64,000 bases of DNA from Bugula neritina (lineage: Eukaryota; Animalia; Bryozoa), in the NCBI GenBank assembly GCA_964035545.1, contig OZ037771.1:14569133-14633132 (forward strand). The letters run 5' to 3'. Position numbers and translations under genes: made by a program. This document shows, piece after piece, positions 1 through 64,000 of this stretch. Below the pieces are notes generated by a model. It was not told the origin of the DNA, searched no databases, and was given only the letters and a program-made list of their open reading frames with translations. Position 1 is the stretch's first letter. Every line of letters begins with the position of its first letter.

Positions 1-843
1 GTCACTCTATAAATATTCTGTGACTGACAGGGTAGTGGGTATAGCATCCAAGCTCTATGAGTAAGTTGTAGAAATGTAGAAACTCTAGATACTTCTCTTA
101 TAGAAATTCTAATGCACTTTTATCATTATTATTGGTTATATTTTATGTACCTATCATTGCATGCACACAGGTGATTTCTTGCCTATATAATATTATTTTT
201 AGATCTAGTTTTTATGAGATAGGAAACTGGAGATTAGTAACACTTCAAGTCTTACAGTGTTTGCTTGTTTAAATGCAAAAACCGTATAACGCTCAAGGAT
301 TTTATTATTGATTATTGAACTGTTACATAAACCCGCAACAATTGATTCCTATTACAACATTACAAGTTCCTTTGAATTACTTCCCATTAGCATTTTGTAT
401 AGTTTCTCAATCAGCCAATAAAGGTCTCTTTAATCTACTGCAAATTGCTGCAATTCTTTCAAACATTATAATATGTTTTCTGACAGTGAAATGTAGGTGT
501 ATAGGATTAAGCTCCTCTGTTCTAATCTCCTTCTTTAGCTTTCTTTGTCACATACTAAAGTATTTTTTTGATGAAGAAGTTCATCTGAAGTATAGTTTAA
601 TTTGGGAAAGTTCAATATCGCTGTGTCTCTAAATAGAATCACAACATTATTTAATCTTACATTGAATTGTAGCCAAATATATTTTTCTCACCTATCTCCA
701 CTTTGTCCTTACCAACTAAATATAAACTGGCAATCATAGCATTTTCTTTCTATACAACATTTATAATATTTATATTGCATTCATTTTTGTAAGAATAACA
801 TGCATGCATATAATATATAAAAACTACTCTCATTTTGGTTTAG

Positions 844-1679
844 TTTGAATCGAGAAAAACGGCAAAGAGAACTGCTGCGTGTGACCCGTGAAAACCAAGC
901 AGTCCTGCAGCGAATTCTCAACAGGAAGCCGGAGTATCACAGGTCGCAGTGGCAGAAAGACTGGGAGAACAATCTGAAGTTCATGGACAGCATATCTGCC
1001 TATCCTCAGGACTGGTGGGACACGGTGAGTTGTAGAAATGAGTATTACTTTTTCGTTGAGAAATTTCTGCTACATCAGGGAAACTTGTCTTCAAGAAAAG
1101 TATTTCTCAATTAATTTCAGTCCCTAGTAGTTTGACTTGTTTGGTTCTGGTATTCTTGAGATAATAACCAGTTATCGTAATTCAGACAAAAATAATTTGT
1201 AGACTATTTTAGGGAAAGTGGGTAGTTCTATCAAGAGATGCTCGAGTATTACTTTCTCATGGGTTCGACATAATGCTATTCACATTTATATTAGCAGCTA
1301 GAAAGTTCAATCTATCCGCATATAATACGATCCCAACTGTAAAGATAAGCTATAGTGGCAAAGATAAATGTTTGTTAACCTATGCTTAAATTCTATATAA
1401 CATAATACATATAATATAATATACATGATATACATATAACATAATATAATATGATATATTTAATGTAATACACATGATATAAACTAATACATAATATACA
1501 ATACACATAATACATATATATGTTGATCTGTGTAGAAAAAAGACAAGAAAGCTAAGGCGGCCACTCCTCGGGATGATGACAAGAGTGGAGAAAATGAGAC
1601 TAAAAGTCAGCACAGCGCAAAGAGTGAGAAAGAGCCTGCAGAGGAAAAAGATGAGAAAGGGGAAGTAGAAGAATCGTAG
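844..1679 (+). CDS. CFAP97D2: CFAP97D-family (KIAA1430/Hemingway-like domain) gene, last two coding exons 844-1024 and 1536-1679; 5' part outside window
   Basis: Exon 844-1024 (ttag|...acg|gtgagt) encodes LNREKRQRELLRVTRENQAVLQRILNRKPEYHRSQWQKDW...ISAYPQDWW, which I recognise as the CFAP97D C-terminal block. A phase-0 join to 1536 gives a charged tail KKDKKAK...EVEES* (TAG 1677-1679), with AATAAA at 1753. D1 versus D2 orthology cannot be resolved by eye. Confidence 0.75.
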
Positions 1680-3327
1680 ACTAAGTTCCTGTGTTATTAA
1701 CCCTCCCCCCCCCACCGTAAACTACTGAGAAGCTAATCAAGATACATAAGAAAATAAACTATTTTATGATGTATGTTCTATCATAACGTATATCGTGGAA
1801 TATTCATACTGTAATGTGTAGCTCTACGTAGCTGCTTTTATTTTATGACTATATTGCTCAAAGACAACCAAAATTCTATGTTATAAGTGCCTTATGTATT
1901 AATCCATCTTAGCGTTGTATGTTTGGTCATATAATTTTTGGAAAAAACCTTCCCAATATTTTGAAATTTTGTAACTTTTAAATATTATTCTAGTGAACTA
2001 ATTAATTTATTGATATCAATTTTAAATTAGAATATTTAATTTTATTTATACTATTATTATGTTTGAGCCTTCCCCTATTCAGTATCTATTTTCTTATTGT
2101 GTTGTACTACAATAACATGGGCAAACAAACACCAGCTTAGTTGCTAATGAAGTGAATGTTTTCATAAACTGCTATGATGAAGTTTTGTTGTTATGTAAAC
2201 TGAGATTTGGGACATTCACATGACTGGGTGTGTTTGAATAAGACAAAACGATATTGATTATATCTGCAAGTGGAGTAAATAGTCAATAAATTATCAATTA
2301 GCCACACCCCTGGACACTGACATTAATTCATAGTAACAGCTTGCAGGCAATTAGCCACATCTATAGAACAAAGCTCCAGTCTTGTAGGTCGTATGAGTGT
2401 CATGTTATACAACAGCTAGGAAATGCAGTTTATTTAAATTACTTTTATTAATTAAAATTCTCATTAGATATTCTCAAAAGGACAAAATATTTGAAACGAA
2501 ATTAATAAAGATAACCTGTTTAAAAATAGAATTGTCGATTCTTAGATTTCATTAGGAATGAAGATTAAATTTAACAAAATTGTTACCCGAAAACACATTT
2601 GCTTTTGTTCAGTCTTTTACATACTCTAAAAACTATTCCGCATGCAGAAGTAACAAAAACTATAATAGTTCGTTAGAGATTACATGAATAGCAGACAAGC
2701 CAACCAAAATTAAATACAAATCTTGTCAAAAGTGAAAACTGAAAATATGTATAATCATAGAGTTGTCTTTTCTAAAACTACAGGTGAATAAGAATCTAAA
2801 GAGGAGACAACTCAACTGCTAAAATATGCTTAGTAGGAAGATTTTAATCTCAACACAGATATATGAATGAAGTAACAGCTGAAACACTAATATTAGTTGA
2901 AGAATAAATCAGCTTTATTAATAAATTATTATGACCTATTATAGTAAAATCTAGAAAATGAAAAATATTGCAATTGTAAGAAGCAGATATATGGCAACAC
3001 AATTGATTTAATAAAAGGATGGAATTGGGTGTTGAGCAAAGATGTGGCATATAAAACATTGTACTAGGGAATACATTCAATAATACTCGTATATTTCTCG
3101 TTAAAGAGGACTATTTTACTGTAACACCTTTTGATAAATTTAACTTCTACTGTAACACAATTATAAAAACAACTAATTTTTTTCTCGTTCATTTTAGGCA
3201 CTAAAATCAGTATTTCTAAAAATTTAAAAACCCCCAAATCAATTGAACCAACTTATATAATTTAAAACATACTGTACAAAAAAAATATCTGCATCCAAAC
3301 TGACATGTAAAGGACAGAAAACGTAGA

Positions 3328-4822
3328 CTAAGAATCTTTACTGCGAGTTACCAACTTAGCCTTAGCTCTTATCATGCACATAGATGGAAATCCTACAATA
3401 GTGGTCTGGAGAGTCCATTTAACTGTAGTCCAATAGTTCAGTTTAAGTTTTCTAAAAATAAAGCTAATTAATTAATCAAATGTTGGAATATAGTCGAAGT
3501 GAAAGTGGGTGAGTTTGGAAAAGATGACAGCTGGCATGTGACACTGAATATGTGACACTTGACATGTCAGAGCTGGTATGTGGCAGTTGACATGTGACAG
3601 ATGGTGTGTAACACTTGACATATGACAGTTGACATGACAGTTGACATGTGACAGTTGACATGTGACAGTTGACATGACAGTTGACATATGACAGTTGACA
3701 TATGACAGTTGACATATGGTAAATCAGTTGTGACACTTGAAACTCATAGACCAGTGAGTTATTGAAATTTGCTCAACTCTGAGAAATTGAGGTGACATAA
3801 AAACAACAGCCATTTTCTAAGCACTATTATAATTGCTTACAACACATAATATGCATGAGCAGGCAACTGCTTTACAATAATGTTTTGTATGCTTTCTCTA
3901 ATGGGCGGTGACATTGCATTTGAATACAGTTATTTGTAAAAGGAAATGTTTTTGATAAAATATTAGGAGAAGATAATGTTGCTACCTGGTTAAGAGAAAA
4001 GTCCAGCTTCCTTCAAAGATATGAGCAATCAGTGCACCATAGCATCTGCAATATGAGTCAGATAACGAAACATTACAAGCAGCATGATTGGTTAGATAAC
4101 AAAACATTACAAGCAGTGTGATTGGTTAGATGAAGTTCAAATGGTTAACTGGAAGGGTTGATAAATAAGCTGTGATGATAAGATTATAGTCAAGAATGTA
4201 GATATGGATAATGAAATATAAACCCTCAAACAGCAAATATTCATTAAATTCTTAAAAAATTAATCAAAATCATGTATGAATTATTCCAATATCCTAGAGC
4301 ACTGAACTCTAATGTCAATAACATATTTGGTTTCAAGGATCTATGCTTACATCATTTGAAGCAGCGTTGGGTTATCTTCAATCAAATATCGGCAAATTGG
4401 GGAGAGAGGTCCCAGAGAGCTGATGGCTATATCCGGAGCATAGTAAGTGAGCTGAAACCAAAACCTTTAGTATACACGCCAAAAACATGCAAGTATTTTT
4501 TAAATATGCCATTAAAAGATGTCTTTTTAATATTCAGACTGTAGATCTATGTAGTTAAAATGTACACTAAAAATTAGGTCTAAAATCTCGATGAGATGAA
4601 ACGAATCTCCAACTGAAAAATATTTACAGAAAATCCTAAGTTCATACGTTGTAGAAATAAAGCTGATAGAGGTAAAAATATACATGAAAAAGACCCTCTA
4701 CCGAAGATATAAGAACATAGTTAACAAACCCCTAGAGCACCCAGCCCAGAGAGGATAACAGCCCAGTATCCTGGGTGAGGGGTGCGAAACCAATCAGGGG
4801 GTACAGTTGCCTTGCTACTCAT
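3328..4822 (-). CDS. TMEM254: TMEM254 (DUF4499) copy A, 125 aa; exons 4822-4730, 4451-4351, 4045-3986, 3451-3328
   Basis: Spliced product MSSKATVPPDWFRTPHPGYWAVILSGLGALG-LTYYAPDIAISSLGPLSPICRYLIEDNPTLLQMI-CYGALIAHIFEGSWTFLLTR-KLKLNYWTTVKWTLQTTIVGFPSMCMIRAKAKLVTRSKDS*. It has the LGPL, HxxE and WxLQT motifs and three hydrophobic segments typical of TMEM254. Canonical GT-AG; 93+101+60+124=378 nt. Confidence 0.85.
3525..3740. repeat. Intronic minisatellite (tgacagttgacatg-like units) in TMEM254-A intron 3
   Basis: Repeated gacagttgacatgt/gacagttgacatat units; source of spurious ORFs 3472-3736. Confidence 0.9.
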
Positions 4823-5550
4823 TATAGGTGACTCTCGGCAGCTAAAAAACCAAACATCAAACATTATGTGACATAATAATAAATACTCAAATAAAATAAT
4901 TTTAATTAAAAACATGCAATATTAGTACACAATGACAGGGAGTGATTTGAAATTCAATAAGTAGAAGCATAACACTATAATATACAAATTTATAATTTGC
5001 AGAGATAATTTGTCTAAATTTGAACTGCCTTGTACAGAGACTAACATAGTTTAATTTTAATACGAAATTTATTCTTAGTTTTAAGTAATATAATATAATT
5101 AGTAATTATGAAACCAATAACTAGTAACCGAATCATTATCACTATCAATATGTCTATTACTGATAATGACGGTGCATGCGGTCTAAAGTAGTTTTGTGAC
5201 TATAACACAGCATGAGTGTGAGTATACTAAAAAGTTAGTAGGATATTCAATTATATTGAACCTATTAAGTGGAGAAAGATTGAGATTGAACCGCTAAAAC
5301 TACTGTGATATTAATAACTATAACTGAGTATAAAGCATAAGAACTACCAATGATACTAGTAGTAGTACTAGTAGTTGTCAACCTTGAATAGTCAGCTAGT
5401 AAAATAATAATTATATAAACTTAAAGTTAGAATACAAAATTATGATATAAAATATAATTATAATATAATATAAATGTTATTTAATTATTTGTTACAATAA
5501 TAATTACCCATCAAATTCAATCACAAGGAACGAGAAAGAATTATTATCAA

Positions 5551-7180
5551 TTATTACCTCAGTTTATTACCTCAGTTTATTACCTCAGTTGAGGTAGGAC
5601 TTCCGCAGCAACTGGAAAGCCTATAGGGAAGCCTCTAGTGACAACTTACATTAGACCAGGGTTAGCACTAGTTACAGCATTTGCTGTTTTGTAATTAGTT
5701 ATTATATTCTCTGTGCAATTCAGGAATTGTTCATGGCAGAAAACTAGTGTGGAATATGTTTTTCCTAATTGATATAGAGATAAGCTCTCCTCTGGCAGCC
5801 GCTCGAGTGGTGACAGTTACAAGCTCCCTGTCTTCAATAACCTCATCATAGGCTCCGGATAAAGATCAGTGTTGATCCTCATTTTGAAGAATTCGGATCA
5901 GTAAACACAGTCGATGATTTTCTCGTCTGTCGTCCAGCGACCGGAGTCCTAACTCATCCCTCGCCTCAGATACACTGTCAGTGTGCTCCTTCAGATTGCT
6001 TATGAACAGTATGGCACTGTTCTGGATCAGCTCTCTATCATGCACCTTGCTTCTAGCCACAGGATCCCAAACCACATCTGCACAATCAAGTATAGGCTTA
6101 CATAGACATGTATAAGCCAGTAGCTTAGCATCTTTTGGGGCATCATGCATCAAGTGCTTGATCCCGCCAAGAACTTTCCGGGATTTGGTACACTATATTA
6201 TTTATATGCTGATCAAATATTAGGTCTGACTGGATGGTTACCCCAAGGTATTCAGTGCTTTCTGCCCACGCAAGGCATGTGGTACCGAGTTTGTAATGTG
6301 ATATGGGGGTTACTTTACCAAAATTAATTGCTTGGCATTTCTTTTCATTGAAGGGCATTTTCCATTTTATAGACCACTCACATACAGCGTTAATGTTAGT
6401 TTGGAATAGTTCTGCATCCTTAGTGGTGTTCACAGTTTGGTAAAGTAGGGTATCATCAGCATAGAGGCTAACTTTACATGACAGCAAATCCGGAAGATCA
6501 TTTATATAGCACAAAAACAGGATTGGTCCTAGCACAGAGCCCTGCGGCACTCCTGAGGTTACTCGGCACTTTTGACAGCTTGTCCCTCTTAGTACAACAG
6601 ACTGCTGTTGGTCGGAAAGGAAGTCAAGTATCTAGTCAAGGAGGTATCCGTTTATACCAGGTATCTCTTGCAATTTTTGGAGCAACATAAGGTGAGGTAC
6701 TTTGTCAAAAGACTTTTTAATTGAAATCCATAACTACTGCATGGGTAAGGCCTAGTATGTCCTTCATCGGCTGCTTTTACTAGGTCATGGTAGGTAACAC
6801 ACAGTTGAGTTTGGCAGGACAGTTCTCTCCTGAAACCATGCTGTCGATGATGAAGCACACTGTCAAGCTTTTCATTGAGGTGATGAAGCAGGAAATACTT
6901 GTCAGGGATATGGGCCTAAAGTTGTTTGGGAGATTCACTGTCTCCGCCTTTATGTATTCGTGTGACATTTGCAAGTTTCCACTGTTTTGGCAGTCTACCT
7001 GTGTCTAAGGAATTTTTGTAGATCAGAGCAAGACATCTTGCAGTACCCTCCAAGTCTACGAGCATGTCAGGCTTTCGAATTCCATCATTTGGCAAATTTT
7101 AGATTAGTTTGGCAACCCCTTCTGGTGTAACACCAATGGAATCCTGGGCATCGGTTTCGATCCTTGAGAAGTCTTCTGCC
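5551..7180 (-). mobile_element. 5'-truncated, frameshifted non-LTR retrotransposon (CR1/L2-type reverse transcriptase)
   Basis: Fragments in several frames: NFRPISLTSISC, QHGFRRELSCQTQL, PQGSVLGPILFLCYINDL, YADDT, WKMPFNEKKC. The 3' end has three tandem ttattacctcagt units (5551-5590). The element is absent from the equivalent site of duplicate copy B (about 11800). Confidence 0.9.
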
Positions 7181-9464
7181 ATATAATATAATTATATTAT
7201 ATTTATTATCATTATGATTATGCAGGTTTAATAAGCCGTTTATATATCAACATGAACATGAATAAAACTTTATAGAATTTAAATCAAACAATAATCACTA
7301 ATCAGTAATTATAAATGTAACAGTAATGGTGAAGTAAAAGAAAAACTCTGAAAATAAATGTTAAACCAAAACTAAAACTAAAAGTAAAAGTAAAACCAAC
7401 AGCACATTGTGATTGAGTATTGACTCATACTCATAGTCATTGAGTTTGACATTACCTTACGCCTTACGGTTACCAGGTCACAAATACATTATACATGCAC
7501 CTAAAGTAAGTGATTCAAAACTGCAATTGTTGTTGATGCTCAAATCGATTAATTTACAATTTTAGCAAGACATGTGCTCTAGGCCTATCCTACTAGTTGA
7601 AGTTACTAGTAATAACTTTTGATGAAAGTGAAAGTCAAACTCAAAGTAAAAGCAATATCGAAACTTTGCAATTCAAGGACATCCAAAGGTAAACGCAGTG
7701 CGCTTATGTAGAGGGAACACAACTACTAGTTCATCGTTACGTCAAAATATTGACATTAGTGCGATATAATGTTATTCACATATAATGCTCCCAACTGTAA
7801 ATATAAGCTATAGTGGCAATAATAGAGTATGCTAACCTATGTTTAAGTTCTATATAACATAAAACATATACTATAATACATATAATATAATATATATGAT
7901 ATAAACTAATACATATAATACCATATAAGCTAATTATACATATAATGCAATACATATAATATCATATATATGATATAAACTAATACATATAATATAATAT
8001 AATACATATAATATAATATACATGATATAAACTAATTTGGGATATTCACATGATACTGGATGTGTTTGAATAAGACAAAGATATATTGATTATATCTGCA
8101 TGTGGAGTTATAGATAATCAATAATTAATTATTGATTATAGCCACACCCCTGGACACTGACATTGATTCATATTAACCTTGCAGTCAATTAGTTACATGA
8201 TCTATAGAACAAAGCTCCAGTCTTGTAGGTCGTGTTATACCACAGCTGGGAAATGCAATTTATTTAAATTACTTTTATTAATTAAAGCTCTCATTAGCTT
8301 ACCACTGAAGGAAAAAGTAGCCACCAAGTTTCATTGAAATAACGATGACCTGTTTTCAACAATAGTTGTTGATTTTTAAAATTTAATAACTATAACCACA
8401 AAAATTAACTTGAACAAAATTGTTACCCTGACACACATTTCCTATTGACCAGTCTTTTACATACTCTTAAAAAACTTATTCTCGGAAGCAACAACAATAA
8501 TTTATTTCGTTAGATATCAAATGGAAAGCAGACGGACCCACCAAAATGTTAAATACGTCAAATCTTGTAGGAAGTGAAAACTGAATGCTGTGTGATCAAG
8601 GAGTTATCTTTCCTAAAGCTACGCGTTTATTAGAATCAGAAGAAAAGACAACTCAACTGCAAAGATACCCATAGTGGGATGATTTCAACATTACAAATGA
8701 ATGAAGTAATTGCTGGAAGACTATATATAAAATATTATTTGAAGAAATAAATCAGCTTTATTAGTTAATCATTGCAAAAGAGATAAAAAAAACTACCCTG
8801 TTTGTTCACGAATGACAATACTATGTTATAATATACACAGTTAACTTCATTCAAAAATTCTCTGAAAAATTTATATTTTGGCATATCACAGGAAAATCTA
8901 AGAGATGATAATGATTGCAATTATAAGAAGCAAATATATGCAATGCAAATAATTTAATAAAAGGATGGAGCTGCGTGATGAGCAAAGATGTGGCATATCA
9001 AATAATGCACTAGTGACTAGGGAATACATTCAGTAATACTAGTATATGTATCTTTATAGAGGAGTACAAAAACGCCTCACAATCACAGTCACGATTATAA
9101 AAACAATTACGTTTTTCTCATTCATTTTAGGCACTAAAATCATACCTTCTAAACATTTAAAATTAGTTAAACTAACCTATATAATTTAAAACATATTAAC
9201 CATAATGAATAAAAAAATTATTTTATTTTACTGTAACACCTCATAAGGCCTCTTTTTGTAAAATAACTTCTACAGTAACACGATTATAAAAAAACAACTA
9301 CCTTTTTAGTTCATTTTTGGCACTGAAATTATTAATTTCAAAAAATTAAAAAAAACAAATTGATTAAACTAACTTAGATAATTTAAATCAAAGTAGGCCT
9401 AACCATAATTGAATACAGAAAACACTTGTATTCAAACCGACATGTAGAGGACAGGAAACACAGA

Positions 9465-11052
9465 CTAAGAGTCTTTACTGCGAGTTACCAACTTAGCCTT
9501 AGCTCTTATCATGCGCATAGATAAAACTCCTAAAATAGTGGTCTGGAGAGTCCATTTAACTGTAGTCCAATAGTTCAGCTTGAGTTTCCTAAAAATAAAA
9601 TCAACTAATTAATCAAATGTGAGAATGTTGTTGATGTGAAAGTGAGTTTGGAAGAGATGAAAAGCCAAGTGACTGACAGTTGGCATTTGACACTTGACAT
9701 GTGGCACTTGACATGTGGCACTTGACATGTGACACTTGACATGTGACACACGGCATTTGGTGTGTGATAGTTGACATGTGACATTAGATAAGTAAGACTA
9801 GACATGTGACACTTGACATGTGACATTTGGTGTAGGACACGTGACATTTGGTGTGTGGTAGTTGACATGTGACACTAGACAAGTGACACTAGACAAGTGA
9901 CACTAGACAAGTGACACTAGACATGTGACACTAGACAAGTGACACTAGACATGTGACACTTAGTGTGTGGCAGTTGACATGTGACACATGAAATTCATAG
10001 ACTAGTGAGTTATTGGAGTTGTCACCACAATTCTGAGAAATTGAGGTGAAATAAACTTAGAAAATACAGCAATTTTCTAAGCATTATCATAATTGCTTAC
10101 ATCACATATTACGCGCGAGAAGACAACTGCTTTATACCAATTGCTCATCAATGTTTTGTATCCTATATCTAATGGAGAGTAACACTCGAATACAGATCAT
10201 TGTAAAAGAAAATGCTTTTGATAAAATATTGGTAAAAGACATTACAACCTTGTTAAGAAAAAAGTCCAGCTTCCTTCAAAGATATGAATAAGCACCGTAC
10301 CACAGCATCTGCAATATGAGTCAGATGACAAAATATCACAAGCAATGTAGTTGGCTAGATAAAGTTCAAATGGTTAACTCGAAGGGTTGATAAATAAGCT
10401 GTGATGATAAGATTAGAGTCAAGGATGTAGATACGATAATGAAATATAAACCCTCAAACAGCAAATATTCATCAAATTCTTAAACAATTAATCAAAATCA
10501 TGTATGAATTATTCCAATCTCCTAGAGCACTGAACTCTAATGTCAATAATATATTTGGTTTCAAGGATCTATGCTTACATCATTTGAAGCAGTGTCGGGT
10601 TATCTTCAATCAAATATCGACAAATTGGGGAGAGAGGTCCCAGAGAGCTGATGGCTATATCCGGAGCATAATAAGTGAGCTGAAACCAAAACCTTGAGTA
10701 TTACATGCCAAAACATGCAAGTATTTTCTAAATGAAACATTAAAATATGTCTCTTTATTACTCAGACTGTAGATCTATGTAATTAAAATGCAGATTAAAA
10801 ATTAGGTCTAAAAATCTTGATGCGGTGAAACGAATCCCCAAATGAAAAGTATTTACAGAAAAAACCTGATTTCATAGGTTGTAGATATAAAGTCGGAGAA
10901 ATAGACATATACAAGAAAAAAGAACCCCCTCCAAAGATATAAAAACATAATTAACGAACCCCTAGAGCACCCAGCCCAGAGAGGATAACAGCCCAGTAAC
11001 CTGGGTGAGGAGTGCGGAACCAATCAGGGGACACAGTTGCCTTGCTACTCAT
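9465..11052 (-). CDS. TMEM254: TMEM254 copy B, 125 aa; exons 11052-10960, 10679-10579, 10308-10249, 9588-9465
   Basis: Same exon sizes (93/101/60/124) and splice sites as copy A; open frame to TAG at 9465-9467. Confidence 0.85.
9670..9990. repeat. Intronic minisatellite (gacacttgacatgt / gacactagacaagt) in TMEM254-B intron 3
   Basis: 14-bp units homologous to the copy-A array but independently expanded. Confidence 0.9.
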
Positions 11053-13198
11053 TATAGGTGATGCTCCACAGCTAAAGAACCAACATCAAACATCATGTGA
11101 CATAATAATAAATACTCAAATAAAATTTTTTTAATTCCAAACAAGCAATATTACTATATAATGAGAGGAAGTGGTTTAGAATTCAATAAGTAACCTATGC
11201 TAGAGGTGTAGTGACACACTAAACATGGACGCCATAGGTTAGAGATCTATCCATTAATTGTCTCAATAACATTATAATATACAAATTTATAATTTGCAGA
11301 GGTGCTTTGTTTAAATTTGAACTGTCTTGTAGAGACTAGCATAGTTTAATCCCAATGCGAAACTGTTTGGTAAAAATTTATTTTTAGTTTCAAGTAGTAT
11401 AATATAATTAGTAATTATGAAACCAATAACTAATAACCAAATCATCATCACCATCAAATTCAATATGTCTATAACTATTACTGATAATGACGGTACATGC
11501 AGTCTAAAGTAGCTTTGAGACTAGTAATATACAGTGAGTGAGTATATTAGTGTGAGTGTGAGTATACTAAAAAGCTAGTAAGAGATTCAGTTATATTGAA
11601 TCTATTAAGTTTAGGTAGGGAAAGATTGAGATCGAACCGCTGAAACTACTGTGTCCTGTGACACTAATAACCATAAGTATAAGGCATAAGAACTATCAAG
11701 GATACTACTACTAGTAGTTGTCAACCTTGCATAGTCATAGTGAGCTAGAAAAATAATAATTATATAAATTTAAAGTTGAACTACAAAATTATGATATAAA
11801 ATATTATATCAACATGAATATAACTTTGTAGGATTTAAATCAAACAGTAATCACTAATCTGTAATTGTAAATGTAACAGTAATGGTAAAGTAAAAGAAAA
11901 ACTCTAAAACTAAAAGTAAAACTAAAATTAAAGCAAATGTAAAACTGAAAGTAAAAGCACACGGTTACCAGGTCACAGACACATGCACCTAAATGCAAGT
12001 GATTCAAAACTGTAATTGTTGCTGATGCACAAATCGATTAATTTACAACTTTTAGCAAGACCTGTGCTCAAGGCCTATCTTACTAGTAATAACTTTTGAT
12101 GAAAATGAAAGTCAAACTCAAAGTAAAAGCAATATCGAAACTTTTGCAGGAGGCTTTTGCAATTCAAGGACATCCAAAGGTAATGTGTAAACGCTGCGGG
12201 CTTTTGTAGAGGGAATACAACAATTAGTTCACCGTTACGTTATTAGAATTTAGGCTAGAGTTATTTTAGCTCTTGAACTAAAATAGAGCGAGTAAGCTTT
12301 TAACAACTTGACCTTTTTTAATTCGTTTCCCGTTGCAGTTGTTCGAAGACAAATTGGTGTCACTTCACACATACTCTTAGTATTAGTTGGTTAGTTAGTA
12401 GTTTAACTCTAAGTATATTAGTGATATTTATTGAGGCAGATTACTTGCTATAATTAGTGCAAACTACAAGTTAAACCTAATGAGTTAAATATATGTAAAA
12501 TAGTTTCATATAGTGACAACATAGTACTCGATCAATACCACTCACACTGTCAGTGTCAGTGTAACTGTAACTGTAAGACTAAGTGTTGCATTCTGATTCA
12601 GTTTCACTTTCACCATGACTATGAGTATGACTTATGAGTGATACTCATTGAGATTTAAATTGTCAAACAGTAGCTATAGTATAAGTGTAGCAATGACACT
12701 GTTCCTGTTCACTGTCCGTACCCTTGTCATGCAGTGTGAGTGGGACCAGTGGCAGTGTTTAATATTATTCAATTCTATGACTTAATTTTTTTTTCATTTA
12801 TAATTATTAATCTTAGAGTAAAAGTTAGAGTGTAAGATTTAACCTTGTGACTTATCAAGATTAGTATCACCTGTTTATTACTTCAAATCTATAATTATTT
12901 AACCAATCTTGATATCGTAGTGAAAATGATACTAATGATCATAGTCATACTGATACAAACACTCATCTGAAATGCATTCGCTCAACTGTTTAGATATTTG
13001 CTAGTGGTTTTAGTGGTATTACTGCTAAGTTCTTATGGAAAAAAGTTGTAGTAGTGGAGGTAGCAACACTTTTTACAGCAACAGTTGACATTGTACCAGC
13101 TATTGTCTAGTTTTGCATCAGCAGATTATCTTTTGGAGTCGTTATCTAATTCATTATTTGAGAAATATGAGCACCTCCTTTGTTTTCTCCCTGTAGCT

Positions 13199-14071
13199 AT
13201 GGACCGCCAACAATGGTACGATGATATGGGATACCCATCCCCGTATGCCCAGTACAATACAGACTCAGCTTACACCTATGATCAGGAGCTTAGTTCAAGG
13301 CCTTCATACAACTACAACCAAGGTTATACTCAAGGCCGTAACGAGCCTTGGTCACCTCAAGATAGTTATCACACCTCTCTCCGTGAACCCACTTCTATGA
13401 GTTACCATAGCAACACGATGCACAATCCCTCCTACTCACAGAATCATGCTGACGCTGACACTGGCTATGACCAACTTCCTGTCGCTGATTTGCCTCTGTA
13501 TGAACTTCCACCACAATATGTGCCGAGAGCCGACGTAAGTCAGCCTGCTCTCTCAGTCAGCAAATTTAAAGGCAGCTGTTTTAGTGTATAGTGTATCTGT
13601 TGATTAGAAAATTTATAGTTTTTTCTTCTTATTGAGGTACTATTTTTGTGTTTTATTTTTTTTACATTTTTAGCGGCGCCTCCATCCTGATTATTCAAGT
13701 GACATCAGAAAGTTCCGGAACAGAACTGTTCACTTGAAACGCAACAAACCTTCAGATCAGGTAGCGGCAGCCATCATGACCTGTGTCAACTTATACTATG
13801 TTGGCACACTTACAAGTGCTTGCCCACATGTGTCAATGTTGCGTTTTCCTTCTTTGATCTACTTTTACTTGAAATATTTGTTATTCAATCTAAATATGTG
13901 TTTTTGTTTGAAAAAATATTGGATGATGTGAAATATTGCATAAATTTTTACTGTTTGGTTTTAGCTTGGCTTCAATGTGCGTGGTGGAGCAGAGCATAGG
14001 TGTGGCATCTTCATCTCAAAGGTTAGGCTAATATACGTTTATATGTAGCCTGTGTGAGCGTGTGCGCGCGC

Positions 14072-14120
<49 letters not shown>

Positions 14121-14634
14121 ATACTGTCACCTGGTGTACAAGACCATGCGTGTGACCTATATACTCTTTTCTAGGTCATGGCACGTACAGATGCCTCAAA
14201 GTCCGGATTACAGGAAGGAGATCAGATTCTCTTTGCTAATGGGGAGAGTTTTCTAAATATAGACCAGCATGAGGTGAGATTATCTGGCTAGAAATATCAT
14301 GTCCACTGTTACTATCCTTTCTTTTCTTTAAAGCTTGTTCAAATCTTATAGCATTCTGTTTACAGACTAGCTACAGTGCTATTGCGCCATAAGCCCTGTC
14401 ATTTTGTTTATTTTTCTCAATTAATTTTTCCCCGACTACGACAAAATAAAAACAAACAAACAAACATTTGACTTCTTAATGATAATCAGTTATACTATAT
14501 CCACTTTTATTTATTTACATCTTAAGTTGTTCAAGTTCCATTTAATTTTCTTCACTGTTTCTTCTTTGTTCAGGCTGTTAAGAGTTTGAAGAGATATGTG
14601 GACGTTGAGCTCATTGTTAAATATTTCCCTTATG
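13199..14634 (+). CDS. PDZD11: PDZ domain-containing protein 11; exons 13199-13534, 13674-13760, 13965-14021, 14175-14273, 14574-14634; short final exon not located
   Basis: ...LPLYELPPQYVPRAD-RRLHPDYSSDIRKFRNRTVHLKRNKPSDQ-LGFNVRGGAEHRCGIFISK-VMARTDASKSGLQEGDQILFANGESFLNIDQHE-AVKSLKRYVDVELIVKYFPY. This matches the PDZD11 pattern (LPxYExPP, HPDY, LGFNxRGG, GIFISKV, GLQEGDQ, FPY). All junctions are GT-AG and in frame. Confidence 0.9.
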
Positions 14635-14834
14635 GTGAGTTATGTTCATGTTTGTTGTTGTCTTCCCACTGCTAATAATGACTGACTTCTGTGCTTATTT
14701 AATGGGAGATAGAAAATATTTGCTGGGAATTGCTTGTGTAATACGCTCATTAATTGTTGTAGCATATGACAAGAGCTTTGACAAGTGTAAGACCAACTCG
14801 ACATTTGCTTAGAGATACTTACTTCTGACTTCAC

Positions 14835-15295
14835 CTGCTGACACCTGCTGACACCTGCTGACACCTGCTGACACCTGACTTTTCTTAGAGATTAGTCATG
14901 GTCCCTGCTGACACCTGCCACTTTATAAGAGATTAGTCATGGTACCTGTCAACACCTGCCACTTTATTTAGAAATTAGCCACGGTACCTGCTGACACTAG
15001 CCACTTTATTAGAGATTAGTCATGGTACCTGTCAACACCTGCCACTTTTCTTAGAGATTAGTCATGGTCTCTGCTGACACCTGCCACTTTATAAGAGATT
15101 AGTCATGGTACCTGTCAACACCTGCCACTTTATTTAGAAATTAGCCACGGTACCTGCTGACACTTGCCACTTTATTAGAGATTAGTCATGGTACCTGTCA
15201 ACACCTGCCACTTTATTTAGAGATTATTCATGGCACATATCAACACCTGCCATTTTTCTTAGAGATTAGTCATGGTAACTGCAGACACCTGCCAA
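14835..15295. repeat. About 41-bp minisatellite (ttagagattagtcatggtacctgtcaacacctgccacttta) preceded by (cctgctgaca)n
   Basis: About 10 head-to-tail copies with no spacers. Confidence 0.9.
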
Positions 15296-15409
15296 TTTGC
15301 TGCCTGTCTAAATTCTGACACTCGTTTACTTTCCAAAACTCTCCAACCTGCTTCATACTTACGACTGTACAGGTTTTTTGCTTTTATATATATTATTATT
15401 AATTTGACT

Positions 15410-15872
15410 TTGTGCACTGTACTGTATACTCTATACTGTATACTATGTACTGTATACTCTGTACTGTGTACTCTGTACTGTGTACTCTGTACTGTATACT
15501 CTGTACTGTATACTCTGTACTGTGTACTCTGTACTGTGTACTCTGTACTGTGTATTCTGTACTGTATACTCTGTACTGTATACTCTGTAGTGTATACTCT
15601 GTACTGTATACTCTGTACTGTGTACTCTGTATACTCTGCACTGTATACTCTGTACTGTATACTCTGCACTGTATACTCTGTACTGTATACTCTGTACTGT
15701 ATACTTTGTACTGTATACTCTGTACTGTATACTCTGTACTGTGTACTCTGTACTGTATACTCTGTACTGTGTACTCTGTATACTCTGCACTGTATACTCT
15801 GTACTGTATACTCTGTACTGTATACTTTGTACTGTGTACTCTGTACTGTATACTCTGTACTGTATACTCTGT
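15410..15872. repeat. 14-bp minisatellite (ctgtatactctgta)n
   Basis: More than 30 tandem units; source of the YTVQSIQYRV/CTVYS ORFs. Confidence 0.95.
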
Positions 15873-16763
15873 GTTATGTTCTAACAACTGATGGTAATAT
15901 TTATTATTTTTGTGACATGTCTACTTACGAACATGCTATGTATTACTAAACTATTGTATAACACATTTATTTATTATTATATACTTTATATTTCAAATTT
16001 CCAAATGGAAGTCGATATATTACATATGTTACTATGCTGACCAATATCGTCAGCTACTTGAATGCATGAAGCCCTTGTCTAAATCTTTCCTGCGTCTAGT
16101 TTATTAGAATTTCAAATGTTCAAATCGTATTTATTTTTATCATTTAATGGATTTTTTTATTATTTTTGAAGAAAGAGCTGAAGCAGAGAAGAATTTAATC
16201 ACCAGTAGTTTTCAATTACAGTTTTCAGTTACAAGATCTGAATGTAGATCTTGCCTTTTGACTTGCATACAACTTTTTTACTTTAATTTACATTTTCAAT
16301 GCTTAAATAAAATATGCAAATTCTTGTATAAAAGTATATTGGTTGTGTACAGTTGCTAACAAAGTGAAGGTCATATAGTGAAGCGCTTATGTTTTTTATA
16401 ACTATTTTTGCTGTGATTGACCGTTAAGAAAAAATAATATAATGACTAAACTATGCATTGCCATCACTAACTATGGGGTGGATTTTTCGCTTATGTCTGT
16501 TTGAAGTTTGGACAATGATGTGTATACGAATACTGTACTCAGTCACCCTTAACTCAGTGCTGCGTCTAGCTACATAATTATGCACTTGTAATAGATGTGT
16601 TGGTTTATATAGTATCCATTACCATATGAAGGTCTCCAAAACCATGCACTCTCAGTCTCTTATGCACCAATACTGTATGTATCTGTTTGTATGATGAGAA
16701 CCAACATATGCTGAGGTCAACTGTTTGCCATTTGCTTGTCTTCAGTTGCATAGTTTATGAATC

Positions 16764-19700
16764 ATGAAGCAGTGCTGGTGGATTTTTGCTGTAAGTATTC
16801 TCTATTTTACGTATAAGTAGTTGTAATGTTGAGGTTGCCCAGTGGTCGCCATGGTGTAATGGTTGGAACACTTGCTTGCAAGCTGGAGGTCTCGAGTTCG
16901 ATTCTCAGTGGGGGCAAATTTATTTTTCAGTAGTCAAAAATAATCCGCTAAGAATGGAAGTTGCTAGAAGCAGCCCTGAGTTAGGGAGAACTTTGTACCG
17001 CACCTATTTGTATACCCCTTCCAAACGACACACTCAGTCACACCTAAGCAGCTCTAAGCAATCTTCACCATAGCAATCAACTAAAACATTGTACACAGTA
17101 ATCGTACTACTGACATTGCTTCTGTTTCTTATTTTAGAGCGCTCTGCTCGCTGCCTGTGGGTGGGCGGAGTTTACTAACTACTCCAGGTAAGATATTGAA
17201 ATTATTGGTCTCAAAAACTGGCAGTGAATTAATTACCCACATTTAGTGTACGTTGTACAAAGCCCTAATTTAGCCTCTAACATAAACGACTGAAGGGTGA
17301 TGTCTAGTAGCTAAAAACAGCTACTAATTTACTAGATTTGATCAATGGACAGTTAGCTGTTTCAAGAATATTGCTGTCCAGAAATATCACTTTAGGCAGC
17401 TCAAAGTGTCAGTCTGTGAACTGCATTACAAAATAGTCTCTAGCAAATTTATTCTGAAATTACTGATTATTTAGAGATTGAAATTTTTAATCTCTTTTTT
17501 TCTAAACATAGTAGCACTGCCTGTTTTCATGTGTTGATAATTTTGTTTAGTTCATAAAGTGCCCTATCATAGTGTTTTCGTGTTTGTGAAAATGTGCTGC
17601 TATTTGAAAGGCATAAAAACTTTCTTTGCAGTTTGCATAATAATCTGCTAAAACCAAATTCTTCGTATTTACTTTTCAACCTACTTTTCAACTGTTTAGA
17701 CAATATATGCAGTCTATTGCATTGTCAACACAAGTTAAGGTTATTGTAAAAGTTGAGTTGCTACCGATAGAAAATTATTTTGCTGAGCACTTCTCAACAA
17801 ACCAATTACTATATTGTAGTAAAATAGTACAATAATGTAATCCAAAATAAAATTATGATGTCTTATAAATTATTTTGACAAAAATACAATACACATCATT
17901 TGTTTCAGTGTTACATTCAATGAGTCTGCACTGTTTCTAAAGACGTCTGCAGCAGTCTATCACATGGAGTTAGACAGATATAAAAACGACGGGAGCTTTT
18001 TAATTGCAACATCGAGTAGCCTACAAACCACTGATGGTCGAACCTTTACCACTCTCTTGACATCCTCCGTGTTTAGCTTTGCACAAGTTAACTCAACTCA
18101 TGTAGCTGTAAGTGACTCTAAAAAACACTGCATTAAATTACTGAACAGAAAAACTAACGGGTTAAAAGATTTTGCCGGGACATGTGGCTCAAGAGGTTAC
18201 AGGGAAGGAGGGGTAGGTGTTGGTAAGTTTAACTACCCATGGGGAGTGGTGGTGGATGTTAGAAACCCAACCCAGCTGTTGGTAGCAGATCAAGAGAACG
18301 ATGCGCTGAGATCTGTAGACTTACGATCTGGAGAAATACGTACGGTAATAAGATCTGGTTTTACTAAACCACATTCTCTGCTTTGGACAGACGGACATTT
18401 GCTTGTGACCAACCGCTATTCTTACATTTCTCAAGTGAACTGGTCTGATAATGGTACTGTCAGCAACACGCTAATAGTTGGAGACAAAACAGCAGGGGAT
18501 GCATATGGAGAATTTGATGAGGCAAAACTTAGCTTTCCGTATGAGACTGTAAGGGTGGGTGATGACATGTACCTTGTTGCTGAATTTAGTAGCAAAGAAC
18601 TGAAGCTAATTGACACGGAGAGACGAGTGGTTGGTCCTGTGTGCTTTGGAGGAGAGAACCCCTGTGTGACAGGCAGCAAGTTCCCAGATGGGGCTCTATC
18701 CTTACTTAATGTAGAAGGAGAAGTTTATGTGGGCTTGTTCAATGCAGAAGTTTACAAGTTGAGTGGTGAGTAACAGTTTGGATAACAAAAAGCAGCAATG
18801 ATTTTATAGCGATGGCTCCAATGTATATATATAATCATCAATTGTTTACTAAACAACACATTTCATTGGTTATTATTTTCAATTTTTAAAGTCTTTTAAG
18901 TAGACATACAGGCTGAAGGTTTCAAAATAATGAAACAAAATATTTTAAAGAATCATTATTTTAAAAAGCTGCAAAACTTTATTTTGTGTTGGAGCTAGTT
19001 TGAAATTTTAGTAAACAATTCACATATAAACATAATTTGCTAAAACAAATTTATTCTGGGCAGTAGCAAATTTTTATAAACTTGGCAAAGCAAGTTACGT
19101 CTTAAAGATGCTAGAAATTTGTATCAGTAGTCACAACTAAACTACACAACTAGCACACAATTAACACGTATATTTTGCTATATACCCTGTGAAGGCAGCA
19201 GTTTAGCTGACAGTAAGCTGCCTGACATATGCTCACAGAGAAGGAATATTACGATTTTCTTACCTCCCGGTGAAAGTACAGCCGAAGTTCAACTGGGAAA
19301 TGATTTTGTTAACCTACCAGAAGGAGTTTACAAAGTAACAAATAGACAAGACTTAAAAGCCTGTATCTACCAGGTTACTGTGAAAAGTAAGTGAATCCAA
19401 GGGTCTTTCATGGTACCAATAATTTTTCTGTTATATTCTTAAGAGTCATGATACATTCTAATTGGCTTATCATCTGGTCTCATAGCTTTGAATATAATTT
19501 GTATTTCGAGATGCAGTAGATTAGCATTCGCTTTAAATATAATATAATTAAAGTACCATTAGTTTTATGAGACAAACTTGACTTCCCACATCAAAGAATA
19601 AATTTGCTACTGGTGTCCCTGTTGGTGCTGAGGAGACTTAGTAAGCCTTCCTGCAGTAAAACGTGCTGATCACAGAAAAACTTTTATAAATTTTTGACAT

Positions 19701-20981
19701 TAGACTTGACCATTGCATTAAAAGCATTATAAACTGTGGTTAAAAACACACTTAGACATTTTCTCAAATGCGTAGAGTCACCTATATTGAAGAGAATGGC
19801 GTTAAAGTTTGATTATGCCGTCTCATGCAAAACCATTAATGAAGATGCAACCAGATTAACGCTCGACCCCGTCCTGTATCAAAGAAAAATTGAGCTTCAA
19901 GGAATCTGCGGCCAAGGTAAAATAATTAAAACATTTTGACACAAACATTCTTTTGGGCCAGATTTGTTTACTGCAACTATTGTCAAACAGCATGCACTTG
20001 GTTTTTAGAATATAAAGGTAACAGTGCCCAACAAACATGTACATGACCAATTTTTTATCTTTTAATATTACATTGAAGCATGATTTTAAATTACTTGGAT
20101 TCTTTCACCGTAGTTATATTTATTAGTCAGCAAAGAGGAGTGCAAAGTGCAGAGTAACAAGCCTCAAAAGGGCATTATAGTACGAGTATTGCTTGTACAT
20201 TCAAATTATTCTATATATGAAATTTAGCTGCTTCGGTACTACCTTTGCGATAGGCATTAGTTTATTAGCTGCAGGATGATGGAACACGATCACTCATACT
20301 CCACAGTTGCTCTGTTTCCTATAACACTTGATTCCAGTTGCTCTCCTTACAGACTGTACCATGTCTACCAGTATACAACCATTCTACGACTGTACCAATA
20401 ATCTCCTGACCGTCTACTGGCCAACTGATGAGCTGTATCCTGCCACCATCTTGGAACCTCCGGCAGTGTTGAGTGAAGAACTGAAAAGGAGGCTGAATCA
20501 ATCAAATTCTCGAAGATATTCTGATATTTTCATTGGCTCTCACATACCTCCGTAAGTTGCAATTTTGATGTATAATGTTTATTACATCTTTTATTTCTTT
20601 TGGATTATTTTAATTTGATTACATAAATTTATACATTCTCGTTAGCCCTGGTTGCTTATTTTCAAGTCTTTCTTTGCTTCTTTGCAATATAAATGGTTTT
20701 TACAGTTCTGTGTTTAAAAATTTAAAAAAATAAATTAGACACGCATGCATAGTACGTACACATAACATGAACACAACGCACATGCACGCGCAATCAAGTA
20801 ATGTATATATAGCCTATATTTATATGCTCGAACACAATTTAAATATGTATATTAGTATACTGTTAACAGGATAATTGCTGCTAAGAAGAACTCAAAGGGA
20901 GAAGTTGTGGAAGTGATACTTTATTCAACTTGTGTTGATGAGACTCCAACATATGATGCTGTCAAGGACATGTGTACCTAA
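16764..20981 (+). CDS. Secreted NHL beta-propeller family member N1, about 525 aa; exons 16764-16790, 17138-17187, 17909-18765, about 19195-19386, 19776-19916, 20353-20551, 20870-20981
   Basis: Signal peptide MKQCWWIFA-SALLAACGWA. NHL motifs include FAGTCGSRGYREGGVGVGKFNYPWGVVVD, LLVADQENDALRSVDL and GEFDEAKLSFPYE. Then a HYR-like exon and C-terminal exons ending STCVDETPTYDAVKDMCT*. Frames join with intron phases 0,2,1,1,1,2. The exon-4 acceptor is ambiguous (19195 or 19207). Confidence 0.85.
16821..16915 (+). mobile_element. tRNA-derived dispersed repeat (SINE-like); other copies at about 27376-27445, 30295-30360, 37491-37585, 39222-39292, 39431-39525 (+) and 46327-46415, 54167-54205 (-)
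   Basis: A-box-like tggtgtaatgg, gcttgcaagc anticodon-arm remnant and B-box-like gagttcgattc. Multiple diverged intronic copies. Confidence 0.75.
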
Positions 20982-21620
20982 ATTGCTGACCAATCAGCAG
21001 CAAGGATACATGTACTTAGGCTGCTGACGAGTCAGCAGCAAGGAGACCTAACAATTGAAAACAAGAGCTTTTGAATTTAAATTATTGTTGACTTTTTGAT
21101 CAATTGTTGACCTCATAAAAGTTTGGATTATTTTGAATAAAGAGAATAATACCCCCTACCCTAATAGCGTATCCATTAATTTTTCTTGTGTTTTTAAAAC
21201 TTATATCTATAATTTTAACATCTATCATTATAGTTTATAGAGTATTTTTTTAGATATCATTTTGCCTACATTAATCAAATTCCAAGAAAATAAGGTATTT
21301 ATATGGTTATGTTATATGCCCATTGCAGTTTTGCTCATCAACATGAAGGATAGAGGATAAAAATTAAGATATTTCTCTTTAGTCTGTAAGTGACTTACAT
21401 GCAAATTACTCAAAACTATAATTCTCTCATAAAATTTATTTAAACTATAATATAATTTAGCAGAAGATCGTGTAGGTTTTGTCCAATAAAATTAGATAAA
21501 ACAGTTAATGGAAACATATAACACTGAAAATAAAATAAAAAGATGGAACTAAAAGAAATAAAAGCTTTAAATCAAAGATTGTGCACAGGCAAGTCTTAAG
21601 CTTTTCTGTTGGGTCAACAT

Positions 21621-23639
21621 TCAGATTTTCCTATTCTTTAGGTCATCAATCAATTTGTCAGTTTCAATTGCTGAGAGGTCAAAGAATATGACTGCGGCAC
21701 GTGCACGACTATGATCCTTTTCGGTCTTATTTTCAGACAACATATGTTTCTTGACTTGCTGAGTTTCAGCAGAAATTGTCCTCACAATGTTTTTTATTAT
21801 TTGAAGCGTTTCTACTGAAGAAAAACGGCTACAGCTAATGTATTCCATGCAATCTGGTGCGCCTGTGGAGTTGTCATTTGCCACATTGTCACTTTGAGGA
21901 GTTGCATCCTCTGCTGAATATTCACCTTCAGGAGTTGCATCCTCTGCTGAATATTCACCTTCAGGAGTTGCATTCTCTGCTAAATTATTGCCTCCAGGAG
22001 TTGCATCCTCTGCTGAATTATTGCCTTCAGGAGTTGCATCCTCTGCTGAATATCCACCCTCAGGAGTTGCGTTCTCTGCTAATTCGTTGCCTTCAGGAGT
22101 TGCATCCTCTGCTAATTCGTTGCCTTCAGGAGTTGCATCCTCTGCTGAATATTCACCTTCAGGAGTTGCATTATCTGCTAATTCGTTGCCTTCAGGAGTT
22201 GCGTTCTCTGCTGAATGTTCACCTTCAGGAGTTGCGTTCTCTGCTGAATTATTGCCTTCAGGAGTTGCGTTGTCTGGTGAGATGTTGCAAGGTGCCAAAG
22301 TGGTGTCACCTGAACCAGGAGGGTTTGCTGCTTGTGCTGCTTCAACTGTAGGGCTGCTTGATAGCAGTTCTATGGCAGCTGCCAATGGACTGCTGCTTCT
22401 GGTGTCACTACCAACAGCTGACTCAGCTACGGCCTGATATACTGTTGAGCTATTTTCAGACATGCTGGAACTGGAACTGCCTAAGCTTATGGAGATGTCT
22501 GTGGGGAGGCTGGCGGCATTCACAGAATCTACTGCGGCATTCCCGAGAAGTTCTGCTGCGTTTTTCAGCACCAAATGAGAACCTCTCAATGTTATCGTAG
22601 GAAAATTGATAAGACTTCTTTCAAATGATTCTATTGCAGATCTACTTCTGACATTACATCCCATTTTTTCAATTGACCTTATGCTATGCATGAATGACTT
22701 GACTATCTTCTTTATTAATTCTTTTTGACACATGGTGATAACTCGGAGTCTGTCATCAGATAAAGGCCCACCAGACTGCAACAAGAGCTCCATCGTTCTG
22801 GCAGCTGTGCTAGGAAGAAGCCGTGACTCACCAACACTTGAAACTGAAAGACAGTATGAATTGGTCCTGTGCATATAGAAGGCAGTGTCGGTCTTAAGAA
22901 GATACTTTTCTATGTGCTTTTTAATGAGGCCAGGCACACAGCTATAACAGTATGACTGTCCACTAACTGCAATTAGTTTTACTAGTGGTGTTCCTCTGTG
23001 AATCACTAAACCCTCCACACCTCTTGTGCAGCCTTTGGGTAGAGCAGTCTTTAAGTCTTTTGTAAACTCGTAATAACACAGAGTTTTATGTTCCGCAACG
23101 TCAACTTCCAAATCTCCTGCATGCAAATCTCCTTCTGTACAGAACAACACTACACAACAATTACCACACTGCAAACGTACAGGCTCATCCTTGTCCAATC
23201 TCACGTGAAATCTGACCGGGTGTTTGAGGTTGAAGTGGTATAGGAAGTGCACGTCTGTGATGGTGGCTTTGTCACCTATTGCCAAACATAGTTGATGAAA
23301 TACAGAAGTATTTGTTTTCTCTAAGCACGTAGCACAGACGTATCGCGACGTACCTTCAGGAGCAAAGAGCTGAACCACTGGACTTCCAATCCTAATAACT
23401 CGTGTGTTACTTTCGGTGTGGAATCGGTCATACCAGTAAGTTTTAATAGCAACTACTGCTTGAAAATTGTAGTAAATGTGCCATTTTTCTAAAGTATAGT
23501 TGCACTTAATGCTGATAGTTCCACAAAACCCAAGGTTTGAAAGTCTAAATCTACATTTAGAGCACATGTAGGTTTCACCACTCTGTGCTATAGATATGTA
23601 AGTTTCTACTGGATGGTGCTTGTGCATTGCCTCTGCCAT
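21621..23639 (-). CDS. Orphan 672-aa protein: two tandem CxxC...CxxC modules, a Ser/Ala-rich linker, 11-aa acidic repeats and a helical C-terminus
   Basis: A 2-kb uninterrupted ORF in AT-rich DNA. An acceptor (ttgtag) lies 4 nt upstream of the ATG and a donor (aag|gtgagt) at 23869, implying a 5'-UTR intron. No family recognised. Confidence 0.75.
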   Translation of the reverse strand: MAEAMHKHHPVETYISIAQSGETYMCSKCRFRLSNLGFCGTISIKCNYTLEKWHIYYNFQAVVAIKTYWYDRFHTESNTRVIRIGSPVVQLFAPEGTSRYVCATCLEKTNTSVFHQLCLAIGDKATITDVHFLYHFNLKHPVRFHVRLDKDEPVRLQCGNCCVVLFCTEGDLHAGDLEVDVAEHKTLCYYEFTKDLKTALPKGCTRGVEGLVIHRGTPLVKLIAVSGQSYCYSCVPGLIKKHIEKYLLKTDTAFYMHRTNSYCLSVSSVGESRLLPSTAARTMELLLQSGGPLSDDRLRVITMCQKELIKKIVKSFMHSIRSIEKMGCNVRSRSAIESFERSLINFPTITLRGSHLVLKNAAELLGNAAVDSVNAASLPTDISISLGSSSSSMSENSSTVYQAVAESAVGSDTRSSSPLAAAIELLSSSPTVEAAQAANPPGSGDTTLAPCNISPDNATPEGNNSAENATPEGEHSAENATPEGNELADNATPEGEYSAEDATPEGNELAEDATPEGNELAENATPEGGYSAEDATPEGNNSAEDATPGGNNLAENATPEGEYSAEDATPEGEYSAEDATPQSDNVANDNSTGAPDCMEYISCSRFSSVETLQIIKNIVRTISAETQQVKKHMLSENKTEKDHSRARAAVIFFDLSAIETDKLIDDLKNRKI
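21898..22270 (-). repeat. 33-bp coding minisatellite, (ATPEGxxxAE[N/D]) x11 plus a partial unit
   Basis: Repeated ggagttgcatcctctgctgaatattcaccttca-like units, in frame within the 672-aa ORF. Confidence 0.95.
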
Positions 23640-24638
23640 TCCCCTACAAGTTGAATATACACATCAGTAATACATTATAAAATACTATAAATTATATAAA
23701 TTTATATTATAATTTATTGAAACGTAATTTATTATTGGCAATATATATGTAATAAAACATTCAGTATTGCTCAATAACAGAAATTTCAAGTCCCATTAAA
23801 TTTTCTCATATATGGCTCTCCTAAAACATATTATTGCAAAAATATTACATTCTATTTGTGCAACTCACCTTTTTAACCGCAGAAAATAAAGTTAAATATA
23901 AAACTGGTTCAACTTGCAGGTAGTTGCTGTGCGAGAATAAAAGGTTATACTTTGAACTTGATTTGCAAGCTATCAAGGATTTAAACGTTGCCATTAATTC
24001 GAAAGCTTCTTTTCTTATTTTAGCTGTCATGTTCTTTATATCTCACAATATGCAAGCCTATAGCTTATTGATTATTCTTTTGCAGCGGTAGAAAACAAAA
24101 ATATGTGCAGACAATTTGAACTTGAATTAGAAAGATAATGCCCTTCTCAATGAAATGATAAACAATATAATAGAAGATTTAAATTCAGTAGCAAGGTTAT
24201 AATTGTTTAAAAGTGGTGTATTAGCTTATAACACAAAACTGGTTTAGAACATGTAATTTGATGCTATGATTGCTGGTTTTAAGCTCTACATGGTTTAGGA
24301 TACCACCATTGTATAGGATAGCATTAAGTGCTGACAATACTATATTATTAAACACATGCTAACTACTGCTGCATATAATAGGCAAGGAGAAAATAACCAG
24401 AATTATAAAAGTGAGGTGCATAGAAATTACGTAACTTAAGAGTGATTATTATAATAATTTGTAATTATTAAACACGGTTACTTTTGACTTGATATTAAAA
24501 TATGTATAATTATAAATATTTTACTACTTGACTCATGTGCCCCCTAGGGATTTAGACAGAATGTAGTAATAGTATTAGGACTGGGCAAAAGAGTACCAGT
24601 CACTCTGTTTACAACTAGTGAAGACTAAACCAGCAAAC

Positions 24639-28747
<4,109 letters not shown>

Positions 28748-29682
28748 CTGTCATTCAGCAAAAAGCTTATTCTTTGTGACACTTCCATGACACTTCATAA
28801 GATATTGCTCAAATCAAATTGTTAGTATGTTAGCTGTAAGCCTATTAGTATGTTGGCTGTAATTAAATAATTCATCTGTTAATACAATCATGGTAAACCT
28901 CCACTTCAGTTTACATTGTATATCTACAAAGATTGTGAAATTTCATACATGCTCTTGTCTAACCTACAGAAAAAACTTTTATGTTACCTCTTTTAAAACT
29001 AAACATTATATACATTTATATACCTAATAAAACTTTTATATTTTTAATTGCAATTCCATTTAATTAATTTGAAAAATATCTTTTTTAAATGGCAAGCTGG
29101 TAAGGTGTATAGCTAGTAAACTATAATCAAATCTTTGTTAAGTCTGTAGCAGATCTGTTTTAGTAACTACTGCATGTTTGTAAATTAGAACATAATTTTA
29201 TTAAACCAATAATTTCAATACTATACTGTAGAATGTATGCAATCTAATAACCGTATTGTACAACTATTATTAAGAATATATAGATTCTAGTTTGTTAGTT
29301 AGCTTTCTATATAGTATCTATAACTGAAGCAGTAAATTTGTAACAGTATTATACTGCAGTATCTGATATAGCATGCTTGTCTTTTGTATAAGCTGTCTAT
29401 AAAACAGTCGGCTTTCATTTTCTGAATCTGATACGGTGATCAGAGATTCAGAATGGTTTGCATACTTCCCACTATCATGGCTCAGTGTAAATAAATATAA
29501 CCTACACAGATAATATCATAATTACTAACCATGAACCAATTTACTAGGGAAGATGTGTTTACAAATTGCTATGTATAACAAAAGAGCCTATTAGGGTCTT
29601 GGTTCAAGTTGAGTGTCACCATATTAACAGTAACAATCTTGTAAGGAGCCAAATATTATGAAATTTTATGGTAAAGTTGACA

Positions 29683-30790
29683 ATGGAGTACTGGTATATT
29701 GTTTTATCTGTAAGTGTAATGTTCTGCTCAGAAGAAAGAGCTATTTGAAAATATAATATGGCAGTTTTATTACCTTTATGATATGTTATGATATACTCAG
29801 TTTTACTGATTTTAGAAAATTGGCTTGTTTTAAAAGCTTTTGGTATGCTTTATTTGCTGCTGGATTATCAGATTTCTTTATAATTTAAGGACCAATTGGC
29901 AAAATTTCGGGAGTACAAATCGTCAAAATAAATCTTTTAATATTATATTTTGCTATAATTACATGTGCATGCGTATTTTTACACCTGTATATACTATAGG
30001 TACATCAATTTCTGATCATTGTATATAAAGTAATTCCTTGTAATATTTATGCTGACTCTCATTCTGATGATATAATAATCTTTGTTTTCAGATATTATTG
30101 GCAAGCACTGTTTGGTCAAAATCAAGAAGATTTCATAGGTAACTCAATGTGATTTTATGTTAGCATGTTTGTATCACTATAATTATTATGAATGCTTTTT
30201 TAAATATTTACAAGCAAAGATAACTATAAACATCTAAAAAAATGCAATGCATAAAAGTAAACTTGCTGAAACCAGAAAAAGATTTGAGTTTGGTGTTGTT
30301 TTGAATCTCAAAGCCTCTGCTTGCAAGCTGGAGGTATATAGTTTGAATCCCTGTTGGGACGTTGGTTTTACTTTACATACTTTACATACTTAAACACTTA
30401 GCTACAACAGACACAAATCTAAACTATATTTATTTAAACTAATTGAAATAAATATGTTGCATGGGTGCTTCATTTATGTACCTTACAACACAACAGAGCT
30501 ACTTCTACAAACAGACAAGGAAGTGAATCGCATGCAACCTGATCAATATATATAAATGATGGAAGTATAATTTTCAGCACCGGATCTCGTCTTCAAGCAA
30601 GTGATGGTCGGGGATCCACCACTCTAACATCAATATACTATGTGCAGCTGGTTTCACACAGATCAATAAAACTCACATATAATTTTACTTCAGCTGACTC
30701 ATCACTGTCTTAGATTACTGGATAGAGAAAGCAAAAGGTTTCCCGTTATAATTGCCGGAACTCATAGAAAGAGTGGTTTTGCAGTTGTGC
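29683..30790 (+). pseudogene. Truncated NHL-family pseudogene
   Basis: Intact-looking leader exons 29683-29709 (MEYWYIVLS) and 30092-30138 (ILLASTVLVKSRRFH). Then a frameshifted propeller fragment at about 30478-30790 (MQPDQY/INDGSIIFST...AGFTQINKTH/...HHCLRLLDRE...IAGT) with no acceptor AG at the expected place and no downstream exons. Confidence 0.8.
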
Positions 30791-31553
30791 CATTTATAGT
30801 ATAGCACAGAAAACATTGCCTTGGACAACATTTCATGTTAGTTAACAGAAGCAATGTACTTATAATTAATCTAACTTGCTATTTTAAGAAAATGTTGAGC
30901 AATTCACAGAAAAGAAATGATACTCTAAAATACTTATAACAAAGCTTAAGTCTGCAACTTCTAAGTTTGGTCATATAGCAATTCAATATGACATGTACAC
31001 AAAGATTATTCAGCTACTTTTGATTTCGAAGAGTTATATGGGTTTTTCATAACACTCTGCAATCAAAAGTTGCTGAATAGTTTGGAAAAAACGTGGCAAA
31101 TCAAGCAAAGTTAATTTAGGTTATTTAGGTTTGTTCATTTATATTTTACTAGTTTTGGGCAAAAAACCATGTTCATTAGCAGCTAAGTTGAAAAAAAATA
31201 GCTAAAAACTGGAGATTTCCAGAGTGCACTAAATTAAGTAAAATGGCCCAAGTTCTTTCTTGTCTGTAGTATTGCAACACTGCTTTTATTTGAAAGATGC
31301 TAACAATCCCGCTTAATTTTGATGAAAGGGTAGCCAACAGCATTTAGTTGAACAATCTTATTTCCATGTATCATTATCGATATATAACTTGTAATTTTGT
31401 TGATAGTATGTCGTCTATAAATACATATGTATATACTTAAAGTAAATAATATACCTGTAGTTTAGACATACTGATATGATTATATAATATATGAAGTAGA
31501 CCAGATAACATGATAATATAGATGCAGATAACGTAGTAATGTTGGTTCATGAT

Positions 31554-34500
31554 ATGAGAGAAACTCAAATCTGTGTGGCTGTAAGTATAAAACATTCTTT
31601 CATTGCAAGGTTAGCAAATAAATTTTAAAAGTAGCTTATTTTTTATAATAATATTATATTATATTAATATTGTTATTATATTAAATAATGAAAGTTTAAA
31701 TGCCATACATTAAGTTGTTGCAGTTAATGCAGGTTTTTTTCCAATAAAGGAATGCAAGTGTAAAAATCAATAAAATAAAAATTAATAGTATATCTAGATT
31801 AATTTAAGAGATAAGGTGGGAATTAAATAAAGAAAAGCTTAAAGAGCAAAATTGAAATGAAACCTATTTATTTTTAAACACAGCAAAACACTTATGATAA
31901 CTATTCTTAAGCCACAGCTTTTAATTTTCACTTTTAAAGGTTTTATTGGCTGCTGCTGCTTTTGTGACATCTTATAGTCCAGGTGATGAAGCAACCAGGT
32001 AATTATTACCAAATGTTTCTACTAAACATATTTGAATACAAACTGTAACTATATATGCTTTCTGATCAGCTATTTTACATCATGCGTACTTTTAGTGTTA
32101 GCTACACTACTCATGAGGTATTTCTGGAAACTTCCTTCAGAACGTATCACATGAAGCCTGACAGATATGAGAATAACGGAAACATTCTACTTGCTACTAG
32201 CCAAGGTCTACTGACCACTGATGGGAGGACAACTTCAACTCTTTTATCATTTCGAACACACGGTTTCGCACAAATCAACGCAACTCATGTGGCTGTAATT
32301 GATTATTTCAAACATTGCATCAGACTACTAAACAGAGAAACTAATGAGACTCAGCTTGTTGCAGGTACATGTGGATCTTATGGCGGCTATTCAGAAGGAA
32401 AAGTAGGGGTGGGGCAGCTAAGGTACCCTATGGATGTTCAAGAAGATTTAAGAAACCCGGGTAGTTTGTTAATTGCCGATTCTGGGAACAGTGCGTTGAG
32501 GTCTGTAAATTTATCGACAGGGGAGCTGACTACAGTCATCAGAGGAGGACTTATCCAACCTCGGCGGTTGCTATGGGCTGACCAACGGCTGTTCGTAACT
32601 AGTCTGAATTCTTACATCTCTGAGGTTATCTGGTCAGATGATGGAACTGCCAGCAACATTCCTATTGTCAATTCTACTGTATCAGGAGATCGGATTGGGC
32701 GATTTGATGAGGCCAGACTGCTTCGACCCTACAGAATGCTAAGAATAAGAGAGAACTTGTACCTTATTGCTGACTCCGGCAGCATGAAGCTGAAACTGAT
32801 GAACACACACAGACAAGTAATAGGGCCTGTCTGTTTGTTTAAGGAGGATTCTTGTGTAAGCAGCACCCGTCTTCCTGTCCACCCCTTGTCACTGATGAGG
32901 GATGGAGATGATATTTATGTCGGGACTGGCAGAAATATTTACAAGCTAGGAGGTAAGTAAACTTTATGTATCATAAGTTTTAGAATGAACGTTATTTACT
33001 GCATGATTTAAATATTCAAAAAAGCTACTGAGCTTTATATGTATATTTTTGCCGAAGTTGCAGTAGCATCTGTAAAATCTAATAAAGCTACCCTGTTAAA
33101 CATGCGTTCAACTAGCTAGAAGGTCTAAATTGAAATTCTCCTGGTGTATTTAATTTCACCACAAAAATCAATGGTCAATACTCAAGCTGTACATGCTGAT
33201 AGGGCAGTAAGCCAATCACGTCAGGTTAGCAACTGCGGTAATCTATTAAATACTATAAACCACATAATATTACACAGCCCATAAAATAAGCACAGGTTTT
33301 ATCAAATTCGAATATGCAAACTTATGTTACAATATATTTTGTGTTGTTTGTTGCAGGCTGTGATTTAATCAAAGAATGTCTGCAGCCAAACGCCACGGCT
33401 CTTCTGACTCCAGGCCAGAGTACGGTAAGGGTAGATGTCGGGAATTCTCTTATAAACCTGCCAGCAGGTTTCTATGAAATAACAGGCAAATATGAGTACA
33501 AGCACTGCACTTACTACGTTAGCGTCACGAGTAAGTGTGCAAGTAATACTTGTTTCTGTTATCTTGCTGGACACAGTTAATTCAGATTTGTATTTGTCAC
33601 TAGAGCAATATTTTGTTCCATTTAGGTTTAAGTTTGAAAGACTTTAGTCTTTGACATTCATAACAGATATGCCAATCAATTAAAAAAATACTATTAAAAG
33701 ACATATTTTTTGAATTATCATAGCAATTTGATGCTTATGTGAAACATTTGTACATAATACTATACTGCTATAACTTTTGTTCAAGAGCTATAGTATAGCA
33801 TTGGCTGTACAAAATGACTCTAATATTCATACAGAGTCACCAATAGTGAGAAGATTGCTATTTAAGTCTAAATACATTGTGGCATGTGAGACTTTTACCA
33901 CCAGAACCGCTCAGAGGTTACTAGAGTCTGTTCTATCTCATAAACGCAATCAGCTTCAGAATGTCTGTGCTCATGGTGAGTGTATACCAACTCAGACCAC
34001 AACCTCGTCAACTAAACAACCAGTACTCTAATTGTCAATGGTAGAAAATTTTGGTAGATAATTTAATTCTGTATGTGAGATATCAAAGTACTATAAATAA
34101 TAAATTACCTAATCTAATAATTTCAGACAAAGTGATTAAACAATAAAATTATTTTGTTATTCCAATAGTACTGTTTACTGAAAATGATAAACACATTTTA
34201 TAGTAAGCAAATATTATTCTCTGAAATTGTTTGATGTGAGTTTGATAATCATCTCCAATACCTTACTGCATTTATATATTGTTTAAACCAAAGCTATAGT
34301 ATTATTAAGTTTATTAACGCTGTTTCTTGTGCCTCTTGATTCTATAAGTTGTTCCTCTTACAGACTGTTCAATGTCTACCAGTATACAACCATTCTACAA
34401 CTGTACCAATGATCTCCTGACAGTCTACTGGCCAACTGATAAGCTGTATCCTGCCACCATCTTAGAACCTCCTGCCATACTAACAGAGAAGCTACATAAA

Positions 34501-34948
34501 AAGTTTGACCAGTCAAATCTAACGAGATATACTGGAATGATTCTTTTCATTAACCGTTCTTTGTAAGTTTTTTATTTCTAGCTTGGCATATAATACAATG
34601 TTTTGTATTTCTGGGGAGAGACTATTGAAAGTTACAGTTACTTTAGTGGTTACTTCAAATTTATGCATTATGCAGCTAATTTGTGCTTTTTACTTCTGGC
34701 TGCTTTGGCTGTTAGCCAAAACAATTCAAGATATTGAGGAGTGCAAAGCTTTCTAATAACTAGCATTTGATTTTCCTAAAAATATAAACTTATGCCTAAG
34801 TTTATTCTATGCAAAATGGTAATGATTTATTTACAGGTCCTCCACCTCCCAAAACACTTCCAGGAAACATGTTATAGAAGTGGTGTTTGATTCCACCTGT
34901 GTTGTTGAAACTCAAGTATATGACGCTGAAAAAGACACTTGTTCATGA
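31554..34948 (+). CDS. NHL family member N3, about 522 aa; exons 31554-31580, 31940-31998, 32096-32952, 33357-33530, 33835-33975, 34364-34562, 34837-34948
   Basis: Leader MRETQICVA-VLLAAAAFVTS (an in-frame ATG also exists at 31539); complete seven-exon plan; ends STCVVETQVYDAEKDTCS*. Confidence 0.85.
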
Positions 34949-36381
34949 ATTTAGGTCACCCTGACCTATTTATTCATTACTGTAGACAATAATTATAACA
35001 ATTCAACTAAACTAAAATATAATTATACATGAATTATATTATAAACTAGTTTTTGATGGTTCAAAAAGCAAATTTTGATATTTGGTTTATACCAAAAATT
35101 TGAGCAATGTAACCAAATAAATTTCCCATTCAATTATTATGACATCAAGACTAAGATCTTAAATAGAATCCGACTTGTGCAATTTTATATTATGCTTTAG
35201 ACAGATGAAAATATGTATGATTGTAATGTTGCAAAATAATGAATGAGGCTTTATTGAAATATTTCAGTTTTCTGGATATTAAGTAGCAATACATTTTTAA
35301 GTAATAACAGTTTCAACAGTTCTAACTGCATAAATATCTGTTCAAAGGAAAGGTTTTAGAATTTATCTTTTGATTAGCACAAAGCCAAATGCCAATATCC
35401 TTACAATGAAAGAAGCTAATATATTTATTGAAGTTATACAAGTATAACATCCCAATGTTTGTTTAAATGAAACTTAATTAGAGCTCAAGTAATCTTTAGA
35501 GTTAAAAACCTTGCATAAGCTCAACTAAATTTACAGGTGGTTGTAACAAAAACTATTTGACATGAAAGCTTTTTCAGCTATCACTAAATATTCTAGCTCT
35601 GTATGAGTCATGCAGTGCGACACAGAAGCTGAAAAATTAACTTATTAGCTGCAGTTTAATTTCAGTTGTTTTTTAATATATATATAAATATGTTTATGCA
35701 CATACATTTTTAACCTATTGACACAATGATTGTAAATATTCAACTTTTTCACTTTCACTCAACTGTAGGAAAAGTGTTGTGTTTTTATAAAAAAGTGTAA
35801 ATTTAATCGCAGGATCTTTTTTGCAGTTGGCATATATCAAAAAAGAATTTATTTTAATAATGATCACCAATATATTATAATACATGCATAGGAACATATT
35901 TGAAGGTGATGTGACAGTATTTCATGCATTAGATAAAGTATTTATAGTAACAACTTAACAAAGCCTACTAATTCGAATTTGATAAGTATAATAATGTCAG
36001 ACAATAATGTGAACATACTGAGCATATATTATGTGGTTCACAACATGGAATAAACTAGTTAGATTATATAGTTAGCTATAATAATACAGTAGAGCAATAG
36101 AAGTAACAATTATTACAGCTAGTTTAATGTTATAGTATACCAATCAACAAAGACCCATGCCAGCTAATTGCTAGTTATGCTACAGTATGTTCTAGTAAGC
36201 TTCTAACACCAATTGATTCACCCAAACAGACAGAATTACCCAGGTGCTATTATAATTATAAACTGAAACTGTATGTTTATAAATGCTATTAATAGCCTTA
36301 TACATTCACGTCTAAAACATTACTGTGAACGTTATTTGAAACTATAATTTCTATTTCTAAGCCTATTTTAATGAAAAGAAA

Positions 36382-39300
36382 ATGGTGAAAACCTGGTGCT
36401 GTATAGCAGTGGTAAGTGAAATATATTTTACACTATAAATTTTTCAGTCTTGTTTAAAAGTTCTTCGATATTAAAATATATAAATAGCATTTCTTTCCTA
36501 AAATAGCTCTTAAGCTTTGCAGGTATGGTATAAAAATTAAACGCAAATCGCAAAAATCACTGCCGGCAAAAAGTATAGCTACTACATAAGTATTTCTAAT
36601 TATGTTTATTATTCTAGAGCTGACAAAAGATATTTTTCAGACAAACTTTTACTAAATTTTAATGACATCATAATTTACACATTATAGAAGACATTTATAC
36701 AATATTTGCATTTCATACCATCTGTACATGAGAAAACAGAATCACTGTAGAATGATATGTTTAACTGCATACTTATTTTATTTCTACAGATTATGCTGAC
36801 AGGTACAAGTTTGGTGAAGTCACACTCTCAAAATGAGAGTAGCAGCAGGTAATGACGACCAAAATTTTCTGTTTTTTGTATCACAGCTCACTTGGAACAA
36901 TTTTTTGTTTTCATCATTGTCAGTCTAATTCAAATTCTTTTATGGTCAATATCATGTAGTAAATGAGGAAAATTCATGCAAGTTTATAATCACTGTCCCT
37001 TTAAGAAGCCCCTGTTGAAAAGGGTTTTTGTTAAAGCAGGCTAAGGAGTTGTTTAAATGAGGCACAGAAGCAATTATGACTGAATGCTCTTCCTAACATC
37101 ACCAATGGTCTTTCTCCGGGTTTGAACTTATGACCTCGTGTTTACTAGGCAAATGCTTTAACCCCAGACCCCTGTCATGTAGTAAATAAATGTTTATAGG
37201 AATTCTATTAAAATATTTTTGAAAGATGATGTTTGAACACATTGTTTTATAAAGTTTGAAATCTTAAGGTACATGATGGCTTTCAAAATGTATTATATAA
37301 GCAACTAAATATTTCATATTTTATTAATTTAAAGTTAAAAAGTTCAACTATACTTTTTATAGCCTGAGTTTTAAATTATATATAATATTGAAAAAATTAA
37401 ATAGATCACGTTAGTGTTATGATATTGAAATATTTAAACCCAAGTTGTATTTTGCTACTCACTTTGAGTCTATTGTGATCTATATAGTGATTGTAGTGTT
37501 GAGTTTACCCAGTGTCCCCGTGGTATAATGGTTAGCACACTTGCTTGCAAGCTGGAGGTCTCGGTTTGATCCCCAGTGGGGGCAAAATTATTTATCAGTG
37601 ATACTAAAACTAATTTATTTCTTGCTTAAATCAATTGCAACATATAATATATTGCAATTGACTTAGCAAACTGATGAATATCATGCTACGCTTTTAGTGT
37701 CAGCTATGCAAACTCCCAGCTGTTCTTCAACATATCCTCTAGCGTCTATCACATGGAATTAGACAGATACATGAATGAAGGAAGTTTTCTCCTTAGCACT
37801 GCAGACGGTCTCAAAACCACAGATGGGAAGACAACTTCAGCGCTGACTCATAACTTTACAACATGTTTCACGCAGATAAATTTGACCCATGTCGTGATTT
37901 CAGAACCTGAAAATCACTGCTTAAAAATTCTGAATAGAGAGATCCTGTGTGATATACAGGCTTTAGCTGGAACATGTGGCACTTTTGGCTATGTGGAAGG
38001 AAAATTAGGAACTGGACAGTTTTCAAGGCCCTGGGCAGTTGGAGTGGACAGCAGAAATCCCGGCATGTTGCTAGTTACCGATTCAGGGAACAACGCTTTA
38101 AGGTCTGTGGATCTGAAGACAGGAGAACTGAGTACAATCACCAGAGCTGGGTTTGACCACCCACGTGGAATGCTGATCACTGATGACGGTTTGTTTATAG
38201 CAAACTACCACTACATTTCTCATGTGAGCTTGTCTGGTAACGGAACTGTTGGCAATACATTAGTAGCAGGTTCAGGTATGGGTGGTAACGCAGATGGCAG
38301 CTTCGATGAAGCTAGGTTCATGTTTCCTATTTATTTCGTGAAAATAAGAAATGGAAAGTACCTAGTTGTTGATGGGGGAACCCAAAGTTTGAGGCTAATG
38401 GATCTGGAGAAGCAAATTATTGGCCCGGTTTGTTTTCATGGAGAAAATCCTTGCATCACGAGCAGTAGCCTATCTTCGTATCCTTTTTCTCTGCTGAATA
38501 TAAAAGATGAAATCTACGTTGGAACGTTGCAGAGCATTTACAAACTGAGTGGTGAGTATAGTGAACTACTCTGTTGTTTTTTGCATTATATACTGCGTAA
38601 CTATATAATATGTATTCTATTTTTATCAATTATTTGATTACATCATTTTTCAATACCTTAACTAAGAGCTAGGTTTACCATCTAAACTATTGCATAAGTT
38701 TGCTGGTTTTAGAAGAAATGTAATTGACTATATAGAATGTTGAAAAATTTTGAATGTATAGCATTATGCTCATATTAATAACTTAATATTACAGATTAAA
38801 AGCTTTACATATATGATAAGCTAATTGATAAAAACACAGGCCACCATATTTGGATATGACAATAAAATTTAAACTTTCGGCTAAGCAATTTTTCCGTATG
38901 CACTAGCAGTAAGCCGAATGATATGAATTCTATAGAACATTTATATATTACTATTTTAGATGTAAGCGAACCCAAGGATTGTCTGTACACAAACACCACA
39001 GTTCTACTAACACCCGGTCGCACTGTAGCCGAGATAGACTTAGGTCACAATACAGTAACATTACCTGAAGGAGCCTACAGAGTAGAGGGGAGCAATGAGT
39101 ACGCCCATTGTGTCTACCATGTGGCTGTGAAAGGTAAGTGTCAAGAGTAGATATTAAGTCTTCATTTTATATAATGTTGATTGAAAGCTAAATTGAATGT
39201 AGTGGTTACATTATCTAATGCTTCTTGTGGTGTAATGGTAAACGTTGCTGCTTTCAGGCTAGAAGTGTTGGGTTTGAATCCCAGAAAAGGCATTTATTTT

Positions 39301-41034
39301 ATAAGCTATTTCTGCCTTTATAGTGAAGTGTTATAGTAAAACTCCAAATTAGAATTAAAAAACCAGTACAGCCTGAGTACTCTTAGAGTAGTAGAAGGGC
39401 AGTGCAGAATTTTTTGAAAACTGGATGATATGTAGTGTTGAGATTTTACAGTGATCTCTGCAGTGTAATGGCTAGCACGCCTGCATGCTAGCCGAAGGTC
39501 TCAAGTTTGAATTTCAATGAAGGCAAAAGTTGTTTTATATAACTGTAAACTTAGTAAGTATTATAGGCATTGCGCTTACTTTACGAGTGTAAGTTGTAAG
39601 CATGGAGTTGGTATCACCTATCGTATGGCTGTGAAGGGAGATTATTTTGCAGAATCACCGATCATACGTACGACATCTTTCATAGCGGAGTATGATGTTC
39701 CCTGTGATGTTTTCAGTGATCAAACTACTCATGATATTTTTATCTCTATTGTTAACCACAGAAGACATTAATTGCAAGAAATCTGCTCTCAAGGTAAATC
39801 AGTTCATCACTTTCTTTATATGCTTTTTGAACTTTTAGCCTTAGAAAAAACTCAAAGGTCCAACTTTTAATCTTAGTGTCTAATGGATAAACTCAACTGC
39901 ATAGTTATTAATTGCAAAAACGCTTTAGGTTCGTTACTATAAACTTAAAGAATCTTAAGTTTGCTTCTATATAACATTAAGTCCTTGAGTGTCAAAATAT
40001 TCCATTAGCAAATGAGACTATATGGTTGTCTCTGCCTTTTCTATAATTTCAATATGTATATTGCCAAGACTTGAACCTATTATATTCTAGGGCACACTGG
40101 GTGAGTGTGCTATAATCTACTAGACAGTAAAAACTCACACACTCATGAAATTTTATATCTAGCTATCTCTGTGAGGAAATCCCTGATGAAAAGGGTTTTT
40201 GTTAAAGCGAGCTATAAGGACTTATTTAAATGAGGCACAGGAGCAATTATGACTGGATGCTCTTATTCCTAACATCACCAATTGCCTTTGTCCGGGCTCA
40301 AACCCATGACCCCGTGTTTACTAAGCAAAAGCTCTAACCTCTAGACCACGGCTGCTCCTCCTATCTACTATAGACTAAGACTGCTCCATATTCTCAAGTT
40401 TCAAAAGATATTGCATTTACTTAACGCAATGAGTAGAATTTAAAAAACAGTCTTGAAAAACTAGCATGTTTTTATATTGTTCAGATTAGTAAAATACATA
40501 GTCAACGCTAATATATTTTATAGATTGCAAGATGTCTTCAACGCATTATCCGTTTTACGACTGCGCAAACGATCTCCTGACCGTCTACTGGCTAACTGAT
40601 GACCTTCATCCTGCCACCATCTTAGAACCTCCGGCCGTTCTAGGAAAAAAACTGAGAGAAAGACTACTCCAGGCTGAGACTATAAAATACTCTGAAATTT
40701 TCTTTTATGGCCACCAACCCCCGTAAGTCTTGAATAAAATATGCATACACACTGTTTTGCCAAGCAAATTTTTCATTTTTAGACTTAGAAGTTATTTTAT
40801 CTCAAAGCATCATGAAAATTTACTTGGCAATTATTTTTTATTATGTTACTGTTTTTCAAAGTCTCTAAAAAGTTTTGAATCTGTTTGATGAATAATCTCA
40901 TTGTAAGTCTGTTGACTAGATTGATTGCTGCCAATAAGAACTCCAAAGGTGAAGCTGTAAAGGTAGTATTCTTTTCAACTTGTGCTAACTTTCCGGAAAC
41001 TTATAATGTGACTGGAGACTTCTGTTACCTATGA
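36382..41034 (+). pseudogene. NHL family member N4 with a premature TAA in exon 5 (null allele or about 411-aa truncated form); exons 36382-36411, 36790-36848, 37698-38551, 38960-39133, 39653-39793, 40524-40722, 40920-41034
   Basis: All seven exons and splice sites are intact, but exon 5 reads ...NHRRH*(39769-39771)LQEICSQ where paralogs read RKIELQGICGQ and KRNQLQNVCAH. Confidence 0.75.
37005..37172 (-). mobile_element. Second SINE-like family (tRNA-like head plus conserved core); second copy at about 40178-40360
   Basis: Both copies share aagggtttttgttaaagc...aaatgaggcacag.agcaattatgactg.atgctctt...cctaacatcacca...gacc.cgtgtttacta. The reverse-complemented core (tggtgatgttaggaa..gagcat.cagtc) resembles the Meta-type SINE core from memory; not verified. 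Confidence 0.65.
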
Positions 41035-41927
41035 AACGTCCTTTTAGAATTTCAGCCTATGACTCATTTCTTATATCAGAATATGTATGTTTGACAATAA
41101 TAGTTGCTAAATTCTAGTTTAACTGAATCTAGCTTGCGATTTTAATTGTATATTATTAATTATTTTCTCTTTTGTTCGATGCAAAATAGTTTGCAAAATA
41201 AAATCTCAACAATCATCATTTCAAACTTTTACACAATATGTATATTTATTATTTGTATCAGTTCAATTACCTGATGCAATTTAATTTATTATTTGAAGAT
41301 TTTCTCGAAAGAAACATATTAGTGTCAAAGTCTAAGATTATAGCAGAAATAGATATTTTTTCTACCATATTTGGGCACTTGTAGATATTTATGACGTTAT
41401 TTAAATTTTAAAACCGCATGAAAAAAAACTGTTGGCATGAACTTTAGTTTTAGTTTATGACTTGAAACAAACAGAAGTTGTAGTTAGCTATTTTACAGTC
41501 AACGTTAAATGGGGTCTTTATTTTAAAATGCATCAAATTGATCATTTACCTTTTTTAAACATCAGCACTAAAATGTTACATATATGATGAGAACCATATT
41601 ATTTAACTTATAAATAAGTTATTTTTAGTAAATGCTGTGCAGAAGGATTGCATGCCTAGCTATGTGAAGTATTGTCTAGTAGCTAGTAGCAATATACCAA
41701 CTAAGACTCATTTACTATAGCAGTAAATACAACGATTCATTTTGATATACTGTGACTGCAATTTTGTTTACTAATTATAGCTATAGAAGTTTAGAGTTTA
41801 TCTTGAAACTATTTTGAGTTTCATCACAATGTCTTAATGCTTAACAAATTAACGTACCGTTAGGAAGGAGTGTCAAATAACTTTGATAAATGATAGAAGT
41901 TTGCTCTGATAAATAAATTGTGTTTGT

Positions 41928-42044
<117 letters not shown>

Positions 42045-42497
42045 GGGAAAGATGTATTGCTTTGCAGTCAGTTTTAATGACAATCTTTACCATTTCTATA
42101 AATAAATCTGAATTAGTCTTGACGTCAAACATCCCTGTTGATGTCTTGACAAAACTATCATTAGTAGCAGCAAATTACTGATAAACGCTTTATTCAGTAT
42201 AATTTAGCATAAAGTAATGATATATCATTACAGTTTTCTGTAGCTAGTATTCTATTATTTAAACATTGAACTAAAAAGATATAATATCTATTTGTGATAA
42301 CATTTTGAATATAACAGTAATTTGGATAAAATGAGCTAAAATTATGGTCGTGATTAGAGAGATAATATGGTGCTATCAAATATTATTATGAATTAAATTA
42401 TGTGAAGCTATTAACTAAACAGTAGCAAGCGACTTATATATACCAGCAGTCAAGGAAATGTCTTTTCATAAGGAAAAATCTTGGTGAAGAAGCAACA

Positions 42498-45400
42498 ATG
42501 AAAAGCTGGCAGTATCTTGTTACTGTGAGTGTTTTATACAGTGTATATATGAAAATGTTTCTTTTAGTGCTTGTTAAGGAAAAGCATGTCTAAACATGAC
42601 GGTTTTTATTTTAGTGGTTGTGTGCAGCTGTGAGTAGATCATCTACACAGAACTGTGATACAAAGAATATCTCAAGGTGAGATCAAAGCTGCCTATAATA
42701 TTATATGACTATTATATTATGTGTCAGGTGGGTTTTGCTTTGCTTAAGTTATACACTTGTGTATTGGAAAAATATGCAGGTGTCCTTTTACAGCAGTACT
42801 GACATGTACCATAATTTTATCTGTTATTATTTTTGTGCTCAATGCCATGTATTTGAAAACCACCTTTTCCACAAAAGAACATATTGTTTTAATATTCTAA
42901 GCTACTTAAAATTTTGTATTGTGCATGGTATAAAGTATTACCCATACTAATTGTATTATACATAGCGTAGCATGCTACACATGTATATCGTATATCACAA
43001 ATATTGTAGCGTGCTATACATGTATATCATACTATACATAATGCAGCATACTACATACATATTTTTACAGCGTATAGTACCAAATTAAAAGTAATGAATG
43101 CTGAGTTTAGTAGTAGACCTTTTGATTTTAACCGTTGTAATTACTTCAATCTCAATATTAATAAAATTACAATGGTCATTTTTAATTATTGCAATCTGCT
43201 TTTTAACTAATTTATATAGCTATGTTATCATTAATTTAAAATTTATTCTACAAACCAACAGTAAATACATACTTTTTATATACCGCAAAACTATGAAGTG
43301 TAAAAATTTTACTGATTGACATGGAAATGATTCATGTTTCATGTTAAACAGAGATCACAAGTAATTTCAAGCAAGCTGTCAAGTCTAAAACATATTCTTG
43401 CAATCATCTTTCAGTCCTGCAATCAGAAATAATAGTTATACGTTTGTTTCAGTTTATACTATGACAGCCTAGAGCTGTTTGTTGAAACCTCAGCCAGGGT
43501 CTATCACATGGAAGTTGATCAATTTAAGAATGACGGCAGCATTTTAATTGGAACTAACAAAAACCTCCAAACAACAAATGGAAAGACAACTACAGATCTT
43601 ACCTACTTCAGAGCAGTTGGCTTCACACAGGTGAACAAAACCAATGTTGTGGTGGTCGACCGAAATCATAACTGTCTTAAGATGCTAAACAGAGAATACA
43701 GCTTTCTTGAAGTGTTTGCAGGGCAATGCGGCTTTGCAGGTGGATATATAAATGGAGACGCATCTGTGGGGAGATTACGTCACCCCTGGGCAGTTATTCT
43801 AGATGCAAGAGATCCCAGCCAACTTTTGGTAACCGATTCCAATAACAATGCTTTACGTTCTGTAAACCTGAAAACAAGAGTTTTAAGTACAATAACCGAG
43901 TATGGTTTCTCCACCCCTGTGGGTCTGACATGGGGGGATAACCAACTAATGGTAGTCAGCAACCACCACTACGTGTCTCGAGTCAGCTGGTCTGTGAATA
44001 ATACTGCTAGCAGCACTTTGGTCGCTGGTTCATTAACACACGGCGACACGCTAGGTGAAGGTAGTAAAGCTAAGTTCACTTTCCCCTTCGAGATTGAGAA
44101 AGTCAGGGACGACAAGTACCTCGTCACTGATGCTTTTAACAAGCAACTCAAGCTACTAGACATGAACGAAAAGAAGATTGGTCCCGTCTGCTTCAAAGGA
44201 GAGGAGTGCTGCACTGTGGGTAGCAAATTCCCTAGTCATGTGTTTTCTGTGCTGAAAGTAAAAGAAAAAGTGTACGTTGGACTCGATAAAGACATCTATA
44301 GAATTATGGGTAAGTTAAAATTAAATATTTTTGCCGTAAAAAAATTTGAAGATACTTTAGCATATCAACATGCATAATCGGCCAAGGCTAATAGAGTTTT
44401 ACTGAAACAGTTCAAAATTGTAAATGATATATTCTCAGGTGATTCGTGTTAACACGTTACGTTAGACAGACTTGAAAAAATTCATGCAATGCTTGTATGT
44501 TAAAATGTTAAAATTTGTTGCACGGTGCATGAATCTTAGCAGCATTTTACAAACTTACCTTATTTTTCTCCTTTGCACAGAACCACCAGTGATGAAACGA
44601 CTGTCTTTCAGCTCAGAGTACGACATCAATTGTGCTTTACTGGCGGATGATCGCTCCAAAACTATGCTGAGTCGCGTGATGAAACTTAAACTGCAGAAAG
44701 TCAAAATGCTCTTAAATCCCTGTAAGTGTCTTAAGGTGTAGTGTCTATCTCGCTATGTAATCTATTGATCATGTTATGGCTAGCTGTGTGCAGTTTGTTA
44801 TGGCCTCGTGTGTAGATAAGCCATATATCACGGCATATACCATTGTGAGCTCAACCCCCCCCTCGCCTCTACCCCGCAGGACTATGGTGATGATAAGTGA
44901 TCAAAGGTGACCACAGTATACCATTGCCAATGGTTTGTTGCTTGTAAATTTATATCAGTTAGGAAACAAACTTCAAAGTTTCAATTGTTAGACTTGTATT
45001 ACTGCGCGGATATTGAAAACTTGTATCTATACACATCTTCATGCACGTCATGTTTGGGTTTCAGACTTTGCTTTGTCCTCTTCCCTCCGACCATTCTATA
45101 ATTGTACGGACAAAGTTCTTAGGTTATTCTGGCCGACCAATGACGTCTACCCTGCAAACACCATGCAGCCTTCAGCACTGATGAATGATCAGATAAAGAA
45201 AAAACTTCTGCAGACAAAAGTTATAAAAGCCATGGGGGTTACTTTGTCATTTAAAAGCATCAAGTAAATTTTATATTTAGATTTTCTTGGCTAAATATAA
45301 CTTTGATACAGCTGCATGGATCACAATTGAGTTTGTCCTCAAAAGATGACTTTTTATATAAGAGTTCTCACAATATTGCTTCAAAGCCTCAAAATTAGTT

Positions 45401-46584
45401 ACCGCCTAATATCATGTCTTTTACTGGTATTAAGCAAAACACAATATTTTTTTACTGTACTGCAATTATTTAGTTAGTCTTTCTACTATAGAAATTGTTA
45501 GTGTGTGCTTAGTTTTAGGTAACTTTTGCTTGTCAGCGTAACTATGGCAAAACAAGCACATTTTATTCAAAACATAATTAATTCGTATAATTAAGGTGTA
45601 TGCCTGTTTCTGCAAGTGCATTGAGTACACAACTCTAAGACAGTATTGCAATCTATTTTAGTGACCTCAGTAGTTATAAGATAAAATATTATATGGCAAA
45701 ACTGTGCCATATGTGTACATTATATGTGGCAGTTATTGTACTGGTTACTATGAAATTTAACTACATTTTAGCAATGTTTTCATATTGCATATACTGATGA
45801 CATGTATGACTGTTTTGTAGGGCTGCCAGTTCTATGGTCTCTTCAACTAGGTGAGTTACACTTTGCCTGCCATCACAGTCAAGTTTTCAACTTTTGTAGT
45901 TTAAAAAATCCACCACGTTGATTGTTTTCAATAGAAGTAGCTTAGAAATACAATATAATGTGCGAAAATGGGAAAACATTTATATTATATGTTAAATTTT
46001 GATACATATTACAAAAAAAATCAAATTAATTAATGAGTCGTTGTTAGCTTCTGGCCTCAAGTTTAAAAACATTTATTTTTAAGTGAGAGAGCTTATTCTC
46101 AGAGTCCTATTTATACTTTGAAAAATGAGAGTGTCTAAACCTGTTGTTGCATGACGGAATACCTTCTGAAGTTTCCAAATAGAGTAAACTGGTTTAGTAA
46201 AACGGGTATATCTTTAATTAGTATATAAAATACAATAGGCAACAATATTCTGGTGTGGGGTATTTTACCTAAATTTAAAACGGCTGCATTAATGTAGAAA
46301 ATATAATATGCTATTATAAAACTTTTGTCCCACTCGAACCCAAGACCTCCAGTTTACAAAAAGTCGAGCTAACCTTTACACTATACAGGGGCTGCTAAGT
46401 AAACTCACCACTACAGCTATAATAACTGATGTTGTGCATGTTAATTCTAAAGAGTTATTTGTTACCATGCAGGCTCATTTCTGCCAGAAAGAATACAAAC
46501 GGCGAAGTACTGCTGCCGGTTTTCATATCGCCTTGCGCTGACGAGAGGAAGAGATACGACGCCGTGAGAAAGATTTGCTACTAG
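42498..46584 (+). CDS. NHL family member N5, about 475 aa, lacking the HYR-like exon; exons 42498-42524, 42615-42676, 43453-44309, 44581-44721, 45065-45263, (45821-45850), 46473-46584
   Basis: Leader MKSWQYLVT-WLCAAVSRS. The propeller exon is followed after only 271 nt by the exon-5 homologue (EPPVMKRLSFSSEYDINC). Ends ISPCADERKRYDAVRKICY*. Confidence 0.82.
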
Positions 46585-47504
46585 GTGTCAAGGACATATT
46601 GAGGTCAAGGGTATCAGCGATTGAAGTCATGTCACTATTGACGTTGTGTAGAAGTATAGAAAACGTAAGTTTTAGGTGGAAGAAAGAAGTTATTACTGTA
46701 ATTTTATACAATTTTGCTTGTCTCCCCATGCAATATTGCACTTATAAGCAATTATTTTTAAAATACTATAAAATGGTTGTGTGTCGCACCATTTTGCTAG
46801 CACTTATCGCTTAGATGCACAAATAAGTTCCTTTCTGTTTTACTATATTATATATATTCTTATTATATATCAAGTGTAGCCCACCTTGATGATTATTACA
46901 CATTTGAGCTGCTATTTATATTTATGCATGATATCGGGAACAAATTAAAATGGTTAAGGAGGAATGAAGTGGATAATTGTCAGCCTTAGGGTTGAGCAGA
47001 TACAAGTTATTGCTATTGAAAAGATAAATCAGAAGTAATGCTGCTTGTGCTGTTGCTGCTGCTATATGATGGAGAAAAGCTAAAAAGTCTGAAAAAATGA
47101 AGAATGTTTTGCAATTTGCTTTGTTTCCATCTCAGCTCAAACTTTGACAAAAAATAAATATTTCAACATGCAAACCCAGCCAAGACTACAATAATGTTTT
47201 ATTTTATGAAAGTTAAAATGACTAGCATTAGCTTATAGGATGAATGAGCGAGTGAGAAAGCTGGTATAGCAATAAGTATTTTATATAATACTGCAATATA
47301 CAGCTAATATAGCAATGACTCTTTACTAATCCAGCAAAAACAGCACACTACTATAATATTTAATACATGATTGCTCTTTCGGATTAGAATTTTAGACAAA
47401 AATCTGTGATGGTGAGTTGCTGTGAAAAACCTCATTAAAATGCTAAATAAGAACAAAACGATATATATACCATAAAGTGAACATAAAACATAATACTTCT
47501 CATG

Positions 47505-47532
47505 AACACATGCACACATACACACACACACA

Positions 47533-47598
<66 letters not shown>

Positions 47599-47737
47599 CG
47601 CACACACGCACACACGCACACACGCACACACGCACACACGCACACACGCACACACGCACACACGCACACATACACACACACACACACACACACCCACACT
47701 CACACACACCCACACACACACCCCACACCCACACCCA

Positions 47738-47778
<41 letters not shown>

Positions 47779-47837
47779 ACACCCACACACACCCACACAC
47801 ACACACACACACACACCCACACACACACACACACACA

Positions 47838-47882
<45 letters not shown>

Positions 47883-47884
47883 CA

Positions 47885-47921
<37 letters not shown>

Positions 47922-47972
47922 ACACCCACACACACCCACACACACACCCCACACCCACACCCACACCCACAC

Positions 47973-48006
<34 letters not shown>

Positions 48007-48170
48007 ACACCCACACACACCCACACACACACCCCACACCCACACCCACACCCACACACACCCACACACACACACCCCACACCCACACACACACACACAC
48101 ACACACACCCACACCCACACACACCCACACACACACCCCACACCCACACCCACACCCACACACACACACA

Positions 48171-48269
<99 letters not shown>

Positions 48270-48424
48270 ACACACACACACACACACACACACCCCACAC
48301 CCACACACACACACACACACACACACCCACACCCACACACACCCACACACACACCCCACACCCACACCCACACCCACACACACACACACACACCCACACC
48401 CACACCCACACACACCCACACCCA

Positions 48425-48465
<41 letters not shown>

Positions 48466-48482
48466 ACACCCACACACACCCA

Positions 48483-48533
<51 letters not shown>

Positions 48534-48760
48534 ACACCCACACACACACACACACACACACACCCACACCCACACCCACACACACCAACACACCAACACA
48601 CCAACACACCAACACACCAACACACCAACACACCAACACACCAACACACCAACACACCAACACACCAACACACCAACACACCAACACACCAACACACCAA
48701 CACACCAACACACCAACACACCAACACACCAACACACCAACACACCAACACACCACACAT
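47505..48760. repeat. 1.25-kb compound CA-rich microsatellite: (CA)n, (CACACCC)-type and (CACCAACA)n blocks
   Basis: Directly visible; generates the HT/CV ORFs. Confidence 0.98.
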
Positions 48761-49073
48761 ACAATACTATTATTCATGATTAATTATGGTTAATAAATTT
48801 ATTCACTACAGTAATGGATGGGAGAATAGTATGCAAGTCATTGTAACATACAATTTCTGAGAGTATAAAAAATTTTAAAAGGGAAATATTTTTAGATGTG
48901 TTTTTGTATTAATAATCATGTATAATAAATTGAGTAATTCTATTTATTCTAAATCGAAGGCATATAACTCTGTAGCTTTTACTCATCTGATTGTCTTGCC
49001 ATGTAGACTAATTTACGTATCTTATGGCTACAGCTAGAAAGCAGGTACTGACACTTCAAGTTGTTATAAACAG

Positions 49074-49185
49074 GTTGGTTGCTGCTAAGAAGAACTCCAA
49101 AGAAAAAACCATGCAGATATTTCTCATCACATCCTGTGCTGATGAGACTCAGTCATATGATGCTGTCAAGGACACGTGTGCTTAG
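49074..49185 (+). other. Orphan intact terminal exon (exon-7 type) of the NHL family
   Basis: aaacag|g then LVAAKKNSKEKTMQIFLITSCADETQSYDAVKDTCA*. Same 112-nt length and phase as N1 exon 7; no upstream family exons between 46584 and 49074. Confidence 0.8.
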
Positions 49186-50644
49186 GTTACTGACCAATCA
49201 GCAGCAAGGACACGTGTACCTAAAATGCCAAATGTGAGATGATGGTCGAACCAGATGCAAACCATTTTAGATTACTTTGGAATATTTGAAATTTCTTTCA
49301 AGGTTATTTGTAATTTATGTAGTGAAATAATACATGATTTAAAAACCAAATTTGTTTTTACGAGTTTTTCACATTTGCTAGCTGTAACAGTCGCTACTTC
49401 TCAACATCTTGGTGAAGTAGTTTGAAGGAACTTTGCTGTGTGTAATGACAACTATAATTACATAATGATCTTTGGATTTGAACTCTGCGACCTATATAAT
49501 CCCTTGCCAGGCCAGCTTTCTAGCCACTAGAACACAGCTGCTCCAACGGTCAATATTATGCCGTTTGTTCAATTTGATGCTTTCATTGTGTTTTGGAGAT
49601 TCATAAAAACTTGCTTAAAACATGTCAACTATTTTCTATAGATAGATGTTTCATGGTCACCAATTCATTCTAACATATTTAATTTTCTTTTCTAATCAAA
49701 GCTTTGGGTAATAAAATTACTTGAATAAACGGCAAAATATGCTAATCTAAATAAATACCAAACCAAACCAAAAATGATATATAATGTATTGCCAAAAATG
49801 AGTGGACTGATTGCATAGTTGAGGTATTCATTCATCGGGGTTTTTTTTGCATAATTATATTGAACCACTTGAGTTATAACAGTTACATAAAGATACTTAC
49901 AATTAACCATGAGAGTGAACAGATGTAGAGTAATCAAAATAACACAGTCAACTATAATAACATAATTATATATATAGCAGCTTTCTAGGGTCTCTAGTAG
50001 CTGTGACTCAATGACCTTGAGATGACAAATGAGATAATAACAGCACCTGGGCTTCTACAGCTGCTGAATTCAAAAGCGTTATTGATTTCATTTACGTCAA
50101 AGCGAGCTTTATTTCTGGATACATTAGCAAGAGTTCTTATTTTCTCATAGGATTTGTCCTCACTTTTACACCTAACTTTATACACTAATTATTACGTCTA
50201 AAACGGAACTAACTTGCTTTTTTATATAAATTGTATAAACCATGACCAAATATCTACATAATATATTATAAATATACATCACAAATTTACTGTATAATAT
50301 AATAATATATGTTAATGTGCTACATTATATTACTAGATATTATGCTACCAATTCGCTCTCCATTTAATAAAAACAAGCTGTAAGCTATGTTACAAAGATG
50401 TAAATTTTTGACTACCACAAACGTTCCAATGCAGATAACATTCTAAAGTCAGCTTTTTAAAGCATAGAAGTCACTTACATTTCAAAACTCGATAAAACTT
50501 CTGTTATTTCCAACGCAATTTCTTTTCTATGGGAACTAACATATGCTGTAAGCACGCCAACATGTATTGCCACCATAACTAAATGATTAGATACTCTTTA
50601 TTTGAAAAATAAACTATTTTCATCACTGTCATTTATCAGAGGTG

Positions 50645-53392
<2,748 letters not shown>

Positions 53393-53802
53393 ATTGTCGA
53401 CCAATAACAAATAACCAAAATTATACTTTTGGTTATTTGTAAATTTTCGAAAAATGTCAATTATCGTGAATAAATAAATCATATTATTGTGTCTGGCACA
53501 GGTACTTAAAATACAAACAAATACATCAATATTTTGAAATTTATTCTAGTAAATTCATCAAATTTTTGAAGCTAAATGTATACAGATAAATTTATGAAAA
53601 GCACTACGTACTGAAGAGATTTGACTGCAAATTCTAATTTTTTTTTATCATGCAGCAGCAATAATACACTTAACCACACAAAAACCTGAAGGTCATGGTA
53701 AAAAATTTGTATATATGCAGCTGTAAATTATCATGTAGTAATCATCTTATCGTAGTGTAGCACTTGAAAACTTTGTGTCCTTGCTGCTGATTGGCCAGCA
53801 AT

Positions 53803-54873
53803 CTAAGTACACGTGTCCTTGACAGCATCATATGTTTGAGTCTCATCAGCACAGGTTGAATAAAGTATCACTTCCACGACTTCTCCCTTTGAGTTCTTCT
53901 TAGCAGTAACTATCCTGCTAATAATATAACCATAACCATAAACCATAAACCATAAACTATAACTCTCCGAAATCAAAAATAGCTGAATAATCAGAAAAAA
54001 ATCATGGGAAATCAAGCAAAAATAAGAAGCATCTTGATTATTTAGGTGTGTTCATTCATATTTTACTAGTTTTGGGCAAAAACCCATGTTCATCAGCAGC
54101 TAAATTGTAAAAATAGTTAAAAAATGGAGATTTCCAGTGTGTACTAAATTTAGTAAAATGACCTAATTGCAAGCAGATGTGCTAACCATTACACCACAGA
54201 GACTACTGATCAATACAGTGATCTATAGACTTTCACAATGACAACTAATTTGCATAAAACTTCGGTGAATAAAGAATTCTGAATTGAATGGTAGATGTTT
54301 ATACTTGCTTTCATAAGTTAAACAGAGAGTTAGGAAAATTAAACCAAACCTAATAAAGTGTTTTCAGTTATGAGCTCAAAATTTTTTTTCTGGTGTTTTC
54401 TAGCTTCAAAAATGTAAGCTGTAAAGTATTTATTTAGCTGAAGCTAAGCAAATCTATACAGCACAATTTTGTCCACTGTCAAATATACTATGAAAAGGAA
54501 TGCAACAGTTTTTTCTTATAGAGAGAAATATTTTAATTAATACACACAAAAATATTTAATGTAAAACTTAGTCACACTACTTAGTTCACGGAACACAATA
54601 GACAATTAAACCTCTTAAGTATATACTATGCGCATGCAACTATGCACCAAGATGTATGTTGTAGAACATAATGTAGTCTACACTTACCTTGACTCATTAT
54701 CCCTATTAGCTTCTGCCTGTCCACAGACTGCCAGCAGCATCTAAAACATGATATATTATTATTATATTTGCAAGAAATTATACAATGCTGTCAAGTTTTT
54801 AAAATATGTGAAAAGTTTGAAAATTTTGAGTAAAGGTATCATAAATACTCACAGCTATAAACTACCAATACAT
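53803..54873 (-). pseudogene. Inverted, internally deleted copy of N6: exon 1 54873-54853 (nonsense), exon 2 54740-54688, exon 7 53914-53803
   Basis: Reverse strand reads MYW*FIA|gtgagt (N6: MYWWFIS), MLLAVCGQAEANRDNES (N6: ILLVVCGQTTADRNNET, same 53 nt) and IVTAKKNSKGEVVEVILYSTCADETQTYDAVKDTCT*. Upstream similarity extends to about 55000 (aactaacatatgctg). Confidence 0.85.
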
Positions 54874-55450
54874 ATACCTTCTGTTTAGCGACTGAAGGGA
54901 AACTGTATGTTTTACAAATAAAATACTTCAACTATTTGATTATTGACATGCTGCAGTCTAGCAAACTGATTGCAGCATATGTTAGTTTCCATCGAAGAAA
55001 GTATTCCTTGTAAATATTGGAGTTGTCTTCGTATTAGTATTTGTATAGGTAATCATTATAAATTAATGAAGCACCTTCCCGGAGAGCATTCAATATAGGG
55101 TTAAACTAAGTTGGACAATTTGCATTTAAGAATAAACGTAAGCACTAACAATAATAGACTATCAACCAATATGATGTTCAGTGTAACACGTATTATTCAT
55201 AAGACCCCTGCTGTGAAAATTCCAAGGTAAAGAAATCAGTAACTTAAATACAATTATTATCCTTAGGCAGATAATTTGAAGTTCCAATAATACTAATTTG
55301 AGAATACAACAGTCTAAAAGTATTTTCAGAGTGAAAATGAATTTTGATTCTAACAGGGAGTAAAAAGCTTCAAGTGAAATAGAACTTGCATGCTTTTCTA
55401 TGCAGGCATTATATACAATCATTATCTGAACAGTGTTCTACAAAACAAGA

Positions 55451-57641
<2,191 letters not shown>

Positions 57642-57656
<15 letters not shown>

Positions 57657-57830
57657 CAACTATATATATGTAACCAGACAGTGTTTTCCTTAACAACTAT
57701 ATGTAACCAGACAGTGTTTCCCTTAACAACTATGTAACCAGACAGTGTTTCCCTTAACAAGTGTGTAACCAGACATTGTTTTCTTTAACAATTATGTATC
57801 CAGACATGGTGTTTTCCTTAACAACTATGT
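57642..57830 (+). repeat. About 31-33 bp tandem repeat (cagtgtttcccttaacaactatgtaaccaga) starting in the last codons of N7; homologous array at 61081-61280 after N8
   Basis: Five to six copies at each locus. Confidence 0.9.
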
Positions 57831-58269
57831 ATATATAATATATATAGCCAGGTATGGCGTTTACCTTGAACTTAACGTTTACATCTTATTCATGCCAGCG
57901 CATTGTAGTACTATAACATTTTGCTGCATTTTATATTGGACAACCACCTGGTACCCTGATGAAATCGATTATATATAACCAAATATATATATGCATATAA
58001 TATTAAGCTAAAATTGTTGCTTTAATATTATTTGGTAATTTTTATTTGTAAACTTTTTATTATATTGATATCTTTTAGCTGATACAAAAGCTACTTTATC
58101 ATCAAAGTGTAAACTGGTCTGTGTGAAGCTGAACAATAAAATAATATAAAGTATGAAATTTAACAGTTGTCCACTAATTGATGCCATACAACTAATCTAT
58201 TTTTCTCAATTCCACTTTTGCAGTTTGTTTCTGTTAATGCTTTTCACATACATAATATATTGTGCCTCA

Positions 58270-58487
58270 GTGTGTGTGTGTGTGCGTGCGTGCATGTGTG
58301 TATGCGTGTGCCTGTGTGTGTTTGTGTGTGTGTGTGTGTGTGTGCATGTGTGTGCCTGTGTATATGTGTGTGTGTGTGTGCGTGTGTGTGTGTGTGTGTG
58401 TGCGTGTGTGCGTGTGTGCGTGTGTATGTGTGTGCATGTGTGTGGGTGCGTGTGTGTGCGTGTGTGTATGTGTGCATGTGTGTGTGT
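58270..58487. repeat. Degenerate (TG)n microsatellite at the N7/N8 duplication junction
   Basis: Lies between the end of unit 1 (about 58211) and the start of unit 2 (about 58579). Confidence 0.95.
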
Positions 58488-58821
58488 AAAGAATAAAAAT
58501 GGGCATTAATAATACTAAGCTAACAAAGTTTTTGTTCAGTGTAAGACTAAATTTCATAGATACCTGCTACGATAATATCAAGGTGATGAAATCAGTAACT
58601 TAGCTACAATTATTATCCTTGGACAGATAATTCTATGTTTCAATAAAACTAAGTTCAGAGATAATAATAATTTGAGAATTCAATAGTCTAGAAATGTTTT
58701 CAGAGTGCAAATGAGTTTTGATTCTAACAGCTAGTGAGCAGCATCAAGTGAAACAGAACTTGCATGCTTTCTATGCAGGCATTACAATCATTATCTGAAC
58801 AGTGTTCTACAAACCAACTTA

Positions 58822-60567
58822 ATGGGGTGGCTGTTGTTTGTTTCTGTAAGTTTAATTCTAGTATTATTGTAGCAACTTCTTGATTTTTAATTTCTACTTG
58901 CAATAGTTGTGCCTATAGTTTCATGTTTGAATATATTTTTTTTAGGTTTCTGCAGTCATAGCAGTTTGTGTGAGACCAGAAGATTCAAGGTTTGTAAATT
59001 TAAATTACTGCAGTAGCCAAAAGTTTACAGGTTTATTTAATATTTACTATAAACTGTTAATCTGGTCAATATTGCATTTGTTAGTATTCCATAGGAAAAT
59101 GATAACCTTTTATTATTGCATTATGATTTATTTGTCTGTTTGTAGCATTACTTTCACTACAGCAGAAACGTTTCTTGAAATTGATGCTTGGGTTTACGAT
59201 ATGCAACCGGACTTGTATAAAGGCCGAGGAAACTTTCTGATTGGTACCTCTCTAAGCTTTCAAACAACTGATGGGAAAAAAACAACCACTCTTTATAACG
59301 ACAAGGTGATAGGGTTCACACAAGTCAACAAGACCCACGTAGTTCTAGTAGATTACACCCACCACTGTCTTAAAATATTGAACAGAGAAACTCTGCACGT
59401 GAAGATTCTAGCTGGGACTGAAGATTCAAAAGGTTTTCAGGATGGTGGGATTGGTGTGGGCATGTTTTATTTGCCATGGCAAGTCAAAGTTGACATCAGA
59501 AACTGGGGCAAGTTATTGGTGACTGATCAGTTCAACAACGCTATAAGGTCTGTAGATATGAACACAGGGGTAGTGGAGACAGTTATTCAGTCTGGTTTTA
59601 CGCATCCCCAAGGGTTGGAGTGGGTAGCTGACAATAAGTTGTTAATAACAAATCATTATCATTATATTTCTGAAGTGGAATGGCTTGACAACGGAACTGT
59701 TAGTAGTAACGTACTTACCGGTGCCAATGAGTACGGTCAAGTCAACGGGGCGTTCAGTGAAGCTAGATTCAAAATGCTTTACGATATAGAAAAGTATAAA
59801 AGCGACAAATACCTCGTTGCTGATTTTGAAATTAGAAGATTGAAGCTGATTGATTTAAAGAAACAGACAGTTTCTCCCGTCTGTTTTGAAAATGAAAATC
59901 CTTGCATCGCCAGCACCTATCTGCCACATCATCCACTTTCAATTCTGAACTTTGAAGAAGAAATATTTGTAGGCATGCACCGTGACATCTACAAGCTTAC
60001 TGGTGAGTTTATAACTTAAGACATCACTGGTATGCTATCAACTTGTACGGCGTAGAATTGAATATAACTTTTTACTACAAACTCTTGTTTTCAGAAACAA
60101 AGCTAATGATTAGGCTGAAATTTCAAGTTGAATATCAGTTTCCATGTCGTTTCTTCAAAGAGGCTTCTTTCTTAGAACGACTGGAAAACTTATTGAGTAA
60201 AAAAAAAACGTATGTCAACCAGGCTTGCTCAAACCGTAAGTTCTATATATCTATATTATACATAAAATACTAAACTTATAATAACAGGAAAGGATCTAAA
60301 CACACATTAAATGTTTACTATATAAACTACATTGCACTGTGTATACATTTGTTTCTAGATTGTTCTGCATCAGCTCTTCCACCAACCTACACCTGTGATA
60401 GTGACGTGATAACTGCTGGTTGGCTGACAGACAACTTGTATTCTACCAACATGAAGAAAACGCCTGCAGTTATCGCACAGGAAGTAGTACCGAGATTAAA
60501 CCGCTTCTCACCAATGGAATACATAGTGTTTCATCTTCCTTTTACTAACATGTGAGTTGTACTTACA

Positions 60568-60607
<40 letters not shown>

Positions 60608-60747
60608 CACGCACTCACACACAGACACACACACACACAAGCATGCACATACACACTCACACATGCACGCACAGATGCTCATGCACACACACACGCACGC
60701 ACGCAAGCAAGCACGCAAGCAAGCACGCAAGCAAGCACGCACGCACG

Positions 60748-60789
<42 letters not shown>

Positions 60790-61086
60790 AAATTCATGGT
60801 ATTGCTACTAATAGGGCTTAAGTTAGAATGTAATTTATTATTAACTATTGGTCTTTTTTATAATTATGAAATTATCTAACTTCTAAAAAAATGATATCCA
60901 TTGTTGCATTATGTCTTGCTAATATATGTTGATGAATTCCTTAAAATAAATTGTATTATATGTTGTTACAGAATTGCTCATAGTCAAAAAAATGACAAAG
61001 GGACTACTGTTAAAGAAGTGTTTTTTGTAACCTGTGCTGAGAAGAACTTGTCTTACGACCACATAAAGAGACGGTGCATACCTTAA
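58822..61086 (+). CDS. NHL family member N8, about 457 aa, recent duplicate of N7; exons 58822-58845, 58946-58989, 59146-60002, 60095-60235, 60359-60551, 60972-61086
   Basis: Leader [16 protein letters not shown]; near-identical to N7 including introns; ends [19 protein letters not shown]. Confidence 0.85.
60565..60790. repeat. Compound (CA)n/(GCAA-GCAC)n/(TA)n microsatellite in the last intron of N8
   Basis: Directly visible. Confidence 0.95.
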
Positions 61087-62150
61087 CAACTATGTAACCA
61101 GGCAGTGTTCATCTTAACAACTATATGTAACCAGACAGTGTTCACCTTAACAACTATATGTAACCAGACAGTGTTCACCTTAACAACTATATGTAACCAG
61201 ACAGTGTTCACCTTAACAACTATATGTAACCAGACAGTGTTCACCTTAACAACTATGTAACCAGACAGTGTTCATCTTAACACCTCCACCATATTCATAA
61301 ACATCTTACTCATAACAGCATATTAAGTTGTACTATAACACTAATTTGCTGCATTTTATATTTCACAACCACCTGATACTCTGATCGAATTGATTATATA
61401 ACAAAAAATATGTGTGCATTTTATATTAGGCTAAAAATGTTTTTATAATATTTTGCAATTCTTATTTGCATACTTCTCATTATATGTTGAATTTTTTTGA
61501 GTTGTGCAAAAGTTGTTTTATTATCAAAGTAAGATATATTTGTACATCTGAACAATAAAACAGTTAAAAATTGTAAATTTAAAAAATTATCCACCCTTAC
61601 ATTGATGCCATACAATTAAATCATTTTTTCAATTTTTTTTATTATTGCGTTTAAGCACTCATCATAAGTTCTTGATCCTATGGGTACATATATATTAGGC
61701 TACTCTCAAGCTAGGGTGACAATGCAAAAAATCATCCAGCTGTAGACATAAGTTAAAACAAGAACTTGGAAATATGTTTGTGCCATATGTGTGAATATTT
61801 CAATTCGATTGATATAAAACATTGCAAGATTTAAATTTACACTATTTTGAAATGTTTAATAGATTTTATATTAGGTGACATACAGAAATCGTCTTAGAAA
61901 CTAGAAACAATTCTACCATATTATTGTAAATAAATTATAGGTGCGTTAGTACAGTAGATAAACACCTGCTGAGTGGTAATAGCATATGATAATTATATGT
62001 TTAGTATGTCATCGTAATAAACTGTTTCTGAAAACGCTGTGATGTATTTGGCAAGCTGGTAATGGTATGTTATTATAACAAGTGTTACCAGCTGAGGATA
62101 AAATACTCGGTTTATATTCTATGGTATCTCAAAGACATCAAGTACGAATT

Positions 62151-64000
62151 ATGAACTACTGGTGTATTCTGTCTACAGCTGTAAGCATTTCATTTTTACG
62201 TCAATTTATTATTTGCTCTAAAGCATGGTAATGTAATTATATTTAATTAAATGTATGCACTTATTAGTTATTTCTCTTTTCAGATTGTGTTCGGATTTTT
62301 CAAAGTTGGAAAAAGCAGTGATCATCTCCCTCTCAAGTAAACTAACTATAATTAATAAGTCACATTAAAATATAGTTTTTAGCGCTCGGTGTTTTCAAAG
62401 TTGAGAACTTTCTAGACTTACAGATTTTATTGTCATGTATGATAAAAGCATAGTAACTAAATCAGAGTTTTTATATCTTGTTAGAGACATAACTTAATTG
62501 AAAGCACAGCTAAGGTTGTAACAGCTTGTAAAAGGGAAACATTATTCATCAGATGGCTTAATGCGTTATATGCCTGCCACAATCTTTACAACTTGCAGCT
62601 TACTTATAATACTTTGGCTTTATCCCACTTAAACATTTCCCACTTAGACAATTTTTTTAATTTGGTACACTATATAATATAGTAATATACAAATATAACT
62701 GTTGCATTTACTGCTAAGCATGAAATGAGCTACTGAGCCAGCCATTTGCTTTAAGCTTAGGGCCACACGGTGCGTATTTTCGCATGTGAAAATTGAAATC
62801 ACTAAGTAGCAAAGGTGTCCCTAGGTGGCCCTAGGCTAACTCAATACTAATTTAGCTATATTTTATTTTATTCAGAATAACAGAATAAAATGCACAAATG
62901 CATTTTATGGTATATTACATATACTGCTATATTACAACCTTTTCTTATTTTATTTTGTCTATCTTTTAGCCTACCTTTAAGTTAAAGGTTTGTGCAAGAT
63001 ATATGGCTTCTTATAGAAGCGTTGTTACTGTAAGTGGCTTGCTGGTGGCTTCTTTGCTTGCTATTATGTGCTAAATGATAGCATTAAATACATATATTAC
63101 AATAAAATTTATAAATATTGTCCAAGTGGGAACAGTTCATGTGGAAAAAATGTTTGAATGAGATGACACCAGTATTTTTGTAAAGCTACTCTAATTTTAG
63201 AGCTTCCTACAATGGCTTTCAGCTGTTTCTCAACACATCTGGCACGGCAGTCTACCAAATGCAGCAAGATGACTATAAAAGTGACAAATATATTTTAATC
63301 GGTACTTCCGAAGGGATCAAAACAACAAATGGAGAAACTACTGAAGTTCTTGTTCCACTCTTGCAGGTTAGAAGTTTCACTCAAGTTAACGGAACTCAGG
63401 TGGTGTTTGTAGACTACGGAAATCATTGCGTTAAAATTTTAAACAGACAGAACAATAGCGTGAAGGTTTGCGCCGGTGTGTGCGGAAGCTTTGAGGAGAA
63501 AATGTATGAAGATGGTTTCTTTCATCCCTTTGCATTAGAAAAAGACATCAGAAATCCAGGACAAGTTTTAGTGACAGACTTTAAGACACAATCTATAAAA
63601 ACTGTGAATCTGAATACAGGAAAAGTTGAGTTACTCATTAGGTATGATTTCCGGAATCCAATTAGCCTCCAATGGTTTAATGAAACACTGCTGGTAACCA
63701 GCTATTATGACTTGATCACCCAGATTAGCTGGAATAGTAATGGAACTGTGAGTGCGCATGTTTTGACTGGCACTAGGAATGTGTTTGGGGACCGGCTAGG
63801 CACATTCGATGAAGCAAATTCATCAACTATTTATGACATTAAAAAGTATCAAAACGGAATATATCTTATGGCTGATTCGAGAAACAGGAAACTAAAACTA
63901 GTGGATATGGTTGCTAGGAGAATTGGCCCTGTTTGCTTTAATAAATACTTCGCTTGCACAAGAAGCACAAAGTTTTCATCTGAACCCAGGTCTCTACTAA
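62151..64000 (+). CDS. NHL family member N9 (runs off the window; absent from the ORF track); exons 62151-62180, 62284-62336, 63201->64000
   Basis: Leader MNYWCILSTA-IVFGFFKVGKS. Open frame from 63202: ASYNGFQLFLNTSGTAVYQMQQDDY...SFTQVNGTQVVFVDYGNHCVKILNR...DIRNPGQVLVTD...RKLKLVDMVARRIGPVCFNKYFAC. Confidence 0.85.

Follow-up and report, generated by a model that had tools for sequence, protein, structure and literature searches.

A tandem array of predicted NHL-propeller genes in Bugula neritina

The stretch of B. neritina contig OZ037771.1 analyzed here (the window, 64,000 nt) carries nine genes on the plus strand, each with a single 854- or 857-nt exon predicted to encode an NHL-type propeller (Table 1). 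Pairwise identity among the nine propeller exons is 37-52%, the exception being g7 and g8 with ca. 88% at the nucleotide level, and the propeller exon measures 857 nt in six of the genes and 854 nt in two others. These data bear out the first-pass annotation of this DNA, which had described a tandem array of strongly diverged NHL propellers with nearly constant exon size. The array continues past the window (locus L022) with propeller exons at C7:14637703, 14654172 and 14664951. Exon families were built using jackhmmer on stop-to-stop pieces and splice-site candidates. The spliced models of g1, g2, g3, g7 and g8 yield open frames of 452-522 amino acids with AG/GT at every junction.

Table 1. 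Features of the array in the window (all coordinates in window positions; starts of propeller exons are approximate).
Feature	Extent	Strand	Exons 1-2	Propeller exon (E3)	E4	E5	E6	E7	Model and support
g1	16764-20981	+	16764-16790, 17138-17187 (both predicted)	17909-18765	19207-19386	19776-19916	20353-20551	20870-20981	Seven exons, 521 aa; joined frame open
g2	24639-28747	+	24639-24662, 24762-24802	25716-26572	26916-27086	27188-27325	28061-28259	28654-28747	Seven exons, 507 aa, phases 0,2,1,1,1,2; cDNA L001 / protein P0004
Propeller exon remnant	30478-30783	+							Frameshifts and stops; tblastn pieces in three frames, E to 2e-6
g3	31554-34948	+	31554-31580, 31940-31998 (predicted)	32096-32952	33357-33530	33835-33975	34364-34562	34837-34948	Seven exons, 522 aa; joined frame open
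g4	37698-41034	+	36382-36408 (candidate first exon)	37698-38551	38960-39133	39653-39793	40524-40722	40920-41034	E3-E7 all kept, in-frame stop in E5; exactly one internal stop in frame check
g5	43453-46584	+		43453-44309		44581-44721	45065-45263	46488-46584	No E4; open frame from propeller exon to stop
Orphan last-exon copy	49096-49185	+							Follows a 1.5-kb TG/CA-type microsatellite
g6	50645-53389	+	50645-50665, 50775-50827 (candidates)	51590-52446				53303-53389 (last-exon copy, +, wrong phase)	Truncated; E4-E6 absent
Inverted orphan last-exon copy	53809-53892	-							Profile match E 9e-19
g7	55451-57656	+	55451-55474, 55571-55614 (predicted)	55759-56612		56697-56837	56965-57157	57554-57656	Six exons, no E4, 452 aa; joined frame open
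g8	58822-61086	+	58822-58845, 58946-58989 (predicted)	59146-60002		60095-60235	60359-60551	60984-61086	453 aa, recent duplicate of g7 (propeller dS 0.35, dN 0.079); joined frame open
g9	63201-64000	+		63201-64000 (cut by window end)					E4-like, E5, E6 and E7 downstream of window

A 1.9-kb cDNA contig (L001, encoding protein P0004) from a related but different sample confirms the g2 model with its seven exons and maps to it exon by exon at 88-98% nucleotide identity, with splice junctions agreeing base for base. The coding sequence is 1524 nt long in g2 and cDNA alike, and P0004 has no close match in the genome other than g2, its top hit. Transcript backing covers one family member, via another sample, and the models of g1, g3, g7 and g8 are predictions with open frames. 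Leader exons 1 and 2 are supported by cDNA in g2, are in-frame predictions in g1, g3, g7 and g8 and tentative in g4, g6 and g9.

The first-pass annotation assigned one exon and phase plan to all members. This plan (phases 0,2,1,1,1,2) holds for g2 but not for g5, g7 and g8, where the propeller exon leads directly to exon 5 (phases 0,2,1,1,2), nor for g6. Only g1-g4 possess exon 4, along with g9, which has a diverged form of it past the window end. Two of the nine genes are defective. In g4, a TAA codon at 39769-39771 interrupts exon 5; the same stop is found in a contig of DNA run X1 covering 37535-40209, whose sole difference from the window lies at 38705, and g4 is likely a pseudogene or null allele. 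Run X1, a DNA run, was the one hit of a search for RNA runs of this organism. In g6, only a last-exon copy remains beyond the propeller. Gene remnants do exist, as had been noted: a degenerate copy of the propeller exon plus three orphan copies of the last exon, one of which is the copy behind g6. The g6 region also contains a microsatellite at ca. 52600-52950. The block at 16822-16941 was considered as an exon and ruled out as a dispersed repeat recurring at 37508-37595 and 39431-39550.

The proteins are predicted to combine a leader, a six-bladed propeller and a cysteine-rich tail

The NHL profile PF01436 scores above its cut-off of 20 in two of eight propeller exons (20.9 and 26.1 bits) and more weakly in three more. 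In the PDB, a profile of the nine exons picks up the NHL domains of SOQ1, NHLRC2, TRIM71, Thin and Brat (E 6e-16 to 1e-5) and also that of TRIM2/3, which indicates that the exon encodes an NHL repeat beta-propeller. Six repeats with a spacing of ca. 45 residues are apparent in the propeller sequences, each comprising a proline, a strand, a turn and a hydrophobic strand whose last residue is D or N; the six blades and the strand positions are predictions based on the periodicity of the sequence and on its matches to Pfam NHL.

Membership among six-bladed propeller enzymes (PAL-like lyase, lactonase or strictosidine-synthase-like) would agree with the fold class and with the extracellular or lumenal location shared with the PAL domain of PAM. 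PAL carries conserved metal-binding histidines and a catalytic Tyr/Arg at the propeller center. We rejected this assignment as very improbable, since histidine is absent from the invariant columns of the nine-paralog alignment, no PAL, lactonase or SMP30 chain was returned by the PDB profile search at E values up to 1e-3, and the face holding the active site in such enzymes is the most variable part here. The paralog alignment also lacks a conserved catalytic constellation in the propeller.

The cDNA-derived g2 protein begins with a leader of 22 residues, the sole segment whose hydrophobicity (19-mer window) would suit a membrane helix, and its mature part contains 12 cysteines and 3 sequons. 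A Q[VIM]NxT sequon and a P[VF]C[FL]x5C cysteine pair are invariant in the propeller alignment. We infer from the hydrophobic leader that the family proteins are secreted. The earlier claims of an invariant sequon and cysteine pair, of an architecture of leader, NHL propeller and cysteine-rich tail, and of a missing membrane anchor or transmembrane helix all agree with these results; that of a hydrophobic leader in every gene agrees for g2 and for the predicted leaders of g1, g3, g7 and g8, with tentative leader exons in g4, g6 and g9 and none placed with confidence in g5.

The tail consists of an optional 57-residue beta domain (exon 4) followed by a six-cysteine domain of ca. 140 residues (exons 5-7). 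The AF2 model of exon 4 is all-beta (pLDDT 79) and gave no match above background in Foldseek and atlas searches. Exon 4 may share the C-terminal half-motif of the HYR domain (PF02494, a profile of ca. 80 residues), is ca. 25 residues shorter and shows no Pfam match to HYR in 14 exon 4 members at E values up to 10. Alignment with the true HYR exons of the genome using hhalign yielded a probability of 47% and an E value of 2e-4 over 27 columns only, and none of the 12 exons found genome-wide by the HYR model lies inside the family arrays. A HYR-like nature of exon 4 is unproven.

The model of exons 5-7, folded from an alignment with exon 6 rows only, shows a beta-alpha-beta-beta-alpha-beta order at low confidence (pLDDT 63), suggesting a ferredoxin- or SEA-like topology. 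SEA domains form a beta-alpha-beta-beta-alpha-beta sandwich and many possess a G/SVVV cleavage site; the tail alignments contain no such motif. The best structural matches of the model were unrelated ferredoxin-like folds (Z 5.8), with the SEA structure 1ivz (Z 4.7) tied with many others, and Foldseek and VIA-align returned nothing above background. Pfam yielded no meaningful hit, SEA included, for the tail, the whole of P0004 or 14 peptides of exon 4, a language-model atlas search of the tail reached best scores of 0.76-0.78, below the useful level, with SEA as a weak lead at 0.76, and a word-based search seeded with the tail retrieved nothing but the query. The first-pass annotation had called this C-terminal module unrecognized.

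The family is large and appears restricted to the lineage of B. neritina

We identified 122 propeller matches in the 216-Mb genome, ca. 80 of them at E < 1e-60 and nearly all stop-free, giving a family of at least 80-120 members. Tail exons of the family also occur on C7, C2 and C5. No named or annotated relative was found in the public protein sets searched. Giant bacterial proteins topped a search of 1.8 billion proteins and were discarded as close kin, their rank being due to many NHL repeats (22-46 matched stretches). A literature search on NHL expansions or secreted NHL families in invertebrates or bryozoans yielded nothing relevant. As far as the searches reach, the family appears restricted to the lineage of B. 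neritina.

Window genes are old paralogs under purifying selection

Silent sites are saturated between the window paralogs (dS > 1.8), and whole-gene dN/dS within the window is low to moderate at 0.15-0.23, values to be read with gene conversion in mind, which is evident in the array and may distort dS. For g2 and its ortholog, dN/dS is 0.20 overall, at a dS of 0.23, and 0.15 in the propeller; for g7/g8, the only recent pair in the window, it is 0.22. The window genes are old paralogs, each under purifying selection, and the term 'rapidly diversifying' used in the first-pass annotation does not apply to them.

Exon-level mosaicism or conversion is visible in the array. Exon 6 of g1 and g2 has a dS of 0.36 and includes a block of 117 nt that is 95% identical between the two genes; dS is 0.24 for the last exons of g1 and g6, whereas the propeller exons of both pairs are saturated. 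These values support the suspected exon shuffling or conversion. In pairs from a young clade described below, the tail is under purifying selection (dN/dS 0.2-0.5). Exon 5 of deep paralogs differs as much as the propeller, so the notion of a constant tail is valid only within subfamilies.

Could most of the array be duplicated DNA that is in decay and no longer serves a function? The stop in g4, the truncation of g6, the decayed propeller exon and the three orphan exons would fit such an origin. Against this, seven of nine genes have open, correctly spliced frames, propeller exons are nearly all stop-free genome-wide, and g2 is constrained relative to an ortholog that is transcribed. Pure decay is contradicted for most members by open frames and purifying selection, and we rejected it as exceedingly improbable.

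One face of the propeller appears to vary most

Hypervariable positions recur at matching offsets in all six blades. Among the window paralogs, the loops assigned to one face show an amino acid difference of 0.73 compared to 0.59 and 0.49 for two other position classes (p = 0.005 and 2e-7). In a young sister clade located 0.4-0.9 Mb away, tree-based counts of nonsynonymous and synonymous changes are 183/24 in face loops and 200/88 elsewhere (Fisher 4e-7), a test that is partly circular as the loop classes were defined after viewing this clade; the independent C2 clade points in the same direction (p = 0.056). Pooled dN/dS in the young clade is 1.84 for face loops compared to 0.48 and 0.68 for the other classes, with ca. 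1 for the whole propeller and ca. 1.8-2.2 for the face loops. The nine young copies have accumulated ca. 495 substitutions and no stop codon, where random change would produce about twenty, and are therefore not decaying.

These results support, as had been proposed, a propeller whose variability is greatest on one face. Selection above neutrality is seen only in the younger clade elsewhere on the chromosome. Surface-localized positive selection was not found for g7/g8 (0.30) or for g2 and its ortholog, which differ at 1 of 44 variable-face residues, indicating that the face is constrained within each paralog.

A large tandem family with a secretion-type leader, cysteine-rich domains and low to moderate whole-gene dN/dS in the window could also encode structural or adhesive extracellular material such as cuticle, matrix or larval cement, with copy number serving dosage and loops left unconstrained. 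We consider this unlikely. Relaxed loops would reach a dN/dS of at most 1 and not 1.8-2.2, the variability sits on one face and not on the opposite one, the face is nearly unchanged between orthologs, and the sequences lack the repeats and low-complexity stretches that characterize structural proteins.

Proposed function

On balance, we favor a large family of secreted, disulfide-bonded proteins for extracellular recognition, with the propeller as the probable ligand-binding part. Each protein would consist of a short cleavable leader, a six-bladed NHL propeller specified by a single exon, a small beta-sandwich present in some members, and a six-cysteine alpha/beta C-terminus. Binding would be mediated by twelve loops on one face, predicted to comprise the B-C turn and the D-A loop of every blade around its conserved proline. 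Most differences between paralogs fall into these loops, and each paralog may therefore present a different binding surface. The tail, common within subfamilies, probably provides a shared downstream property such as oligomerization or docking to a partner or matrix that the members have in common. Held by purifying selection, the window paralogs look like fixed, distinct specificities, and younger arrays on the same chromosome may still be diversifying on that face.

Secreted effectors or toxins with defensive, digestive or anti-fouling functions, engaged in an arms race with the other organisms that they target, would leave the same signature as recognition proteins, namely a secreted multigene family with one positively selected face in young copies. 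We regard this as quite unlikely, since neither Pfam nor fold searches revealed a toxin, pore-forming or enzyme domain and the propeller has no conserved catalytic constellation. For recognition proteins, the most likely role would be to bind varied extracellular targets, for example microbes, symbionts, settlers or conspecific tissue. Many invertebrates achieve broad recognition without antibodies by means of large, diversified families of binding proteins that they secrete. Bryozoans are colonial, fuse with or reject neighbors and harbor vertically transmitted symbionts. An immune, self-recognition or adhesive role of the family is conceivable. If a recognition role holds true, the family would be the first candidate humoral recognition system for bryozoans.

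Comparison with known systems

The closest matches among solved structures are NHLRC2 and plant SOQ1 (E 6e-16 to 2e-12). Both combine a thioredoxin-like domain with an NHL domain and are single-copy housekeeping genes, in contrast to the family of ca. 100 genes reported here, where the Pfam scan of P0004 detected no thioredoxin-like domain. TRIM-NHL proteins (TRIM71/LIN-41, Brat, TRIM2/3, Thin) have a six-bladed NHL propeller, as predicted for the family (profile E 4e-12 to 2e-5), and their RNA ligands bind the face formed by D-A and B-C loops. In the B. neritina family, the propeller instead follows directly on the 22-residue leader, ca. 20 residues on, and carries a sequon and conserved cysteine pairs, with a tail unlike theirs; Pfam found no TRIM-NHL-type accessory domains in P0004.

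NHL-type propellers outside the cytosol are also found in NHLRC3, teneurins and the PAL domain of PAM, none of which was among the matches within the search thresholds. Teneurins are membrane proteins of large size, PAL has metalloenzyme activity, and the single-copy NHLRC3 has no tail of the kind described here. To our knowledge, none of the three is arrayed or diversified on one face. On a bolder and less likely reading, the NHL propeller would serve this animal as a versatile scaffold for variable recognition in three compartments, with this secreted family as a humoral arm alongside cytosolic TRIM-NHL ligases and membrane-anchored NHL receptors.

In overall design, the family may best be likened to snail FREPs, amphioxus and Ciona VCBPs, sea urchin 185/333 proteins, the C1q- and fibrinogen-domain expansions of bivalves, and the beta-propeller lectins tachylectins and tectonins. 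The likeness would lie in secreted, multigene, tandemly arranged proteins with a variable head on a more constant part and localized positive selection. Like such recognition families, the B. neritina proteins form a multigene family (at least 80-120 members) with a putative secretion signal, present on P0004 and predicted for g1, g3, g7 and g8. They bear no sequence relation to these families, from which they also differ in using an NHL propeller. The scaffolds of known cases are fibrinogen, immunoglobulin-chitin-binding, C1q and leucine-rich repeat domains, and we know of no phylum in which the NHL fold serves as a germline-encoded recognition repertoire. If the interpretation is correct, these ca. 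100 secreted NHL propellers, each with a face under selection, would constitute a new recognition scaffold. The family also forms a natural series in which a constant frame carries differing propeller faces.

The propeller array and its gene models

The window is AT-rich, eukaryotic DNA (G+C ca. 33%) and corresponds to C7:14569133-14633132 of a 216 Mb assembly. tblastn searches of long plus strand ORFs against it identified nine homologous exons of ca. 270 codons each, all on the plus strand, together with a frameshifted tenth fragment. The ninth exon extends past the window end, beyond which lie the tail exons of the ninth gene (g9) and then at least three more genes of the array. The nine propeller exons, representing exon 3 of genes g1-g9, align over 268 columns and are 41-52% identical to the first exon, with 30 of the columns invariant. 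Among the invariant positions are the N and T of a Q[VIM]NxT sequon and the cysteine pair of a P[VF]C[FL]x5C motif, and the first-pass annotation of nine propeller paralogs sharing a sequon and a cysteine pair was right in substance. Two of the exons score above the Pfam NHL cut-off, and the nine-exon profile matches the NHL domains of SOQ1, NHLRC2, TRIM71, Thin, Brat and TRIM2/3 in solved structures (E 6e-16 to 2e-5).

When 1.8 billion proteins were searched exhaustively with the profile, a single full-length relative emerged, P0004 (520 residues as called), whose coding sequence lies on a spliced cDNA contig (1925 nt) from a public run. Since it matches g2 at 91% and nothing elsewhere in the genome above 51%, P0004 is, judged by sequence, the ortholog of g2 or a very divergent allele. 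Mapping of the cDNA divided g2 into seven exons, all joined at canonical splice sites and in the phase order 0,2,1,1,1,2 first proposed. The true start is an ATG that yields a protein of 507 residues, including a hydrophobic leader of 22. Past its leader the cDNA protein has 12 cysteines; it carries three sequons and contains neither a second hydrophobic stretch nor a hydrophobic C-terminus, in agreement with the predicted absence of a transmembrane helix.

Tail exons of the other genes were located by iterated profile searches over all stop-to-stop pieces, while their leader exons are predictions. The single plan thought to be shared by nine paralogs holds for g2 and was overstated for the array: exon 4 (171-180 nt) occurs within the window only in g1-g4, exons 5 (138-141 nt) and 6 (193-199 nt) in g1-g5, g7 and g8, and g6 has lost exons 4-6, the last exon after its propeller exon sitting in the wrong phase. 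The last exon is present in all genes and in three extra copies. Joined models are open over 452-522 codons in g1, g2, g3, g7 and g8, and the g5 frame is open from the propeller exon on. A single internal stop is found in g4, and a contig from the sole sequencing run that contains this DNA spans the site and shows no difference there.

Other elements in and around the array

Two of the long TG/CA-type microsatellites sit exactly at sites of missing tail exons, after g5 and inside g6, and this coincidence suggests that the tail-exon losses are repeat-associated deletions. Dispersed repeats with a tRNA-like box reach k-mer depths of 2e4-3e5 in a DNA sequencing run of this organism (run X1), compared with ca. 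82 for unique DNA, and probably represent tRNA-derived SINEs in array introns and spacers. One such repeat, at 16822-16941, mimicked an exon in translated searches and recurs at 37508-37595 and 39431-39550. The intronless ORF between g1 and g2 has no Pfam match.

Features in and around the array (window positions)
Feature	Position	Strand	Remarks
Exon with weak Hemingway/CFAP97 family match	845-1111	+	E 0.005
Reverse transcriptase fragment	5866-6550	-	RVT_1, E 1e-15; split over two frames, hence a decayed retroelement
Very high-copy dispersed repeats	16822-16941, 36944-37265, 37427-37587, 40164-40485		tRNA-like box GGTTCGAACCC
Intronless 672-codon ORF	21621-23639	-	between g1 and g2
Acidic ATPEG-type repeat run	ca. 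21850-22350		within the 672-codon ORF
Long TG/CA-type microsatellites	28270-28570, 47300-48800, 52600-52950, 58250-58500		up to 1.5 kb; introns and spacers
Frameshifted tenth propeller fragment	30478-30783	+	tblastn
Internal stop codon of g4	39769-39771	+	TAA
Two contig versions in g4 intron after exon 6	40715-40844		five differences in 130 nt, depths ca. 35 and ca. 27 (run X1), hence two haplotypes

Tail domains and family relatives

Exon 4 encodes ca. 57 residues with two cysteines and one N-x-T. Its AlphaFold2 model, built from 14 paralogs, is all-beta (mean pLDDT 78.7). Neither the PDB nor the ESM Atlas gave the model a significant match, and exon 4 has no Pfam HYR match. The HYR model matches 12 exons in the genome, none of them in these arrays. 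Pfam HYR exons are located in other genes, at 27.67, 28.95, 29.32 and 23.97 Mb of sequence C2, 33.51 Mb of C1 and 2.30 Mb of C3, some being paired ca. 1 kb apart. Profile-profile comparison of exon 4 with six true HYR exons of the genome aligned just the C-terminal 27 columns, at a probability of 47% (E 2e-4), which makes 'HYR-like' a lead rather than a membership. Exons 5-7 encode a stretch of ca. 140 residues, to which each exon contributes two of the six conserved cysteines. Their low-confidence model (mean pLDDT 63, with alignment rows for exon 6 only) has the order strand-helix-strand-strand-helix-strand. The top structural matches, generic ferredoxin-like folds at Z ≤5.8, include a SEA domain (Z 4.7) and the S6-like domain of alpha-dystroglycan (Z 5.0-5.3). 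Exons 5-7 probably form an extracellular ferredoxin/SEA-like sandwich, its family not assigned.

The propeller profile has at least 122 matches in the genome, ca. 80 of them at E <1e-60 and almost all single open exons. The family clusters on C7 (13.4-14.7 Mb), C2 and C5, other copies being scattered across the genome, and the tail exons are common to 20 sampled members, with or without exon 4. Two clusters of far more distant propeller exons (C2:24.67-24.85 Mb and C8:7.6-8.7 Mb; E 1e-44 to 1e-6 to the family profile) probably represent other NHL families. The public protein sets searched contain no named or annotated relatives, only unnamed single-exon ORFs on short metagenome or run contigs, and literature searches found no published description of the family. 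The top bacterial matches among the 1.8 billion proteins were discarded as kin because their scores stem from tens of NHL repeats per protein.

Rates and mosaic history

Rapid diversification, as initially proposed, is not borne out for the window. Silent sites in the propeller exons of window paralogs are saturated (dS >1.8; dN 0.38-0.56). Among them only g7/g8 form a young pair, with a dS of 0.35, a dN of 0.079 and a dN/dS of 0.22. The corresponding values for g2 and its ortholog are 0.23, 0.047 and 0.20 overall, dN/dS being 0.15 for the propeller and 0.26 for the tail. These values indicate that the array is old and under purifying selection. Exon comparisons point clearly to mosaic histories, supporting the suggested exon shuffling or conversion: dS is 0.36 between exons 6 of g1 and g2, which share a 117-nt block with 95% identity, and 0.24 between the last exons of g1 and g6, whereas the propeller exons of these three genes are saturated.

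A young clade of nine members lies 0.36-0.85 Mb upstream of the array on the same chromosome. Its propeller dN/dS is 0.7-1.4 at dS 0.08-0.23, while tail exons of the same pairs show 0.2-0.7 at higher dS. Exchange or homogenisation seems to have affected the propeller exons later than the tails, even as amino-acid changes accrue on one face. Across C7:13.72-14.21 Mb (loci L002-L008, L010 and L011), propeller dS is ca. 0.1 compared with 0.15-0.35 for tails of the same gene pairs. Decay of the young copies is argued against by ca. 495 inferred substitutions that include no stop codon.

The variable face of the propeller

Variable residues of the young clade recur at identical offsets in all six blades, namely the four that follow the second strand and two on each side of the conserved proline that precedes the first. 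Strand positions derive from the Pfam NHL match (proline, strand, turn, strand ending in aspartate) together with sequence periodicity rather than from a structural model. The B-C turn and D-A loop of a four-stranded antiparallel blade share one face, by convention the 'top'. We compared the 44 codons of these face loops with the other 224. Parsimony counts on the young-clade tree are N 183 and S 24 for the face and N 200 and S 88 elsewhere (Fisher 4e-7), and pooled pairwise dN/dS is 1.84 for the face, 0.48 for the opposite face and 0.68 for the rest. As the loop classes were defined after inspecting this clade, other data were checked too. N/S in the C2 clade is 3.4 for the face versus 1.9 elsewhere (p 0.056), and pN between g7 and g8 is 0.123 for the face, 0.038 for the opposite face and 0.070 for the rest. 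Among ten array paralogs the mean amino-acid difference is 0.73 for the face versus 0.59 for the opposite face and 0.49 for the rest (p 0.005 and 2e-7). Between g2 and its ortholog, only 1/44 face residues differ, compared with 6/44 on the opposite face and 15/179 elsewhere, indicating that the face differs between paralogs yet is conserved within one. The first-pass annotation had named the propeller face as a variable binding surface: its loops do differ most among array paralogs and in young-clade N/S, but the face is near-constant within one gene, and binding is a prediction.

A predicted secreted binding-protein family is the best-supported account of these sequences. The proteins are unlikely to be enzymes, as they lack a conserved cluster of histidines and vary on the very face that would carry an active site. 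If they were purely structural, face-specific dN/dS >1 combined with conservation of the face between orthologs would be left unexplained. In a binding-protein family, the propeller face would set specificity and the tail would give a property common within subfamilies; old arrays such as that of the window may hold fixed specificities, with young arrays still diversifying. NHL and WD40 propellers bind ligands on the 'top' face.
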